A stretch of 64,000 nt of DNA from a virus (lineage: Duplodnaviria > Caudoviricetes), in IMG/VR virus record IMGVR_UViG_3300028048_000039, positions 1 through 64,000 of that record; one strand, written 5' to 3'. The position numbers and the translations under genes were made by a program. The notes beneath the pieces were generated by a model, which saw only the letters and a program-made list of their open reading frames with translations, was not told the DNA's origin and searched no databases. Positions 1 through 64,000 of this stretch are shown here, one piece after another (the stretch's first letter is position 1; every line of letters begins with the position of its first letter).

Positions 1-1
1 G

Positions 2-445
2 GCAAAGTATTATAAGTGGGACAAGAAAGACGGTTATTGGGTAAGTCCTAATAGAAATCTTTATAGTTCTTACTTCTATAATCCTGAAGATGCAGAAATT
101 TCCGTACTTGACAAGTTCAAACTACATGGAAATCAGTATGTTAAGTTTTTGGACGGCGGCGTAGCACTTCACGAGAACCTACAAGAGTCGCTTTCAAAGC
201 AGCAATATCGTGACTTAATGAAAGTTGCTGCAAGAGAAGGCTGTAATTATTTTACCTTTAATGTTAGGAATACAGTTTGTAATGATTGCGGTTACATAAG
301 CAAGCATACGCTTGATGTTTGCCCTCATTGCGGAAGCACTAATCTTGACTATTTGACAAGAGTGATAGGATATTTGAAGAGAATTTCTTCATTTGCCGAG
401 CCAAGACAAATAGAGGCAAAACGAAGAGCATATAACAAACTTTGA
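2..445 (+). CDS. nrdD: Anaerobic (class III) ribonucleoside-triphosphate reductase, C-terminal part (5' truncated by window)
   Basis: Frame is open from base 2 (AKYYKWDKKDGYW...). It contains a CNDC...CPHC zinc site and the glycyl-radical motif TRVIGYL. An nrdG-like activase lies at 16112. Confidence 0.93.
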   Translation, partial: AKYYKWDKKDGYWVSPNRNLYSSYFYNPEDAEISVLDKFKLHGNQYVKFLDGGVALHENLQESLSKQQYRDLMKVAAREGCNYFTFNVRNTVCNDCGYISKHTLDVCPHCGSTNLDYLTRVIGYLKRISSFAEPRQIEAKRRAYNKL

Positions 446-484
446 TTTTTTATGTTAAAATGTTTGACAAAACCCCCATATCAT

Positions 485-493
485 ACTATTTAT
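485..493 (+). promoter_or_regulatory. ACTATTTAT motif (putative phage late promoter), overlapping TTGACA(464-469)-N17-TATTTA
   Basis: Same 9-mer recurs upstream of many genes in this window. Confidence 0.6.
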
Positions 494-513
494 ATATAAA
501 ATAGATAAATGAT

Positions 514-1701
514 ATGGGGTTTATTTATAAAATAACAAATAAGATAAACGGAAAAGTTTATATTGGGCTAACCACTGTTGGTGTGGAAGAAAGGTGGCGT
601 AGCCATATTCGAGACATTAATAGACTTGAAAGACATTTGTATAAGTCAATGAAAAAATACGGTATTGAAAATTTCAATGTTGAAAAGATTGACGAGACAG
701 ATGATTTTGCAAAATTAGGGGAACTTGAACGAAAATATATTAAAGAATATAATTCAACTGACGAAAGATATGGTTATAACGTTACTCACGGAGGTGAAAC
801 TAATCAGTTAGATGGTAACCCAAGGGCAAGATTAACGGTAGAAGACGTAGAAGATATTAGAAATATATATTCTGAATGTAAAGTTGGGTGTAAGGAATGT
901 TGGAAAATATACTCTGATAAAATTTCATATAGTGCCTTTGAAAAAATTTATGAAGGAATTACGTGGAAATCTGTAATGCCTGAAGTTTATTCTGAAGAAA
1001 ACAAGAAAAAGCATAGAACATTAATGAAGGGTAGTATTGGCGAAAAAAATCATAATGCCGCCTTAACAGATAATGAAGTAATGGAAATAAGAAAATACTA
1101 TGTTAATCATACGTTGCAAGAGTGTTATGAAAAATATGGGAATAAGTTCGCTTCAAAAAATAGTTTTAGGGGGATAATAGATAGAAGTTATTTACATTTA
1201 CCTTATTATTCCAGAATTAAGAAAACGTGGATTAATGGCGAAACAGAAAAACGTGTGATTGGAAAGCCAAACGTCATTCGAATTATTGGGGACGTTCTTG
1301 AAATTGACACATTTGATGATTATGGTAAGTTAAACGGAACATTCAAGACAGATGCCAAGTATGAAGATATTGTGAAGAAGCATAAATGGGCAAAATTTAA
1401 TAATGGAAAGATTTATACTCATACAAAAGAGAAACCTGTTATGTTTCTTCATGAATTTATTATGGATGAGAAAGATAAAAAGATATATTATATTAATGGG
1501 GATGTAACTGATGTCAGACGAGCAAATTTAACAAATAATTTAATAGGAAGTAAGATTGAAAAGTACGGTATAGATAAGTTCAAGAAACTCTTAGATGAAG
1601 GAACTTCAATAAGAGGCATTGGTAGAGCCATAGGGGTTTCAGCACAAAGCATAATAAAGTATGCCAAAGATAATGATTTGGTAAAAGAAACTAAATCTTG
1701 A
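514..1701 (+). CDS. Free-standing GIY-YIG homing endonuclease with repeated DNA-binding modules, a degenerate HNH-like segment and a C-terminal HTH
   Basis: N-terminal GFIYKITNKINGKVYIG; two N-x-A-x-LT-x-x-x-V-x-x-IR repeats; LHEFIM...YINGDVTDVRRANL; located directly after nrdD. Confidence 0.85.
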   Translation: MGFIYKITNKINGKVYIGLTTVGVEERWRSHIRDINRLERHLYKSMKKYGIENFNVEKIDETDDFAKLGELERKYIKEYNSTDERYGYNVTHGGETNQLDGNPRARLTVEDVEDIRNIYSECKVGCKECWKIYSDKISYSAFEKIYEGITWKSVMPEVYSEENKKKHRTLMKGSIGEKNHNAALTDNEVMEIRKYYVNHTLQECYEKYGNKFASKNSFRGIIDRSYLHLPYYSRIKKTWINGETEKRVIGKPNVIRIIGDVLEIDTFDDYGKLNGTFKTDAKYEDIVKKHKWAKFNNGKIYTHTKEKPVMFLHEFIMDEKDKKIYYINGDVTDVRRANLTNNLIGSKIEKYGIDKFKKLLDEGTSIRGIGRAIGVSAQSIIKYAKDNDLVKETKS

Positions 1702-1707
1702 AAGTAG

Positions 1708-1739
1708 AAAAGTCCTGAATTAAAACAGGACTTTTTTTT
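1708..1739 (+). terminator. Intrinsic terminator
   Basis: AAGTCCTG/CAGGACTT stem followed by a T run. Confidence 0.8.
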
Positions 1740-1740
1740 C

Positions 1741-1769
1741 TTGATTTTAAAATGATTTTTTATTATCTT
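1741..1769 (+). promoter_or_regulatory. TTGATT-N17-TATCTT promoter
   Basis: Same geometry as about 12 other intergenic sites. Confidence 0.6.
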
Positions 1770-1791
1770 TTATATAAAATAAATCACGTAT

Positions 1792-2982
1792 ATGAACAAA
1801 AAGATTGCAGTAGCAGGTTTAGGATATGTGGGAATGAGCATGGCAACACTTCTTTCACAAAAAAACGAAGTAATTGCAACAGATGTCATTCCTGAAAAAG
1901 TAGAAAAGGTAAATAACAGGATTTCTCCAATACAGGATAAGTACATAGAAGAATACCTCAAGGATAAGTCGCTTAATCTCAGGGCAACACTTGACGCAAG
2001 GAAAGCATATAAGGATGCTGAATTTGTTGTCATTGCAGCCCCGACCAATTATGACCCAGAGAAGAATTTCTTTGATACGTCACACGTAGAAGAAGTTATC
2101 GATGCGGTGATGGAAGTGAATCCAAAGGCGGTGATGGTGATTAAGTCAACCATTCCAATTGGCTACACTAATGGCATTCATATGAAATATGATGGAAAGG
2201 TTAATCTTCTTTTCTCTCCTGAGTTCTTAAGGGAAGGGCAGGCACTTTATGATAATCTTTATCCAAGCCGTATCATCGTTGGAATTAACAGTGAGAAAGA
2301 TAGGGAGAACGCAGAACTATTCACTGAACTTCTCAGGGAAGGTGCGATTAGGGATGGAGTGCCGACACTTATTATGGGTACGACGGAAGCGGAGGCGGTA
2401 AAGTTATTTGCTAACACATACCTCGCACTTAGGGTAAGTTACTTTAACGAACTTGATACTTATGCGGAGTTGAACGGGCTTGATTCTAAGTCAATTATTA
2501 TGGGTGTTGGTTTAGACTCAAGGATAGGTACTCATTATAACAACCCTAGTTTCGGTTATGGCGGATATTGTCTTCCAAAGGATACAAAGCAACTTCTTGC
2601 TAATTTCAAGGGAGTGCCACAGGAGATGATTACTGCAATCGTGAAAAGTAACGACACGAGGAAGGGTTATATTGCGAAACAGGTGCTTGACATTGCCAAG
2701 GGAGATACTGTTGGTGTCTTTCGCCTTACTATGAAATCGGGTTCAGATAATTTCCGTGATAGTGCTATTCAGGGTGTTATAGATAAGATTAAGGAAAATG
2801 GTGCGAATGTAATTGTCTATGAGCCGACATTGAAGAGCAAGGAATTCTTTGGCTTAGAGGTGGTTAATGACCTTGATGAGTTCAAGAGACGTAGCGGCGC
2901 CATCATCGCCAACAGATATGATAGTTGCCTTGATGATGTTCGTGAGAAGGTTTATACAAGAGATGTATTTGAGAGGGATTAA
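1792..2982 (+). CDS. ugd: UDP-glucose 6-dehydrogenase
   Basis: GLGYVG Rossmann motif, [12 protein letters not shown], catalytic [19 protein letters not shown]. Confidence 0.96.
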
Positions 2983-2984
2983 TT

Positions 2985-3815
2985 ATGAAGAAGAAACTCG
3001 TATATTTTTTATATGTTGCGGATACTACCCCCGCAAAGGAGGCAATTGGAAAGTCCCCTGTGCTAAGGTTACATTTTGAGTTGCTGAAGAGGTTTCATAG
3101 TGTCTTTGATGAATCGGTATTCGTGTTGTCTCTTAATAAGGGCATTAAGGATGGGGAGGATGACGTAATTCGTAGTTGGGCGGCTACGATTATGGAAATT
3201 GGTTACCTTAATGTAAGATTTACCATTGAAGAAAATACTTCATTTAGGGAATGCAAGGCGTTTAAGGAAGAGGTGGTTGAGAAAGAAGATAACAAAGGCA
3301 AGTTAGTGTTCTTTGGTCATAATAAGGGAACAACCAATCAGTATAATGAAAGTCTTGTCAGATTGATTTGCTCAATGTATTATTTTTCATTGAATTTTAT
3401 TGAAGACTTGGACGTTTATATGATAAATCACGAGAGCGTCTATTATGGTTTTCCGCTTCTTAACGCACAATGGAATACACCAAGTGGTTGGGAGATGATG
3501 CCTAAGTATAAGTATTATTTCTATGGCACTTTCTTTTGGACAAATGTATCTCTCCTATGGGAAGTGATGGATAACAAGAAAAGGGAATATCCCGAATTGG
3601 TTTCAAGATTCTACGCTGAGAACTTTCCTGCCAACACCATTGAATTTGATGCGGTGGCAACACACAGAAACGTTTATATGCTTTCAGGAAAGGACCTCCA
3701 CCACGAGTTTGATGTATCGTTTAATGAATATTGCAGTTATAAGGAAGGCGGCGAAGAAATAAAGAAAAATTTCAACGAATTCGTGAAAAATGTGAAGACA
3801 GCAGCAAAAATATAG
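2985..3815 (+). CDS. Uncharacterised HxKG...GTF(F/Y)W family protein, paralog 1 (putative glycan-modifying enzyme)
   Basis: FFGHNKG, SMYYFSLNF, YGTFFWTN, RFYAENFP; shared with ORFs at 9705, 10552 and 22182. Confidence 0.6.
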   Translation: MKKKLVYFLYVADTTPAKEAIGKSPVLRLHFELLKRFHSVFDESVFVLSLNKGIKDGEDDVIRSWAATIMEIGYLNVRFTIEENTSFRECKAFKEEVVEKEDNKGKLVFFGHNKGTTNQYNESLVRLICSMYYFSLNFIEDLDVYMINHESVYYGFPLLNAQWNTPSGWEMMPKYKYYFYGTFFWTNVSLLWEVMDNKKREYPELVSRFYAENFPANTIEFDAVATHRNVYMLSGKDLHHEFDVSFNEYCSYKEGGEEIKKNFNEFVKNVKTAAKI

Positions 3816-3840
3816 CAGAAAATGTGATTTCGTTTCCAAA

Positions 3841-3849
3841 ACTATTTAT
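3841..3849 (+). promoter_or_regulatory. ACTATTTAT motif
   Basis: Recurrent intergenic motif. Confidence 0.6.
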
Positions 3850-3883
3850 ATTATGATAATAATAGAAACAAAATGATTTAACT

Positions 3884-4399
3884 ATGAAAAGATTTTTGAT
3901 TTTATTAGTGGCGTTTCTGATAGCAATACCAACTTTTGCACAGAAACTGACAAAGGAAGAGAAAGCCGCACAGAATAAGGCACTCTATGAGACAATGATT
4001 AAGTCCCTTGAAGAAAAAGATTGGGCAATCGTTCCTACTTCTTATATAGATGATGATGGCGTTGATAACCAACTTACTGATAACTCTATCTTTATCTCCT
4101 ACGAAAAGGAAAACATGTTCATGCAAGGATATAGGGTTTGTGGCAACTCCTACACCAACATCGCAGAGGTAAAGGAATATGAAGTTGTTAAGGATAAGAA
4201 AGGAAACCCAAAGAGTGTAATCATCAGGGTAATGGGAAGGCACATTATGGGAACTTACAAGATTACCTTGTCGAAGGTTGATAACGGAAATATCGTATCG
4301 GTTATCTTTACCCCGTCTTCAGGCGTAACAAGGAAATTTCAAGGGCCAATCGTTCCTTCAAAGGTTGCAGGATTTTACAAGAAATCAAATCCTGAATAA
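3884..4399 (+). CDS. Exported protein, DUF4251-like
   Basis: Sec signal peptide MKRFLILLVAFLIAIPTFA/Q, then KEEKAAQ helix and beta-rich domain resembling Bacteroidota DUF4251 proteins. Confidence 0.6.
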   Translation: MKRFLILLVAFLIAIPTFAQKLTKEEKAAQNKALYETMIKSLEEKDWAIVPTSYIDDDGVDNQLTDNSIFISYEKENMFMQGYRVCGNSYTNIAEVKEYEVVKDKKGNPKSVIIRVMGRHIMGTYKITLSKVDNGNIVSVIFTPSSGVTRKFQGPIVPSKVAGFYKKSNPE

Positions 4400-4418
4400 A
4401 AAGTAGTTGATGAAAATG

Positions 4419-4456
4419 AAAAAAAGGGAGATTTTAACGTCTCCCTTTTCTTTTTT
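4419..4456. terminator. Bidirectional intrinsic terminator
   Basis: AAAAGGGAGA/TCTCCCTTTT stem with A and T flanks, between convergent genes. Confidence 0.8.
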
Positions 4457-4466
4457 ATTTGTGTTT

Positions 4467-4895
4467 TTACTGCGATAAAGGATATACCTCACATATAGCA
4501 GTTCCTTCACCTGGGCGATATTTGGAATCACCAGGGAAATATGCACGTATAGTATGCTCACCCGCCGATAAATTGTTAACAGAAAACGTTGCTCCGCCAT
4601 CCCTAATTGTTTGCTGTAATGGCACTGTACTATCATCAACATATAGAGAACATAATACACTTTCAGTATCCATATAAAAAGCAACTTTAGCAATAATAGG
4701 GTCACCTTCGTCTACATTATCGACGTCAATAATAATCAATTGTTCAAGTCTTGAGTCTGGTGCGGGATTAAAAAACACATTGTTATTTGCCGTGATAAGA
4801 CTTACATTAGGAAGATAGACTTCGCTTCCATTAATATAAGCACTATAATTTGCTTCTGTATCAAATAATTTGATATATTTTGTTCCTTCCATCAT
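4467..4895 (-). CDS. Small Ig-like domain protein (putative virion decoration)
   Basis: GATFSVNNLSAGEHTIRAYFPGDSKY resembles bacterial Ig-like group 3; preceded by ACTATTTAT (4923-4915). Confidence 0.65.
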   Translation of the reverse strand: MMEGTKYIKLFDTEANYSAYINGSEVYLPNVSLITANNNVFFNPAPDSRLEQLIIIDVDNVDEGDPIIAKVAFYMDTESVLCSLYVDDSTVPLQQTIRDGGATFSVNNLSAGEHTIRAYFPGDSKYRPGEGTAICEVYPLSQ

Positions 4896-4914
4896 AATAT
4901 TAGATATTTTTCAT

Positions 4915-4923
4915 ATAAATAGT
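4915..4923 (-). promoter_or_regulatory. ACTATTTAT motif (minus strand)
   Basis: Recurrent motif, oriented toward the Ig-like gene. Confidence 0.6.
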
Positions 4924-4938
4924 ATGAAAGCATCTAAA

Positions 4939-5043
4939 TTATTGGAAATCTTTTACATGTTCGTCAAAATACTTGATTTTCTCGTCTGTAAGCGTATTGT
5001 AGTAGGAAAAATACTCAAGCCCGAAGCCTCTTACTGACTTTCC
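4939..5043 (-). pseudogene. Displaced alternative 3' end of the glycosyltransferase ending at 5343
   Basis: Encodes GKSVRGFGLEYFSYYNTLTDEKIKYFDEHVKDFQ*, versus GKSVRGFGLEYFSYYNAITPEKEKYWREHFK* in the active copy. Confidence 0.8.
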
Positions 5044-5438
5044 TTTTTGTTTATAATAGTTGTTATTTCATCATATGCCGTTTTGTATGCTTCTTTGATT
5101 ACAAGTGCGAGTGCATTTGTTTTTTCCACCTCGGTAATATTGAATAAGGTTCCAAAAACATAAAGTGGGTATGCATCACCCATTTCTTCTACTGTAGGCG
5201 GAAGTTTTTGCCCTTTTTTTAAATTTCTATTTTGATGTTGTAAGGCATTGGTTATTCCAACAGTCACTTTAATAATTTCTTCGGCAGTTAGCCAATTAGT
5301 TACATCTTTTAATGTCATAATTTAAAATGTTTTTTTTATTTATTATTTAAAATGTTCTCTCCAATACTTTTCCTTTTCAGGAGTAATGGCATTGTAGTAG
5401 GAAAAATACTCAAGACCGAAGCCTCTTACTGACTTTCC
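4996..5438. repeat. 48-bp direct repeat (4996-5043 and 5391-5438, 1 mismatch), copies 395 bp apart
   Basis: ATTGTAGTAGGAAAAATACTCAAG(C/A)CCGAAGCCTCTTACTGACTTTCC present twice. Confidence 0.95.
5031..5318 (-). CDS. Hypothetical protein inside the 395-bp repeat-bounded insert
   Basis: 95-aa ORF with AT-rich leader; its stop codon lies inside the repeat. Confidence 0.6.
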   Translation of the reverse strand: MTLKDVTNWLTAEEIIKVTVGITNALQHQNRNLKKGQKLPPTVEEMGDAYPLYVFGTLFNITEVEKTNALALVIKEAYKTAYDEITTIINKKESQ

Positions 5439-7584
5439 GTCATCTTTCTTGTCAGGCCATCCCCTTTTCACCTTTGAGTTAAGGTAATCGTCAATACTAC
5501 CAGTCGGAATATGTTTTATAAATGCACTATTACAAGGATATTTATTAAACACTGGGTTATTATCTCTATCTTCACGAATTTGCGGAAATTCTCTTCCGTC
5601 AGCATCAACAAATCCCTCCAATGGTTTATTATCTATCATTGGGTAATGCGCTCCATCTATCTTTGGTGACATATAGTCAACATTTTCGAGGTGTCCTCTA
5701 ACAAATGTTTTATAGAATGTCCATTCATTAAAAGAAGGTGTTGTATAGATATTAAATCGCTCTTTTTTGTCATTAACGATAATATCATTGTCAGAATAAT
5801 GGACATTTGGTATCACAATTCCGAGATAATCCTTAAATCTATCTTCCTGAAGGAAGTCCTTTAGCGTTTCATTATTGATTATAAGGTACTCATCACTGTC
5901 AAAGCAGGCGAGCCAATCATACTCATTGCCGTAACGCTCATAGAAATACTGATAAGCAGGGCGCTGGAGGTTTCCTGTTGTGTATTTCCAATCAATTATA
6001 TCAACAAAGCCGCTATCTACATAATCTTTGACCTCATCAATGACATTTCCTTCCCCTTCACAATTATTATCAAAGATAACCATTTTATCGGTGCCGAGAT
6101 TTTTTGTAATACTCAACATATTCCCTTATATATTTGTTGTCAAGACGGGTTAGGACGCATGTTGCTACCCTAATATTATTCTTTTTCTCACTTTTAAGCG
6201 TCACTCCATTAGGAATAATGCCCTTGAACATCAAATCATTGATGTCTGCCCTAAATTTCTCCCTATTAAACTGATAGTTGTCGTCAAAAAAGAGAATTTT
6301 CTTCGTCTCAACCAATTCTTCTTCGTTTTTAGCGAAAGTTACTTTCTTGAAGCAGCCAAAATTTATCTTTTTCTTAATTTCTCTCTCTTCTTTGTCAGAA
6401 ATGATAATGATTTCATCCCAAAACTTTGAAAGAAAATACAATTTTGAAGGTAAGGTAAAGACATTATCTCCACATCTTACCGCAGGAATATAATTTTGCA
6501 TAAAAGGAACAACACATCTGTTAGCCCAATCTAGATTAATTATCGCAATGTTATTCCAAGAACGAATATCGTGATGGAATTGTGCTGATTTAACGAATTC
6601 TCTGAATTCTCCGTTGTTATATGAGAGAAGCCCGTAATTTTCGCAGACATCATTCAATAAATCATAGTCAGAAATCTTCTTTCTGTTTTCAAAAAGGAAA
6701 TTTAACGCCACATACCATACAAGATTGTCGTTAGGGAATAGCCTTATGGCGTTAAAAATAAGATGATAATTCGGTTTTTCGCTTGAAAGGAGTGAATAGA
6801 CGTAGTATAGTCCGAGAGAAACGTGTCCGTCCATGCAAAGCCCCATTGCTTCGTTCTTTTCAGTCGTTGCCTTGATTCTGTCTTCTTCCAAAATATGCCA
6901 AAGGTATTGTTTTGCCGCAATCTCGTCAATATCCTTCAGCGTAAAGTACATATAAAAGAAGAAATGTGCCCCGTTATAAAGGCGATAGAGCATTCCTTCG
7001 TTGATTTCGTTGAAATAGAGTTCGGCATACTTGTTATAATTGGAGACAGCGACATTATCTTTCTTTCTGTGATGAATGAAGCCCACTTCCTTTGGAATTG
7101 TGTAGGTAAGTTCTTCAGGATAGTAGAGTTTTTCGTGGATATTGTACTTCCAAGTTACCTTATCTGACTTTTTTACGATGGTTCTTCCGCCGAGATAATA
7201 AGAATCGCCACGGAGTTTATCATAATTAAGTAGATAAAGTTCAATGGATGTATTTCCGTTAAAATCGTTATCTGTCAGCCGTTTTATTTCTTTCTGAAGC
7301 CCATCACTAAATTCTTCATCTGCATCTGTAGTAAAAGAATACTCAGTATTAAGTTTAGACATAGCGAAATTTCTTGCGTGACTGAAATCATCGCACCATT
7401 CATAGGTAAATGTCTTTATTTTTCCATAATTGGCGTTGATTTGATTGACAATCTCCATTGTTTTGTCAGAACAGCCAGTATCAACGACTACAATCTCGTC
7501 ACAGATACCCGTAATGCTGTTAAGGCACGTTGCTATGCAGTCTTCTTCATTCTTTACTATTATATATGCACCTAATGTACTCAT
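5343..7584 (-). CDS. Two-domain glycosyltransferase (N-terminal SunS/GmaR-like GT2, C-terminal GT2-like), split by a frameshift at 6100-6105
   Basis: IIVKNEE, DTGCSD, WCDDFSHARN, DADEE, IHE. The second domain YIREYVEYYK|NLGTDKMVIFDNN...YDWLACFDSDEY aligns with the domains of ORF 25546 only if one A of the A6 run is skipped. Confidence 0.8.
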
Positions 7585-8810
7585 GGCTTCAATATGTTAG
7601 ACATTATTTCTTGGCCTGGGGTATGTTCTTTCCATAGAACAGATGATTGTGTGTTTTCATCCCAAGCATTATCGTTATGGCCTAATTCTATAATTCTGTC
7701 GTGAATTTGCTTGTCATACTTATCCTTCAGGAACCATAATGTCCTTTGGATTTCGTTAAAACGCCTTGACTGTGCCGTTCCTGAGGATGTGTCTTCCCTC
7801 TTCCCTTCTCCTTCATGCTGAAAATAAAGCGTCTTTTCAACTTTTGTCATCTTTCCATAGAGGAAAGTCCTGATAAGGAGGTCCATATCATCAAGTACGG
7901 AGAGTTCGGTGTTATGCCCGCCTATCCTATGATAGAAATTCTTCTCCCAGCATCTTACGTGATTTGGCTGAGCGTAGATTGTCCTTATTGAGAAAGGATT
8001 GATTGGGGGAACGTCAGAAAAAGTATAATATTTTCCGCCCACATTTTCAGTAATGTTGATTCCTTCTCCCCAACCCCAACCGTTTCCATAGATAATTGGC
8101 TCTCCGTTCTTTAACTCAATGGCGTGGGAATAAACGAAATCAGTATCAGGATATGTGGTAAATGCCTTCAAGAGATATTCAAGGCAGTCGGGTGTCAGTT
8201 CGTCATCGTGGTCCACTTCAACAAGGTAATCGCCGTCACACATCATTGCAATCATATGCTTGTTAAAACCAATATTTCCATGATTGGTTATGTTATGGAA
8301 TACTGTGATGCGTGGGTCTTTAAAACTGTTCAAGATTTTTATTGCCTTATATGTTGGGCTATCATCTAACACGAACCAATTCCATTCTTTATATGTTTGC
8401 TTTTTCATTGATTCATAGAGCCTTCTTAGTGCTGCTTCGTCAGTGTTAAATGTACACGTAAAGAAAGAGAATGATTTTGGAGCGTCAGTTCTATCAATAT
8501 TATATTTAAAGGTTTCTACAATTGTGGATGCGATTTTCTGTGCATCGAAAGTTTCTTGATGACACCACTTTTTCCTATAAGCAAAAGGCAAAGCGGCTAA
8601 CTCGTCCCATCCATCCACATTGCCAATAGTTATTAAGGCATCAAAACCTCTAAACTTATTTATTTCCTGTAAGATATTATGCCCGTTTTCAAGAATTCTT
8701 AAGCCAAAATATCTTTCAGCATATTCTCCGCCAACATTTGTCTTTATTTCACTATAGTCATGATAAAGGAAGTTTGGGTCAATGATGATTGCACTAAGTT
8801 TATTTCTCAT
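7581..8810 (-). CDS. GT2 family glycosyltransferase
   Basis: FTCTFN, QTYKEWNWFVLDDS, YLVEVDHDDEL, DDMDLLIRT. Confidence 0.85.
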   Translation of the reverse strand: MRNKLSAIIIDPNFLYHDYSEIKTNVGGEYAERYFGLRILENGHNILQEINKFRGFDALITIGNVDGWDELAALPFAYRKKWCHQETFDAQKIASTIVETFKYNIDRTDAPKSFSFFTCTFNTDEAALRRLYESMKKQTYKEWNWFVLDDSPTYKAIKILNSFKDPRITVFHNITNHGNIGFNKHMIAMMCDGDYLVEVDHDDELTPDCLEYLLKAFTTYPDTDFVYSHAIELKNGEPIIYGNGWGWGEGINITENVGGKYYTFSDVPPINPFSIRTIYAQPNHVRCWEKNFYHRIGGHNTELSVLDDMDLLIRTFLYGKMTKVEKTLYFQHEGEGKREDTSSGTAQSRRFNEIQRTLWFLKDKYDKQIHDRIIELGHNDNAWDENTQSSVLWKEHTPGQEIMSNILKP

Positions 8811-9606
8811 ATTCGTCAAACCATAATTTTTCGAAATCTTCGTGGATTTCAGTTATTACCAAGTCAAGCATTAATGGGTTCTTTACCCTTGTGATGAAAA
8901 AGATAGTTGAGAGACGTTCCATAAGGAATGCCTGTATCCTCGTCTGATAAGATGAATTGGAGTTGATGGAACGCTTGTTTCCGCAATAGGCAGCCAAGTT
9001 ATTCACAACCCAGTTAGCGATGTCGAGGTCAGTCTTAAATCCCATTTCTTCATTATACTTGTCAAGTACGCCAAAGACAAACTCGCAATACTCGTTAAAC
9101 ATTTCTCTTGTAAGGATGAAGATATTGCAAGGATAGAACGTGTCAGATTTCTTCGTATTCTCTGCAGCAGGGTAAAATTCAGGAAAATCTCTCTTTATGA
9201 TGTCTATGCAGTGTTGGAAGTCAGCAATGTTATGACTATTTTCATAGTTAACATAGACGTTTGGCCAACCGAGATTGAATTTAGGAAGGATAGCGTCAGC
9301 GTTATATTTTTCAAAAACCACGTCCATATCAGGAACTTTCTCAAAGAACTTGAAGTATCTCCTATAATGTGCAGTACCCACATATTTCTTTAGTGGGACG
9401 TTTTTCCATATATAATGCATCCTTGCCCCTTCGCTGTATCCATGTTCCATCTTCATCAACTCATCCTTTTCTTTGTCACAGATAATCTGTTCCCAAGGGA
9501 TGTCAGTCTTGATTGGCTCCATAGACACTAATTTATATGCAGGGTTATTTGGGTATGGATGAAAGTCACCCATATGTGCAAATACGAAAATATCTAAATT
9601 TCCCAT
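8800..9606 (-). CDS. DUF4422-type glycosyltransferase
   Basis: IFVFAH, YSE...YIWKN, YVGTAHYRRYF, CNIFI...EYCEFVF, FLMERL. Confidence 0.8.
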   Translation of the reverse strand: MGNLDIFVFAHMGDFHPYPNNPAYKLVSMEPIKTDIPWEQIICDKEKDELMKMEHGYSEGARMHYIWKNVPLKKYVGTAHYRRYFKFFEKVPDMDVVFEKYNADAILPKFNLGWPNVYVNYENSHNIADFQHCIDIIKRDFPEFYPAAENTKKSDTFYPCNIFILTREMFNEYCEFVFGVLDKYNEEMGFKTDLDIANWVVNNLAAYCGNKRSINSNSSYQTRIQAFLMERLSTIFFITRVKNPLMLDLVITEIHEDFEKLWFDEYEK

Positions 9607-9619
9607 CTTTTTTTAATAC

Positions 9620-9686
9620 AAGATATAATAAAAAGTGATAAAAGTCAATGATTAACCTTGACAATTTGAACTGTAAAAGTTATTTT
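9620..9686. promoter_or_regulatory. Divergent promoter pair: TTGACT-N17-TATCTT (minus, 9648-9620) and TTGACA-N17-TATTTT (plus, 9658-9686)
   Basis: Both have exact 17-bp spacers and point at the divergent GT operons. Confidence 0.65.
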
Positions 9687-9704
9687 TCTTTAAAAAGAAT
9701 TTAT

Positions 9705-10559
9705 ATGAATAAGATTTTGGTTTTTCATCTTTTTCTTGGGGATGATTATAAGATAAATCCGTCACTTGATATACATAAGACGTGTCTTAAGATGTATGCC
9801 AATGTCTTTGACGAGATGCGGTTTACAATTACTGCAAAGGACTTGAATGATAAGGAGAAGATTAAGTGGGGAATGGATTGGATAATGGATATATCTGGAA
9901 CAATACCAGTTAAGATAAGTGTTCGTGAAAATCATCCACTTTACGAGACAAAGACATTTAAGGACGAGATACTTGATAACATTGACACTATGCGAGATTA
10001 TGTGTTCTTTGCGCATAGCAAGGGCGCTGTGAGGATGGATGGAAAGGAGACTTATACAAAGTCAAATCCTGAGAGTGTTTGCCGATGGATTGTTGGGATG
10101 TATTATTTCAGTCTCAATTTTATGGATGAAGTGATTGACAGATTCAGCGGACACATAAGGGCTTCAGAAATTTTCTATGGGCCGTTCCTTACTATGTACA
10201 AGGACCCTAAGGTTTCTCCGATGTTGAGGTACAACAAGCATAACTGTTTCTATCAAGGCACTTTCTATTGGATTAATATGGCAAAGTTGAGTAACTACAT
10301 TAAGCAAGGACTTTTGAGTATTCCTGAGATTGACGACAGATATTGGGCAGAGATGCTGCCAGGTGTCCTTTGCGGAAGGGAACTTTATGGCGATGGTTTG
10401 GCAAGTCACAAGGACGTGGCGATTAATGACGATTTCAACCTTTATGTCTTGAAGAGAGAAGGATGGGAGTTGTTGAGCAGAATCTTTGGAGAGCCAGACT
10501 TTATGAAAATCAGCGATGAGATTTATGAGAAGATATTTGGAGGAAGAAAGGATGCTTAA
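9705..10559 (+). CDS. HxKG...GTF(F/Y)W family protein, paralog 2
   Basis: LVFHLF, FFAHSKG, YYFSLNF, YQGTFYWIN, RYWAEMLPG, SHKDV; start moved to ATG 9705, downstream of the promoter. Confidence 0.65.
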   Translation: MNKILVFHLFLGDDYKINPSLDIHKTCLKMYANVFDEMRFTITAKDLNDKEKIKWGMDWIMDISGTIPVKISVRENHPLYETKTFKDEILDNIDTMRDYVFFAHSKGAVRMDGKETYTKSNPESVCRWIVGMYYFSLNFMDEVIDRFSGHIRASEIFYGPFLTMYKDPKVSPMLRYNKHNCFYQGTFYWINMAKLSNYIKQGLLSIPEIDDRYWAEMLPGVLCGRELYGDGLASHKDVAINDDFNLYVLKREGWELLSRIFGEPDFMKISDEIYEKIFGGRKDA

Positions 10560-11137
10560 GGAAAAGGTACTTGTATTTCACTTGTTCATCTCTGATGACT
10601 TTGACACCAATGACGCTTATAAGATTCATGCTGAGTGTATGAAAAGATATAAGGATGTATTCACTGACGTAAGGTTTATCATATCTGTTCCTGATGTAAC
10701 TGACAGGGCAAGGGTGCAGAAGGGTATCGATTGGGTGATGAACATAGGTTTCAATGTACCTATAACGATGAAGGTTGTGAAGAATACCGTGCTTTGTGAG
10801 ACAGATACCCTCTTTGATGAAGTCCTTAATAAATTGGATACTTTTGACGGGCTTGTTTGTTTCGCACAGGGTAAGGGTGTTTCAAATTTTTCAGAAGAGC
10901 CGATGGCACACGGGAGAAGTCTTGAGAGCATAGCAAGGTGGATTTGTGCCCTCTATTACTTCAACTTCAATTTTATGGAAGATGTCGATGGCAAACTTTT
11001 TGCGTTAAGGGGCATTGGCGAGATGTTCTATGGTCCGTGCCTTGGCTATAACTTAGACTTTCCAAATAAGGCACATTACAAATATTGTGGAACATTTTAT
11101 GGGAACTATATACATGTTGTCCTGATAGTTTCAAAAG

Positions 11138-11169
11138 AAAAGCCGTAGGGAATTAACCTATGGCTTTTT
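11138..11169. terminator. Terminator downstream of the IS passenger gene
   Basis: AAGCCGTAGG-GAATTAA-CCTATGGCTT hairpin; closely resembles the phage terminator at 53672. Confidence 0.75.
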
Positions 11170-11172
11170 CGT

Positions 11173-12096
11173 TTACATCATTGTATCGTTATTTGACAAC
11201 ACTTTTATTTGTTCGTTATTGTAATTGTATTTATCGCTATATGTTATTTCCCCAAACAAGTCTAATGCCGAAGGCGGAATTGTTTCAAGGCAGAAATAGC
11301 CATATGGGAAATGCCCATCTCCATAGAAATCAATATTATTAGGAACATTTTTCATTGTAATCCTTATTAGGGCATATTTTCCATTTTTTAATTTAATGTT
11401 CTTATTATACAACATCCACCCTAATTTTGCTGCTGCTGCTTTTGGAATATCACCTTTCATGAGATGTGCTTTGGGGTCATATGATAAAAAGTCATTCTCA
11501 TTTCTGGCTTCAATACCTCCTTGAAGAATAGATTGTAAATTACCATATGGTGTCCAATGATACAAATACTGATACCGCCTTGCTTCTTTGGTTATAGGTG
11601 GTTGCGATGCGGGGTCAAATATCATCATTCTTAAAGTAATACCGTGTACAATTGTAGGAGGTGAAACGATTGCCCTAACCCATCCATGAGTTAACATTTC
11701 ATTTTCAATGATTTTTGTGTTTTGGGCAATATCAGCATATAGTATAACTAAACGGACTTTATTATACGACACACATGATTTAACTTGCCATTTCTTAAAC
11801 CCAAGTTTTTGCAGTTCCGTTCTTAATTGGGCTATAGGAAGCGGGGCTACAGTATCTTCTCTCAAAATAGGCTCCCCCTCATCCGTTAAATTTGAACCAT
11901 ATCCTTGTGCCTGAATATAAACTCTCAAATCTGTTGCAATAGAAAGTATAGTACTCTTTGAAAGGGATTGTATATCAAAATAATCCTCAATATTAGCAGA
12001 TTCTTTGATAGATGGTATATCTAATACCTCTTGTATTGATTCTTTAATAATCCCCTTTAATTGTGTTTCAGTTATCCTTACTTTTTCCTTTGCCAT
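11173..12096 (-). CDS. IS passenger: ADP-ribosyltransferase-fold (KptA/DarT-like) protein with a head-targeting-like N-terminal leader
   Basis: YLYHWTPYGNLQSILQGGI and C-terminal ETIPPSAL; N-terminus KVRITETQLKGIIKESI resembles KITLNESQLMKIIAESI of ORF 53258. Confidence 0.6.
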   Translation of the reverse strand: MAKEKVRITETQLKGIIKESIQEVLDIPSIKESANIEDYFDIQSLSKSTILSIATDLRVYIQAQGYGSNLTDEGEPILREDTVAPLPIAQLRTELQKLGFKKWQVKSCVSYNKVRLVILYADIAQNTKIIENEMLTHGWVRAIVSPPTIVHGITLRMMIFDPASQPPITKEARRYQYLYHWTPYGNLQSILQGGIEARNENDFLSYDPKAHLMKGDIPKAAAAKLGWMLYNKNIKLKNGKYALIRITMKNVPNNIDFYGDGHFPYGYFCLETIPPSALDLFGEITYSDKYNYNNEQIKVLSNNDTMM

Positions 12097-12116
12097 AATT
12101 CTTTACCTTTTACTCA

Positions 12117-12156
12117 AATATACAAAAAATTTCTTTGAAAATCAACTATAAATAGT
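12117..12156 (-). promoter_or_regulatory. Tandem promoters of the passenger gene: ACTATTTAT (12156-12148) and TTGATT-N17-TATATT (12145-12117)
   Basis: Both recurrent phage motifs are present in the correct orientation. Confidence 0.65.
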
Positions 12157-12159
12157 TCC

Positions 12160-12425
12160 AAAAACGGAAAATCCCCAATGTTTCCATCAGGGATTATCAC
12201 TACATTTGCGTTGCCCGCTTGCGATTATCCATTGCCATCAGGCTAATAAAACTACGCAAGTTGAAGGCAAAAAGGAGGTACTTGCTTATGAAAAGTAAAA
12301 TTTTCACAAAAGCATGGCAATTTAAAGTCTTGGACTTAATGCGCCGAATGGGTATGATTGATTAAACAATCCACCAAACAAAAGATTTGTTCTCCCCGTA
12401 ACCCCTCGTTGCGGGGTTCTTCTTT
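12160..12425 (-). ncRNA. Candidate antisense RNA of about 260 nt
   Basis: TTGACA-N16-TATATT promoter (12458-12431). Minus-strand hairpin ATCCCTGATG-GAAA-CATTGGGGAT followed by a U-rich tail; its G-U pairs work only on the minus strand. No long ORF. Confidence 0.45.
12288..12365 (+). CDS. 25-aa small peptide MKSKIFTKAWQFKVLDLMRRMGMID
   Basis: Perfect SD AAGGAGGT (12272-12279), upstream TACATTTG (12201-12208), downstream plus-strand terminator CCCCGTAAC/GTTGCGGGG-TTCTTCTTT (12394-12425). Confidence 0.5.
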   Translation: MKSKIFTKAWQFKVLDLMRRMGMID

Positions 12426-12465
12426 CTATAAATATAACCAATCTTGAAAATTTGTCAAGATTTTT

Positions 12466-13452
12466 CTACGCCGCTTCACACATTCTTACATCCTTGTACT
12501 GAACCTTACCTATCGCCTTGCAGAACATATCAAGGAATCTTGCGCCTTCGCTTATCTCCCTTGTATTCCACCTGTAAACTGATTCATCTATGTACCTCTC
12601 AAGGTAGTTCTTGGAAACAAAGTGGTAGGTGCTGAACACCATCCTCTTGAAATGCGCCCAAAATCCTTCAATGCCGTTGGTGGAATAGGAACCGATAGTA
12701 AACTCTTTTGCCCCGTGCCTTACAAAGATATGGTTGTACTTCTCAGGGTTGAGAGAGCAATATGCGGAGAGTTCATCGGTGATGATGGTGCTGCCTTCGG
12801 CAACGAATTTCTCAATGATTGGGATAAGGGTTGCTGCCCTTGCATCCTTTACCTTCCTTGCATTCACGAAGGAGTGTGTCTTTTCCTTCACTTCGCCTGT
12901 CCTGCGGTTCACTTCTTCGGTTTTCCATACCATTGCCATACCGAAGATTGGTGTCTTTGTCTTCGTGCTCCTGCCCTGTGTCTTGGCGGTTTTCTTCCAT
13001 TCGTGCTTGTTCGTTTCCCTGCCGCCCAAGTACATCTCATCACACTCCACATTGCCGCTTAAAACAACGGAATCATCCTGCCTGAAAAGGGTTCTTACCT
13101 TGTGCAAGATATACCAAGCGGTTTTCTGCGTGGTGTTGATGTCCGTTGCCAATTGAACGGATGAAATGCCCTTCTTGTGGCAGGATACGAGGTACATTGC
13201 GATAAACCACTTCACAAGCGGAATCTTGGTGTTCTCAAAGATAGTTCCTACAAGCACGGAGAAGTTGCTTCCGCACTTGTGGCAGCGGTATCTTCCGTCT
13301 TTTCTCTCTGCGCAGTGGTGTCCGCCGCAGTATGGGCACACTACATCGCCCTTCTCCCATCGGGAGTCACGGATTGCCCTGCGGCATTTCTCGTTTGTAT
13401 TGAAGTAAGATGTGAGTTCGTAAATGCTGTCGAAGTGGTAGAATTTCATCAT
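12466..13452 (-). CDS. IS1595-family DDE transposase
   Basis: CPYC...CHKC zinc ribbon, GTIFENTKIPL..W, KKGISS HTH, ECDEMYLGG, ITDE, NGIEGFWAHFKR, YIDESVYRWN. Confidence 0.95.
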   Translation of the reverse strand: MMKFYHFDSIYELTSYFNTNEKCRRAIRDSRWEKGDVVCPYCGGHHCAERKDGRYRCHKCGSNFSVLVGTIFENTKIPLVKWFIAMYLVSCHKKGISSVQLATDINTTQKTAWYILHKVRTLFRQDDSVVLSGNVECDEMYLGGRETNKHEWKKTAKTQGRSTKTKTPIFGMAMVWKTEEVNRRTGEVKEKTHSFVNARKVKDARAATLIPIIEKFVAEGSTIITDELSAYCSLNPEKYNHIFVRHGAKEFTIGSYSTNGIEGFWAHFKRMVFSTYHFVSKNYLERYIDESVYRWNTREISEGARFLDMFCKAIGKVQYKDVRMCEAA

Positions 13453-13876
13453 ATTTCCCTGTCATTTCCCTTGTCATTATTATATACTGAAATAATAAGG
13501 AAATATTGCAGTGAAGTCCAGACTTTTTTTGCCTGGACTTCAACTTTTTATCTAAATTTGTGGGACAACAGGTATATAGTTCCCCATTTTATTGGCTAAA
13601 TCCTGTGAAGTTTAGCGAATGGATGAAGGAAGGGAGGATAGTTCTGCCGAAGGTGATTGACAGATATTATGCTGAGGACCTACCAGGAAACACTTGTGGC
13701 AGGGAACGATGGGGTGACGGAATTTCAAGCCATGGTGATGTATGCTTTGCAGGAAGAGACTTTGACCTTTATAATATGAATAAGGAAAAGTGGGCTCAAT
13801 GGGCAAGGATTATGAAGGGAGAAGGATTTATTGAATTTTCAGATGACATATTAAATAATATAGGAAGATAGAGATT

Positions 13877-14719
13877 ATGAAGTTAATTGGGTATACTTGT
13901 ACATTTAATGAGGCGGTAACGATTCCATATGTTATGCCTTATGTCGAAATGATGGGTTATGATAAATTTATTGTTTATGATAATGAATCAACCGACAATA
14001 CAGTAAAATTGTTGTCAAAATATCCGTTTGTTGAAATACGAAATTGGGATACTGGCGGAGTTTTTTCAGAAATTGGAAAAAGAAATTTACAAATTGACGC
14101 TTATGAGAAATGTAGTTCTATCGCTATTGAAACAGGTGAAGATGTATGGATGACATTTACTGATTTTGACGAAGTAATCTATTGCACGAGAGAAAGAGGT
14201 GGGACAGTTAAGGATTACTTATCATGGCTTACCGTTAAAGGATATAATTGTTTTGACGGAAGGATGATACAACTAACTTGTGATGGCAGTGAAGAAAATA
14301 ATTCTTTATTACCTCATGAATGGAATGGAGTTAGGGGAACATGGTGGTTAACGGAAGGCAAAAAACCGTTATTGTTTAAGGTTAATGATTTTAAATATGC
14401 TGAATTTATTTGTGGAAATCACGCTATGGGGGTAATTCCTAATGATGGCGTAAATATAATTAATCTTGCAGATACAAGAGAGTTTCATGGCTTTCATTTT
14501 AAATATTTTAAGCCCGATATTCTCGAAAAGAAAGAAAAGACATATAAATTTTATGGGGCGGGACAGTTAACTATGAATGGAGAATATTTGGATGCGATAA
14601 AAAAGATAAGGTCAACTTCATTTCCATTAGATATGTATTTTTTGATGAATGGATTTTTTTCTTCGTCTAATAGTTTTATAAGAGATGGATTTGGCGAAGG
14701 GATATATTTAAAACAATAA
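13877..14719 (+). CDS. GT2-like glycosyltransferase, tandem paralog A
   Basis: CTFNEA, FIVYDNESTDNT, WMTFTDFDEVI, GNH, HFKY. Confidence 0.75.
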   Translation: MKLIGYTCTFNEAVTIPYVMPYVEMMGYDKFIVYDNESTDNTVKLLSKYPFVEIRNWDTGGVFSEIGKRNLQIDAYEKCSSIAIETGEDVWMTFTDFDEVIYCTRERGGTVKDYLSWLTVKGYNCFDGRMIQLTCDGSEENNSLLPHEWNGVRGTWWLTEGKKPLLFKVNDFKYAEFICGNHAMGVIPNDGVNIINLADTREFHGFHFKYFKPDILEKKEKTYKFYGAGQLTMNGEYLDAIKKIRSTSFPLDMYFLMNGFFSSSNSFIRDGFGEGIYLKQ

Positions 14720-14721
14720 TT

Positions 14722-15597
14722 ATGAAACTAATTGGTTATACTTGCACGTTTAATGAAGCGGGGATGGTTCCTTATGTTATGCCCTATGTAGAAAGGATGG
14801 GTTACGATAAGTTCATTGTTTATGACAATATGAGTACGGACAACACAGTAGAGTTGCTTTCCAAGTACCCGTTTGTTGAAATTAGGTATTATGATACTAA
14901 TGGGAAATTTGATGATAATGCCAAGAGGCAGAAAGAAATTGATGGGTATGTAGAATGTTACAAGATGGCAAAAGTAGGTACCCCCGAAGAGGAGGTGATT
15001 TGGATGACATTTACTGACTTTGATGAGGTTATTTTTGGCGGATATGGGGATGGCGCAATCAAAGAAATCTTAAATTGCAGTTATATCTTTGAGGGGTATA
15101 ATTGTTTCTTTGAACAGATGGTAAATCTTCTTCCGCCAAAGGATGAGCAGTGTGAGTTATACAAGAGGATGGAATATGAGAATAAGCCGTTAGTACATAC
15201 GATTGACGGAGTGAGGGGCGTATGGTGCTATGGAAATATGGCGAAGCCGACAATGTTTTGTGTAAATGACTTCAACTATATGGCATTTGTTCAGGGTAAT
15301 CATTATGCTGTTTGCAAGACAAGGGAAGGCAAGAAAATAAGAAATTTGTCAGAAAATACTGGATTCACACCATTTCATCTTAAATTCATCAATAAAGAAA
15401 AACTAAAGAAGAAATGGGCTAATTATGATGAAAGGGGTTTGACATTTTATGGAAAGGACTTAGATAAGATTGAATCGCATTATAGGGATTACCTATATCC
15501 AATGTCTTTCTCTTTAGAAAATTATTTTCTTAATAAAGGACTAAAGAATATTGTGCGTGATACAGAAAATACCAGTGGTTTAAAGTTGGATATTTAA
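14722..15597 (+). CDS. GT2-like glycosyltransferase, tandem paralog B
   Basis: N-terminus nearly identical to paralog A; WMTFTDFDEVI, GNH, HLKF. Confidence 0.75.
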   Translation: MKLIGYTCTFNEAGMVPYVMPYVERMGYDKFIVYDNMSTDNTVELLSKYPFVEIRYYDTNGKFDDNAKRQKEIDGYVECYKMAKVGTPEEEVIWMTFTDFDEVIFGGYGDGAIKEILNCSYIFEGYNCFFEQMVNLLPPKDEQCELYKRMEYENKPLVHTIDGVRGVWCYGNMAKPTMFCVNDFNYMAFVQGNHYAVCKTREGKKIRNLSENTGFTPFHLKFINKEKLKKKWANYDERGLTFYGKDLDKIESHYRDYLYPMSFSLENYFLNKGLKNIVRDTENTSGLKLDI

Positions 15598-15624
15598 ATA
15601 AAATTTCGTATATTTACCAATACT

Positions 15625-16098
15625 ATGAAAAAACCTAAGAGTTATATAGGAAATATTATTCCAAGTGAGGACACTATCTTTGTCTTTGGCTCTAATCCGC
15701 AAGGAATACACGGGGCAGGGAGTGCAAAGGTGGCGATGATTTATTTTGGAGCCAAACGTGGGCAAGGAGAAGGTTTGCAAGGACAAAGTTACGGCCTCCC
15801 AACAACAAATTTGAATTTTAATGATAATCGTTTACCACCTATTAAACGTGGAATGCCTAAGGAGGAAATTATTAGTCATATTAAAAAATTATATAAATGT
15901 GCATTAGAAAATACTGATAAGAATTTTAAAGTAGCATATAGAAACCATTTTAATGAAGAAACAATCTGTGGGTATAATGGTGGCGAAATGATTGAAATGT
16001 TTAAGGCTGCTGCTGTAGATTTTAATGGGATACCTGAAAATATATGGTTTTCTCAGGAATGGGTAGATAGTGGTTTATTTGATGAAGATAATGATTAA
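15625..16098 (+). CDS. FVFGSN...HGAG family phage protein (A1S_2505-like, possibly macro-domain related)
   Basis: IFVFGSNPQGIHGAGSAKVA, GQGEGLQGQSYGLPT; own TTGGAT-N17-TATATT promoter at 15586-15614. Confidence 0.65.
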   Translation: MKKPKSYIGNIIPSEDTIFVFGSNPQGIHGAGSAKVAMIYFGAKRGQGEGLQGQSYGLPTTNLNFNDNRLPPIKRGMPKEEIISHIKKLYKCALENTDKNFKVAYRNHFNEETICGYNGGEMIEMFKAAAVDFNGIPENIWFSQEWVDSGLFDEDND

Positions 16099-16111
16099 AA
16101 ACTGTTAAGAT

Positions 16112-16594
16112 ATGGTAAAATATAAAGAATTTGCTATTGTGTTTGAGGAAGTGCCAGATAAGATTACATTGGCAATAAACATAACAAACTGTCAGAATAA
16201 CTGTGAGGGATGTCATTCCCCTGAACTGAGGCAGGACATTGGTCATGAATTGAATGAACTTGAACTTGAAAGTCTTATTTCACAGAATGAAGGCATTAAT
16301 TGTGTCTGCTTTATGGGAGAAGGTAAGGATAAGGATGGTTTGCTTAGTCTTGCAAGGTATGTGAAGAAGCAACACCCAGAGTTATCTGTTGCCCTCTATT
16401 CAGGAAGGACTGAAGAAGCATTTGAGACTGATAAAAAGAAATTCGGAAAGATTTTTAACTTTATCAAGATTGGCAAGTATGATAAGGAAAAAGGCCCGTT
16501 GAACAAGGAAACGACAAATCAGCGTCTTTACTCAATTATTGGCGGAAAAGAGTGGGTTGATATTACAGAAAAGTTCTGGCCAAAGAAGATTTAA
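16112..16594 (+). CDS. nrdG: Anaerobic RNR activating enzyme (radical SAM)
   Basis: IVFEEVPD, CQNNCEGCHS (CxxxCxxC), CFMGEG, LYSG, KIGKY...GPL...TNQRLY. Confidence 0.92.
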   Translation: MVKYKEFAIVFEEVPDKITLAINITNCQNNCEGCHSPELRQDIGHELNELELESLISQNEGINCVCFMGEGKDKDGLLSLARYVKKQHPELSVALYSGRTEEAFETDKKKFGKIFNFIKIGKYDKEKGPLNKETTNQRLYSIIGGKEWVDITEKFWPKKI

Positions 16595-16621
16595 GCCAAA
16601 GGTACATATTTTTCTTATAAA

Positions 16622-16665
16622 GGCGGGTAGTTTTACCCGCTTTTTTCTTTTTTGCTGCTATTTAT
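16622..16665 (+). terminator. Terminator (GCGGGTA/TACCCGC + T run) followed by variant late motif GCTATTTAT (16657-16665)
   Basis: Hairpin with T tract, then the recurrent motif upstream of the fibre gene. Confidence 0.75.
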
Positions 16666-16736
16666 CAAAAAAATACGTTTAATTGAAAATAAACCTTCAA
16701 TAAGGAAATAAAAAAATAATAAACATATTCGATAAT

Positions 16737-19700
16737 ATGGCTCAAAAAATTCTTCTTAAGAAAAGTAATGTAGTTGACAAACTGCCTACCAGTGCCGAGT
16801 TTGGCGAGGTGTTTGTCAATTATGCTTCAGGAAACGGCAAGTCCTTCCTTTCAACAAAGAAAAATGACGGTACTATCGCAACATTCCACGAAGACGCTTA
16901 TTTTAGCACTTTGAGTGGAAATGTGGCAACTTTGTCAGGAAGTGTTGTGAATAATTATTATACCAAGAGCAACATTGATGACCGTGACCAAGTAGTTGCT
17001 GCCGCATTGAATGATATAAACAGCGGTTTAACACACGTTGAAGACACATATGTTGCTTCTGCTGTTATGAGTTCATCGGCAAAGAATCCTTCAGTCACTA
17101 ATAATGTGCTTACTATCCCTACGGTAGCGGGAGAACGTGGTTACCAAGGACCACAAGGTCCAAAGGGAGATTTAGGAAATCAGGGCCCACAAGGCCCAAA
17201 GGGTGACTTGGGTAATCAGGGTCCGCAGGGTCCAAAGGGAGAACGTGGCTATCAAGGCCCACAAGGTCCAGTAGGACATCAAGGCCCACAGGGTCCAAAG
17301 GGCGACTTGGGTAATCAAGGTCCGCAGGGTCCAAAGGGAGATAGAGGTTTTCAAGGCCCACAAGGTATAGATGGTACACACGGTACTCACGGTAAGCAGG
17401 GTCCACAAGGCTCAAAGGGTGACTTGGGAAATCAAGGCCCACAGGGTCCAAAAGGAACTGACGGAACGCATGGAAAGCAGGGACCTCAAGGCCCGAAAGG
17501 AGAATTAGGAAGCCAAGGCCCACAAGGTCCGAAAGGTACTGACGGAACACACGGTACTCACGGAAAACAAGGACCACAAGGCCCGAAAGGAGATTTAGGC
17601 TATCAAGGTCCACAGGGTCCAAAGGGTACTGACGGAACTCACGGCAAACAAGGCCCACAAGGCCCACAGGGTCCACAAGGAAAAGACGGTACAAACGGAA
17701 CACACGGTAAGCAGGGTCCACAAGGCTCAAAGGGTGACTTGGGAAATCAAGGCCCACAGGGTCCAAAAGGAACTGACGGAACGCATGGAAAGCAGGGTCC
17801 ACAGGGACCTCAAGGCCCAAAGGGTGACAACGGTACTCACGGCAAGCAAGGCCCACAGGGTCCGAAAGGTGACTTGGGTAATCAGGGTCCGCAGGGTCCA
17901 AAGGGAGAATTAGGAAGTCAAGGTCCGCAAGGTCCAAAGGGTGACAGAGGTTTTCAAGGACCGAAGGCAACAACTGACGAGATAATCTCAGCACTTGGTA
18001 ATGAAAAGAATGTTGGATTATCAAGCACTTCTGGTAGTGGAAATGTTCTTAAAACTTATACAATTACACAGATAATTAATGGAACAGCGTCCACAGTAGG
18101 TACTATTGATATTCCAAAAGACCTTGTTGTGACAAGCGGTGAAGTTGTAAAGAATCCTACGGGACAACCTGCGGGTACATATCTTAAACTCACTATTGCA
18201 AATCAGGCAGAGTCTGTCTATATTAATGTAGAAGACCTCGCTGACGTTTATACAGCAGGAAGTGCTATTACTATAAGTGACACTAATGTTGTTGACGTTA
18301 AGTTACATTCAACTCCTAACGGACTTGAAAAGGTATCGGGAACAACTGGTGGTTTAAGAATTAGCCCAACCGCAACAATCAAGGCAGGTGCATTCAGTGG
18401 CGGAACAGTTAATGCAACAAGCGTTACTGCTACAGGAAATGTCGTTGGTGCAACAATCAAGGGCACAACCATCAGTGGAACAACAGTTACTGGCGGCACT
18501 ATCGGAGGAACAACCGTAAAGGGTACAACCATCAGTGGAACAACCGTTACTGGCGGTACGGTGGTAGGAACAACAGTTAGCGGAACAACCGTTAAAGCAC
18601 CAACAGTTTATGGTTCAACAGCAGTTTATTCTCCAACAGTATCGGGAACAAATGTAACCGCTACGGGTAATGTCAAAGGTAATGTGATAAGCGGTAATAC
18701 TATCTATGGTAACTTACCAAATTATTACACTAAGGATGTTATTGATGAAAATGAAGAGGTGACTTCAGCAGCATTAAATGCCTTGAATAATAATCTTAGT
18801 GCTGTTCAAGCAAGTTATGTATCTGCTGCAGTTATGAGTTCAACGGCACAGACTCCTTCTGTTACCAATAATGTTTTGACGATTCCGACTGTTGCGGGAG
18901 AACGTGGTTACCAAGGTCCACAAGGACCAAAGGGTACTAACGGTACAAACGGAACCAATGGTACTCATGGTAAGCAGGGGCCTCAAGGTCCACAGGGACC
19001 TCAGGGAGCAAATGGTTCCAACGGAACTAATGGTACCCATGGAAAACAGGGCCCACAAGGTGCTGCGGGTTCCAACGGTGCAAATGGTACGAATGGTAAG
19101 CAAGGTCCTCAGGGCGCTGCAGGCTCCAATGGAAGCAATGGTACACATGGTAAGCAAGGACCTCAAGGCCCACAAGGACCAAAGGGTACTAACGGAACTA
19201 ATGGTACTAATGGTACTCACGGAAAGCAAGGACCTCAAGGCCCTGCGGGACAAAATGCACTCAACGGAAATTATCTTCCATTGTCAGGTGGCACAATGAC
19301 AGGTAATATCTTGGAAGGCACAGCAAATGGCCATACGATTGGTAATACAACAAATGATTTCAAGGGTGTTTATGCAAGAACATTTGCATCAAATGCGGCA
19401 GGAAGTCTAACGACAAAAAGTGGAATGCAGGTAATCGCAGGTGTATCAAATGGCAGTGGTACTGCTACTACAGTAACAAGTGCTGCTACAATTATAATGA
19501 CATCTGTTGGTAACTCGACAACACTTAGAACTATGATAGCGGGTGTTGGTCCTGTAAATGGATATGCTCAGGCAGCAAATGGTTGGGTTACTGTAGGTAA
19601 CACAAGTTACAAGACAACAGTTTATGGCAATTCAGTTGAAGTTAATGGTAATGCGGGTACGATTGCAATTAAGAATACAGCAGGAAGTGCATTAGCACAA

Positions 19701-20201
19701 ACAGCAGCAGGTGCAGTAACCGTAGGAAATACAAGTTACAAGACAACTGTTCAGGGTAATGCGGTTGATGTTAATGGTGCTGCAGGTGCAGTTGCAATTA
19801 AGAATACAAATAATGCAACAGGATTTGGTATCGCTGCTAATGGTAATATCACTATTGGTGTAACAGGAAAGACGAACACTATCAATGGTTCAACTAATAC
19901 CTTAACATCAACAGGCGCAACCACGATTGGTACGACTTCCACTGCAGGTACGATTACCTTCAAGACTGCTAATGCCAATAGATGGATTATTAATGAGAGT
20001 GGTCATTTTGTTCCAAACACAACCAACAATGTAAACATCGGTGCAACGAACAAGTATGTTAATAATGCTTATATTACGACAAATAATGTAGCAAATGAGA
20101 TTGTTTCAACATCGCTTGCTGTACCGACGGCAGCACCTTCAAGTCCTGCTTCAGGTAAGGTTTACTTGTGGCTTGGTACTACTGGCCAGTTCGATGAATA
20201 G
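16737..20201 (+). CDS. Collagen-like virion fibre protein
   Basis: Two long Gly-X-Y tracts (QGPQGPKG...), [10 protein letters not shown] beta-repeats, [11 protein letters not shown] fibre motif, N-terminal FGEVFVNY module. Confidence 0.85.
17388..17797. repeat. 95-bp perfect direct repeat (17388-17482, 17703-17797) within the collagen tract
   Basis: Identical sequence CACGGTAAGCAGGGTCC...GGAAAGCAGGG at both sites. Confidence 0.85.
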
Positions 20202-20204
20202 GAA

Positions 20205-20233
20205 TTGACTTTAAAAGAAAATTTACTTATATT
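20205..20233 (+). promoter_or_regulatory. TTGACT-N17-TATATT promoter
   Basis: Exact match to the recurrent geometry; followed by hairpin GCCCCATAGT/ACTATGGGGC. Confidence 0.65.
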
Positions 20234-20306
20234 TTAAGGCAGAAAGCCCCATAGTGAAGAACTATGGGGCAAAAACCAAAATAAATTATAAAAATGTTTT
20301 TAAAGA

Positions 20307-22088
20307 ATGGCAGCACCAAAGACTGTATTTAGTAAACAAGATATTAAGACATATAAGAACTCCGCCCAACACAGGGTGGCACGTATGGCTTATGCCAAAG
20401 CCGCTTATAAAAATAAAGCAAATTACTTAAAATGGTTTGATGTTGATGGATGTTATTTCACTAAGGACAAAGAAGGCAAAGACAGTATTGTTGGTTATAC
20501 ATATGAAAATATGCGAAAGCCAACACATGCTTCAAAAAGATTAAGTTATTTAAGACTATCAGAATTAAAAAATACGGTATCAATATATATTGAAAACCAT
20601 AAGGACTATACTTTTGAAGAATGTAGTCATGAAGGTTTATGGGGTAATTATGGCAATACGTTAATTACTTTAATTGATAATGACTTTCAGTGGAGAGGAA
20701 ATACATATGCTTTATGGCGTGTAGACGAAGGGGATTTATCGGCGTTTACTAATGTTACTCATGTTGTAACAGTTTCTGTTGGTAGTCAAGAATGGGATGA
20801 TATAATCAGCACTATACCGCCACAAGATGATTATTATGGCTTCGTGGTGGCGTATTTAACAGATGATGGACTTTTTGAATATAATGATGGGAAGGCTAAC
20901 ACACGGAGGCAAAGTCAAGACTTAGTGAAGGGCTATGTTATCTCAGATATTGACGGAAGTGGTACTACTTGTGTTGATTATCAGGTATATACTGATGCAG
21001 GTTTAAATACGTTACCTGAAAGTGAGATTGTTGAAGTACATAAGGCAGCAACCAATTATATATTCTATAACGGAGATGTGAGAGGGTCTTATTATCTTCC
21101 TTCAACAATATCCCTTGATACACAGGCACCGTCAGGTACTCATACTCTTCAAACTGTAGACACTATTGCGTCAGGAAGTAGTGCGGCTTCAGTGACAAGA
21201 AGGCAAGAGTTTCAGGGTTCGGTTTCATTAACCGCCAATACTGCTCCATATAATTTTGCTTTGAATGCTTCAAATTCAGAAGGAGTTTATAATGGGCAGC
21301 ATTGGGAACCTTATAGAATATATGGACCATGTAAATTACTTAATGTTTATGCGGTTAATGACATTTCGCAGAATCCAACAACAGGCACTCAATATGGTGT
21401 ACTTGTATTTACAGAAGACTATGCCAATAAGAGTAGCAACCCAAAGACATTATATAATTTATTCGCCACAAATTCAGGTGTAACCAATACTACTGGCATT
21501 TACTTGATGTATACTGATGAAAGTGATATGACGATAGGCGGATGCCATTGGGGTGCTTGGTTACCACAGGGAATGTATTATGGCTTTCCTACAACTTATA
21601 ATGGAACTGATAAAAAAATAGTTCAAATAAATGCGTCAAAACGCCCATATAGATGGTATAATAGTACTTATACCCCTGCAGTTACTTCATATGACATAAT
21701 GATTGAAGCCGACTTCTCCTTTAGTTCATATGTATATTATGATGATGAATCACAAGTTACATTGACGGGAAACGGCACAATTGCAACAAGTACCTTCGGT
21801 GCGTGGTTCGGTGCGTCTTCTTGGGACATCCAAGATGTTCCTGCATCGAAACTAAACCTCATTGGAGAACAAACTTGTTCTCTTACAATTGATTTATCGG
21901 GATGGGGTGTTATAGGACGAAATGACGTTACACTGACATTATCTGATGATAATGGGCATGAAACATCAATAACATCTTCAATGGGATATTTTGAAAATAG
22001 CATAACCCTTGATTTGGGCAAATTGAAAAATTATGCGAGTGGAAATAAGATACACATAACTATTTCAATGGATGCAGTTGGTGAGTAA
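20307..22088 (+). CDS. Hypothetical beta-rich protein next to the fibre gene (possible receptor-binding or fibre-associated)
   Basis: 593-aa ORF, basic N-terminus, Tyr/Thr/Ser-rich; no recognised motif. Confidence 0.5.
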   Translation: MAAPKTVFSKQDIKTYKNSAQHRVARMAYAKAAYKNKANYLKWFDVDGCYFTKDKEGKDSIVGYTYENMRKPTHASKRLSYLRLSELKNTVSIYIENHKDYTFEECSHEGLWGNYGNTLITLIDNDFQWRGNTYALWRVDEGDLSAFTNVTHVVTVSVGSQEWDDIISTIPPQDDYYGFVVAYLTDDGLFEYNDGKANTRRQSQDLVKGYVISDIDGSGTTCVDYQVYTDAGLNTLPESEIVEVHKAATNYIFYNGDVRGSYYLPSTISLDTQAPSGTHTLQTVDTIASGSSAASVTRRQEFQGSVSLTANTAPYNFALNASNSEGVYNGQHWEPYRIYGPCKLLNVYAVNDISQNPTTGTQYGVLVFTEDYANKSSNPKTLYNLFATNSGVTNTTGIYLMYTDESDMTIGGCHWGAWLPQGMYYGFPTTYNGTDKKIVQINASKRPYRWYNSTYTPAVTSYDIMIEADFSFSSYVYYDDESQVTLTGNGTIATSTFGAWFGASSWDIQDVPASKLNLIGEQTCSLTIDLSGWGVIGRNDVTLTLSDDNGHETSITSSMGYFENSITLDLGKLKNYASGNKIHITISMDAVGE

Positions 22089-22104
22089 TGCTTTCTTAAA
22101 AAAG

Positions 22105-22139
22105 AAAGAACCCCGTTAGAAATAGCGGGGTTTTTCTTT
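22105..22139 (+). terminator. Intrinsic terminator
   Basis: AACCCCGTTA-GAAA-TAGCGGGGTT + T run. Confidence 0.8.
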
Positions 22140-22181
22140 ACTTTTTAATAACTAATGCCTATCTTTATCTAAAAAGACTTT

Positions 22182-22982
22182 ATGGTAAAGAAGACATTGG
22201 TTTTTCATTTTTATGTAAAGGAAGACTTCGAGAATAATGTTGCAATGAAATTTCACCTTGCCATCTTGAAGCACTATGCAAATATCTTCGATAAGGTAAT
22301 TTTCTGTATATCAGTTGATAACTTAAACGATACGGAGTTAATTGCAAGGGCGGAACGTGCAATCTTGGATTGCGGATTCAAGAAGGAAATTCAGTTTATT
22401 CCCGTAGAAAACGATATGTACAGGGAAGCGGCAACATTCAAGTCACAGATATTGGATAAATTAAAAGATATTGAAGGAATTGTCTTCTTTGGACATGTAA
22501 AAGGTGTTACCAATGTAAATACATTTAGCCATCGGGCGGAACATTTCTTAAAGTGGATATTAGCACTCTATTTTTATTCTCTTGAGTTTGCGGATGAAGC
22601 AGAATTGAAACTTGTTGGCATTTATCAAGGGCTGAGAAGGACATTCTTCGGGCCGCTTTACACACTTAGTAAGGATGTGGGGATTGGTTGGTATCCAGGA
22701 ACGTTCTTTTGGCTTAATCCAAAGAAACTCTACAATGACATTCAGGAAGGAGTTTGCAAATTGACTGAGATTGATGACAGGGATTGGGTGGAATGTCTTC
22801 CTAGTATCTATAAGTATAATGACGGTTGGGGAAGATGTACAAGCCATAATGACGTTGTTATGTATGACGGAGTGATTGACTTGTATAAAGAATGTGATTG
22901 GGATTTCATAACAAACTTCTATGGAGAAAAAGATAAGTTTTTTGATTTGTATTATAAGTTGTATAATGAAATAAAAGATTAA
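22182..22982 (+). CDS. HxKG...GTF(F/Y)W family protein, paralog 4
   Basis: LVFHFY, FFGHVKG, YPGTFFWLN, RDWVECLP, SHNDV; TTTACT-N17-TATCTT upstream. Confidence 0.65.
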   Translation: MVKKTLVFHFYVKEDFENNVAMKFHLAILKHYANIFDKVIFCISVDNLNDTELIARAERAILDCGFKKEIQFIPVENDMYREAATFKSQILDKLKDIEGIVFFGHVKGVTNVNTFSHRAEHFLKWILALYFYSLEFADEAELKLVGIYQGLRRTFFGPLYTLSKDVGIGWYPGTFFWLNPKKLYNDIQEGVCKLTEIDDRDWVECLPSIYKYNDGWGRCTSHNDVVMYDGVIDLYKECDWDFITNFYGEKDKFFDLYYKLYNEIKD

Positions 22983-22986
22983 AAAT

Positions 22987-23988
22987 ATGAAGAATAGTAT
23001 TTTAATTACAGGAGTGGCGGGACTGCTCGGCTCACGAATGGCAGATTGGCTCGTAGAAAATCATCCAGAATTTGAAATAGTAGGAATTGATAATCTGTTT
23101 GGTGGGTATATGGAGAATGTAAATCCGAAGGTTGTGTTCTACAGAAGAGAACTTTCAACTGATAGATTGACTGATATATTTGATAAACACGACTTTAAAT
23201 ATGTATTCCATTTCGCAGCATATGCGGCAGAGGGACTTTCCCCATTTATGAGAATGTTCAATGACAGAAATAATATGCTTTCAACAGATAACATTATCAA
23301 TGAGTGTATTATGCACGATGTAAAGAGATTGATTTACACATCTTCAATGAGTGTCTATGGATGGGGAGTAAAGAAAGGCGTTGTCTTTGATGAGAATGAT
23401 ACCCCTGCGCCTATTGACCCTTACGCAGTATCAAAGTATGCCTGTGAAATGAATATCAAGATTGCAGGAGAGCAACACGGGCTTGATTGGTGTATCATCC
23501 GTCCTCATAATGTTGTTGGAAGAAAGCAGAATATTTGGGATAAATATCGTAACGTATTAGGTATTTGGATGTATCAGACGCTTAACAACAAACCAATGCT
23601 TATCTATGGTGACGGTGAGCAGACAAGGGCTTTCAGTGCGATTGATGACTGCCTTCAGCCGTTTTGGAACGCTGCGACATTTGATACAGCATCAAAGGAA
23701 ATCATCAATGTGGGCGGTATCTACCCTTACACTATTAATGAAGCGGCAAAGTTGCTCTGCAGCATTACTGGCTACGACAAGATAGAACATAAGGAAGCAA
23801 GACATGAAGTGAAATATGCCGTTCCAAAACCAGACAAGTCCATTCATCTTCTTGGCTTTGAGCAGAAGACTTCTCTCGAAGACTGCCTTAAGGATATGTG
23901 GGAATGGGCAAAGGAACAGCCAAATCGTCCACAGTATAAGTGGGAGAATTATGAAATAACAAAGGGACTTTATAGTTATTGGAAGTAA
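22987..23988 (+). CDS. NAD-dependent nucleotide-sugar epimerase/dehydratase (extended SDR)
   Basis: ITGVAGLLGS, IDNL, HFAAYA, TSSMSVYG, YAVSK (YxxxK), IYGDGEQTR. Confidence 0.9.
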   Translation: MKNSILITGVAGLLGSRMADWLVENHPEFEIVGIDNLFGGYMENVNPKVVFYRRELSTDRLTDIFDKHDFKYVFHFAAYAAEGLSPFMRMFNDRNNMLSTDNIINECIMHDVKRLIYTSSMSVYGWGVKKGVVFDENDTPAPIDPYAVSKYACEMNIKIAGEQHGLDWCIIRPHNVVGRKQNIWDKYRNVLGIWMYQTLNNKPMLIYGDGEQTRAFSAIDDCLQPFWNAATFDTASKEIINVGGIYPYTINEAAKLLCSITGYDKIEHKEARHEVKYAVPKPDKSIHLLGFEQKTSLEDCLKDMWEWAKEQPNRPQYKWENYEITKGLYSYWK

Positions 23989-23993
23989 AGTAT

Positions 23994-24758
23994 ATGGAAA
24001 TTTGTAAGAATAATGTAGATATTTTTATTTGCGCACACAAGCCATTTGATTGCAGCATAACCAATAAGCAATACAAGATTATCTGTGGCCCCAACGATGA
24101 CGTTGTATCATCAAATCTTGGGGTGATAAAAATTGCTCCTGAAATATCAAATGTTGGATTTAGTGAATGGCAAAAATTTTATTATGTTTGGAAACACATG
24201 GGGCTTAAAGATTATGTGGGACTGATGCATTACAGACGAATTTTGACTTTCGGTGATGATATAAATTATTTGCCTGACTTTGATGAATTATTTGAGAAGT
24301 ATGGCATGTTGATTGGCGATGTTGTAAGAGTAAGTAGTGTATGGCAAAATTATAAAAATTGCCATAATATCAAGGACCTTCAAGATACCAAAGAAATAAT
24401 AAATCAGTATTTTCCAGAATATAATGATGCCTTTAATACGGTTATGAATAGAAACGTAATGTTTATCTGTAATAATTGTGTTATGAAGAAAGACGACTTC
24501 CTGGAATTTTGTGATTTTCTGTTCGGTGTCTTGTTCAAATTCTGTGAGAGGAACGGAATTGACCCAGCGAGTGACCAGAGTTTCTATGACTACATAGACA
24601 AGGACATCCAAAACTACTCAAAGAGGCATAAGCCAGAGGACAGCACCTTCAGGGAACAGGCCAGGATTGGAGGCTTCCTTTCAGAGCGTCTTTTTAACGT
24701 CTGGGCAGCAAAGAAAGAACTGAGAATAAAAAGTTTTAAAATAAGAGATTGTAAATGA
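23994..24758 (+). CDS. DUF4422-type glycosyltransferase
   Basis: IFICAHK, FSE...YVWKH, YVGLMHYRR, CHNIKDL, GFLSERLFNVW. Confidence 0.8.
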   Translation: MEICKNNVDIFICAHKPFDCSITNKQYKIICGPNDDVVSSNLGVIKIAPEISNVGFSEWQKFYYVWKHMGLKDYVGLMHYRRILTFGDDINYLPDFDELFEKYGMLIGDVVRVSSVWQNYKNCHNIKDLQDTKEIINQYFPEYNDAFNTVMNRNVMFICNNCVMKKDDFLEFCDFLFGVLFKFCERNGIDPASDQSFYDYIDKDIQNYSKRHKPEDSTFREQARIGGFLSERLFNVWAAKKELRIKSFKIRDCK

Positions 24759-25501
24759 AGACTGTTGTTAGTAGAACTTGTGGGCAATTAGGGAATTTCA
24801 TGTTCCAAGTAGCAACCGGGAAGGCGTATGCTGAAAAGTATGGCGCTGATTTCTTTGTTCAGATAGCAGATTCAAGACTTCATAATTCGCAATTTGATTT
24901 TATTACTAAAAGATTTCCCCAAAAGGATAAAGTTGAGGGGGGATTGTGCAGAATTATGGAAAATAGTTCTTTTCCTGAAATAATGGAAGATAGGACTATG
25001 CTTTTTAGTGGATATTTTCAAAACGAAAAAAACTTTACCTCAGAACAAGCACTGAAATGGTTTGGAATGACGGATGATGATAAGAAAAGAATTCTTGAAA
25101 AGTATGGCGATTTATCTGATTGCGTAAGTATTAGTGTTAGACACAAAAATGATTATCGTAGACTTGCTCCACGAAAGGAATGGTATGGGGCCATTTATAA
25201 TAAGTATTTTAATGGACAGCGGGTGTTTATCACAGGTGATGACATGCAGTGGATAAAAGAAAACTTAAAGGACATACCAAATGCGATATTTTCTGAAGGT
25301 GGTTGTGTCGCTGATGACCTTTATGGGTGTTCTTTATGCAAGGACCATATAACTTATAATGGAACATTTGGATGGTGGGGTGCTTATCTTGGTGAGGAAA
25401 TGCGTATGAAAGAGGGAAAAGAAACAAAAGTTATTATAAGCGGAGATTGGGGTAAAGGAAGTCCCATAAGAGATGGGTGGATAATTGATAGTTTAGATTG
25501 A
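24755..25501 (+). CDS. GT11 (alpha-1,2-fucosyltransferase-like) glycosyltransferase
   Basis: GQLGNFMFQ, GYFQNEK, SVRHKNDY, TGDD..W, NGTFGWWGAYL. Confidence 0.8.
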   Translation: MKTVVSRTCGQLGNFMFQVATGKAYAEKYGADFFVQIADSRLHNSQFDFITKRFPQKDKVEGGLCRIMENSSFPEIMEDRTMLFSGYFQNEKNFTSEQALKWFGMTDDDKKRILEKYGDLSDCVSISVRHKNDYRRLAPRKEWYGAIYNKYFNGQRVFITGDDMQWIKENLKDIPNAIFSEGGCVADDLYGCSLCKDHITYNGTFGWWGAYLGEEMRMKEGKETKVIISGDWGKGSPIRDGWIIDSLD

Positions 25502-25545
25502 CTTTAGTGCTAAAAAATTGTATATTAGAAGAAAAAATTAATTTT

Positions 25546-28500
25546 ATGAGAACATTAGTTTGTGCTATTGCAAAGTTAGAGAACCTTTATATAAGGGAAT
25601 GGGTGGAATGGTATAAGGATAAGGGCTTTACCAATGTCTGCCTTTTTGATAATAATGATATTGATGGGGAAAGATTTGAAGAAGTAATTGGTGATTATAT
25701 TGAAAGCGGATTCGTATTCTTAAAGGACTTTCGTGGAAAGGAAAGAATGCAGAAACAGGCATATCAAATGTGCTACGATGAATATGGAAAGGATTATGAT
25801 TGGATTGGCTTCTTTGATATTGACGAGTTCTTTGATACAGATAAGAAGAATGTTTCCGAGTTTCTTTCACAGCCTAAGTTCAATGGTTTTGGTTCAATTC
25901 GCCTTTGTTGGAAAAACTATACCGACAATGGACTTCTTAGGGTGGAAAACGACAATTACTCAATAAAGAGATTTACCGAACCTGTTTATTTTGATACTAT
26001 TTGCAATAGACATTCTAAGATAATGGTTCGTGGCGGACAGGATATTAAATTCTCACAAGAACCAGGTGGCGAACACGGCGTAGGAATGAATTGTAATGCC
26101 GTTGATTGCCACGGAAATGTTTATGATAACAAGAGTTTTGTTCTTAAGGAGAAGATTTGGGATGATGCGTGGCTTAACCATTATCGCTTCAAGACAATGG
26201 AAGAATACTGTGTTCTCAAAATGAAGAGGCTTTACCCTTGTGTTGATGCCGCCGAAGCCAAGAGGATGTTGAGGAAGAAAGACTTCTTTGAGTACAATGA
26301 ATGGACTCCTGAGAAGGATAAGATGTACCACGAGTTGATGGGAGACGAATCAAACGCAGTTGTTTGTTGTATATTGAACTACAAACACGATGACGGTGCA
26401 AAGTTTTGGTATGATAGATGCAAGACAGAATTTAAGACATATATCATTGATACAAACTACCTTGATAACGGCGGCGAATGGCCATTTGATAAGAACGACC
26501 CTAATATCTTAAAGGAGCACAACCTTTATTATGGCGGCAGTGTCTTGAAATCATATGAGTTGCTGAAGAAAAACAACGGACAATGGTTGTTGACTATTAC
26601 TTCGGATGTGAAGTGTGATGCAGGAAATTCTCAAAGATTTGGCTATGTAATACAAGATATAATTAATAGGAAGGATATTGGCGTGTGGGACCCAAGTGCA
26701 GCACAAGGCTCGATGTGTAATGGTTCTACTCAAATAATATTATCCAATGTGCATCAATATAATCATAATTTTGGCGTTAGGGAAGTGAGATGTGGCGAAG
26801 GATGGCTCGAACTTGTCAGAGGCGATGTTTGTGATGAGTTGCTTCCTAAGTTGAATTATGACGACAATAAATTAGGATGGGGTATAAATGATGCGTTTAA
26901 TAGGATTTCAAGAAAAAAAGGGCTGAAGGTTGTTATTGACGATAGGCTTATAGTATTCCACCCAGGCGGCACGGCATATTCTCAGCAAGAAGCATCAAAG
27001 GAGTATGAAAGGTTGAAGTTGCGGTTTGCTGAATTTGGTATTACAGAACCCGAAGACAAGAAGGCGGAAGAAATCAAAACACTTATCTGCTGTATTGGAA
27101 AGAATGAGAATCGTTATGTAAGGGAATATGTTGAATGGTACAAGAAGATTGGCGTTACAAAGATTAGAATTTATGACAATAACGACCCTGATGGAGAACG
27201 TTTTGAAGACGTAATTGGAGATTATGTGAAAGATGGCTTTGTTGAAATTGTAGATTATAGGGGAAAGAAAGATTGTCAGCACGATGCTTATAATATCTGC
27301 TATGAAGAAGAAAAGAACAACTATGACTGGATACTTTTCATTGATTGTGGTGACGAATACCTCAGCTTTGTGCATACAAAGACCATTGGAGAATATCTTG
27401 CAATGCCACAGTTCGTTAATTTTGACATTATTCACATTAATCTTATGACATTTGGTGATTGTGGAAAGATTCATTATGAAGATAAACCATTGGCAGAAAG
27501 ATTCCCTAGTCCAATACCATTCGACACAAAGATAGCGTATGATTTCCCTGAAAATTGCCACGTTTCTTCAATAGTAAGAGGTGGAAAGGAAAAGGTTATC
27601 TTCAGTAAGGTAAGCGGCTGGAGCCATACTCCAAGTCCAACAACCCTTAGGTGTTGTAATGATGTGGGAATCACAGTAGATGGCAATTCCCCTGTTCAGA
27701 ATGTTGATTTCCAACTTGCGTTTTTCCGTCATTATACTACGAAGACGGCAGAAGAGTATTGCGACAAGATGAGAAGAGGATTCCCAGACCAAGAGTGGGA
27801 TGGTTCGAGAGTACAGAACCTCATTGAAACAAGATTTTTCAGAACCAATGAGATTACAAAGGAAAAAGTAGAAGTCTTTAAGGAGAAACTAGGTATTGAC
27901 ATGTCTTATCTCCTCCCACACGTCTTTGATGGCGAAAAGAATAAGGACGTGAAGATTTATACCCTTTGTTATGCAAAGAAAAACTTCCAGTTCCTTGACG
28001 ACGAAGTTGTAACTCCGCTTCAGGTTGGTGCAGCTAATGGTACTGATGTGTGTGTTTTAAAGGATAACACTGGTGATAATATTTCAGATAAAAACTATTT
28101 CTACATTGAGAATACTGGTACATATTGGATTTGGAAGAACGTTCATGATTGTAAATACAAGGGTCAGATGCAGTACAGAAGACCACTTCAAGGAGTTGAC
28201 GGAAAAATGGACTTTGAGGACATCTTCAGTAAGTATGATGTCATTACTTGTGAGCCATTCTATCATCCTGACCATAAGAAGCCAACTGAGACCGAAAAAT
28301 TGGTTATCGTTGCTGATACGGTAGAGCAAGGTTATGCTTTCAGTAATTGTGTTGATGACCTCTACGTTCTTGAAATGGTGATTAAGATGTTCCACCCTGA
28401 TTATGCCGAGGATTACGACAAGTACATCAAGAACGGTCCAAACCTTTATTATTCTAGTGGCTATATTATGAGAAGTGAGGATTATGATAGGTATTGTGAA

Positions 28501-28779
28501 TTCTTGTTCGATTGTCTTGAGAAGTGGCAGCAATTTGCTAACATTCATAGTAAGGAAGAATTATTTGCTCACGTTAAATATAATATGGAAGTGGGTAAGT
28601 ACCCTAGATATGGTGGGGACAAGAGCATCATAAATAATGAGGTGGCTGTTCGTTGGCAGAGTTCAATAGGCGGTTTCCTTGGTGAGAGAATATGGACCCT
28701 CTGGCTTCAGCATAACTTCCAGCAGGACAAGATTTACAAATTGCCTTACGTCAAGATGGAAGAAGGGATGTATACCTAG
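25546..28779 (+). CDS. Multidomain glycosyltransferase (GT2-like / GT-A-like / GT2-like / DUF4422)
   Basis: Two YxRE(W/Y)VEWY...(F/Y)DNND...YDW domains, a central DDNKLGWGIND domain, and C-terminal PLQVGA...DNTGDNISDKN..Y.E...QYRR...GERIW; TTGACT-N17-TATATT at 25498-25526. Confidence 0.85.
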   Translation: MRTLVCAIAKLENLYIREWVEWYKDKGFTNVCLFDNNDIDGERFEEVIGDYIESGFVFLKDFRGKERMQKQAYQMCYDEYGKDYDWIGFFDIDEFFDTDKKNVSEFLSQPKFNGFGSIRLCWKNYTDNGLLRVENDNYSIKRFTEPVYFDTICNRHSKIMVRGGQDIKFSQEPGGEHGVGMNCNAVDCHGNVYDNKSFVLKEKIWDDAWLNHYRFKTMEEYCVLKMKRLYPCVDAAEAKRMLRKKDFFEYNEWTPEKDKMYHELMGDESNAVVCCILNYKHDDGAKFWYDRCKTEFKTYIIDTNYLDNGGEWPFDKNDPNILKEHNLYYGGSVLKSYELLKKNNGQWLLTITSDVKCDAGNSQRFGYVIQDIINRKDIGVWDPSAAQGSMCNGSTQIILSNVHQYNHNFGVREVRCGEGWLELVRGDVCDELLPKLNYDDNKLGWGINDAFNRISRKKGLKVVIDDRLIVFHPGGTAYSQQEASKEYERLKLRFAEFGITEPEDKKAEEIKTLICCIGKNENRYVREYVEWYKKIGVTKIRIYDNNDPDGERFEDVIGDYVKDGFVEIVDYRGKKDCQHDAYNICYEEEKNNYDWILFIDCGDEYLSFVHTKTIGEYLAMPQFVNFDIIHINLMTFGDCGKIHYEDKPLAERFPSPIPFDTKIAYDFPENCHVSSIVRGGKEKVIFSKVSGWSHTPSPTTLRCCNDVGITVDGNSPVQNVDFQLAFFRHYTTKTAEEYCDKMRRGFPDQEWDGSRVQNLIETRFFRTNEITKEKVEVFKEKLGIDMSYLLPHVFDGEKNKDVKIYTLCYAKKNFQFLDDEVVTPLQVGAANGTDVCVLKDNTGDNISDKNYFYIENTGTYWIWKNVHDCKYKGQMQYRRPLQGVDGKMDFEDIFSKYDVITCEPFYHPDHKKPTETEKLVIVADTVEQGYAFSNCVDDLYVLEMVIKMFHPDYAEDYDKYIKNGPNLYYSSGYIMRSEDYDRYCEFLFDCLEKWQQFANIHSKEELFAHVKYNMEVGKYPRYGGDKSIINNEVAVRWQSSIGGFLGERIWTLWLQHNFQQDKIYKLPYVKMEEGMYT

Positions 28780-28797
28780 GATATTTTAACTTTTAAA

Positions 28798-28806
28798 ACT
28801 ATTTAT
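28798..28806 (+). promoter_or_regulatory. ACTATTTAT motif
   Basis: Recurrent motif. Confidence 0.6.
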
Positions 28807-28822
28807 ATGAAAAAATAGGATT

Positions 28823-29728
28823 TTGAAGAAAAGAGAGACGATAAACGAGGTATTGTCCTTAATGAGAAGGATGGAAGACACTTCTAATGGTGATACTGGC
28901 TTATTAAGTGAGGTCACCTGCAAGTGGCGTGATGTTAATGGTGCAAATGACTTTTACGATGTTATTTCCTCAATCAAGGAAGGGAATTTCATGACATTTG
29001 GTTACGTTGATGACGCTAAGATTGAAGTTCCAACAAGGAAAATTGGTAATCGTGAATTTTCTGATTATGAAAGATTGGGTGAGAAATTAGGTAAGGCATA
29101 TCAAGTAGTCAACGTCCTAAAAGTTGCAATTTATAATATTCCATGGCAGACATTACCAAAGATAAATAAACAATATAGTGAGTTTGCAAAGAAAAGGAAT
29201 GAATTAGGGGCAAAGTACGATGTTACCTTTGACCCACCAAAGTATAAGACAAAGACAATCCCGTTTGGCTCAGGAATATCTAAATATGATGGGGATAATC
29301 CTGAGATACAAAATCATACATACACCAACCTTAATATGCATAACATCAAACCAATTTCTGTTGGTTATTATCTGGTTACGGCAAGTGGTTATATTGAAAA
29401 GGTCGATGAAAAACTTCTCAAGATACTTCCACCTTCCGGGGTTTCAGCAATTAAAAGGCTTGCAGAGGCAGGTGCAACTGAAGCTGAACTAGCTCCACTA
29501 TTAAATATGGATTATAAGCGTTTCGAACATTCAAAGGTATTATTCGTTTCAGCAACCCCAGAAAATGGCATACCAACATTGGTCATTAATAATAAACTTT
29601 CAGATGAATTGGTTGGTGCTGACAGGATTAAGAAAAAAGACCTCTTAAAGATAGCCAAGGACAGGTATAAGAAATTCTTTAAGAACGCTAATAAGAATGC
29701 AGTGATAAACTTCATGCACGGTGTTTAA
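28823..29728 (+). CDS. Hypothetical protein, possibly head-internal (TTG start)
   Basis: Leader TINEVLSLMRRME...GLLSE with (I/L)-x-E sites; late-type motif upstream. Confidence 0.5.
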   Translation: MKKRETINEVLSLMRRMEDTSNGDTGLLSEVTCKWRDVNGANDFYDVISSIKEGNFMTFGYVDDAKIEVPTRKIGNREFSDYERLGEKLGKAYQVVNVLKVAIYNIPWQTLPKINKQYSEFAKKRNELGAKYDVTFDPPKYKTKTIPFGSGISKYDGDNPEIQNHTYTNLNMHNIKPISVGYYLVTASGYIEKVDEKLLKILPPSGVSAIKRLAEAGATEAELAPLLNMDYKRFEHSKVLFVSATPENGIPTLVINNKLSDELVGADRIKKKDLLKIAKDRYKKFFKNANKNAVINFMHGV

Positions 29729-29736
29729 GAAAAACA

Positions 29737-29765
29737 GGCCACAAGAAATTGTGGCTTTTCTTTTT
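29737..29765 (+). terminator. Intrinsic terminator
   Basis: GCCACAA-GAAA-TTGTGGC + T run. Confidence 0.8.
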
Positions 29766-29783
29766 CATTTTCCTTTCAAATTA

Positions 29784-29845
29784 TTTACATTTACTCCAAA
29801 AATCCTTATATTCTTATTAAGGAAAATGTGTCTATAACTATTTAT
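29784..29845 (+). promoter_or_regulatory. TTTACA-N17-TATATT (29784-29812) plus ACTATTTAT (29837-29845), heading the baseplate operon
   Basis: Both recurrent motifs present. Confidence 0.6.
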
Positions 29846-29862
29846 AAAAAAATATATTTACG

Positions 29863-30255
29863 ATGGCATTAAAGCAGAAATATGGAATAAAGTACCCATT
29901 TTCAAATAACAATGAGGATGAAGTCTTTCTAGACCTTAATGAAAATGAAAATGAGAGCATAAAATCACAGGTTCTCCACGTAATTTTCACCCCAAAGGGT
30001 CAGAAATTGAGGGACCCAGACTTTGGGACAGACCTAGTTAAGTATATATTTGACCAGGGGGATGACACTGGCTTCAGTGACGTTAAAACCGAAATCACAA
30101 GACAAATCTCAAAATATGTTCCTTCAGTAGAGTTTAAAGATGTCACAATTTACCGTGAAGATGAGACAAATGGAAACGGGATTATTGTTATAATTGAATA
30201 TATGGTAAAAAGAGGAAATAAGGCCGAAAACGTAACGGTTTCATTAAAATTATAA
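29863..30255 (+). CDS. Baseplate wedge protein, T4 gp25-like
   Basis: GIKYPF, IFTPKGQKLRDPDFGTDLVKYIFD, KYVPSV. Confidence 0.85.
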   Translation: MALKQKYGIKYPFSNNNEDEVFLDLNENENESIKSQVLHVIFTPKGQKLRDPDFGTDLVKYIFDQGDDTGFSDVKTEITRQISKYVPSVEFKDVTIYREDETNGNGIIVIIEYMVKRGNKAENVTVSLKL

Positions 30256-30261
30256 AAGAAT

Positions 30262-32166
30262 ATGGAAAAAAATATATCATATCTTAACAAAACTTATGCT
30301 GACTTTAAGGATGCACTTGTTGCTTATTCAGAGAAATATTATCCAGACCTCAGCACATCTTATAATGATGCATCTGTCGCATCTTGGTTGATTGACCTTC
30401 TTGCGAGTATCGCAGATAATGAGGCTTATCACATTGATAGGGTTTATCAGGAGACGAACATTGATAGTGCCCACGAGTTAGCATCACTTATGGCTATTGC
30501 CAGGAATAATGGTGTGAAGGTACCAGGCCCTAAGGGTTCAATGGCAGAGATGAAGATGACTTTTGTACTTCCATCAACCAACAATGGCCCAGACTGGTCT
30601 TATGCTCCAATTGTAAAGAGAGGAACAAGGTTTTCGTCAAGCTCACAGCAGTTTGAGTTACTTTCAGATGTAGATTTTAAACTTCAGTTTGACGAAAATG
30701 GTGTAAGTAACAGAACAATCGTTCCAAATGTTAATACAAACGGAATTATTACTGGTTATACCGTTTCAAAGCTTGCGGTAGTTACTGCTGGTGAAACTAA
30801 GGTTTATAGAAAGGTGGTCCATTCAAGTGACATTAAACCATTTATGGAAATCCTTATTCCTGTTGAAAATGTTATGAACATAGAATCCATCGTAGTTGTC
30901 GATGGTACTGATAACTCAATAAGCCCAACTTATGGTGAATTTTATGGGCCTGGCTGTCCTGAGGACGGAGTTACACGTTTCTATGAGGTTAATAACCTAG
31001 CAGAGCCTAGTTCATGGGTTGATAGCCTCGCAGAACCATATACATACGGATATAACAGCATCCCGACATATTGTGTTACTAAGGGAGAGTGGAAACCAGT
31101 AGACCACAAGTTCATTACCGAATATACAGATAGAGGATATCTTAAGATAACATTTGGTGCTGGCGTTAAAGGAGGAAATGTTGAAATTGGAGAAGATGCT
31201 TCTGCATTTGCTAAGTGGCAGATGAGTAAAATTCTTAATAACAAGAACCTCGGACTTCTTCCAAATGCCGAAAGTACAGTTTTCATTCTTTACCGAGTTG
31301 GTGGTGGTAGTGCAAGTAATGTTGCTAAGGGCGCAATAAGACGTGTTTCATACTTGAATGCTGATTTTAGGGGTAGAGACTCGCAGAAGATAGATAATGT
31401 AATGCGTTCAATGACTGCTGAGAATACCACTCCTTCAGTTTCAGGAAAAGACATGCCAACCGAACAGGAATTGAAATACCTTATAAAGTACAACAAGGCA
31501 GCACAGGAGAGGTGTGTTACTGTAAAGGATTATATTGACAGAATACTTATGCTTCCACCGAAGTATGGTACTCCATTTAGAGTTGGTGTTATGGAAGAAA
31601 ATAACAAGATTATGGTTTATCTTCTTGGCCTTAACAATGAAGGTAAGCTTGATAGCTCACTTCCAGTAGCACTTATTAGGAATATTGAAGATTATCTTTC
31701 TGGTTACAGGATGGTAAATGACTATGTTGAGATTAAGGCTGGTAAGATTATAAACATATCGTTTGACGTTGATGTTATTATTGACAAGAACTATAATAAG
31801 AGTGATGTGGTTACAGCAATAATCAACACAATAAGAGATTATATGGACATTACCAAGCACTTAATGGGTGATGACATCTATGTTGGTGACATTGAAAAGG
31901 AAATATCAAAGATTGATGGTGTTATAAACCTTATTGCATTGAGGGTTTATAATGAGAAGGGGCCTGGTTATTCTTCAACTGAGATACCACAGGAAACATA
32001 CACATATTCTGAACAAAAAGAAGATGGCGTTGAAGAGGCTTATGGTGATGATGATACAGTTTTGATAGATACAGACGCAACCGATGGTATAATTTACACC
32101 AACGGCGACTCAATGTTAGAAATAAAGTTTGATGATGATATCAGAGTAAGAGTTAAGGAAAGATAA
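30262..32166 (+). CDS. Baseplate wedge protein, T4 gp6/baseplate-J-like
   Basis: YLNKTY..FK, ETNIDSA, LKITFG.G, YRVGGG...N, AAQERCVTVKDY. Confidence 0.85.
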   Translation: MEKNISYLNKTYADFKDALVAYSEKYYPDLSTSYNDASVASWLIDLLASIADNEAYHIDRVYQETNIDSAHELASLMAIARNNGVKVPGPKGSMAEMKMTFVLPSTNNGPDWSYAPIVKRGTRFSSSSQQFELLSDVDFKLQFDENGVSNRTIVPNVNTNGIITGYTVSKLAVVTAGETKVYRKVVHSSDIKPFMEILIPVENVMNIESIVVVDGTDNSISPTYGEFYGPGCPEDGVTRFYEVNNLAEPSSWVDSLAEPYTYGYNSIPTYCVTKGEWKPVDHKFITEYTDRGYLKITFGAGVKGGNVEIGEDASAFAKWQMSKILNNKNLGLLPNAESTVFILYRVGGGSASNVAKGAIRRVSYLNADFRGRDSQKIDNVMRSMTAENTTPSVSGKDMPTEQELKYLIKYNKAAQERCVTVKDYIDRILMLPPKYGTPFRVGVMEENNKIMVYLLGLNNEGKLDSSLPVALIRNIEDYLSGYRMVNDYVEIKAGKIINISFDVDVIIDKNYNKSDVVTAIINTIRDYMDITKHLMGDDIYVGDIEKEISKIDGVINLIALRVYNEKGPGYSSTEIPQETYTYSEQKEDGVEEAYGDDDTVLIDTDATDGIIYTNGDSMLEIKFDDDIRVRVKER

Positions 32167-32167
32167 A

Positions 32168-32386
32168 ATGGCTTGCAAATGTAAGGTGGATAGAGACATT
32201 GAAGAACTTTATAAGCATTACAGTTCTTACAATGGGGAAAAGAAGAAACGTCTTTTTGAAAATTTTTCATTGTGGAGAACACTTGTTGTAATAGTTACCT
32301 TACCACTTATGTTGTTGATAATGGGTATTTTATCATTTAAGAAGAAGCCAATTAAAATAAGTAAATTAGTAAAAGCACATAATTAA
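32168..32386 (+). CDS. Small single-TM protein
   Basis: MACKCK start; hydrophobic LVVIVTLPLMLLIMGILSF; translationally coupled to the next gene. Confidence 0.55.
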   Translation: MACKCKVDRDIEELYKHYSSYNGEKKKRLFENFSLWRTLVVIVTLPLMLLIMGILSFKKKPIKISKLVKAHN

Positions 32387-35300
32387 TGTCAGAAACAAAC
32401 AAGTCATATAGGATAAGAACAAATGTTGGGGAGGACGACCAGCTTTATATCAGCACAAACCTGCTTCAGGATTATGACTCATTTGATATACTATCAGTTT
32501 CAATAAGCACAACTGATGTTTATCGTCTCCATAATTCAAAATGCGGTGTAATAGTTGGTAGGGTGCTCGCTAATAATGGCTTCGGTGTTCCAAACGCTAA
32601 AATCAGTGTATTCATTAGTAGTGATGAATTTAGTGAGGACGATTTATATGCTGTTTATCCATTTATGACGACTTCCGATAGGGATAACAACGGTGTGAGA
32701 TATAACCTACTTCCTGATGAAAAGGTTGGAGATTGCCACCAGATTGTTGGAACATTTCCTAATAAGAGATACCTACTCGACAATGATGTTCTCCTTGAGG
32801 TTTTTGACAAATATTATAAATATACTACAAGGACGAACAACTCTGGTGACTACATTCTCGTTGGAATACCTACCGGAAATCATATCTTACACATGGACCT
32901 TGACCTTTCAGACTGTGGAATACTTTCACAGAGACCAAGGGATTTCGTTTATAAGGGTTATACCATCGAACAATTTGAAAATCCTAACATGTTTAAGTCC
33001 GGGACTGAGTATAGTACCCTCAGCCAAGTATTCACACAAGACCAGACTGTTAATGTAAAACCATTCTGGGGTGACGCTAATTCAGGGGAAGAAATAGGTA
33101 TAACAAGGGCTGATATTAATATAGCATTTAAGTTTGAACCAACATGTGTATTCTTAGGGTGTGTGGCAAGTGATAACTCCTCACAGGGAATTGCAAAGAG
33201 TTGTGTTCCTACCCCACACATGGGCGACATGGACGAATTAACCACTGGTGAAGGTAAGATTGAAATGATTAGGAAAACACCAGGTGGTGATACTGAAGAA
33301 TTTCAAATTAAGGGAACACAGTTAATTGACGGTAATGGTATCTGGTGCTATCAGATACCTATGAACCTTGATTATATGATGACCGATGAATACGGCAATA
33401 TGGTTCCTACTGATAATCCTGAGAAAGGCATTCCTACGAGGGCACGTGTTCGTTTCAGACTTTCAATGCAGGATAACGAGCAGAATACCGATAACTACTT
33501 TAGGCCAAAGGTACTCATTCCGCATAATCCACAGAATAATGCGGACTCAGGCCATGAAGATTATGACTATGAGTTTGGTACTATGACAAGGGACGACTCA
33601 TTCAGGGACCTTTTCTGGAATAATGTTTATTCAGTGAAGTCATATATTCCTCGTTTCCAGAAACGTGGTAGTTCAAGAGGTTGGAAAGAAGATAGATTTA
33701 CTGGTATCAAGGGTTGCAACTTCTATGGTTCAAATAACCCTATTCCTTATAATAACATAAGAATTAAGATGCCATTTATGTTTAAGATTATGTGTCTTAT
33801 CGTAAAGGTAATGATACTGGCAATAAGTATAGTGAATACAGTAAAATATTATATTTTTAGGGTATTAGGCAATCTTTCTGAAACTTTATATGGGACAAAG
33901 TTATCATCCCTTCTTGCACCGGTAACAAGCAGATTAACAAAACCCGTAGCTAGAGCAATTATGGATAGGTTAAAGGGCTACCGTTTTAGTGTAATTGAGG
34001 ATGGTTTATGCCCAGACCTCGAAAACTGGTATTTTGCGCCGTTATTGTTAAAAAAAGGAATGGGTGATGATAGTGGGTTGAAATTTTATTATCATTTAAC
34101 GAATAGAAGTGCTAATATTTTATCTCAAACTCTTGAATCAATTTTAAAGAAAGACTATGAGGGTGACACAATAAATAATGCTGCATTGAGAGACGAGAAA
34201 TCAATTGATTATGAAAATCGTGATACGGATGATGAGATACAATGTATAACAATACATACTGATTATCTTCTTGCTTGTATTGAGATGAACCTTGCTATGG
34301 AGTACAAAGTCATAAAGTTCAATTTTTACAATGACTGGATTAATGGCCTTATTTACATTCCAAGATTTATGAGATATATTCGCCCAAAGAAGAAATTCTT
34401 AGGTATCACAGTTGCAAAATCCAAGGTTAGGGGTTGTATGGACGACACCAAGATATTTGCAAAGACAAGGCGTTATACTCAGCAATGTGCAATTGGATAC
34501 GATAAGAATAACCCTATTGAGGTTATTTCAAATGTAAGTATTAATACTAAAGACGACAAGAAAAAAGCTTATAATAAATACCACAAAAAAGGCGGTTTTC
34601 GCCAATATGTCATCTTTGGTAAAAATGGTGGTATATGCCACGAACATACCACATCAAAGAAACAATTTGTCTATTATCTTAAGCCATGTGAATGGGATAA
34701 TAAAACAACTGGTAGTACGAGTTCTTTGATTATTAACAATAAAAAAATAAATCTTTTTGCTACCGATATTATATTACTTGGTTCTCTTAATAGCTGTGAC
34801 CAAAACGGTCTCCCACAGGCATTCAAATATCTTTCAAACTCTTCGTATATAATGCCAAGTAATCTAGCATTAACTAATATGGAGACAAATGGCCCACTCT
34901 ATGCAACAGAAAAAGGCACAATGTGTATGGGTTCCGGTATGACGTGGGGTAGCGATGTTTCTCGTCCAATACCGGTAGATAATATGGATGTAACCACTTA
35001 TGAAGGTTTATCAGACTTAATGCCACCAATAAAAGACCTTGCTGATAACCCAACCAATAGTGCGCTAACCCAAGAGTTATTATATCTAAGCAGTTCTACC
35101 TCTGACAATGATAGAGTTGTGTTTGAATCAGATGAACTTTCTGATTATATACCAATGACTATTGCCGCTGGTATATCATGGAATTATACTGGTCCTGGCC
35201 AAGGGAAAAAGAATGCAGAGAAGTTATATTACCCAGGTGGCCACTTCTTAGGCATTTCATGTAAAAATTCACAGACGAACATTAAGTCTTGCATCAATCT

Positions 35301-38178
35301 TGAAAGAATTTGTGAAGTCGGCTCAACAATGTCAGAAAGAAAAGAAGATGTCATTGGTTGGGGCAGTAATGGGGAACTAATATACGCTTATTCTTCCCCT
35401 ACTGGTTTCATCTCAGGTGAGGAACTTATAAACACTGATTTCAGAACAATGTTCTCTACTATGAATAATGGTAGACTTATTGCTAATAAGATAAATCCTA
35501 ACACTGGTTATAGAATTTACGACTTCAATTATTATAGACCAAGTAACTTTGATGGGGCATTTGAAAAGGTTGCTTCTGAGAACGCCGATGTTTACAACGC
35601 TTCAATGAGTCGCTATACAAGTGACGAAAGTGCTAGCTTGCACCGATACTTTAATATAGCACTTAGTTCTAATTCTGGTAGAACAGACCACGACCCGAAT
35701 GAAGTATTAAAGTCACAGAACAGAACGAGGGAGAGTGCAAACTTAGATTATTACTTATTTAGATTTGGTCTTAACCATTCAAATTATAAGAACGTTCAGG
35801 ATAGAAGTTTCTTATTTAATAAAGATGGCAAATATTACCTTCCACAGTATGAAAATAGTTTCTACTTTTATTTTGGAATGAGAGAGGGTGCTACCGCATT
35901 GGATGAATTTAATAAACAATTCTTCTCTGTGTGTGATAGTACAAGTCTAATTGGTACTGAAGTTAACATGACCCTTGAGCAAGAAATTGACGTATGTAAT
36001 GCGGTGGGGACAATCGTTGTGAATACTGAAAACCTTAAAACCCCTTATGAAAAGATAACACTTACATACTTTGTCAACGGTACCGAAACAGTAAAGGACT
36101 TTACTTCATTGTATAACAATCACGTTCAGTTTAGAATACCAAACCAAGAGTTTAGGGATTATACTGTTTATATTAAGGATGGTAATGGTATTGAATTAAC
36201 TAAGACTATTTCATTGGGTGAAAATCTCATTAGTTGTGAAAGCGAGGTTTATGATTTCAATGTTGAGGGTGATGCTATTCCAAGAATGATTTATAGGGGC
36301 GGTTATATTGAAGTATCCAATGTCAGCATAAATAGGTTTGAAGACGAACTTAACCTATGTAGGCTGATTGTTAAGAATGCTAATGGGACGCAAACCGACT
36401 CAGCAACAATCGAGTTAGATAGTTCAACGGCAAACCAGTTATATGTTGATAACGAGGGCGCACATACATTATATCTACAATATAGATGCGTTGGCAATAG
36501 CAAAATAAATACATTGCCAATTATGGACTTTAGTATCGGCGGCCCTGCAAGTATTGACATTAGGATTGGTGACCCTAACAGAATAAATTATTCGATAAAA
36601 GATAAGATTGGATATAGTGGAGTAACACAATGGTACGAGAATATTGGTAACTCTGCAAGTACTGAAGCGTGGTGTTATAGAATTTCACTCTTTAATGGTG
36701 TAAACAATGCCGAGAAAGTTGCTGGTTCTAGGACACATAGCTGTCGAGTATATGTTGATGGTGGAGAGAAGACTATTTGGGGTTATCCACAAAGCTATGA
36801 TAATGGATACTTTATGACAATGCTTTGTAGAGATAAAGATGTCATCCCTCCTGGTTATGCGTTGGATGATGATGCCCACTATTATTCAACTTATGGTGTG
36901 TCTGGTAATGTAAGGGATTTCTGCGCATTACCACATAATGGTCCATATATTTCCGGTAGAAACTATGGTCTTGTAACTGGTGGTACTATGGAAATTTCTG
37001 ATGCAGATAAGACACATTATAAAGATGGTTATGGTTATTCATACAGGTCAGTAATACCAGATAGCGACCCAGAATATTATGTATTAAATGGTGAGGATTA
37101 TCAGTATGGTTCCGGTTCGACATTAGGACTTTTCTTCCCTACTGTAATTTACCCGGCAATGGAGAGACCATTCTTTGCTGATATGAATTTCTTTGTATGG
37201 CATGATATATCAATCGAAATTGAAACTGAGGGTGAATATGCCAACGCATTCGAAGAAGAAGCTGTTAAGGGAACACACATTGAAGGGGTCGTCCATAATG
37301 GGGTTACTTTTGAAAATAGGTTCGGTACCGATACGAGGTTAGATGATAGACTTACCGTATTGAGAACAACGAAGCCAGACACACAAGGTTTAACCAGAAA
37401 TAGTAGCGTTGATAGGTTGACAATTATCAATGATGACGTTGCAACCGTTGATGTTGAGGGTGGTTCTTATCATATTCAGGAAGGACACCCAGTTGACTCA
37501 AATGCGAGGTTAATGACATCTTACATAGAAGACACTATTGAAGTTGGTTTTTACACTAACTTCTCACATGAGCTTAGAAACGGAAAGGTTATTGTTCGTC
37601 GTTATGGCGATGCTGGTGGTGCTGATGCTACGTATTATCTTTGCTTACAGGGCGGGGATGATGAAATAAAGTTTATCGATAATGATAAACAGTGTATAGG
37701 AGAACGTCATGAATATAAGGATGACCAGGGAAATGTCCATATAGATTATTATGTTTATTGTTTAGACGAATATGGAAATCCTTATGTTGCTAGAATTTGG
37801 CCTACCGATAATCCAGGCATATGGTATGTTACCTATAACGAACAGACAAGCACTATGACAGCAAGTACAATGGTTGTTGATGAAATGTTTTATGATGATT
37901 ATGTTGTTTTGCTCCAGCCATTTGGTCTCCGTCCTAGACGAAAGAGATATATCATAGAACACCCAACAATTAATAATATTGAAGTTACTTGGGAAGAAGC
38001 AATTAATGCCTCAATACAAGAGGAAGTAGTATTAGGAACATGGAGTCAAGGAACAAACTATAATGAAGATGATTTCTTCGTAATAGGTGTATTTGAGCAG
38101 ACACCAACAAATAATCCAGATGGAAAGACTAAGTTATATAAAGTTTATCCATATCTAATATATGGAAACGTACAGTAA
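32386..38178 (+). CDS. Very large baseplate/tail-associated structural protein (1930 aa)
   Basis: Operon position; N-terminal GVIVGRV...PNAKISVF...TNNSGDY beta-sandwich-like motif; internal hydrophobic helix; C-terminal Ig/SprB-like segment. Confidence 0.65.
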   Translation: MSETNKSYRIRTNVGEDDQLYISTNLLQDYDSFDILSVSISTTDVYRLHNSKCGVIVGRVLANNGFGVPNAKISVFISSDEFSEDDLYAVYPFMTTSDRDNNGVRYNLLPDEKVGDCHQIVGTFPNKRYLLDNDVLLEVFDKYYKYTTRTNNSGDYILVGIPTGNHILHMDLDLSDCGILSQRPRDFVYKGYTIEQFENPNMFKSGTEYSTLSQVFTQDQTVNVKPFWGDANSGEEIGITRADINIAFKFEPTCVFLGCVASDNSSQGIAKSCVPTPHMGDMDELTTGEGKIEMIRKTPGGDTEEFQIKGTQLIDGNGIWCYQIPMNLDYMMTDEYGNMVPTDNPEKGIPTRARVRFRLSMQDNEQNTDNYFRPKVLIPHNPQNNADSGHEDYDYEFGTMTRDDSFRDLFWNNVYSVKSYIPRFQKRGSSRGWKEDRFTGIKGCNFYGSNNPIPYNNIRIKMPFMFKIMCLIVKVMILAISIVNTVKYYIFRVLGNLSETLYGTKLSSLLAPVTSRLTKPVARAIMDRLKGYRFSVIEDGLCPDLENWYFAPLLLKKGMGDDSGLKFYYHLTNRSANILSQTLESILKKDYEGDTINNAALRDEKSIDYENRDTDDEIQCITIHTDYLLACIEMNLAMEYKVIKFNFYNDWINGLIYIPRFMRYIRPKKKFLGITVAKSKVRGCMDDTKIFAKTRRYTQQCAIGYDKNNPIEVISNVSINTKDDKKKAYNKYHKKGGFRQYVIFGKNGGICHEHTTSKKQFVYYLKPCEWDNKTTGSTSSLIINNKKINLFATDIILLGSLNSCDQNGLPQAFKYLSNSSYIMPSNLALTNMETNGPLYATEKGTMCMGSGMTWGSDVSRPIPVDNMDVTTYEGLSDLMPPIKDLADNPTNSALTQELLYLSSSTSDNDRVVFESDELSDYIPMTIAAGISWNYTGPGQGKKNAEKLYYPGGHFLGISCKNSQTNIKSCINLERICEVGSTMSERKEDVIGWGSNGELIYAYSSPTGFISGEELINTDFRTMFSTMNNGRLIANKINPNTGYRIYDFNYYRPSNFDGAFEKVASENADVYNASMSRYTSDESASLHRYFNIALSSNSGRTDHDPNEVLKSQNRTRESANLDYYLFRFGLNHSNYKNVQDRSFLFNKDGKYYLPQYENSFYFYFGMREGATALDEFNKQFFSVCDSTSLIGTEVNMTLEQEIDVCNAVGTIVVNTENLKTPYEKITLTYFVNGTETVKDFTSLYNNHVQFRIPNQEFRDYTVYIKDGNGIELTKTISLGENLISCESEVYDFNVEGDAIPRMIYRGGYIEVSNVSINRFEDELNLCRLIVKNANGTQTDSATIELDSSTANQLYVDNEGAHTLYLQYRCVGNSKINTLPIMDFSIGGPASIDIRIGDPNRINYSIKDKIGYSGVTQWYENIGNSASTEAWCYRISLFNGVNNAEKVAGSRTHSCRVYVDGGEKTIWGYPQSYDNGYFMTMLCRDKDVIPPGYALDDDAHYYSTYGVSGNVRDFCALPHNGPYISGRNYGLVTGGTMEISDADKTHYKDGYGYSYRSVIPDSDPEYYVLNGEDYQYGSGSTLGLFFPTVIYPAMERPFFADMNFFVWHDISIEIETEGEYANAFEEEAVKGTHIEGVVHNGVTFENRFGTDTRLDDRLTVLRTTKPDTQGLTRNSSVDRLTIINDDVATVDVEGGSYHIQEGHPVDSNARLMTSYIEDTIEVGFYTNFSHELRNGKVIVRRYGDAGGADATYYLCLQGGDDEIKFIDNDKQCIGERHEYKDDQGNVHIDYYVYCLDEYGNPYVARIWPTDNPGIWYVTYNEQTSTMTASTMVVDEMFYDDYVVLLQPFGLRPRRKRYIIEHPTINNIEVTWEEAINASIQEEVVLGTWSQGTNYNEDDFFVIGVFEQTPTNNPDGKTKLYKVYPYLIYGNVQ

Positions 38179-38181
38179 GCT

Positions 38182-40887
38182 ATGGAAGAAAAGATATTTT
38201 TAGAACAGAATAGAAGTATTAATTCAAACAATACTGATAGTAATGTTGATATTGGATTATCAGCAAAGATGCGTCATTCCCAAAATGACAATGTCTCAAA
38301 GACACTTTCTCTTTTTGAACAATATAATAAGGAAAGGGATGAGTGTGACAAGTACAGACTTATCCTTACGGTTAATCCAATCTGTTCAAACGTATTATAT
38401 AATGTAAAGTCTGAGATTGTTGTTAATGAGGGTTCTTCTGCTTGCACCATGATTTATGATGGTGATGGCGGTTCATTGCCGAAGAATACTTACGCAAGGA
38501 ATGCCATTAATACAACAACGCCAATAACTTATAGACAGGCAATATGTGATACCGAATACTCACATAAGGACAATGGTAACTTCGTTTATCATTGCGGTGT
38601 CGATATCTTTAATAATCACATGTTGAGGGCACAGGAGTTCAACCATGTTAATAAGATGTCAGGCGAGGCAGAAGCAATTTCATCCAAAGTATTTAATACC
38701 ATAAGAGATTATCTTCGTGATGGCAAGGGAGATATTGTTAAGGAAGACATACACACAGAGTGGCATAAGGCAGGTCTTGTTCCAATGCACCTCTATCATT
38801 ATGATAATATACTGTCAATGGAAGATGCATTCTATGAAAGATGTAAGGAACTTGATGGCTGGTGGGGGTTTATTAATCCAGGGAATATTGAGATACCAAA
38901 TTCTTCTAACAGTGCGATTACATTTAATAGAATGATGGCAAATAATAAATCATGTGAATTCATTGACCTCTATCCTGACCGTTCACTCTTTTCATTCATT
39001 CCGAAATATAATAAACATAGAAAGAGAGTTGAAAAGAATTGGGATTACTGTATAACTTATCCATATAAGAAAGATAAGGAGTTAATTGATACAATATGTG
39101 GTGGTGAAGGACAGGCAATAAGGGCGAACATTAAAATTGTTCGCACATCATCACTTTCCCCTAGACTTCAATGTTCATCTTATTTCAAGCATAACCTTAA
39201 GGTTGGTGATTATGTTAGTATATACTATTATTACCCAACCTATGACGGTGAAACTGTAGAGGAAATTACATTCCAAAAGTTTAACAAGAAAGTAAAGGTT
39301 GTCTCAATTGGTGACGCAAATGGGAAGAACAAGGACAAGATATTCTCCGTTTCTTATGATGACATTGAGGCTATATATGATTATTTAAATGATTGTGGAT
39401 GTTTCTTCAAAAAGATAAATCATGACATGGAATGTTCTTATTACTTCAGAATATTCAAGAAACTTAACGCAAACGATGCTGAGATTGAGGATATAAGGAG
39501 TGATGTAAATAAGTCGGCATTTGCAAGGAACATTTATGGTGATGAAACAGCACAAATAATATTCCTTGATGATGTTGATATTACCGACCTTACAGACGCT
39601 AACGGTGCGCCAGTTACTGAGGTGTATCTTACAATATTGAAGAGAAATGCCGGTAGAGACCTTTGGTATAGGACAAGGGATTATTCCAATGAGAAGGTTG
39701 AAGAATCACATTGTTTCGGAAAGATAACAAGTGGCCTTGATTTCAGTGGCATTGATAATGAACCAATGGACTATAACATTCATTACCTCCATAACCTTGA
39801 TAAGGAGTCACCTGAATATATAAATTATATTTCAGTAAGGAACACATTTTCAGCGTGGGGCGAAACAATCAACAACTATCCAATGCCAAAGACAATTGAG
39901 GATGACCTTACAATTGAAGATGACGAATTCTATGGTGACGTGGTTGAGTTTGATGTTTATGAATACAAGGAAACAACCATTAGCGAAGTTTATCATAGGT
40001 TTAATACAATGCAGCGAGAAATATTTGACAGGGGTTTCATGAACATTTACAATGATGAGATTGTTTCAGATGATTATGATTATGCAAATGGTAGAGGACT
40101 TCCTTTCAGTGCGCTTACCTACTATGTAAATGATGTTGTTAGTGTTACGGAAGATGTTGATAAATTTGTTGATGGCAGTCACTTATGTTATGGGAACATT
40201 TCTCCTGAAGGGTATTATTACAAGCCACATTATAAGATACAAGTTAGAAGCTTAAACGAAGACGTATCAAGGTCAGAGATTAAAGAAGTAAATTATTCAG
40301 AATGTATGTTTGGTTCCTTTGAAGACAATTACATACTTAAAGCGAAGGTACCAGTTGATTATGGCTATTTCATTGGTGATTTCATCGCCTTCTATGATAA
40401 GGTTAGTGGGGAAATATCATGGGGTGAGATAATGCAGTTCTCTTCAATGACATTGACAATTAGATTTTCGAAAAATGCATTTGATAATTTAGATAGCCAG
40501 GTTAGGCAGGAATACTTTATGCCTAACAATGCAGAGAGAAGGCTTTATGGTTATTGGTCCAAAGACTCAGTCCCATTCAATGCAAAGTATTGCCCTACTA
40601 ACAGGCGTTTTACTTGGAGAAGCGTTGTATTACCTTCAGAAATGACTAACACTGATAAATTATTTAACTTGCCTTTCTCAAATGGTAGATTTTACATTGA
40701 AGATAAGATAAACTTATTCCTGAGAAGACAAGACCCAGAAGGGAAGTATGGACTTAGTGTTCCGCTATACAAGACGACCAAAATGACGGTATTAAACCCA
40801 ATGACGAAATTTACAATAAATGGCTATAAACCAATCGACCTTAGTCAGATTGAATATATGCTTGAAAATACAGATACGTGTTATTAA
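38182..40887 (+). CDS. Putative baseplate/tail structural protein
   Basis: Long ORF, tightly packed in the baseplate operon. Confidence 0.55.
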   Translation: MEEKIFLEQNRSINSNNTDSNVDIGLSAKMRHSQNDNVSKTLSLFEQYNKERDECDKYRLILTVNPICSNVLYNVKSEIVVNEGSSACTMIYDGDGGSLPKNTYARNAINTTTPITYRQAICDTEYSHKDNGNFVYHCGVDIFNNHMLRAQEFNHVNKMSGEAEAISSKVFNTIRDYLRDGKGDIVKEDIHTEWHKAGLVPMHLYHYDNILSMEDAFYERCKELDGWWGFINPGNIEIPNSSNSAITFNRMMANNKSCEFIDLYPDRSLFSFIPKYNKHRKRVEKNWDYCITYPYKKDKELIDTICGGEGQAIRANIKIVRTSSLSPRLQCSSYFKHNLKVGDYVSIYYYYPTYDGETVEEITFQKFNKKVKVVSIGDANGKNKDKIFSVSYDDIEAIYDYLNDCGCFFKKINHDMECSYYFRIFKKLNANDAEIEDIRSDVNKSAFARNIYGDETAQIIFLDDVDITDLTDANGAPVTEVYLTILKRNAGRDLWYRTRDYSNEKVEESHCFGKITSGLDFSGIDNEPMDYNIHYLHNLDKESPEYINYISVRNTFSAWGETINNYPMPKTIEDDLTIEDDEFYGDVVEFDVYEYKETTISEVYHRFNTMQREIFDRGFMNIYNDEIVSDDYDYANGRGLPFSALTYYVNDVVSVTEDVDKFVDGSHLCYGNISPEGYYYKPHYKIQVRSLNEDVSRSEIKEVNYSECMFGSFEDNYILKAKVPVDYGYFIGDFIAFYDKVSGEISWGEIMQFSSMTLTIRFSKNAFDNLDSQVRQEYFMPNNAERRLYGYWSKDSVPFNAKYCPTNRRFTWRSVVLPSEMTNTDKLFNLPFSNGRFYIEDKINLFLRRQDPEGKYGLSVPLYKTTKMTVLNPMTKFTINGYKPIDLSQIEYMLENTDTCY

Positions 40888-40888
40888 T

Positions 40889-42919
40889 ATGGATTTTGAA
40901 AGAATTAAAGTAAACATAGCAGACGCACCAGTAGATGTCGCAGGTCCTCTATCAGTGGTAGATATGATAGAAACTGACGATGAATTGCTCATTAAGTTGG
41001 AAGGCAAGGAGTGTTATGACATATTTCCTGGTCAGGAGCTTTATTTTCACAGATGGATAGGAAGGGGAAGCTCAATTGCCTTCTGTGAAATGGAAAAAAG
41101 CGTTACTGTACTCAGTGAAGATGAAAATCACATCATTCACACTACCAAACCAGACCCTTATAGATTTCACATCATAAAGCCATATTATGGTTTCGAAAAC
41201 GACGAGATTTCTGGTGTTAATTACACTGTATTGAGGTGCGACGATAACCATAATATATTTGCTCAGGACCTTGATACTAATACAGGCCAAGAGGTTTATG
41301 CTTATGATTATGACGGTAATCTTTTACGGTCTTTTAGCGGCATATTAATTCCGTATATGACAGACTACTTGAAATATGTTTCAGGTGGTACTCTTAATGA
41401 AACATCTGCCGGAACAAAATATATAACTGGTGGAAAATATTACACAATGGGTGGCAATAAAGTCTTCACAAAGGAAGATGCCGTCGAGTTGGCCTATGAG
41501 GAAGATATGTGCGGTTATGAATACGATAAATTCAAGACTTATAAGTATGAGTTTCTTCCTGATATGGTAAGTAGAAACACAATACTTGTTGCAAACCCGT
41601 CTGAAGATGACCCTTATCTTGATAGCATATTTGACGATATATCATACATTGAAACAAAATTTAATCCTTTCTACTTCACAAGGATAGAAGTAGATGAAGA
41701 TGGCAATGAGATTAAACGCTGCTACTTCTATGAAGATAATTGGTGGTATGAAATAGAACATGGTCAACACCAGATAAATGAACAATACATTAACTGTGGT
41801 GTCACATCATCATTCCTGACGAAGGGAGAGGCTTTCTGGGGGATAAATGTGAAGTTTAGTAATGATGAGCAGACTACACTTGGTTCTGAAGATATGCTTG
41901 GTGAATATCTTGACCGTAAGATACAAGAAACCATGATACCTAAGGTTATTGATATGGAGAGATTGAAATATGTTCCGGCAATTGTCAGTGGTGACGTTGT
42001 TACGATAGCAACAAGCATTACGATGGACTTCCACTTTAGAAAACGTGAAATGGTAAATGCAGCAACAGTATCTGGAAACACTCAACTTACTCAGGATAAT
42101 GTCTATGTCGATGGCTGGAGCGTAGCTGAGGACGATTGGAAGAGGGCATGGTGGAACGGAATGGATTATAGCGGCGATACGTTTAATAAGAATAAGTTTG
42201 CCCAATTCTATAATAGTAATGGAAAGAAGTCTGACCTCTTAGGTTATCTTAACTTTATTGATACTGATGTATTCTATCAGAAGAAGAAGCTCTCTGAGTC
42301 ATTCTTAAGACTTTCTTTCTATACATCACCGTATGTTACAGACCAGAAGCTGTTATTCTACTCAACAATCTATCTTGACGGAACAAACTTGTTTGGTGAA
42401 TATGTTAGACAGTTGCCAAAGATTGAAAGCGGGGCATTAAAGTCAAGTTATAGCGGAGTGAATAGTGGAAATGTGGCATCTGTATTCTGTGAAGGAGATG
42501 CTTCAACACGTCTTGACAGTGAGTTAGTGGTAACCAATGAATTTGATAGAACAAGGTCAGCAGAAGGCTTTAACTTATATCTATTTGCGGACGATGCGAA
42601 GATAAAAGACCTTGACGAATATGGCCAGGAAAAAGACGAGAGAACTATTTATATGAAGGCAGAATTTAACCATGCTGGAAACGGAAAGACAATACCAATG
42701 ATACAAAATTGGCCTAAGAAGGGAAACAATTATGCCCCATTAACAACAAGTAATTTCATTGAAAGTCTTTACATACCAGTTAAAGTTAAATATATTAATA
42801 ATAAGTACATTTATTACATTCCAGGGGCAGTGGCTGATGGTAGTGGAAATATAAGATTAATCTTCTTTGAGCCTAAGCTTGACGAGGAGGAGATTGATTT
42901 AAGTGGCATAAGCATATAA
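40889..42919 (+). CDS. Putative baseplate/tail structural protein
   Basis: Operon position; acidic; likely start ATG 40889. Confidence 0.55.
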   Translation: MDFERIKVNIADAPVDVAGPLSVVDMIETDDELLIKLEGKECYDIFPGQELYFHRWIGRGSSIAFCEMEKSVTVLSEDENHIIHTTKPDPYRFHIIKPYYGFENDEISGVNYTVLRCDDNHNIFAQDLDTNTGQEVYAYDYDGNLLRSFSGILIPYMTDYLKYVSGGTLNETSAGTKYITGGKYYTMGGNKVFTKEDAVELAYEEDMCGYEYDKFKTYKYEFLPDMVSRNTILVANPSEDDPYLDSIFDDISYIETKFNPFYFTRIEVDEDGNEIKRCYFYEDNWWYEIEHGQHQINEQYINCGVTSSFLTKGEAFWGINVKFSNDEQTTLGSEDMLGEYLDRKIQETMIPKVIDMERLKYVPAIVSGDVVTIATSITMDFHFRKREMVNAATVSGNTQLTQDNVYVDGWSVAEDDWKRAWWNGMDYSGDTFNKNKFAQFYNSNGKKSDLLGYLNFIDTDVFYQKKKLSESFLRLSFYTSPYVTDQKLLFYSTIYLDGTNLFGEYVRQLPKIESGALKSSYSGVNSGNVASVFCEGDASTRLDSELVVTNEFDRTRSAEGFNLYLFADDAKIKDLDEYGQEKDERTIYMKAEFNHAGNGKTIPMIQNWPKKGNNYAPLTTSNFIESLYIPVKVKYINNKYIYYIPGAVADGSGNIRLIFFEPKLDEEEIDLSGISI

Positions 42920-42925
42920 CGAACT

Positions 42926-45457
42926 ATGGGAACTATTAGGAAAAAGATTTGTTTAGATACATATATGAGCCGCAGAAACGGCCTTGTTCCTTATTGCCCA
43001 TACAACGAAGAATATACAGCCCCAATAAATGTTGATGCTGGTGTATATAATGGAAATTATGGTAATTTTCCGTGTGACTTTGCTTTCATTTCATCTTCCG
43101 CAAGTTCTGAAGGGGGCAAAATAATCATTTCCGAAGAAGAAGTTTTAAGAATGGTTTATCTTGAGGTACTTCGTAAGTATCGTTTCATACAAGAGAGGAT
43201 GAAGACAAGCATTCCAATAAAGTTAGTTGGCAGTAATGACACATATTACTCAGGCGAAACTTGTGACCCGGAAATTACATTCTTAGATAATTACGTTTCA
43301 CAATGGACGACTAAGTGTGATGAACACGAAAAGTATGATTATCGACCATTCGACATTAGTTTATTTGAAATGAATTCAAATGGGTATTATGTTTATGCTT
43401 CAGATGGCGATGAAGAACATGATGCAATCGTAAGCGGCTCAACCAATTTGCTTCTTATAGATGATTATGAAAAAGTAATGGAATATGATAAGGAGTGGGA
43501 TGACTGGTGGGAAAACGGTTTCACAATGATACCGAATCCAACACATGAAACGTGGGAGGAGGAATTTCTTGACGAAGAATATGTTGCACCTGAATTTTAT
43601 AAATTCTGCCAAGACTTTGAGAAGTACGTGTTAGGTTTAGTGAATGTTCCTCAGTCTTATAATGGTGAGAAACTTTCTGGTGCAAAGGTACCTGAAGTTG
43701 TCTTTTATCTTAACTTTACCGAATATATTGATTGGTTTGATAGGAATAGGAAGTTTGTTGATAGTGATGAAAAACTAGCAAAGGAATGGGATAGACGTGG
43801 TGGTGACTTGTTTTATGAATTCTTGAATACAATTAGGCCAAAGTGGATTGAAAATACATCACACGAGTGGTCACTTGAAGATGGGGAGAGTGCGACTACG
43901 GTTTATTTTACATATGTTCCACCTAGAATAGTCTGTCCATTGTGCTTAACCAATGATACTCTTGAAGAATGGGAATATCAGCCTTATGAGTATTCGCTTG
44001 TTGAAGTTTCAGGCGTAAATGGCACCATTCATACTATTACTAGTGCCGTACCAATGACATATATTTGTCCTGAGAGCGGGCAAGGCTCATCTTTGAAACC
44101 ACAATTCTTTGAATTTGCCTTCTATGATGAGTCAGGGATTACATACATAACATCAGCATGTACAACCGTTGAGTCACAATTGCCTACATTGTTCTCGGAA
44201 GATGTGGTTTATCTAAGTGATAATGTATATGGAAGATTCACTCCTTTCTATGACGAAAACGGAAGTGCAACGACACAAATGTTTAAGTGTACTTATCATA
44301 CTGGATGGTCAGAAAGCCCAAAGACTGAGGTTTATTATAGTGGTGAAACCTATGAATATATGACATTGGACCATATCACCGCAGATGGTGAGTATATACC
44401 TGAATATATGCCAAAGAAATCATTTGTTGGGAAGACATATTATGGTATGTATGACGAAGTTCCGCCTTCTGTTACAACTGATTGCTATCAGGTTGTTGAT
44501 GTTGAAGTTATCAAGACAGAGGAAGACCCAGAAATCCTAGTTTCTGATACCAAGGTTGAGACCTTTAATCAGTTTGGAATGGTATTGTCAAGCTATACAA
44601 GGTGGTCAGCACAGACCAGGACGCTATATGGTTGGTGGGAATGTGAATTAGTTGACACGGAATCTACTTCAGCATTAACTTGTGCTGACGGAGAGATTGT
44701 GGCACCTGGTGATGATACAAAATACCAAAACACGATTTTGTTATCAAACATTCCTAATATCGCTTCATCTGAATTGGATGGTGATTACTTCTATTTTTTG
44801 ATTAAATATGACAATGGAGCAACGTATGAACCTTATGTTGCTGGTGAAACATGGGTAACCAATGGACTTTGGCCAGACCCTGAGGCAATAAAGACATTTT
44901 TTGATTTTCCATTTGAAATTGGTGAGCCAATGAATGTCAGAACTTATGATGATGGAACCATTGTTTATGATATGGTTACTGGCTACTATGCAACTGATGA
45001 TAGTGATGAACTTAGTATCTTTTATGTGTTAGGTGCAACTAGTGGAATGAATATTGAAGAAACTGGCATACACTACATGGATACATATAATAATCTTTAT
45101 AGCGTAGGTAAATTTGTAGTTGATGGCGTTAATAAGGCAGATGTATTTTATAGAAGTTTGGATTTTGATGGCGCATTAATGACTATTTATAATGATGAAT
45201 TGAAATTAGAAAGAAAAATATTGCCTTCCTATGTGGTTGGTCTTGAAGTTGGGTCACAGTGGACCGAATCTGCTGCTGTCCAAACAATGCTAATTACAAG
45301 GGATGGTGCGGACACTACCCAAGGCGGTGATAGATATAAGGTGTCAATTGGAATAGACCGTGGAACTGCGGCGGCTTGGGAAAACTACTTCAAACTTTCT
45401 GAATGTAATACTTTGGAAGATTTGGAAAATTATTCGAATAACACTTTTAATTTATAG
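42926..45457 (+). CDS. Putative structural protein (very acidic)
   Basis: Operon position; C-terminal IDRG..AAWE..FKLSE...LEDLENY. Confidence 0.55.
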   Translation: MGTIRKKICLDTYMSRRNGLVPYCPYNEEYTAPINVDAGVYNGNYGNFPCDFAFISSSASSEGGKIIISEEEVLRMVYLEVLRKYRFIQERMKTSIPIKLVGSNDTYYSGETCDPEITFLDNYVSQWTTKCDEHEKYDYRPFDISLFEMNSNGYYVYASDGDEEHDAIVSGSTNLLLIDDYEKVMEYDKEWDDWWENGFTMIPNPTHETWEEEFLDEEYVAPEFYKFCQDFEKYVLGLVNVPQSYNGEKLSGAKVPEVVFYLNFTEYIDWFDRNRKFVDSDEKLAKEWDRRGGDLFYEFLNTIRPKWIENTSHEWSLEDGESATTVYFTYVPPRIVCPLCLTNDTLEEWEYQPYEYSLVEVSGVNGTIHTITSAVPMTYICPESGQGSSLKPQFFEFAFYDESGITYITSACTTVESQLPTLFSEDVVYLSDNVYGRFTPFYDENGSATTQMFKCTYHTGWSESPKTEVYYSGETYEYMTLDHITADGEYIPEYMPKKSFVGKTYYGMYDEVPPSVTTDCYQVVDVEVIKTEEDPEILVSDTKVETFNQFGMVLSSYTRWSAQTRTLYGWWECELVDTESTSALTCADGEIVAPGDDTKYQNTILLSNIPNIASSELDGDYFYFLIKYDNGATYEPYVAGETWVTNGLWPDPEAIKTFFDFPFEIGEPMNVRTYDDGTIVYDMVTGYYATDDSDELSIFYVLGATSGMNIEETGIHYMDTYNNLYSVGKFVVDGVNKADVFYRSLDFDGALMTIYNDELKLERKILPSYVVGLEVGSQWTESAAVQTMLITRDGADTTQGGDRYKVSIGIDRGTAAAWENYFKLSECNTLEDLENYSNNTFNL

Positions 45458-45463
45458 TAAGAA

Positions 45464-46324
45464 ATGAGTACAGGAGTATTTGGGTCAATAAGACCAGCAA
45501 AAATTGATGTAGCAAATGATATTGACATTCTTTATCATTATAGACCAAATAGAGGCGAAATAGATGATGATTTTATGGGTTATAGAGAGCTTGACCCACT
45601 TGAGTGCCTTGTTCCAGCATCAATGGATGATGATGAAGATAATATCATAAGTGGATTGTATAACCTACGTCTCCCGCTTAGCACCTTTAATCAGAAAGGT
45701 ATTTATACGATTTTCCTTAGACCTAAGGAGCATAAGACCAAGATTATTGATGTAAGTGTCCTCGCTGCTTATCCAGACGTAAAGGGTATTGTCCTAAATA
45801 TTCTTGACAGCGAACTTGCTGGAATTACAGACCTTACCGGTTATAGAATTGAATTCGAGGATGGAACAACTAGACTCATTAAGTCTTGTAATTATTGCTA
45901 TCCAGTAGTTGTAAATACTGGTGATGGTTATCCAAAAGCCACAAGGTATAACTTGGGTGATAATTCTAATGGGTATGTCTTCTGTACTGTAAGCCCATCT
46001 GCTGCACCATCATTTAAGCCAAATGCAAACCCTTACATTGGAGAGCCAGGCATTGAAATCAAGGTGATTAACACAAAGTTTACCCCTAAGATGATTGAAG
46101 TTGAAATGGTTAATCATGACGCTGATACAATTTCTTACATGCTTGAAGGTGATGTTGTTAATGATAGAGATAACGCAACAATAACTACGTATAATGACAA
46201 CAATGAAATCTATCATCAGAGTGATTACTATGTTGATAAGGATAGCCTCGGAAATCCTTTGCGTAACATTAAGAAGAAAAGAGATAACATTGACCACGGT
46301 CAGGATTATAACAACGTAATGTAA
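45464..46324 (+). CDS. Putative structural protein
   Basis: Operon position. Confidence 0.55.
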   Translation: MSTGVFGSIRPAKIDVANDIDILYHYRPNRGEIDDDFMGYRELDPLECLVPASMDDDEDNIISGLYNLRLPLSTFNQKGIYTIFLRPKEHKTKIIDVSVLAAYPDVKGIVLNILDSELAGITDLTGYRIEFEDGTTRLIKSCNYCYPVVVNTGDGYPKATRYNLGDNSNGYVFCTVSPSAAPSFKPNANPYIGEPGIEIKVINTKFTPKMIEVEMVNHDADTISYMLEGDVVNDRDNATITTYNDNNEIYHQSDYYVDKDSLGNPLRNIKKKRDNIDHGQDYNNVM

Positions 46325-46325
46325 A

Positions 46326-49268
46326 ATGGCAAGAAAAGATAATTTAACACGGAACAAGTCAATATATACCATCAGTAGGAAACATATGAATACTACTGCG
46401 GGTACTATATATGAAAAGGACCATGTAACCATAGTATCAAATGATGGCATTTATGATGAAATGCCTATGTTTTCCGATTCTAATTTCAAGTTCAAGATTG
46501 GTGCTGATAGAGATGGGAAGAGAAGACATACTAGGGGTGCGTGGGTAAAACCAAATGAGGACGAGAGTGGCGAAACATGGACACTATCAACAATTTCTGG
46601 GCATGTCATTACTGAAGAAACAACCATTGTTGAGAAACCGAATTATTCTTCACTCAAGGACTTCGCCTATTATGGTTCAGCAGTGGAATTGATAAAGGCA
46701 ACGGTCAATGATGTCATATTACGTTTCCCTGGTGGTATTTCATATTACGGGAACTTAGCACCAGAAGTAACAGTTAATGGGGAGAAGTATTACCTTGTTT
46801 CAAATGAATTCAAGATTGACTTCTGGACACAGGGTGATGTCTATTCTGGTGACGTCAAAAATCCGCTTAGGATACTTGCTTCAAGTTATACCAGTTATGT
46901 AAATAAAGACGGAGAAACGGCGCATAAACCAGAATTGAGTATTACTGGAAACTGTCTCGATAGTATCATTGGTACGATAGATATAGAAGGTGAAACACTC
47001 TTAATATACATGAATGGTGATGGTGAGAAATATCTTGTTACTGATAAAGTTACTTCTGGTTATACAAAACAGGATAGGATAATTATTAGGCCAAACGAAA
47101 ACATTATTAAGGAGTTTTGGAACTCATTAGACCCGTTTGAGAGGGTTCTTCTTAACAGAGACACGGAACCAGTATATACCGCAATATTTGAAACTCCTTA
47201 TAGTAATGATAAGGGTTATTTCTACACTAAGGAAAAATACACATGGCCAACAGTTGGTGATGATGACTTTACGCCAGACATTACGACGGCTTCATTTAAC
47301 GGCTATCTTAATTCCCTTATTTATCTTGCCCAATTCCACGATGAATTTGACTCTGATAACATCTGGAGAATGCTTACACACGAAGCAATAAAGAATCTTG
47401 ACTGGACCTTTATACGTCATGAAGATGATGAAACTGACGACCTTTCTGATTTTGACACCTCAAGAATGAAAGCATTGCTTAATATTTGCGGAAGACAGTT
47501 CGATGATATCAAGCTTTATGCAGAAAACGTAAAGTCAACAAATAAGGTTACTTATGATGAAAAGAACAATGTTCCAGACTATTTCTTGACCGACAAAGCA
47601 GAGTATAATGGATGGGAAGCTAAGACAGTTGCACCAACAAATGATGAAGATGTGACAACTGATGCCATAAGCGGCTCAACTGACGTTAGTGGAACAACTA
47701 AAGTTTGGACATTTGAGAAGGAGGGAAAGAAGCCTTCAGATGTTAATTCAGACTTTATGAGGAGGCTGACACTAAATTCCACTTGTATCAATGCAATGAA
47801 GGGAACAAGGAGGGGAATAGATGCATTGCTTGGAATGTTTGGCTATGAAGATGTTTCAAACCTTGTTGAAAGCGGACACACAACCTCAGCGGGTACATTT
47901 AATATTAAGGAATATGTTTCAATTGCACATAATTTCCCTGAATATGCCGAAATGTACCGCCTCAGAGCAAGGGGAGAATACATCAACTACGGTAGCAATA
48001 CCAATTATATGGATGGTTATCCAGTAACTACTGTTTTCCCAGCAAGCGGAACACCATATATTATTCCTTGGTTTAATCCTAAGGAAAGTTATAGAAATCC
48101 ACTTTACTTCCAAGAAAAAGGTGGCTGGGGCAGAGTAAATAAGAAGAGCATCAATCTTGACATCACCTCAATCACAGAGATAGAAGAAACCGATGAAGTT
48201 AAGATTTACGGTGAGTCAGAGTCGTATATGAGATTTGCTTCAACATTGTCAGACCTTAAGAATATCGAAAATGCTGACTTATTTGAAAATATGATATGCT
48301 ATGTTTCTGACATATCTGAATTGCAGAATGGTTATGAGGCTTCACCAGAGGACGTTGCATATGAGCAATCAATCTTATCTGGAACGTCAGGTACCGAGAG
48401 GTTCAATCTTTTTTCACATTATTTTATATTGAAGAAGGTTGCTCTTTCCCAAGAGATTGGTTTTGTAAATAATTATCTTTATTATTGTTATGGTTGGAGA
48501 AATATTTACAATAATGAATTTAATGGCGAAGGTGATTTGACGACAGACGGTCTTAGAGTGCTTTACCTTGAATCATTAGAAGGTGATAGTACAGGAAACA
48601 ACCCACATATTGGAAATGGAACATATGATGATGGTGCAAGCTATATAAGACGATTTAATTATATCTTTGAGGAAGCTGTTAAGGAGGGCATATATGATGA
48701 CTTGAAAAACAGTACCAATCCAGACGACCAGGCAGATTATGCAGCCATCCTCACTAGTGGCTTCTGTGTTTCATTTATGACACCGGAGAATGAGGATAAT
48801 AAGAAATGCCACTTCTTCAGAGACACCTTAGGGGAAGAAAGTGAATTGACATACCTTGAAAAGGTTGATGACAATACCTGGGAAGCAGCAGAGGATGAAA
48901 ACGAGAATAATTGGGATGAAGATTTTTATGAAAAACTTACAATACCACAATTTGAAACAGACGTGGAGTCAAAACATGATGAATCCGCAGCAAACTCCGT
49001 TATAAATGTAAAAAATATAAGAATAAATTTTGGTACTGATGGAAATGAATTCCTTAGGAAATACATTGAAACAGTAGTTATTAAATATCTTCAAATGGTA
49101 CTTCCTTCAACATGTATCCTTTCATACACATTTGATGGTGAGGAGATAATGGATGACACCAAGTTTGAAATTTATGGAACTGAGAGCATTGAAGAGGCTG
49201 AGGCTTCTGATGTTATTGTTGTAGAGGAAGACCAGTTATTTGTTGAAGGTGGTGAATTTGGTGGATAA
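46326..49268 (+). CDS. Putative baseplate wedge-type structural protein
   Basis: GRQFDDIK, VPDYFL, MKGTRRGIDALLGMFG resemble the KGT motif region of tail/baseplate wedge proteins. Confidence 0.6.
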   Translation: MARKDNLTRNKSIYTISRKHMNTTAGTIYEKDHVTIVSNDGIYDEMPMFSDSNFKFKIGADRDGKRRHTRGAWVKPNEDESGETWTLSTISGHVITEETTIVEKPNYSSLKDFAYYGSAVELIKATVNDVILRFPGGISYYGNLAPEVTVNGEKYYLVSNEFKIDFWTQGDVYSGDVKNPLRILASSYTSYVNKDGETAHKPELSITGNCLDSIIGTIDIEGETLLIYMNGDGEKYLVTDKVTSGYTKQDRIIIRPNENIIKEFWNSLDPFERVLLNRDTEPVYTAIFETPYSNDKGYFYTKEKYTWPTVGDDDFTPDITTASFNGYLNSLIYLAQFHDEFDSDNIWRMLTHEAIKNLDWTFIRHEDDETDDLSDFDTSRMKALLNICGRQFDDIKLYAENVKSTNKVTYDEKNNVPDYFLTDKAEYNGWEAKTVAPTNDEDVTTDAISGSTDVSGTTKVWTFEKEGKKPSDVNSDFMRRLTLNSTCINAMKGTRRGIDALLGMFGYEDVSNLVESGHTTSAGTFNIKEYVSIAHNFPEYAEMYRLRARGEYINYGSNTNYMDGYPVTTVFPASGTPYIIPWFNPKESYRNPLYFQEKGGWGRVNKKSINLDITSITEIEETDEVKIYGESESYMRFASTLSDLKNIENADLFENMICYVSDISELQNGYEASPEDVAYEQSILSGTSGTERFNLFSHYFILKKVALSQEIGFVNNYLYYCYGWRNIYNNEFNGEGDLTTDGLRVLYLESLEGDSTGNNPHIGNGTYDDGASYIRRFNYIFEEAVKEGIYDDLKNSTNPDDQADYAAILTSGFCVSFMTPENEDNKKCHFFRDTLGEESELTYLEKVDDNTWEAAEDENENNWDEDFYEKLTIPQFETDVESKHDESAANSVINVKNIRINFGTDGNEFLRKYIETVVIKYLQMVLPSTCILSYTFDGEEIMDDTKFEIYGTESIEEAEASDVIVVEEDQLFVEGGEFGG

Positions 49269-49294
49269 TAATGCAGAAATAGAAGAATAAAGAG

Positions 49295-50692
49295 ATGGCA
49301 AAGATTTTTAGTTGGAAAATAGACAGCAATAACTATGGTTACCTATACATTGATGGTAATAGACACATTTCGGAGAAGATTACTGATACAGCTAAACTTA
49401 ATTATATGGTTGCTGAGATGAAAACTTGGGATGCGGCTAAGGCTGAAGAAGAGTTTAACAAGATGGCAGATGAGGTACATAGGCTTTATCCTAACAAGAG
49501 TATGACTTGGAGTGAGGATTACTGGAAAGATGGTGGTGAGGACAGCAGTCTATTAATTCTAAATAACAGCAACAATAATGATGCAATTGACGAAGCTAAA
49601 GTTACCTCAATTGTGGATGGCTTCATGAATGATGTCGAAAGTAGATTGCTTGCGTTGGAAAACAATGTTAATGAGGCAAATGAGGGCCTTAAAAATGCAT
49701 TAACAGCCAAGATTGATGCCACATTAGGTGATGTTAATGACCGTCTTTCTTCTGCAATTTCTGAAATGAACGAAACCAGGGATGACCTAATTAATAAACT
49801 TGAGGGTGCAGCAAGCGCATTGACCGATGCAAGTAGTCTTTTCAAGATAAATGACAGTAATATAGATGCTGATAAGATAAAGAACAGTATTGACAAACTA
49901 GACAACATTGACATCCAAAAGATAGACCAGATAGATGACATCATTCCGATTATACCATCATTTAGTGGTATTACTGACCAAATTGACGACATTAACGATA
50001 AGATTGATGATTATGACAATTATAAGGGAAAGGTGGATAGTTTCTTTGACGATGATGATAAACCAAAATGGCAAGGCGTTGTTGATGATTGGAGCGGGGT
50101 CTATGATAGGTTGAAAGAACAAGGTTACTTAGACCAAGGACCAGATAATGATACCTATGGCGTTATGAGTTATTTTTCTAACACCATTGCATCAGTAAGC
50201 GGAACGCTATCAAATGTAAAGACTATAACCGATTCGAATAAAATAACAATTAATAATATTGATAATGTTGTTTCCGGAAAGGTTCAGACTATTGTTTCTG
50301 CATCACTTCAGGAGATAAACAATAACATTACTTCATTGAGTGGGCGTGTTCAGAGTATGGAGATGGAGCAGCACAGCAGTGGAGGAAATAGTGGTGGTGG
50401 AAATGGTAATGCTGGTTCGGAGATGACACAGAGTTCAGACACAATCGCCCAGAATGGCGGAAACTTCACTCAAACCAATGGAAGTGGCTTCTCAATATCA
50501 ATGGCCGATAGTGCAATCACAATTTCAAACGGTTCTTGTGACTTTATTATTGATAGTAATGGAATACAAATGACAAATGGTGCTGATAGTTTAGAAATTA
50601 AGAATAGCGGCGGAATTTGGCTTTCAGGAACCATCCACATGAGTGGTACATTATGGAAAGATGGACTCCTTGAGGGTGATTCATCACATTAA
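49295..50692 (+). CDS. Coiled-coil protein with C-terminal beta-repeat (spike or fibre-like)
   Basis: Heptad-rich middle; ITISNGSCDFIIDSNGIQMTNGADSLEIKNSGGIWLSG. Confidence 0.55.
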   Translation: MAKIFSWKIDSNNYGYLYIDGNRHISEKITDTAKLNYMVAEMKTWDAAKAEEEFNKMADEVHRLYPNKSMTWSEDYWKDGGEDSSLLILNNSNNNDAIDEAKVTSIVDGFMNDVESRLLALENNVNEANEGLKNALTAKIDATLGDVNDRLSSAISEMNETRDDLINKLEGAASALTDASSLFKINDSNIDADKIKNSIDKLDNIDIQKIDQIDDIIPIIPSFSGITDQIDDINDKIDDYDNYKGKVDSFFDDDDKPKWQGVVDDWSGVYDRLKEQGYLDQGPDNDTYGVMSYFSNTIASVSGTLSNVKTITDSNKITINNIDNVVSGKVQTIVSASLQEINNNITSLSGRVQSMEMEQHSSGGNSGGGNGNAGSEMTQSSDTIAQNGGNFTQTNGSGFSISMADSAITISNGSCDFIIDSNGIQMTNGADSLEIKNSGGIWLSGTIHMSGTLWKDGLLEGDSSH

Positions 50693-50713
50693 TCTTGTTT
50701 TTAACTCTAATTG

Positions 50714-50764
50714 AGCCACTTTCTTAATGGAAGGTGGCTTTTTTCTTCCATTTAAACTATTTAT
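50714..50764 (+). terminator. Terminator (AGCCACTTTC/GGAAGGTGGCT + T run) followed by ACTATTTAT (50756-50764)
   Basis: Hairpin with T tract, then the recurrent motif. Confidence 0.75.
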
Positions 50765-50784
50765 GTAGAGAAAAATGTTTCATA

Positions 50785-53265
50785 ATGGGAAGAATCGTCG
50801 TAAATAAACACACAAATGTACCTTCAGGGATAACAAGCGACAGTTTTGTTAATCTTGGTGAGATTGTAATATCCAACTTAAAAGGGGAGGAAGAGATTTA
50901 TATCAAAAACAACGAAAATGAGGTTGTTGGTATTACAGATAGGGTAACAGAGCAGATAACCAATCTTAGTGGTGATGTTGTAAGCAATTATTACACAAAG
51001 GGGGAGGTTGATGATTTAGATGCCGCCATCAGTAGCGACGCAAATTCATATACAGATGAGCAAATAACAAATCTTAGTGGTGGTGTTGTAAATAATTATT
51101 ATACAAAGGAGGAGGTAGACCAGACAACTCAAGATATTTTTACCAATGCATGTAATTATACAGATTTACAAGTAGGAAATCTTAGTGGTTCTGTAAATAC
51201 CTTATCTAGCGCCACAATTGCATTCAGTGCAGAAACGGTTGCTGAATTTGAAAATCTTGAATACCTTATTTCAATGCTCTCAGGTTCTTCTTCCGCATCT
51301 TATGAGAGTCTTATTGCCTTAATAACCGATATCAGTGGGCAAACAAGGGATAATACAACAGACATTTCAACATTATCGGGCTCAGTTTTCTCCTTTAGTG
51401 GTGTAATAGTCAATAATTATTGGACTTCTGCAGAGACAGAAGGTGTGATTTCAGATGCCCTAACAGACGCAAAGGATTATACAGACGGCTCTCTTTCAGC
51501 ATTCAGTGCCGCTATAATCACTTATTCCGATGACAATGACGATGCCATCAATGACAAGATAGACAAATTCAGTGCAAATGTGGTTGCCAATTATTCAACT
51601 TCCGCAGATACCGAAGATGCATTGAATACAGCAAAAGATTATACCGATAGTTCAATTTCAGCATTGAGTGCGTCGGTAATAGGTTACACAGACAATTCCA
51701 TTAGCGGATTAAGCGGTTCAGTTCTTTCCTATGTAGACGAAAAAGACAGTGATATTAACGACAGAATAGACGATACCAATGACGCATTAGAAGAGTTAAG
51801 CGGTTCGGTTGTTACAAAGTATGCAACATCAGCAGATACCGTAAGTGCGATTACCGATGCTCTGTCTGACGCAAAAGATTATACCGATGAAAAGGTTGGC
51901 GATTTATCAGGAAATGTCGTAACTACGATTTCGGGCTTCTCAGGTGACGTTAAAAACTACATAGATGGAAGGTTATCCAGGGTTTATAGATTCAAGGGGA
52001 GCGTTCAGAGGTTTGAAGACCTCCCTAATGATGTTGAGGATGGTGATGTTTATAATGTCATTCAAGAGCATGTAGTCAGTGGCGGAACAGTAATACCTGG
52101 CGGAACAAATTATGCATGGAATGAAAATGATTCCAAATGGGATGAACTCGGAGGTACTATAGACCTTTCAGGCTATGTAACTAAGAATGAACTTAGCGCC
52201 GACCTTGAAGAAATGGAAGGTGAAATTTCAGCCATTTCAGCAACTGTCATTACTGTTAGTGGAAACATCATTACTGAAATCAATACATTATCTTCAAACA
52301 CTCACAATGAGATTGAAAGTGCTAAGACCGATTTAATGGGATACGTCAATGAAGTAAGCGGTGATGTTACAAGCAAGTTATATGAACTTTCTTCCACAAC
52401 AGAGACATTTAGCGGAAATGTTGTTTCTGAACTTGCAACATTGTCTTCTAACACCCATAGCGAAATAGAAGCCGCAAAGGAGACATTAAGCGGAGACATT
52501 CAGACAGTAAGCGGGAATGTTATCAATTTGTCGGCGGGTACTGAAGAAGCAATTTCCGAAGCGATTACCGAAAGCAAGGATTATACCGATGAGAAGATAA
52601 GTGGTACAACAAGCGATTTATCTGAATTATCGGGAACAGTAGCAACGTTAAGCGGTGCGGTTATTGACAATTATGCCACATCTGCTGATACTGTTAGTGC
52701 GGTTACTAACGCTTTGGCTAACGCTAATGATTATACTGATGAAAAGGTTAGTGGAGTTACTGATAATGTTAGTGAGTTGTCTGGCAGCGTTGAGACGTTT
52801 AGCGGAAATGTTGTTTCTGCAATAGACAATACCCTTACCGAGAGCAAAGAATATACTAACACAAAGGTTAGTGGCGTTACTGATAATGTTAGTGAGTTAT
52901 CAGGAAGTGTCATTGCCCTTTCAGCAGGTACCGAAGAAAAGATTGATAGTGCCATTACTGAAAGCGAAGGATATACTGATGAGAAGATTGAATCTCTCTC
53001 AGCAAATACTGAAAATGCAATTGCAAGTGCCATTACCCAGGCAAACGAACACACTGATAGTGTGGCAGAAGTGATTACAACGGCATTGTCAGCGGTTTCA
53101 GCAACAGCAATTACTGCAATACAAGATATCCAATTTGCCAAGTTAGAAAGTGGTTATACGGTAACTTATGGAAATATAAAAATAAAGAGAGAAAATAACA
53201 TTGTTACTATTGATTTAAGTGAAATGGATATAGTAGGTAATAGGGAAGATGACGATTATGAGTAA
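50785..53265 (+). CDS. Coiled-coil fibre protein with dense Ser-Gly/Ser-Ala repeats
   Basis: AKDYTD repeats, about 30 SG dipeptides, VYRFKGSV...GDVYNV...GTNYAW...WDELGG knob. Confidence 0.75.
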   Translation: MGRIVVNKHTNVPSGITSDSFVNLGEIVISNLKGEEEIYIKNNENEVVGITDRVTEQITNLSGDVVSNYYTKGEVDDLDAAISSDANSYTDEQITNLSGGVVNNYYTKEEVDQTTQDIFTNACNYTDLQVGNLSGSVNTLSSATIAFSAETVAEFENLEYLISMLSGSSSASYESLIALITDISGQTRDNTTDISTLSGSVFSFSGVIVNNYWTSAETEGVISDALTDAKDYTDGSLSAFSAAIITYSDDNDDAINDKIDKFSANVVANYSTSADTEDALNTAKDYTDSSISALSASVIGYTDNSISGLSGSVLSYVDEKDSDINDRIDDTNDALEELSGSVVTKYATSADTVSAITDALSDAKDYTDEKVGDLSGNVVTTISGFSGDVKNYIDGRLSRVYRFKGSVQRFEDLPNDVEDGDVYNVIQEHVVSGGTVIPGGTNYAWNENDSKWDELGGTIDLSGYVTKNELSADLEEMEGEISAISATVITVSGNIITEINTLSSNTHNEIESAKTDLMGYVNEVSGDVTSKLYELSSTTETFSGNVVSELATLSSNTHSEIEAAKETLSGDIQTVSGNVINLSAGTEEAISEAITESKDYTDEKISGTTSDLSELSGTVATLSGAVIDNYATSADTVSAVTNALANANDYTDEKVSGVTDNVSELSGSVETFSGNVVSAIDNTLTESKEYTNTKVSGVTDNVSELSGSVIALSAGTEEKIDSAITESEGYTDEKIESLSANTENAIASAITQANEHTDSVAEVITTALSAVSATAITAIQDIQFAKLESGYTVTYGNIKIKRENNIVTIDLSEMDIVGNREDDDYE

Positions 53266-53665
53266 AATTACACTAAACGAAAGTCAATTGATGAAAATCA
53301 TTGCTGAGTCAATCAGGAAAAAACTTGATGACCTCAAGAAGAACACAACTGTAGACATCAATGATGCTGTTAGATTGATTGGGGCAATGAAAAATTCTAA
53401 AGAATATTATGACCATACCGGAGGTAGATATGATGAAGATATGGAGGCTGGTGATGCCTTCTTAAAACATCCAGTTGTGGTTCCATTTATTATGATGGAT
53501 GATATGTCAGATAAGAAACTCGAAATAATTGGCGTAGCATTTGGACAAGATGATGATGGATATTATTTTGAAGGAATAACCGAAGACGATGATAACCCAC
53601 TTAACTTTTGCGTCATTAGATTAAATCACGAAAAAGTACAGGAACTAATAGATGCGTTGTATTAA
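53258..53665 (+). CDS. Hypothetical protein with head-targeting-like leader
   Basis: MSKITLNESQLMKIIAESIRKKL. Confidence 0.55.
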   Translation: MSKITLNESQLMKIIAESIRKKLDDLKKNTTVDINDAVRLIGAMKNSKEYYDHTGGRYDEDMEAGDAFLKHPVVVPFIMMDDMSDKKLEIIGVAFGQDDDGYYFEGITEDDDNPLNFCVIRLNHEKVQELIDALY

Positions 53666-53671
53666 AAAAAG

Positions 53672-53700
53672 AAGCCGCAGGAATTAACCCACGGCTTTTT
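53672..53700. terminator. Bidirectional terminator
   Basis: AAGCCGCAGG-AATTAA-CCCACGGCTT between convergent genes. Confidence 0.7.
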
Positions 53701-53702
53701 CA

Positions 53703-54197
53703 TTACTCCTGAGCTTTCTTACTCTTCTTCTTAGCTTTCCTCGCCTCAGCTTCCTCTTTTCTCTTGTCCTCAATCTGAGCCATTACATACTGTCCGAGAA
53801 GCGCCATATTAACAGCCTCTTCCTTATACTTTTCGTAGTATCCAACAGGTATGGTTATTTGTGGACAACCAATTACAAGTTTGTCCTTCTCAGTATCATA
53901 AGATACCTTTTCCATTTCCATTCTCAGCCAAGCACGTTTAGCCTTCTCATCAGCAAATGGATGACCCTCAGCGTCAGAACCCTCAAATGCATCGAGGTAA
54001 CAAAGAATGAATACAAGGTCCTCCCTGTTTGAAGCATACTCAGCCAATTCATTAGCCTTAATAATCTTGCAAGGCTCCTTTGCTCTATTTACGAAGAGTG
54101 GCTGGAAGTCAACTCCATAATTTACGAGATTAAGCTCGTTAGCAATGTCATTTACCATGTTTTCCACTTCCTCAGAAGCAGGTGAATATTTTGCCAT
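53703..54197 (-). CDS. Hypothetical protein (weak resemblance to phage metallopeptidase-like fold, no HE motif)
   Basis: 164-aa ORF; TTGTTT-N17-TATATT upstream (54269-54241). Confidence 0.45.
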   Translation of the reverse strand: MAKYSPASEEVENMVNDIANELNLVNYGVDFQPLFVNRAKEPCKIIKANELAEYASNREDLVFILCYLDAFEGSDAEGHPFADEKAKRAWLRMEMEKVSYDTEKDKLVIGCPQITIPVGYYEKYKEEAVNMALLGQYVMAQIEDKRKEEAEARKAKKKSKKAQE

Positions 54198-54309
54198 ATT
54201 AATAATGTTTTATTTAGATTATTTTTTTTTATTTTTTGCTAATATACAAAAAGTTTTTCAAAAAAACAACTTGACAAAGAAATATACCTTTATTATATTA
54301 TATACAAAG

Positions 54310-55287
54310 ATGGAAAAAAATGAAAACATATCCGAAAAAGAACGAGAGAGGCGGCGTAAAATTTCTGAAGCGAGGAAGAAAGCGATTGAGGAAAAGCGTC
54401 GTAAGGGCTATCGTGCCTTCGTTGCGAAGCGTCGTAGAGAAAAGAAGAAAGCCGAAACAATAAAGAGAAGGGAAGAAGAAAAGAAGAAGAAGAAGCTTGA
54501 GAGACAGAAGGAGAGGGAAAGGAAGAAAAACCTTAAGAAGCATGGAAGGAAGAAACTGAGGGGCAGGAAGAAAATAAGGTATAGGAAAGTTAAGGAAAAG
54601 AAGACAAATGCCCTCCCAGAAGTTAAATTCAAGATAATCTCCTGCCGTAATGGAATACAGAACAAGTTTATTGGTGGTTACAGGACCTCAAGTGAGGCAT
54701 ATGAGGAGTTTAAGAAGTTGAGGAAACTAGATGAGAACGTAGTTTTCCCAGCAATGTACACAGGAACACGCTATACCAAGAATGTCATCGATGAATATGT
54801 CCTTATTGAAAAGACTGAGAGGGAACACGCAGGGTTAAGGAACGAATACGGAAAGATAGTTGAGCAGAAGGTGAATGTTGAAGGTTGGAAGGTAGTAGAC
54901 AAGTTTAGGTATAAGAAAGAGGAAACCTTCTGGGTTTGGGGGTACGATAATAAGAAGGAAAGGAAGGAATTTACATGGATTTATGAGAACGTGGTACTTA
55001 ATGGGATTACGGACATGGACTTCAAGAGAGTAATGATTTATAAGAATAAACTGCTAATTAAAGACGATAATGGTTACTTAGACCTCATAATTTGTAAAAA
55101 TGAAAGTGATTGTGCTCGTTTTTATAATAAACTAGAAGAAGTTGTAAGGAAAGATAAGGTTAGACAAGTAATTTTCGTTGGTGATGCCTGTTCAACCCTG
55201 AAGAAGAAAAGGGCGATAGAGGCTGAAATAATGGAATTTACGGGCTGGAACGAGAAAAAGACTAAGATGAACAGTACAACAAAGTAG
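54310..55287 (+). CDS. Hypothetical protein with extremely basic N-terminal region
   Basis: About 100 aa of K/R/E-rich sequence; TTGACA-N17-TATATT at 54271-54299 supports the 54310 start. Confidence 0.6.
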   Translation: MEKNENISEKERERRRKISEARKKAIEEKRRKGYRAFVAKRRREKKKAETIKRREEEKKKKKLERQKERERKKNLKKHGRKKLRGRKKIRYRKVKEKKTNALPEVKFKIISCRNGIQNKFIGGYRTSSEAYEEFKKLRKLDENVVFPAMYTGTRYTKNVIDEYVLIEKTEREHAGLRNEYGKIVEQKVNVEGWKVVDKFRYKKEETFWVWGYDNKKERKEFTWIYENVVLNGITDMDFKRVMIYKNKLLIKDDNGYLDLIICKNESDCARFYNKLEEVVRKDKVRQVIFVGDACSTLKKKRAIEAEIMEFTGWNEKKTKMNSTTK

Positions 55288-55429
55288 AAAAATTTTCAAT
55301 CATGAAAAATTATATTATTTTTTAATTTGTCCTAGTTTCTTAATAAATGTTTCTTATTTTAACGATTTAGACAACATATTATTCAGAATACTAAGGATTT
55401 AATTTCAATCATCCATTTTTATTTTTCAG

Positions 55430-55476
55430 AAAAGTCGTGCTTCGGTACGGCTTTTTCTTTTTTCCCCACTATTTAT
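55430..55476 (+). terminator. Terminator with cUUCGg loop, followed by ACTATTTAT (55468-55476)
   Basis: AAAGTCGTGC-TTCG-GTACGGCTTT + T run. Confidence 0.8.
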
Positions 55477-55592
55477 TAACGATTAAAATTGAACAAAATT
55501 AAAATAATTTTTATATGCCGTGCTGTATAGCAATTATACGGTTTGTTCTATAACGTTAAAGAATAATAATAAAAAGTAATGTAATTTAAATT

Positions 55593-58280
55593 ATGGCAAA
55601 AAGTAAAACAAGCCCGGATAGGCAAATGCTTGTCCATCTTAACGGTACAACGCAGATGACCGACCAGGACGTTAATAAATTGGCGTTAGGCGAAATCGCA
55701 GTGAACCATGGCGTGAAACCAGAACTCTACACTGTTTATACAGACAGTGCAAACACAGAGCACATTGCAAGATTTGTTGATGAGGCTGCTGTTGATGCAA
55801 AAATTGCTAACCTTAATATTGAACAGTATGCATTGTCCGCAACTGTTGAAGGATATCAAGCAGAAAATGACAGGAGATTAGATGCCCTTGAAGCAATTTC
55901 AGGCCAATCTCATACACATGAAAATAAAGCCCTTCTTGACACTTATACTCAGACCGAGGCTGACTTGGCTGACGCAGTTGCTAAGAAGCACGAACATGCA
56001 AACATGGAAGTCCTCACAGGTATTACCGCTGAGAAGGTGAGCGCATGGGATGCTGCTGAGCAGAACGCAAAAAACTATACAGATACTGAGGTTGCAGCCG
56101 CTTCAGGAAATGCAATCACCTCAGCAAATTCTTATACTGATGCTGCAAAGGCAGAGGTAATTGGTCAGACAGGAGACACCGCAACCGCAAATACCATCTA
56201 TGGTGCAAAGGCTTATGCTGAAAGTATCGTTGAATCTTCAATAACCGCAGCAACCGGAGACACCTTGGTTATTGCAAGCGCAGATGGCAAAACTATTAAA
56301 GTAGGCGCTTCAGAAGATTTATCTGACGCAGTTGCTAAGAAGCACGAACATGCAAACATGGAAGTCCTCACAGGTATTACCGCTGAGAAGGTGAGCGCAT
56401 GGGATGCTGCTGAGCAGAACGCAAAAGACTATACTGATGATGCACTTAATGCATACTACACTTCAGCACAGACTGACACCAAGATAGCAAATGCATCAGG
56501 AAATGCAATCACTTCGGCAAATTCTTATACTGATACCGCTAAGTCTGAACTTATCGGTGATATGACAGGTGATACTAAGACTCTTGGTGCATTGCAGGAT
56601 GCAATTGAGGCTCTTGATAGTAAAGCGGTGGTAACTGTTGAGAAATTAGGAACTCCTTCTTCTTCCGCTTATGCAGCAAGTTATGTTGTTAAACAGAACG
56701 GTGTACAAGTAGGTACTGCAATTGACATTCCTAAGGATTACTTGGTAAAGAGTGCAACTATTGAAGTATGTCAAACTGCTGACACTCCTGTCGCTGGACT
56801 TCAGCCAGGTGACAAGTACATTGACTTTGTAGTTAATGCAAAGGATGGGCAAGGTGAAGAAAGCCATATTTATCTTCCAATTGCTGACCTTGCACACGTT
56901 TATAAGGCTGGTAATGGTATTAATATTGATAATTCTGATGTTATAAGCGCAGTTGTTGATACTAACAATGCTAATGGACTTTCAGTAGGCGCTAATGGTA
57001 TTGCAATGGCACTTGCAACTTCTGGTGCTTCTGGTGCTATGAGCGCTGCTGACAAGGCTAAACTTGATGGTATTGCAAGTGGTGCTCAGGCAAACGTTAT
57101 CGAAACAGTTAAAGTTAATGGTACTGACCTTACAGTAACAGATAAGGCTGTTGACATTACAATGCCAACCAAACTTACAGACCTTACAAATGACGGTAAT
57201 TTTGTACAGGATGCAAGTTATGTACACACAGATAACAACTATACTACAGCAGAAAAGGAGAAACTTGCTGCCATCGAAGCTGATGCTGACGTAAACGTTA
57301 TCGAAGGTGTTCAGGTAAATGGTGATGACCTTACTCCTGATGCAAGCAAGAAGGTTAATGTAACTATTGCAGAAGGTACTGCTAATGGAACAATTAAAGT
57401 TAATGGTACAGATGTTAATGTTCATGGACTTGGAAGCGCAGCATATAGTGCCGCAACTGATTTTGACCTCGCAGGTGCTGCTGCTGACGCAAAGGCAGAG
57501 GTAATTGGTCAGTCAGGAGATGCCTCAACCGCAGATACCATCTATGGTGCTAAGGCTTATGCTGAAAGTCTTGTTGATGAGAAGAACGTTACAGCAAGCG
57601 GTGATAGCTATGTTTCAGCAACTGCAAGCAATAACCATGTTGTTGTTGCTGCTACAACCGGTACAGTATCTGCAGGACAGGATGTTCTTGCAACTGCAAG
57701 TGACGTTAAATCTTATGTTGGTACTGTAAGTGGAAACATTGAGAGTGCTATCACCAACGAAATAACTGCACGCACACAGGCTGACGAAGCACTTGATGCA
57801 AGAATTGATGCCCTTGAAGCAATTTCAGGCCAGACACAGAGTGCTCTTCAGGGTATAGACCATGGTACTGATGGCGATTATGTAACAACTACTGTTGGAG
57901 CCAAAGACTCAAATAACCATCAGAGTGTTGGCGTTGCGGTAACGGTTGTTGCTGTATCTGCCGCAACTGGTACCAACAAGGGTCTTGCAGAAGCAAGCGA
58001 CGTTAAGGCTTATGTTGACGATGCTGTTTCAGGTAAAAATGTTGAAGCAAGTGGTGATAACACTTACATTAATGCAAGTGCCAATAACAATGCAGTTTCT
58101 GTTTCAGCAATAACTACCACTCTTACAGGAACATCTGAGGGTATCGTTACTGCAGCAGAAATCAGAACCTTGGTTCGTGGCGTGGATACTACTGACCAAA
58201 ATCATTCAGCAAATGTTCAAGTCACTAGCGACAAGAAACTTGATTTCAGCAATATGATTATCGACTGCGGAACTTATTAA
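55593..58280 (+). CDS. Virion fibre protein with internal repeats
   Basis: LALGEIAVNH N-terminus, KKHEHAN repeats, SAADKAKLDGI, ANVIETVKVNG, C-terminal IIDCGTY. Confidence 0.8.
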   Translation: MAKSKTSPDRQMLVHLNGTTQMTDQDVNKLALGEIAVNHGVKPELYTVYTDSANTEHIARFVDEAAVDAKIANLNIEQYALSATVEGYQAENDRRLDALEAISGQSHTHENKALLDTYTQTEADLADAVAKKHEHANMEVLTGITAEKVSAWDAAEQNAKNYTDTEVAAASGNAITSANSYTDAAKAEVIGQTGDTATANTIYGAKAYAESIVESSITAATGDTLVIASADGKTIKVGASEDLSDAVAKKHEHANMEVLTGITAEKVSAWDAAEQNAKDYTDDALNAYYTSAQTDTKIANASGNAITSANSYTDTAKSELIGDMTGDTKTLGALQDAIEALDSKAVVTVEKLGTPSSSAYAASYVVKQNGVQVGTAIDIPKDYLVKSATIEVCQTADTPVAGLQPGDKYIDFVVNAKDGQGEESHIYLPIADLAHVYKAGNGINIDNSDVISAVVDTNNANGLSVGANGIAMALATSGASGAMSAADKAKLDGIASGAQANVIETVKVNGTDLTVTDKAVDITMPTKLTDLTNDGNFVQDASYVHTDNNYTTAEKEKLAAIEADADVNVIEGVQVNGDDLTPDASKKVNVTIAEGTANGTIKVNGTDVNVHGLGSAAYSAATDFDLAGAAADAKAEVIGQSGDASTADTIYGAKAYAESLVDEKNVTASGDSYVSATASNNHVVVAATTGTVSAGQDVLATASDVKSYVGTVSGNIESAITNEITARTQADEALDARIDALEAISGQTQSALQGIDHGTDGDYVTTTVGAKDSNNHQSVGVAVTVVAVSAATGTNKGLAEASDVKAYVDDAVSGKNVEASGDNTYINASANNNAVSVSAITTTLTGTSEGIVTAAEIRTLVRGVDTTDQNHSANVQVTSDKKLDFSNMIIDCGTY
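55969..56426. repeat. 104-bp perfect direct repeat (55969-56072, 56323-56426) inside the fibre gene
   Basis: CTGACGCAGTTGCTAAGAAG...CAGAACGCAAAA identical at both sites. Confidence 0.9.
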
Positions 58281-58301
58281 TAGTTGCGTATCATAAAAAG
58301 G

Positions 58302-58336
58302 AAATGGGGAGCAAATTATTGTTCCCCATTTTTTTT
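58302..58336. terminator. Terminator between convergent genes
   Basis: AAATGGGGAGCAA/TTGTTCCCCATTT + T run. Confidence 0.75.
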
Positions 58337-58588
58337 ATTTTTTCTCAGTATCTTTCTTACTTGTCTATTTTCTTGTCTAATTTTTTTCCATCGTAGATAA
58401 CGATATTTTAGACCAATCCAGAAACTCGGTTTCTTCGGATGTGTTAGGTTTTCAATCATTTCATCACCAAGACCATTTAACAGTTTCTTTTGGAATGCAG
58501 TCTTATCCAATTCGAGAGCAACTTCCTTACCCTTAATTTCATTATTTAAGCGCTTCAGTTCAACCAATGTTTCCTTGTCAATTTCCAT
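58316..58588 (-). CDS. Hypothetical protein
   Basis: 90-aa ORF in a tightly packed operon. Confidence 0.55.
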   Translation of the reverse strand: MEIDKETLVELKRLNNEIKGKEVALELDKTAFQKKLLNGLGDEMIENLTHPKKPSFWIGLKYRYLRWKKIRQENRQVRKILRKNKKNGEQ

Positions 58589-58589
58589 A

Positions 58590-59000
58590 CTAATCGTTGA
58601 GTATCATTGTATCATTATTATCATCTTCCTGTCTTGAAGAAGAACCCTCAGCAATGCTTTCAAAGAAAAGTTCGACATTATGAATAATCCATGTTATTCC
58701 GCTTGCAAAGCAAATGTCGCCAATCATAGCTACCCACCATAATCCAGTTCCGGCAAGGAGAATATTAAATGGTGTAATTGGAATTGGAATGAAAAACCAG
58801 TTAATTAAACTAAATATCCATCCGAGGTTTGCGGGAAGGCACATCATACAAGTAAAGAGTTGTCCAAAGTGTTCTGAAATATAATCAGCAGCATCCCTTA
58901 TCCTTTCAAAAAGACGAAATGGTCCACTAGCATGAACCATCATATTTGAAAGGCCATAGACAACAATGCAGTAAATAAAGAGAATTAAACCATTACTCAT
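58590..59000 (-). CDS. Membrane protein with CxxC (DUF1360-like)
   Basis: Several hydrophobic segments; GPFRLFERIR...LFTCMMCL. Confidence 0.55.
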   Translation of the reverse strand: MSNGLILFIYCIVVYGLSNMMVHASGPFRLFERIRDAADYISEHFGQLFTCMMCLPANLGWIFSLINWFFIPIPITPFNILLAGTGLWWVAMIGDICFASGITWIIHNVELFFESIAEGSSSRQEDDNNDTMILND

Positions 59001-59460
59001 CTTTCTTTTCCTCCTTTTTCTTTCCACGTTTCTTTGTTTGAAGCGGGATTATTTCTTCATGTGCTGGTACCTCAGGAGGTAATTTAGTATAGGTAATAGT
59101 TAATGTCTTGAGTTCTTCCAATGTCACGTCCTCATCTTCAAAAATGGCCCTCAATTCATTAGTTTTCTCCTTGAGGAGATTACCTCTCTCAATAGCACTT
59201 TTCATCTTGTTAATGTTATAATCAATGGCATCAAAGATTGGTACCTCGCCAGTTTCAATGTCAGCAAGGAAGTAATATTCTCCCGGAGTCCCCTCGTTCT
59301 TTCTCACTGAAATACCAAATTTCTCCTCAATGTTCTCATCAACAATCCAGCCAATAGGAAATGAGACAACAACATAAATAATTTGTGTCCCATCGATGTT
59401 GGTGATTTGCATCTCCTTGAAATATTTTCCTAGTTTTGTAATTCTTTCCTTAATATTCAT
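58993..59460 (-). CDS. Hypothetical protein
   Basis: 155-aa ORF; TTGCCT-N17-TATATT upstream (59506-59478). Confidence 0.55.
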   Translation of the reverse strand: MNIKERITKLGKYFKEMQITNIDGTQIIYVVVSFPIGWIVDENIEEKFGISVRKNEGTPGEYYFLADIETGEVPIFDAIDYNINKMKSAIERGNLLKEKTNELRAIFEDEDVTLEELKTLTITYTKLPPEVPAHEEIIPLQTKKRGKKKEEKKDE

Positions 59461-59508
59461 AAAAATCGATTTATTATAATATAATACCTTTATTAAATAA
59501 AGGCAAGA

Positions 59509-60684
59509 TTATTTTCTCCTCCTATTCTTATATTTCAGCAGTTCAAGTTCAGAGAATTGCTTTGCATCTCTAACAGCTTTTATTATTCCCTTCTTTCCCT
59601 CTGCTTCATATAGCTCACCAAAGTCCTTATAACCTATGTATCTATAACGCTCACCATTATATATAATGTATTCAGGATTATCATCCTTATTCACTGTTAA
59701 ATCGTCTTTCTTCACCCAAATCCTTGTATTGATATATTCATAGTCATTCGCCTTCTCATCGTTAATCTTTTCATACCTTCCAAGAAGACCTTCACCCATT
59801 CTTATATACCAAATTTTGTCCTTTAATGATGGGCACGATGATAATGTATTATACATTCTAATTGTTTCAGAAATGTCGGTATCAGCATCAAGACAAATAT
59901 ATATTGGCCCATGTGATTTCTCAGAAAGATACTTATAAACCTCCGTTTTCTTAGTTAATACTTTTCCCATGAGTGAAATGGCATTTGGATAATAAATACA
60001 GTCGATGGCACCCTCAACAAGTATCATCATTCCGTCTGGATTTATCTTATCTTCATGAAGGATGATGTTATTCTTGTCCGCATCACAGTTCTTATATTTA
60101 TTCCTTTTATCATTTGGGCGATATGTCCTTCCTATAAAGTAATTCAAGTCACCCAATGAGTTATATGATGGGAATATAATCCTATTTCTCCACGTCCAAT
60201 CACTTTCCTCCCAAGTTGTATGACCAATATTGTATTTATCAATTATATCTTGCGTTATTTTCCTCTTCTTGAGATATTCAACAAGGTTTATGTCTTTACA
60301 TTTTGAGAGGTTTATTTTCTTAAATGAAGTTGGAAGCTTCAATAACTTTTTTTCTTTATAAAAATCGGCATTATCTTGAAAGAAGTCTAAGTCATAATAC
60401 CTACTTTCCTTAATATCTTTAATAATTGAGAAATATTCATCAACAAGCATCTTTCCCCCAAACTTACGAATAAGTTTAGAGATGTTTCCTGAATAATCAG
60501 TTACCCATTCATGATATTTACCCAATGCGAAAGATATTTCCAGATTATACTTATTATCTGGAATACCACCATTCTCATCTGTTGCCCATGGCGAATTAAA
60601 CTGATACTGAGTACAGTCCTTACTATACCCACCCTGCTTGCTTTCACCAAGTATTGATACTAATATATTATAAACTCTTTCCAT
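59509..60684 (-). CDS. DnaG-type (Toprim) DNA primase with degenerate zinc-binding domain
   Basis: YLKKRKI, RIIFPSY...LNYFIGR, KYKN, LVEGAID, ICLDAD, KDFGE. Confidence 0.85.
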   Translation of the reverse strand: MERVYNILVSILGESKQGGYSKDCTQYQFNSPWATDENGGIPDNKYNLEISFALGKYHEWVTDYSGNISKLIRKFGGKMLVDEYFSIIKDIKESRYYDLDFFQDNADFYKEKKLLKLPTSFKKINLSKCKDINLVEYLKKRKITQDIIDKYNIGHTTWEESDWTWRNRIIFPSYNSLGDLNYFIGRTYRPNDKRNKYKNCDADKNNIILHEDKINPDGMMILVEGAIDCIYYPNAISLMGKVLTKKTEVYKYLSEKSHGPIYICLDADTDISETIRMYNTLSSCPSLKDKIWYIRMGEGLLGRYEKINDEKANDYEYINTRIWVKKDDLTVNKDDNPEYIIYNGERYRYIGYKDFGELYEAEGKKGIIKAVRDAKQFSELELLKYKNRRRK

Positions 60685-60716
60685 CTGTCACAAATATACA
60701 AAAAATTTTTCAAAAA

Positions 60717-60748
60717 TAAAAAAGCGGACAATTTCTTGCCCGCCTTTT
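60717..60748 (-). terminator. Intrinsic terminator (minus strand)
   Basis: GCGGGCAA-GAAA-TTGTCCGC + T run on the minus strand. Confidence 0.75.
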
Positions 60749-60765
60749 CAATAGTTCAGGAAATA

Positions 60766-61215
60766 TTAATATTCTCCGCAATTAGTGTCATCATATGTTC
60801 TTAACATGCTGTTAAAGTAAACATAGTTCTTAAGCATTCTGTCTTTTATCCTAACGCCGTACCTATAATCAAATTTTGTTACCTCAGTGCAAAGATTGTT
60901 GCCGCTATCAAGAGTGAAGGTGACAATCTTATAGCCTTTTCCGTTTTTACCAACGAGGAATCTTGCATAAGGAATCTTCTTTTCTTCAGGAATAGCGTTA
61001 ATTGTCTCATATACACTATCAACAGGAAGCAACTGTCCAGTGAGTGGGGTAACTTGATTTTCGCCTAAGTACTCAACAATTGTCTGTTCGTCGTTTTCTG
61101 GGTTATCGTCAATTACAGTGTATTTGGTCCAAGGATTGAGTTTGTTGTATTTTTTAAGAAAATTATAATTTTCCCTTGAGCCTCTCCAATGTCTTACTAA
61201 ATGTTTCTCAGCCAT
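60766..61215 (-). CDS. Fibre-associated small protein
   Basis: RHWRGSRENY..L N-terminus and C-terminal NCGEY, similar to the DCGTY end of ORF 55593; directly follows the collagen gene. Confidence 0.5.
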   Translation of the reverse strand: MAEKHLVRHWRGSRENYNFLKKYNKLNPWTKYTVIDDNPENDEQTIVEYLGENQVTPLTGQLLPVDSVYETINAIPEEKKIPYARFLVGKNGKGYKIVTFTLDSGNNLCTEVTKFDYRYGVRIKDRMLKNYVYFNSMLRTYDDTNCGEY

Positions 61216-61242
61216 TTTATTTTAATATATATTAAATTCTTA

Positions 61243-63999
61243 TTATTCATCTTTTACTACCGTAAATACTGGAACTCCATCTTCAACAGATTCAATCACT
61301 TTATACCCTGCGTCTACGAAACTTACTGACTGTCCACCTGGCTCGCTGTAAGACTCTGCTGGGTTGAAGTTGTAGAACTTACCACCACGAACAATTATCC
61401 TTGCATCGCCTGTCTGATAGTTAGCATCGAAGCAGTTGAGCAAGAACTTGCAGTGTCCCTTAGGGTCGAGTTCAGGATTCTCATCAAGCATCTTGAATGA
61501 ACCACCATTTACGATAATCGTACCATACTCAGCATAAAGGACGTGGGTATATGCTTCGAAGTCACCACCATTAACAACTACTGTTGTTCCAGTCTTAGAA
61601 GCCCATACACCATAAGTACCGCTTGTCTCGATAACCTTACCTGGGCCGTTAATCTCAACGTAAGGGGAACTTCCTCTGAAGAACATTGCTGCTGACTTGC
61701 CACCCTTCAATGAGACGCTGTGTCCGTTAAGGTTATATCTATATTTGCCGCTAGCGAATAAACCGAAGGCAACTCTGTTTGTGCTGTTAACATCAGCGAC
61801 TACATCAGTAATACCCTGCTTGGTAAATCCTGCGATATTCGTACCTGAAACCTCGTATACCATTGGGATAACCTCTCCCTCTGTTATAATTTCGTCAACA
61901 AAGTCATAAATGTCAAGACCTCCCATCAAAATATTTCCTTTCTTTACGATAAGTTTCTTTGCGTGGAAAGCACCTGAGATTTCGAAGGTGTCATCACCAG
62001 TGGTAACATCCAATTCATTATACTGTCCGCCTGTCATCACGATAGTTGCATTTGGTGCGTCTATCTCAACAGAAGGAAGGTTAGCGGAATTTGTATTTGC
62101 TACGACGATTCTGTTGCTTGCGTTGGTAACGAGTTTAGAACCTTCCTGCCATCCTGCAGTTACTTGCATTGAGTTGTTAGCATCAACTGGTTCAATCTTC
62201 ACTTCACCATTAACAGTCGTTGCGGTTAATCTATTACTATTAATATATATGTTGTTATATTCGCCCTTCAGATTAGCACCAGCAGAGGTACTTCCTGTTG
62301 CAGGAGAATTATCTACAAATATGTCAATTGCTTCACCGCTTGTGTTATTGATTACGATATTCTTGTTGCTGTTGTTGACAATCTTAGCGCCATCTTGGAA
62401 AGCACCGTTAATTGTCAAGGTTGAAGAAGTCGTGGTTACAGAAGAAGGGATTGTTACGTTATTAATAACCGCACCTTCTGCTGCTGTGTAAGAATTGCTT
62501 CCGTTTTCAAATGTGCTCACAATAGTTTCTTCAATAGCATCCTGTTCAGGGGTGTTGTCATCATTTATTTCAGGAAGACTTTCATCTGGCTTACGGAGTT
62601 CAGTACCATCTTCTTCCCAATAGAGAGCGTTTGCTACATCTTCAAGAGTAGTTGGAGTTTCTGCACTTGGGTTGATTACGAAGACTTCAGTCATGGCACT
62701 TTCAGCCATTTCCTTTACCTTATCATAATCTGGCTCAGGACCCTGTGGACCTTGATAACCTATGTCACCCTGTACACCTTGAGCACCCTCTGGGCCCTGA
62801 TAACCTTCAGCACCCTGAGCACCTTGTGGCCCTTGATAACCTTCTTCGCCCTTAGGTCCTTGGAAACCTTGTGGACCTTCTGGACCTTGATAGCCTTCTT
62901 CGCCCTTAGGTCCTTGGTAACCCATATCGCCTTGGAAGCCCTGTGCGCCTTCTGGACCCTGGAAGCCATCTTCTCCCTTAGGACCTTGTTTTCCTTCAGC
63001 ACCCTGAGCACCTTGTGGGCCTTGTATATTACCAACGTTCTTCCATTCCTGATTTACGCCATCCCATACATAAAGGTCACCTTGTACAAGATAAGCATCT
63101 CCAACTTCTCCTTCAGGATGTGCAACAATAAGTTCTTCATATGTTTCATAAGAGCCTTTAATGTTTACGCCCTTACCATCGGCACCTTGTGGACCCTGAG
63201 GACCTTGATATCCTTCTTCGCCCTTAGGACCCTGATATCCTTCTTCACCTTTAGGTCCTTGGAAGCCATCTTCTCCCTTAGGTCCTTGGTAACCTTGTTC
63301 TCCTTCGGCACCCTGAGGTCCTTGATAACCTATGTCACCTTGGAAGCCCTGAGCACCTTGTGGGCCTTGCTTACCTTCAGCACCCTGAGCACCCTGAGGT
63401 CCTTGGAAACCATCTTTTCCGTCTTCTCCCTTAGGGCCTTGCTTTCCTTCAGGACCCTGTTCACCATTGGTTCCATCTTTTCCCTGAGGACCTTGGTATC
63501 CTTCTTCACCCTTCGGACCCTGCTTACCGTCTTCGCCGTCCTTACCTTTTTCTCCTTGAGGGCCTTGCTTACCGTCAGCACCTTGTGGGCCTTGATAACC
63601 TTCTTCGCCCTTCGGACCTTGTTTGCCATCCTCACCATCCTTTCCGTTAGCACCCTGAGGACCTTGTTCACCTTTAGCACCGTCTTTTCCATTTTCTCCT
63701 TGCGGACCCTGCTTTCCATCAATGCCATCTTTACCATCGGCTCCCTGTGGACCTTGGAAGCCATTTTTTCCATCTTCGCCCTTAGGGCCTTGCTTACCTT
63801 CAGCACCCTGAGCACCTTGTGGGCCTTGGATATCACCAACATCTTTCCATGTTTGGTTCAACTCATCCCAAACATAAAGGTCACCCTCTACAAGGTATGC
63901 ATCTCCAGGTTCTCCAGTGGTTCCTGAAATTGCATCCCATTCTTCACGAGTGTAAGAGCCTTTAATGTTTACGCCCTTACCTTCAGCACCCTGAGCACC
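61243..63999 (-). CDS. Collagen-like fibre with C-terminal beta-helical domain (5' truncated by window)
   Basis: Frame stays open to the window end (GAQGAEGKGVNIKGSY...). Acidic Gly-X-Y tracts are separated by GDAYLVxGDLYVWD knobs; C-terminal LNGH, VNGGDF, VRGGKFYNFNPA. Confidence 0.85.
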   Translation of the reverse strand, partial: GAQGAEGKGVNIKGSYTREEWDAISGTTGEPGDAYLVEGDLYVWDELNQTWKDVGDIQGPQGAQGAEGKQGPKGEDGKNGFQGPQGADGKDGIDGKQGPQGENGKDGAKGEQGPQGANGKDGEDGKQGPKGEEGYQGPQGADGKQGPQGEKGKDGEDGKQGPKGEEGYQGPQGKDGTNGEQGPEGKQGPKGEDGKDGFQGPQGAQGAEGKQGPQGAQGFQGDIGYQGPQGAEGEQGYQGPKGEDGFQGPKGEEGYQGPKGEEGYQGPQGPQGADGKGVNIKGSYETYEELIVAHPEGEVGDAYLVQGDLYVWDGVNQEWKNVGNIQGPQGAQGAEGKQGPKGEDGFQGPEGAQGFQGDMGYQGPKGEEGYQGPEGPQGFQGPKGEEGYQGPQGAQGAEGYQGPEGAQGVQGDIGYQGPQGPEPDYDKVKEMAESAMTEVFVINPSAETPTTLEDVANALYWEEDGTELRKPDESLPEINDDNTPEQDAIEETIVSTFENGSNSYTAAEGAVINNVTIPSSVTTTSSTLTINGAFQDGAKIVNNSNKNIVINNTSGEAIDIFVDNSPATGSTSAGANLKGEYNNIYINSNRLTATTVNGEVKIEPVDANNSMQVTAGWQEGSKLVTNASNRIVVANTNSANLPSVEIDAPNATIVMTGGQYNELDVTTGDDTFEISGAFHAKKLIVKKGNILMGGLDIYDFVDEIITEGEVIPMVYEVSGTNIAGFTKQGITDVVADVNSTNRVAFGLFASGKYRYNLNGHSVSLKGGKSAAMFFRGSSPYVEINGPGKVIETSGTYGVWASKTGTTVVVNGGDFEAYTHVLYAEYGTIIVNGGSFKMLDENPELDPKGHCKFLLNCFDANYQTGDARIIVRGGKFYNFNPAESYSEPGGQSVSFVDAGYKVIESVEDGVPVFTVVKDE

Positions 64000-64000
64000 C

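Follow-up and report, generated by a model that had tools for sequence, protein, structure and literature searches.

The window, by which we mean the whole 64,000-nucleotide stretch of DNA that was analysed, covers the opening 64 kb of an IMG/VR virus record of 344,580 bp (93% complete) from a rumen jumbo phage, labelled G000, whose reads and contigs were found in cattle and sheep gut samples. The leaders of G000 genes are A/T-rich and AGGAGG lies upstream of only ~5% of its longer ORFs, which is a Bacteroidota-type translation pattern. The window contains an IS1595-family insertion sequence (IS) bounded by 22-bp inverted repeats and flanked by an 8-bp target duplication, CATTTTAT, at 11093–11100 and 13585–13592, in agreement with the first-pass annotation, which had placed the segment under study inside an IS. 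Assignment to the IS1595 family is based on a DDE_Tnp_IS1595 transposase with a zinc ribbon, the terminal inverted repeats, and the 8-bp duplication. The element carries two minus-strand genes, one for the transposase and one for an ART-like protein, and a cassette of ~270 bases sits within the 369-bp spacer between them. The transposase gene ends in a stop codon directly adjoining the −35 element of the cassette's minus-strand promoter, and the ART-like gene has signals of its own, ACTATTTAT (12156..12148) and TATATTTG (12122..12115). A family search with the 307-aa cargo protein returned no match. Eleven sister IS1595 elements, with transposases that are 54–57% identical, lack the cassette. 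Their cargo is different, and it is often oriented convergently to the transposase. Across all collections searched, the cassette was recovered in only three distinct versions, referred to below as the three homologues: the window, L025, and L026. The features of the locus in the window are as follows.

11101..13584, minus strand: IS1595-family element carrying the cassette, with 22-bp inverted repeats at 11101–11122 and 13563–13584
11173..12156, minus strand: ART-like cargo gene (307 aa, coding region 12096..11173) with its own signals; neighbour of the cassette, outside it
12160..12195, minus strand: predicted intrinsic terminator, an 11-bp GAAA-loop hairpin (12195..12170) followed by a U tract
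12165..12424, minus strand: predicted small RNA of ~260 nt, spanned at 12204–12423 by contigs from RNA libraries
12200..12307, minus strand: alternative ORF of 35 aa from a GTG at 12307; hydrophobic, a weak candidate
12201..12208, plus strand: TACATTTG, candidate promoter box of a plus transcript
12212..12270, plus strand: leader hairpin, in which CTTGCG (12218–12223) pairs with CGCAAG (12245–12250)
12266..12279, minus strand: anti-Shine–Dalgarno (anti-SD) motif ACCUCCUUUUUGCC, within the core of the minus RNA and invariant in the three homologues
12272–12279, plus strand: perfect Shine–Dalgarno (SD) sequence AAGGAGGT, the same bases as the anti-SD motif on minus
12288..12365, plus strand: candidate 25-codon ORF, with its ATG at 12288, 8 nt past the SD, and a TAA at 12363–12365
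12394..12416, both strands: 9-bp hairpin, serving the minus RNA as its 5′ stem-loop and terminator-like on plus, with a U/C-rich tail to 12426
12426..12458, minus strand: predicted promoter, with TTGACA (12458..12453), a 16-nt spacer, and TATATT (12436..12431), extended to TATATTTATAG
12466..13452, minus strand: IS1595 transposase gene, 328 aa (PF12762, PF12760, NF033547)

The homologues place the cassette in two different genomic settings. A metagenome scan returned two loci only, L025 and L026. The first is a copy of this IS, cargo included, at another insertion site, identical in at least six rumen samples, and exact look-ups of the cargo protein added six more contigs in which the cassette is identical to L025 throughout. 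The second comes from a sister phage, on a contig of 13 kb with an adjacent gene that is 95% identical to G000. In L026 the cassette has neither the IS nor the ART gene; its neighbors are a tmRNA gene on one side and, downstream, an unrelated 313-aa gene with a promoter of its own. The cassette is co-oriented there with a cluster of tRNA and tmRNA genes. The genes downstream of the cassette are unrelated between loci (E = 27), each with its own TAnnTTTG box after the terminator, and the cassette has no conserved linkage to a downstream gene of the kind that defines a cis-leader or riboswitch. In the syntenic slot of G000 (86,108–86,335), promoter and terminator of the same types surround a different RNA of ~190 nt with no ORF, and an Rfam search of L026 and the paralogous slots matched only tRNA and tmRNA. 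As the cassette occupies the L026 slot beside the tmRNA gene in the absence of IS and ART gene, we conclude that it is a phage RNA-slot gene acquired by the IS, with no transposition function, and that it is not an ART-specific regulator, contrary to an earlier suggestion that it controls the adjacent ART gene. Further variants are present in runs X3 and X2, along with forms that skip 12210–12485 or 11150–12087.

Searches beyond these loci were negative. BLAST of 50,697 phage records gave no match to the segment, four exact or degenerate DNA patterns had no match in IMG/VR, and two DNA patterns run against GTDB genomes returned nothing or one chance match in an archaeal contig (L035). The cassette is also absent from six distant relatives of the L026 313-aa gene, and neither BLAST nor a covariance model of the cassette (R1) detected it in five related phages of 350–410 kb.

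Within the three homologues, conservation is concentrated in the middle of the cassette. The most conserved block, 12240–12290, is identical at 48/50 positions, and the SD, its spacing, and the ATG are invariant, as are the boxes of both predicted promoters; both hairpins are retained as well. The L026 minus promoter keeps its −35, its −10, and the 16-nt spacing, with a diverged spacer sequence. A core of ~110 nt is 81–100% conserved between the IS copies and the non-IS phage locus, where the outer flank is 49% identical. The two IS copies are otherwise ~99% identical but differ by ~24–27% over 12281–12400, a stretch that, judged from its sequence, looks like a recombination patch. A DGR-type origin of this variable patch was considered and rejected, as the changes are not adenine-specific.

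With a predicted promoter at one end and a predicted intrinsic terminator at the other, the minus-strand unit has the makings of an independent transcription unit. Both of these elements, which the first-pass annotation had correctly recognized as TTGACA-N16-TATATT and a GAAA-loop terminator with G·U pairs that work on minus only, belong to families that are repeated in the phage. The promoter matches at 11/12 positions and is the best site within 2.7 kb. The 55 nt that hold it (12414–12468) recur in G000 at 172,885 (100% identity), 258,272 (94%), and 76,241 (78%), further promoters of this type are found at 86,108 and 316,150, and each copy precedes a gene or a short RNA. Likewise, members of the GAAA-loop terminator family follow protein genes at 103.6 kb and 242.5 kb, with a further member at 86.3 kb, and their stems differ by compensating changes. 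The two G·U pairs of the terminator become A·C on the plus strand, and in 3/3 homologues the hairpin is predicted to be 6–7 kcal/mol more stable on minus (−16 to −19 kcal/mol) than on plus (−10 to −13 kcal/mol).

The predicted minus RNA folds well, with a z-score of −4.2; both strands fold ~4 SD better than shuffles, however, so this score cannot discriminate between them. Folding of the whole unit on minus and plus, respectively, gives −83.8 and −72.2, −85.9 and −82.2, and −74.3 and −65.5 kcal/mol in the three homologues. The hairpin at 12394–12416 shows the opposite asymmetry: its T·G pair on plus is a C·A mismatch on the other strand, and in the window and in L025 alike its plus-strand form is more stable by 3 kcal/mol. 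Its U/C tail on plus is the complement of the purine-rich start region of the promoter family, and a terminator-like site on plus would thus arise almost automatically. Across the three homologues, one pair of the minus terminator varies as G·U, G-C, and A-U, and the 12394–12416 hairpin has one compensatory change (A-T to G-C) in L025, but the latter hairpin is weak on both strands in L026. A search of 12097–12465 against the covariance models of Rfam 15 (E up to 10) matched no family.

On the plus strand, all of the motifs noted at first pass are present, with small shifts in coordinates: the candidate promoter box, the structured leader, the perfect SD, the 25-codon ORF, and a terminator whose G·U pair works on plus only. 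The impression of two convergent, almost fully overlapping predicted units with strand-specific terminators is also correct, and this arrangement is conserved in the three homologues. The box TACATTTG is invariant among them and matches the Bacteroidota −7 box TAnnTTTG, which is only mildly more frequent ahead of phage genes (9.7%) than in the background (5.7%). The leader helix is stronger on minus (−21.5 kcal/mol) than on plus (−17.3 kcal/mol).

The evidence that the plus ORF is a gene is divided. Its SD and ATG are invariant and its 25 codons are kept in L025, but in L026 a TGA replaces a tryptophan codon at codon 10, leaving 9 codons, and the L026 frame also ends one codon early. A reading of this TGA as tryptophan is unlikely, as neighboring L026 genes are intact under the standard code. 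A third-position bias is seen between the window and L026 (pS 0.64, pN 0.28, p = 0.014). The same pS and pN are obtained for the antisense frame with the wobble position in common, a frame that is uninterrupted in the three homologues. When the two IS copies are compared, almost every change in the ORF is non-synonymous (pN 0.24, pS 0.19), and retention of the frame is not significant, since random changes in the number observed would leave it open with P = 0.40. The encoded 25-aa peptide is within the size range of type I toxins (<~60 aa) but lacks their membrane-spanning hydrophobic segment, with a KD19 maximum of 0.19 in the window and −0.32 in L025. It had been described as amphipathic; its hydrophobic moment of 0.33 is reached by 57% of shuffles and is not significant. 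There is no paralogue among the SD-led small ORFs of G000, and Pfam and PHROGs searches with both candidate peptides (E up to 10) returned no match.

The second candidate peptide comes from a minus-strand frame that is open in the three homologues from 12361 to a TAG at 12202..12200, just before the minus terminator. Its start differs in each of them, giving 35 aa from a GTG in the window, 43 aa from an ATG in L025, and 52 aa from an ATG in L026. The frame is borderline hydrophobic (KD19 maximum 1.55–1.78), shows no codon signal (pS equals pN) outside its overlap with the plus ORF, and has a C-terminal third that is completely different in L026. A search of the 52-aa version against 5.8 billion proteins found no homologue. 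Coding on either strand is thus unproven. From the sequence features, we put translation of the 25-codon plus ORF at slightly short of an even chance, mainly because the SD, the ATG, and the −7 box are invariant.

RNA libraries give a weak hint that the cassette is transcribed, on at least one strand. Two metatranscriptome runs, X18 and X19, contain contigs of 210 nt (12204–12413) and 218 nt (12206–12423) that lie wholly within the cassette, whereas DNA contigs from other runs extend past both of its ends. The 218-nt contig has a depth of 7, with the flanking IS genes at or near 0, and the right end of the RNA contigs coincides with the predicted minus start. The contigs overshoot the predicted plus start by ~6–10 nt, and as their left end falls inside the TACATTTG box they cannot derive from a plus transcript begun at that box. 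We count these data as a weak hint, since such contigs carry no strand, true ends, or abundance, both runs come from one sample of one study, and run X18 shows no enrichment over the neighboring gene and contains promoter DNA from the 172.9-kb copy as well. Gaps in the RNA-run coverage of the 2.9-kb stretch do not indicate silence.

Read on the minus strand, the SD region becomes the 14-mer ACCUCCUUUUUGCC, a copy of the 16S rRNA tail and the mirror image of AAGGAGGT on plus. Within it, CUCCUUU is unpaired in the consensus structure, and CCUCC is only 0.38–0.43 unpaired in the single-sequence ensemble. The perfect SD is exceptional in this phage, as previously claimed: AAGGAGGT occurs 32 times in 689 kb (both strands), and ~24 of these occurrences are at real gene starts. 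About 22 sites front consecutive small genes at 195–209 kb, a region we refer to as the SD island, and a few more lead single genes; some sites lead small ORFs of 36–64 aa. The leaders in the island are nearly identical, ending in AAAAAGGAGGTA, and its genes include those for an EcoRI-type methyltransferase and a GmrSD/HNH nuclease. The 14-mer has 11–13 nt of perfect complementarity to 17 SD-led gene starts, and the median duplex energy of the minus-RNA core is −21 kcal/mol with island starts versus −8.3 kcal/mol with all others, although any strong SD is complementary to other strong SDs, so these potential trans targets are not independent evidence.

A second promoter-to-terminator RNA in G000 (191040..190755) bears on this point. 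It contains the identical 14-mer ACCUCCUUUUUGCC, followed by a stem starting at GCC, and places the 14-mer in a loop with an unpaired probability of 0.9–1.0 (~99% for CCUCC). On its opposite strand, no ATG or ORF follows the mirror-image SD. As a precedent, this RNA shows that G000 uses the 14-mer as an RNA feature. The two RNAs belong to the same genome and have the same predicted target class, but they have no overall similarity, and the 190.8-kb RNA lies beside the SD island, not on an IS. The motif is also better exposed in the 190.8-kb loop, where it is fully unpaired, than in the cassette, where it is ~40–90% unpaired. The cassette model R1 does not detect the 190.8-kb RNA, to which the cassette may nevertheless be distantly related; the two RNAs share a motif, and membership in one family is not implied. 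A search for a phage bS21 gene found none.

In its organization, the cassette resembles small RNAs that occlude ribosome binding sites, such as RsaE/RoxS, S. aureus RNAIII, and the alphaproteobacterial CcsR or 'cuckoo' RNAs. These have their own promoter and intrinsic terminator, as predicted for the cassette, and they likewise are folded RNAs with a conserved pyrimidine motif complementary to a set of SDs. They differ in that their motif is a short UCCC, whereas the cassette motif is a full copy of 9–14 nt of the 16S tail; additionally, the cassette has no Rfam match, is transposon-borne, and has a function that is predicted only. Its target set would be a small, phage-specific class of genes in a Bacteroidota type of host that normally does without SD use (PMC7797042, PMC9976891).

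Among RNAs encoded by mobile elements, a familiar case is IS10 RNA-OUT, an IS-encoded antisense RNA. Both are small RNA genes within an insertion sequence, but the cassette RNA overlaps neither the transposase start nor its mRNA, and it exists outside an IS in L026. For these two reasons we regard the cassette as cargo and not as a regulator of transposition.

The first-pass annotation had favored a type I toxin–antitoxin-like module. In such a module, the plus mRNA would encode a toxic 25-aa peptide, and an abundant, fully complementary minus RNA would either mask the ribosome site of this mRNA or cause it to decay, thereby stabilizing the IS or its carrier. The architectural half of this proposal holds up. 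As in hok/sok, fst/RNAII, bsrG/SR4 of prophage SPbeta, and the Clostridioides difficile prophage modules (PMC6563280, PMC8594479), a small ORF lies behind a strong SD with a structured leader on a mobile element, opposed by a cis-encoded overlapping antisense RNA with its own promoter (predicted here). The extended, invariant SD can pair with the 3′ U/C tail, the ATG is likewise invariant, the third-position bias between the window and L026 would fit a coding sequence, and a premature stop in one lineage would suit loss of a toxin. The toxin half does not fare so well: nearly all short type I toxins are hydrophobic, while the peptide here is neither hydrophobic nor significantly amphipathic, and the L026 frame is broken at codon 10, which together argue against an addiction module. 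The frame retention and the non-synonymous changes between IS copies give the peptide no further support, the codon signal is equally explained by the antisense frame, and neither Pfam nor PHROGs has a matching family. Moreover, the plus transcript is itself a prediction, the overlap is complete where those of type I systems are limited to the 5′ or 3′ end, and the cassette also occupies a non-mobile RNA-gene slot in L026. Type I systems have so far been reported only from Proteobacteria, Firmicutes, and Tenericutes, plus a cyanobacterial candidate (PMC12390103, PMC8594479). On balance we consider a toxin–antitoxin module unlikely. A milder version would make the plus ORF a harmless mini-gene of the SD-led class, controlled in cis by a minus RNA that has no trans targets. 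This would be in keeping with the ~24 of 32 AAGGAGGT sites that are real gene starts, some of them leading ORFs of 36–64 aa, with the invariant SD, spacing, and ATG, and with the preserved length of the ORF in L025; it faces the same weakness of the coding evidence and the same TGA in L026, finds no paralogue among the SD-led small ORFs, and leaves unexplained why the 14-mer, including the GCC, is common to the 190.8-kb RNA. We judge it to be quite unlikely.

Two further explanations move the function elsewhere or remove it. The minus strand could encode a small hydrophobic protein (35, 43, or 52 aa) that ends before the terminator, with the plus RNA as its antisense partner. Such a protein could draw on the frame that is open in the three homologues, its KD19 maximum, a stop codon that abuts the terminator, and its share in the wobble signal of the 12288–12365 overlap. 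However, each homologue starts the frame at a different codon, the 5′ UTR would be 57–117 nt, unlike that of other genes behind this type of promoter, pS equals pN outside the overlap, and the C-terminal third does not match in L026. T-rich antisense strands yield hydrophobic frames by default, and the protein has no homologue or family match, making this reading very improbable. Alternatively, the cassette may be hitch-hiking debris, a captured promoter and terminator whose RNA is functionless or serves as a leaky-terminator leader for the downstream gene. The cassette is bounded by phage signals of a generic kind, two IS copies that are otherwise 99% identical differ by 24% in its 5′ third, and the promoter block is 100% identical to the one at 172.9 kb, which suggests recombination. 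Against this stand the ~110-nt core, conserved at a non-IS locus far beyond its 49% outer flank, the downstream genes, which differ and have their own promoters, and a fold z-score of −4. We therefore see debris as improbable.

The reading we prefer, with somewhat better than even confidence, is that the cassette is a minus-strand phage small-RNA gene, carried as IS cargo, that pairs its anti-SD core with SD regions. The first-pass annotation had listed an anti-SD minus RNA as its alternative, and this is now the best-supported reading; the precedent of the 190.8-kb RNA is what promoted it. What is shown directly is that the signals exist and are conserved, that the two strands are asymmetric, that the core is complementary to SD regions, and that the cassette turns up in RNA libraries. 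Several points sit poorly with a pure-RNA reading, namely the invariant ATG at good spacing, the invariant TACATTTG, the plus-only G·U pair, preservation of the 25-codon frame in L025 in the face of 24% divergence, and the third-position bias.

If the small-RNA reading is correct, the IS1595 element would have picked up the RNA gene together with the ART-like gene as cargo. Minus transcription would begin ~7 nt after TATATT, near 12424, and end at the GAAA-loop terminator near 12165 to give a folded RNA of ~260 nt, and we infer that the RNA detected in the libraries is of this strand. The RNA would present ACCUCCUUUUUGCC, pair with SD regions in vivo, and repress translation by blocking ribosome access. 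Possible trans targets are ~17–24 phage genes, mostly those of the 195–209 kb island that share the AAAAAGGAGGTA ribosome site, and a possible cis target is any transcript from the opposite strand of the cassette itself. The plus ORF, if translated, would be a small gene of the SD class silenced by the minus RNA.

A bolder extension, to which we assign a low probability, is that an anti-ribosome-site RNA is being disseminated by the transposon. This RNA would imitate the 16S tail, as a mobile version of a master regulator of the phage. Such an RNA would shut down the SD-led accessory block of any related co-resident phage, and as host mRNAs do without SD use, its effect would be specific to phage genes. 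In phage–phage or phage–host conflict, it would serve as a weapon or as an immunity factor, and the opposite strand would be an SD-led mini-gene or a decoy silenced by the same pairing.

Bacteroidota/Bacteroidia ribosomes sequester their anti-SD tail, and only special mRNAs use the SD (PMC7797042, PMC9976891). Against this background, G000 has about two dozen perfect-SD genes and two separate anti-SD RNAs, one of them on a transposon. Were the plus ORF to prove a toxin after all, the cassette would be a type I toxin–antitoxin system in a phylum from which none has been reported (PMC12390103). If the pairing is real, the cassette would represent a compact, class-specific translation switch in a group of hosts where small-RNA control and SD use are poorly understood, and it would show that regulatory RNA genes can travel from one phage to another on insertion sequences.

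Most features of this part lie within the window or elsewhere in the full phage record (G000), as follows.

Window 12281-12400: hypervariable patch between the window and the second copy of the IS (L025).
Window 12148-12156, minus strand, and also G000 103,655 and 242,610: the motif ACTATTTAT.
L028:1385-1596 (G000 172,885-173,096): copy of the cassette promoter block, at 100% identity.
L027:4426-5335 (G000 85,425-86,335): tmRNA and non-coding region.
G000:C1:190755-191040, minus strand, outside the window: second promoter-to-terminator RNA, with the same 14-mer anti-SD motif as the cassette RNA.
L052:1100-14586 (G000 195,100-208,586), minus strand: block of SD-led genes, with a near-identical leader before each gene.

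The hypervariable patch differs by ~24-27% between two copies of the IS that are otherwise ~99% identical, and it begins directly 3' of the SD and ends within the hairpin. This pattern suggests gene conversion in which a third allele of the cassette, so far unseen, was the donor. In DNA sequencing runs X2 and X3, contigs join across window 11149-12088 and 12209-12486, and IS variants that lack the ART gene or the cassette, or carry replacements, therefore exist; read depth in these runs is 2-5 times higher over the transposase half of the IS than over the cargo half. In the sister IS1595 elements of other giant phages (L014-L024), varied cargo of 150-377 aa comes immediately after the transposase and is often encoded on the other strand. 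A similar hairpin-plus-tail element, inverted, occurs in L014.

Downstream of the promoter-block copy lies a different RNA of ~100 nt and then a terminator, beyond which sits a solo IS terminal repeat with 1 mismatch; the terminator at this repeat resembles the one inside the IS left end. No transposase is present at this locus, which is covered by an RNA-library contig and may be either an IS-end relic or a site of cargo exchange.

The phage tmRNA gene is followed by two non-coding stretches, each led by a promoter. The first contains several tRNA-end-like pieces, and the second (G000 86,145-86,335; mononucleotide-shuffle z-score -2.9) lies in the slot where the sister phage (L026) has the cassette.

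In the second anti-SD RNA, the loop bearing the 14-mer is fully unpaired, and on the opposite strand no ORF follows the mirror image of the motif. This RNA adjoins the SD-led island, where ~24 small genes in a row have a near-identical leader (...AAAAAGGAGGTA, 4-5 nt, then ATG); SD use is almost absent from the genome outside this block. The island, which encodes an EcoRI-type adenine methyltransferase and a GmrSD/HNH nuclease, has the GC content of the remaining phage genome.

Finally, ACTATTTAT recurs a few bases 3' of terminators of the GGAAAC-loop family and 5' of the next gene, a placement that fits the idea of a late promoter.

What the first reader, a model, noticed from the sequence alone, without database searches (positions are those of the whole stretch)
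16737..63999. Hydrophobic-Ser-Gly/Ala motif recurs across unrelated structural proteins: candidate glycosylation sequon
Seen: ORF 50785 has about 30 Ser-Gly dipeptides by my count, nearly all as (L/I/V/F)-S-G-x-(V/T/I), plus many (L/T/F/V)-S-A-x-T. It otherwise looks coiled-coil, where Gly is disfavoured. The motif recurs in non-homologous virion proteins: 16737 ([18 protein letters not shown]), 40889 (ISGVN, VSGGT, VSGDV, VSGNT, YSGDT), 42926 (YSGET twice, VSGST), 46326 (ISGSTDVSGTT, LSGTSGT), 49295 (FSGIT, VSGTL, LSGRV), 55593 (ISGQT, ASGNA, VSGNI), and one knob of the 61243 collagen (AISGTT). It looks rare in Ugd, the GTs, NrdG and primase. Inference: a convergent acceptor sequon for the phage GTs. 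Ser-Gly in acidic context is also the eukaryotic proteoglycan attachment motif, but that is only an analogy.
Basis: partly seen in the sequence, partly recalled or inferred. Interest (0 to 1): 0.85.

Follow-up and report, generated by a model that had tools for sequence, protein, structure and literature searches.

The report
Ser-Gly motif on jumbo-phage tail fibres
The outer tail and fibre proteins of this uncultured 345-kb gut or rumen phage carry the short pattern hydrophobic-Ser-Gly/Ala-x-Thr/Val far more often than chance, and among related phages the excess is seen only where a particular sugar-transferase gene is present, so it may be a sugar-attachment signal, but no chemistry shows this.

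Summary
In ORF 50785, hS[GA]x[TV] occurs 31 times against 0.9 expected. Ser-Gly is the most enriched of 400 dipeptides both in the coiled-coil fibres (z 10.4) and in the non-coiled proteins 40889/42926/46326 (z 5.4). It is at background in the rest of the genome, and Gly-Ser is never enriched.

The motif is Ser-specific and flank-specific, and Asn-Gly and Asp-Gly show no such flanks. Tail proteins of other gut phages lack it.

It sits in two main settings:
- Heptads of a shared rod module, with Ser at position e/b and Gly/Ala at f/c. These rods are homologous, not convergent.
- Beta-hairpin tips of globular distal proteins, where sites turn over between orthologues.

The phage carries about 13 glycosyltransferase domains. 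One GT2 is closest to GmaR/SunS. A GT92-like plus DUF4422 (WbbM-like) gene sits next to the baseplate genes.

Across relatives, fibre blocks are Ser-Gly-rich in DUF4422-positive records (1.57x, n=28) and not in near-complete records without it (0.96x, n=7). This is confounded by phylogeny, and four records are exceptions.

My verdict is that an O-glycosylation acceptor is the leading reading (about 0.4) but is unproven, and a structural idiom is a close rival. This scan has noted similar [S/T]-G-x-T claims before, on other phage DNA.

The parts
50785..53265 (+). 826-aa trimeric coiled-coil fibre. It has an N-terminal anchor, rods built of LS[GA]xV heptads and units of about 36 residues ending in AKxYTD, a central beta domain (about residues 397-466) and a C-terminal knob.
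   Evidence: It has 30 SG against 7.4 expected and 31 motifs against 0.9. Hydrophobic periodicity is 3.6, with h at d/a, Ser at e/b and Gly/Ala at f/c. The AF2 monomer is mostly helix. The trimer model of residues 600-826 scores 0.72 against 0.00 for the best control. Ser is nearly invariant in the family alignment.
40889..42919 (+). 676-aa distal baseplate or fibre protein, beta-rich. The ORF as listed starts at 40820.
   Evidence: It has 11 SG against 3.0 expected (P 3e-4). In the AF2 model (pLDDT 82), SG at 108, 150, 165 and 367 lies at two-residue hairpin turns and the other SG sites lie in loops. In homologues, SG columns exchange with DG/NG/SD/ND.
42926..45457 (+). 843-aa distal tail protein of no known family.
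   Evidence: It has 8 SG against 3.8 expected. Its orthologue in L001 has 15 against 4.9, and only 5 columns are shared.
46326..49268 (+). 980-aa distal tail protein of no known family.
   Evidence: It has 11 SG against 4.7 expected and 3 GS. Six of 13 SG columns are shared with the L001 orthologue.
49295..50692 (+). 465-aa fibre protein with a coiled-coil middle part and a C-terminal six-residue beta repeat (IWLSGT IHMSGT).
   Evidence: It has 11 SG against 4.3 expected. Its L001 orthologue has 14 against 3.8.
55593..58280 (+). 895-aa fibre with the same N-terminal anchor type and rod units that resemble the stalks of trimeric autotransporter adhesins (..SGNAITSANSYTD..).
   Evidence: It has 12 SG against 4.9 expected, 1 GS and 22 SA. 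It weakly matches the profile built from alignment A1.
16737..20201 (+). 1154-aa collagen-like fibre. Its N-terminus carries the anchor plus the unit [20 protein letters not shown], and residues 570-660 form a 10-residue beta repeat ([10 protein letters not shown]).
   Evidence: It matches Pfam Collagen at 9e-61. It has 10 motifs against 0.7 expected, while SG alone is 19 against 14.2. The sequence was read.
25498..28779 (+). 1093-aa multi-domain glycosyltransferase with two GT92-like/GT2_4 domains and a C-terminal DUF4422 domain. It lies directly upstream of the baseplate genes.
   Evidence: It matches Pfam PF13704/PF01697 and PF14393. Its DUF4422 part matches WbbM (6u4b) at 9e-16. The same gene lies next to the baseplate block in many relatives (coordinates).
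6085..7584 (-). 499-aa GT2 of the type that glycosylates proteins or peptides.
   Evidence: It matches PF00535. Its only solved relatives are GmaR (4e-18), a ThuS-like enzyme (7msk) and SunS.
1792..15597 (.). Accessory sugar island: Ugd (1792-2982), GT92-like (5343-6119), GT2 (7581-8819), DUF4422 (8800-9606) and GT92-like (13877-14719, 14722-15597).
   Evidence: Pfam scans.
22182..25501 (+). Sugar genes inside the late structural gene string: an unknown family (22182), an NAD epimerase/dehydratase (22987-23988), DUF4422 (23979-24758) and GT11-like (24755-25501).
   Evidence: All genes from 16737 to 58280 are on the + strand with short gaps.
29863..32166 (+). Baseplate wedge genes (gp25-like at 29863-30255, gp6-like at 30262-32166) that mark the start of the tail module.
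   Evidence: PHROGs phrog_261/43 and phrog_219.

Best explanation
The pattern hydrophobic-Ser-(Gly/Ala)-x-(Thr/Val/Ile) is a lineage-specific motif that selection maintains on the distal tail and fibre proteins. Its most likely role is as the acceptor site for O-glycosylation of Ser by phage-encoded cytoplasmic glycosyltransferases expressed with the tail genes.

The conserved candidate enzyme is the GT92-like plus DUF4422 (WbbM-like) protein next to the baseplate genes. In this phage the GmaR/SunS-like GT2 and about ten further transferase domains could prime or extend the glycan.

Shown here:
- the enrichment and its specificity for Ser and for its flanks;
- its position in models at hairpin tips and at heptad positions e/b;
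- the turnover of sites between orthologues;
- the transferase repertoire and its synteny with the tail genes;
- the raw co-occurrence with DUF4422 among relatives.

Inferred only:
- that any virion protein is glycosylated;
- that Ser of the motif is the acceptor;
- which enzyme initiates.

The heptad copies in the rods may be mainly structural even if the loop copies are acceptors.
For: **Specificity.**
- In 40820/42926/46326, h-X-G-x-[TVI] counts are S 11/0.7, T 0/0.8, N 1/0.7 and D 0/0.9.
- Ser-Gly has a hydrophobic residue at -1 in 60% of cases and T/V/I at +3 in 57%, while NG and DG show no such flanks.

**The fold does not require it.**
- Orthologous fibre blocks in G006, G007, G026 and G010 rank Ser-Gly 162-342 of 400. 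In G002, G001, G024, G003, G005, G015 and G013 it ranks 1-4.
- Tail proteins of other gut phages show 1.24x with no flank bias.

**Turnover.** Between this phage and a 350-kb relative (47-69% identity), both sides are enriched but only 2/13, 5/18, 6/13 and 6/19 Ser-Gly columns are shared.

**Exposure.**
- The sites lie at hairpin tips in the AF2 model.
- In the trimer model (score 0.72, best control 0.00, partner pLDDT at least 73) the hydrophobic residue is in the core, Ser(e) at the rim, and Ser(b) and Gly outside the interface.

**Enzymes.**
- The GT2 is closest to GmaR/SunS.
- Sugar genes lie inside the late structural gene string.
- The multi-domain transferase adjoins the baseplate block in many relatives.
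- In relative L001 the sugar genes directly follow the fibre genes.

**Co-variation.**
- DUF4422-positive records: SG 1245/793 and motif 175/51 (n=28).
- DUF4422-negative records at least 75% complete: SG 167/174 and motif 15/11 (n=7). Mann-Whitney p 5e-4.
- NG+DG and GS do not differ between the groups.
- Whole genomes G007, G006 and G026 have no Ser-Gly-enriched gene of note.

**Precedent.** TibC heptosylates Ser-313 (NSGG) and Ser-322 (TSAAV) of TibA, and Ser only (PMC4358343).
Against: - No glycan or mass data exist.
- The co-variation is phylogenetically shallow. The DUF4422 state changes about five times on the tree, and the independent-pairs test is not significant.
- Four DUF4422-positive records have no enrichment: G010, G012, G023 and L026. 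G013 has the full syntenic set of transferases but only 1.7x.
- The GmaR-like GT2 family (PF00535) does not track the motif. It is absent from the motif-rich G001, G002 and G004 and present in motif-poor relatives.
- WbbM-like and GT92-like enzymes are known, from my own knowledge, as glycan-extending enzymes rather than protein-priming ones.
- Most copies lie in rod heptads, where Ser at e touches the neighbouring chain in the model. A sugar there could disturb the trimer.
- Those rod copies are inherited as a module with a nearly invariant Ser, which a structural role explains equally well.
- In globular proteins Ser-Gly exchanges with the ordinary turn pairs DG, NG and ND.
Confidence: 0.42

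Rival explanations
1. The motif is a structural idiom with no modification. In the rods, Ser at e followed by a small residue at f belongs to an inherited heptad module that resembles the stalks of trimeric autotransporter adhesins. In the globular proteins, Ser-Gly is this lineage's preferred tight-turn pair between beta strands. The sugar genes then serve another purpose, such as modifying the host surface, DNA or another target.
For: - The rod motif is conserved family-wide, with Ser in 36-40 of about 42 homologues and Gly exchanging with Ala.
- Heptad register and 3.6 periodicity fit a coiled coil, and the trimer model supports it.
- One homologue, P0059, carries PF05662 YadA_stalk.
- Hairpin-tip sites exchange with DG/NG/ND in homologues.
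- In the 40820 family NG is enriched as much as SG, both at 2.0x.
- Ser-Ala variants occur only in helices and Ser-Gly only in turns.
- Some transferase-positive relatives lack enrichment.
Against: - The same protein families in other lineages have Ser-Gly at or below expectation, so the fold does not need it.
- NG and DG turns in the same proteins lack the flanks.
- New sites keep appearing at non-homologous positions in both lineages compared.
- The same pentapeptide appears in helical, beta-repeat and hairpin settings.
- Tail proteins of other gut phages do not show it.
Confidence: 0.33
2. The motif is read by something other than a glycosyltransferase. It could be the site of another Ser modification or the target of a fibre-assembly chaperone. 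Alternatively it could form Ser/Gly/Tyr-rich recognition loops that bind host surface polysaccharide.
For: - Turnover with maintained density and strict Ser and flank specificity point to recognition of the sequence itself.
- Several sites are Tyr-Ser-Gly at predicted loop tips.
I did not test it.
Against: - No candidate reader other than the transferases was found near the fibre genes.
- The raw link to DUF4422 is not predicted by this reading.
- Rod heptads are unlikely receptor-binding loops.
Confidence: 0.15
3. The excess is an artefact of composition, internal repeats or DNA-level repeats.
For: Many copies in ORF 50785 and 16737 arise from tandem repeat units, so the number of independent events is much smaller than the count.
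Against: - Expectations were corrected for composition and checked by shuffling.
- Gly-Ser is not enriched.
- The non-repetitive proteins 40889, 42926 and 46326 show the motif at 11 against 0.7.
- Ser uses both AGY (61%) and TCN (39%) codons, and Gly uses all four codons.
Confidence: 0.02

Closest known systems
Bacterial autotransporter heptosyltransferases TibC/AAH acting on TibA/AIDA-I (PMC4358343)
   Same: A cytoplasmic enzyme hyper-glycosylates a repetitive surface fibre-like protein encoded nearby. The acceptors are Ser only, in short loops with Ser-Gly or Ser-Ala followed by small and Val residues (Ser-313 NSGGAV and Ser-322 TSAAV).
   Different: No GT9/BAHT homologue exists in this phage (PF01075). 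The substrates here are phage tail proteins and partly alpha-helical rods rather than a beta-helix. Nothing is shown chemically.
Mycobacteriophage virion glycosylation by phage-encoded glycosyltransferases (Freeman et al. 2023, as cited in PMC12619734)
   Same: Phage-encoded transferases decorate virion proteins in the infected cell.
   Different: There the glycans sit at the C-termini of capsid and tail-tube subunits. Here the candidate sites are internal, on distal tail and fibre proteins, with a defined pentapeptide and different transferase families.
GmaR (Listeria flagellin O-GlcNAc transferase) and SunS/ThuS peptide glycosyltransferases
   Same: The GT-A domain of ORF 6085-7584 is most similar to these enzymes (4e-18 to 1e-7). 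Their targets are helical or filamentous proteins and peptides.
   Different: The C-terminal 280 residues are unmatched. Homologues are missing from several motif-rich relatives.
Coiled-coil stalks of trimeric autotransporter adhesins (YadA_stalk) and coiled-coil phage fibres
   Same: Parallel trimeric coiled coil with heptads and recurring ..AKxYTD.. units. One homologue carries PF05662.
   Different: The window's own protein has no significant Pfam stalk match. A nearly invariant Ser-Gly/Ala after the d residue is not a described stalk feature, as far as I know.

Membership tests
BAHT-type Ser O-heptosylation system (TibC/AAH) | A GT9-like or BAHT enzyme is encoded by the element | tested here: not met
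   PF01075 finds nothing in the 344.6-kb genome at E<=0.1.
BAHT-type Ser O-heptosylation system (TibC/AAH) | Ser-only acceptors in short Ser-Gly or Ser-Ala loops between beta strands | tested here: inconclusive
   The sequence pattern and its predicted hairpin-tip position fit. Modification itself cannot be tested with these tools.
Phage virion glycosylation (mycobacteriophage type) | Phage-encoded glycosyltransferases beside structural genes | tested here: met
   About 13 transferase domains were found. The multi-domain transferase and GT11/DUF4422/epimerase genes lie inside the structural gene string.
Phage virion glycosylation (mycobacteriophage type) | Glycan present on virion proteins | not testable with these tools
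   This needs mass spectrometry or glycan staining of virions or co-expressed proteins.
Phage virion glycosylation (mycobacteriophage type) | Acceptor sites at the C-termini of capsid and tail-tube subunits | tested here: not met
   The motif is internal and confined to distal tail and fibre proteins. The rest of the genome is at background.
GmaR/SunS-type GT2 protein glycosyltransferases | GT-A domain most similar to known protein or peptide glycosyltransferases | tested here: met
   The only hits to solved structures are GmaR 4e-18, 7msk 1e-10 and SunS 1e-7.
GmaR/SunS-type GT2 protein glycosyltransferases | The enzyme is conserved together with its proposed acceptor motif | tested here: not met
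   PF00535 is absent from the motif-rich G001, G002 and G004 and present in the motif-poor G006, G008, G009 and G010. A homologue was found in G013 only.
Trimeric alpha-helical coiled-coil fibre | Heptad periodicity with hydrophobic residues at a and d | tested here: met
   Periodicity is 3.6 in both rods. The motif's hydrophobic residue sits at d in 26 cases and at a in 4, out of 33.
Trimeric alpha-helical coiled-coil fibre | Parallel in-register trimer | tested here: met
   The three-copy model of residues 600-826 scores 0.72 against 0.00 for the best of three controls. Runs agree in at least 71% of contacts and partner pLDDT is at least 73. The tool's mark was reached by 20 of 30 solved pairs and 1 of 23 single chains. 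This is a model, not a measurement.
Eukaryotic proteoglycan Ser-Gly xylosylation | Acidic residues around Ser-Gly, often in repeated Ser-Gly runs | tested here: not met
   The flanks are hydrophobic at -1 and Thr/Val/Ile at +3. Acidic residues are only weakly raised at -1 to -3.

The most novel reading that the evidence does not exclude
Giant gut and rumen phages coat their tail fibres with sugars using a short Ser-Gly/Ala-x-Thr/Val code. The code would be read by a conserved GT92-like plus WbbM-like transferase encoded inside the tail gene module, with sites gained and lost at exposed loops much like the glycan shields of animal viruses. Earlier notes of this scan describe similar [S/T]-G-x-T excesses in unrelated huge phages, so the code could be widespread.
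Probability: 0.35. Interest if true: 0.85.

Novelty: new variant of a known kind. Interest (0 to 1): 0.62.

Why it matters
Virion glycosylation is documented for only a few phages, and no sequence signal is known for it. A defined acceptor motif on receptor-binding fibres would have three consequences:
- Glycosylated phage proteins could be predicted from sequence.
- It would explain why huge phages carry large sugar-gene islands next to tail genes.
- It would bear on host recognition, protease resistance and immune visibility of gut phages.

Even if the motif turns out to be structural, it is a sharp lineage marker of one fibre module, and an unusual one (an invariant Ser-small pair after the d position of a trimeric coil).

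Tried and rejected
- **CrAss-like and other phages as controls without sugar-transferase genes.** They share only the central beta domain of the 50785 fibre and have no LS[GA]xV rods, so they give no test.
- **Nucleotide search.** Megablast of 40-60 kb against phage records found nothing.
- **Family and structure searches for the distal proteins.** Pfam and PHROGs gave no family for 40820, 42926, 46326 or 49295. Sequence search of solved structures found no relative for the two fibres. Foldseek of the 40889 model gave no match at E<=0.001.
- **Single-protein locus search in IMG/VR.** It found nothing. The alignment-based search worked.
- **GT2 (PF00535), GT1 (PF00534) and GT2_4 (PF13704) as co-varying families.** PF00535 shows no link, PF00534 is rare, and PF13704 is weaker than DUF4422.
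- **DNA hypermodification as the target of the transferases.** The only thymidylate-synthase-family gene scores 321 bits and so looks like an ordinary ThyA. The sugar genes sit in the late structural gene string. This reading is not excluded.
- **UDP-galactopyranose mutase.** None is in the genome, so the WbbM likeness does not identify the sugar.
- **Avoidance of deamidation-prone Asn-Gly.** I considered and dropped it, because NG and DG remain enriched in the same proteins.
Full report
**Setting.** The window is the first 64 kb of a 344,580-bp virus record. Earlier notes of this scan describe it as an uncultured rumen or gut phage of Bacteroidota; I did not test the host. Genes from 16737 to 58280 all lie on the + strand. 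The order is:
- a collagen-like fibre (16737; Pfam Collagen 9e-61);
- an unknown 593-aa protein;
- a block of sugar genes (22182-28779);
- baseplate wedge genes (gp25-like at 29863 and gp6-like at 30262);
- very large baseplate proteins (32386, 38182);
- the distal proteins named in the finding.

**Observation.** A greedy ORF set of 374 genes was scored against composition and against shuffles.
- ORF 50734/50785 has 30 Ser-Gly against 7.4 expected, 9 Gly-Ser, and 31 copies of [LIVFY]S[GA]x[TV] against 0.9.
- Eight genes have P(SG)<0.01. Six of them lie between 40 and 66 kb. A seventh (114419) is a paralogue of 50785.
- Ser-Gly ranks first of 400 dipeptides in the coiled-coil fibres (68 against 20.8, z 10.4). 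It also ranks first in the non-repetitive proteins 40820/42926/46326 (30 against 11.6, z 5.4).
- In the other 356 ORFs it ranks 168 (z 0.3). Gly-Ser is never enriched.
- The large inner baseplate proteins and all sugar genes are at background.

The excess is real. It is directional and confined to distal tail proteins.

**Specificity.**
- In the three globular proteins, Ser-Gly is preceded by L/I/V/F/Y in 60% of cases and has T/V/I at +3 in 57%. Both occur together in 37%, against about 6% expected. Asn-Gly and Asp-Gly in the same proteins show no such flanks.
- With the flanks fixed, the counts are Ser 11/0.7, Thr 0/0.8, Asn 1/0.7 and Asp 0/0.9.
- After Ser, only Gly is enriched in the globular set. 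Gly (41/1.3) and Ala (17/1.8) are both enriched in the rods.
- Thr at +3 is 5-7 times over-represented in the globular set and in its orthologues.
- Ser uses both codon families (AGY 61%, TCN 39%) and Gly uses all four codons. The signal is therefore at the protein level.

**Structural settings.**

*Rods.*
- The 826-aa fibre has a hydrophobic periodicity of 3.6. The motif's hydrophobic residue sits at d in 26 cases and at a in 4. Ser sits at e (25) or b (5), and Gly/Ala at f or c.
- AF2 predicts mostly helix with low confidence, plus a confident central beta domain.
- A three-copy model of residues 600-826 gives a parallel in-register trimer. It scores 0.72 against 0.00 for the best of three controls, the runs agree in at least 71% of contacts, and partner pLDDT is at least 73. 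The tool's mark was reached by 20 of 30 solved pairs and 1 of 23 single chains.
- In that model the hydrophobic residues are core. Ser at e touches a neighbouring chain in two of three copies. Ser at b and all motif Gly are outside the listed interface.
- In the family alignment (mean identity 30%), Ser of the well-aligned units is nearly invariant (40/42, 38/42, 36/36) and Gly alternates with Ala.
- ORFs 16737, 55593, 114419 and 49295 carry the same anchor or rod units. They share a module.

*Short beta repeats.* These occur in 16737 ([10 protein letters not shown]) and at the end of 49295.

*Globular proteins.*
- The AF2 model of the 40889 protein (pLDDT 82) places Ser-Gly at 108, 150, 165 and 367 in two-residue turns between strands. 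The other sites lie in loops or at a helix end.
- In homologues these columns hold DG, NG, SD and ND.

**Is it a general fibre property?** No.
- 104 non-redundant proteins of at least 300 aa were taken from around tail-fibre genes of other gut phages. They show Ser-Gly at 1.24x and no flank bias.
- Orthologous fibre blocks of some related jumbo phages are at or below expectation.

**Turnover.** A 350-kb relative (L001) has orthologues at 47-69% identity. They are also enriched (15/4.9, 14/3.8, 15/4.0). Only 2 of 13, 5 of 18, 6 of 13 and 6 of 19 Ser-Gly columns are shared. Across 120 homologues of the 40889 protein, Ser-Gly totals 696 against 309 expected and Gly-Ser 257. In the 48-row alignment only one or two columns are widely conserved.

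**Sugar genes.**
- Pfam finds Ugd, two GT2, five GT92-like/GT2_4 domains, three DUF4422, a GT11-like protein and an epimerase.
- The GT2 at 6085-7584 has only GmaR, a ThuS-like enzyme and SunS as solved relatives.
- The DUF4422 part of the 1093-aa protein matches WbbM.
- This multi-domain gene lies directly upstream of the baseplate genes here. By coordinates it does so in many relatives too.
- In L001 the sugar genes directly follow the fibre genes.
- No GT9/BAHT enzyme and no UDP-galactopyranose mutase are present.

**Co-variation.** I took 80 IMG/VR loci around homologues of the 40889 protein and scored Ser-Gly in ORFs of at least 400 aa within 10 kb either side.
- PF00535 does not track the motif.
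- DUF4422 does. In 28 positive records Ser-Gly is 1245 against 793 and the motif 175 against 51. In the 7 negative records that are at least 75% complete, Ser-Gly is 167 against 174 and the motif 15 against 11. Mann-Whitney p is 5e-4.
- NG+DG and Gly-Ser do not differ between the groups.

Whole genomes fetched for nine records agree in part:

| Record | DUF4422 | Motif, observed/expected |
|---|---|---|
| This phage (G000) | positive | 4.7x |
| G002 | positive | 2.7x |
| G013 | positive | 1.7x |
| G023 | positive | 1.5x |
| G010 | positive | 1.1x |
| G019 | negative | 1.6x |
| G026 | negative | 1.4x |
| G007 | negative | 1.3x |
| G006 | negative | 1.1x |

G007 is complete with terminal repeats, and none of the four transferase families searched in it (PF00535, PF13704, PF00534, PF14393) was found. 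It has no Ser-Gly-enriched gene at all.

On a tree of the 40889 family the DUF4422 state changes only about five times. The independent-pairs test cannot reach significance. The link therefore rests on about two motif-rich clades, one contrasting sister (G007) and four exceptions (G010, G012, G023, L026).

**Weighing.**

For a sequence that something reads:
- strict Ser and flank specificity;
- the same pentapeptide in three structural settings;
- gain of new sites in both lineages compared;
- absence from the same folds in other lineages.

- the tail-linked transferase gene;
- the protein-type GT2;
- a raw co-occurrence that looks necessary but not sufficient;
- the TibC precedent, in which Ser-313 (NSGG) and Ser-322 (TSAAV) of TibA carry heptose and Thr does not (PMC4358343).

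Against:
- no chemistry;
- shallow phylogenetic support;
- exceptions among the relatives;
- no conserved priming enzyme identified;
- the awkward position of Ser at the rim of the trimer in the rods, where the invariant Ser-small pair could simply be structural.

I put the acceptor reading at about 0.42, a purely structural idiom at 0.33, another reader at 0.15, and artefact at 0.02. The library searches found no paper describing such a motif in phages.

**Relation to earlier notes of this scan.** A word search returned several AI notes on other genomes. They claim [S/T]-G-x-T, T-x-S-G or Ser/Thr-Gly excesses on outer proteins of unrelated huge phages next to transferases. I did not test them. 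They are leads, not support. If they hold, the pattern recurs across lineages.

Noticed in passing
window 51970-52180 (residues about 397-466 of the 50785 protein): A compact beta domain (VY.FKGSV...GDVYNV...WD.LGG.IDLS.Y, pLDDT about 90) is shared with tail proteins of many crAss-like phages, Enterocloster phages and a virus assigned to Methanomassiliicoccales. The flanking rods are not shared.
   Followed up: partly
window 25498-28779, and relatives G005, G011-G016, G030, G036-G053: A multi-domain GT92-like plus DUF4422 glycosyltransferase gene is a conserved neighbour of the baseplate genes across many related contigs. In the 410-kb clade the same domains occur as a smaller fused or adjacent pair far from the tail genes.
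   Followed up: partly
L001:11701-20825: In a 350-kb relative the sugar genes (unknown family, two epimerases, GT8, multi-domain GT92/DUF4422 transferase) lie directly after the fibre genes and before the primase. This is a different arrangement from the window's.
   Followed up: no
window 40820-40889 and 50734-50785: The longest ORFs start upstream of the likely true starts. Database homologues begin at the ATG at 40889 (676 aa), and the fibre family begins MARxxx at the ATG at 50785.
   Followed up: partly
fibre-block genes, window 40820-58280: Ser in Ser-Gly uses AGY codons in 61% of cases, against 39% for other Ser in the same genes. This would fit origin of some sites from Asn-Gly or Gly-Gly by single transitions.
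   Followed up: no
G000:C1:78460-79446 (outside the window): A canonical-looking thymidylate synthase domain (321 bits) sits in a 503-aa ORF, which suggests a fusion with another domain.
   Followed up: no
G019:C1:203464-206901: A 1145-aa protein in a relative has 46 Ser-Gly and 46 Gly-Ser. It is a low-complexity Ser/Gly repeat of a different kind from the directional motif studied here.
   Followed up: no
window 61243-64494 (- strand): The collagen-like protein runs beyond the window end (1083 aa in the genome). Its C-terminal 440 residues are 58% identical to another gene at 240682-242241.
   Followed up: no
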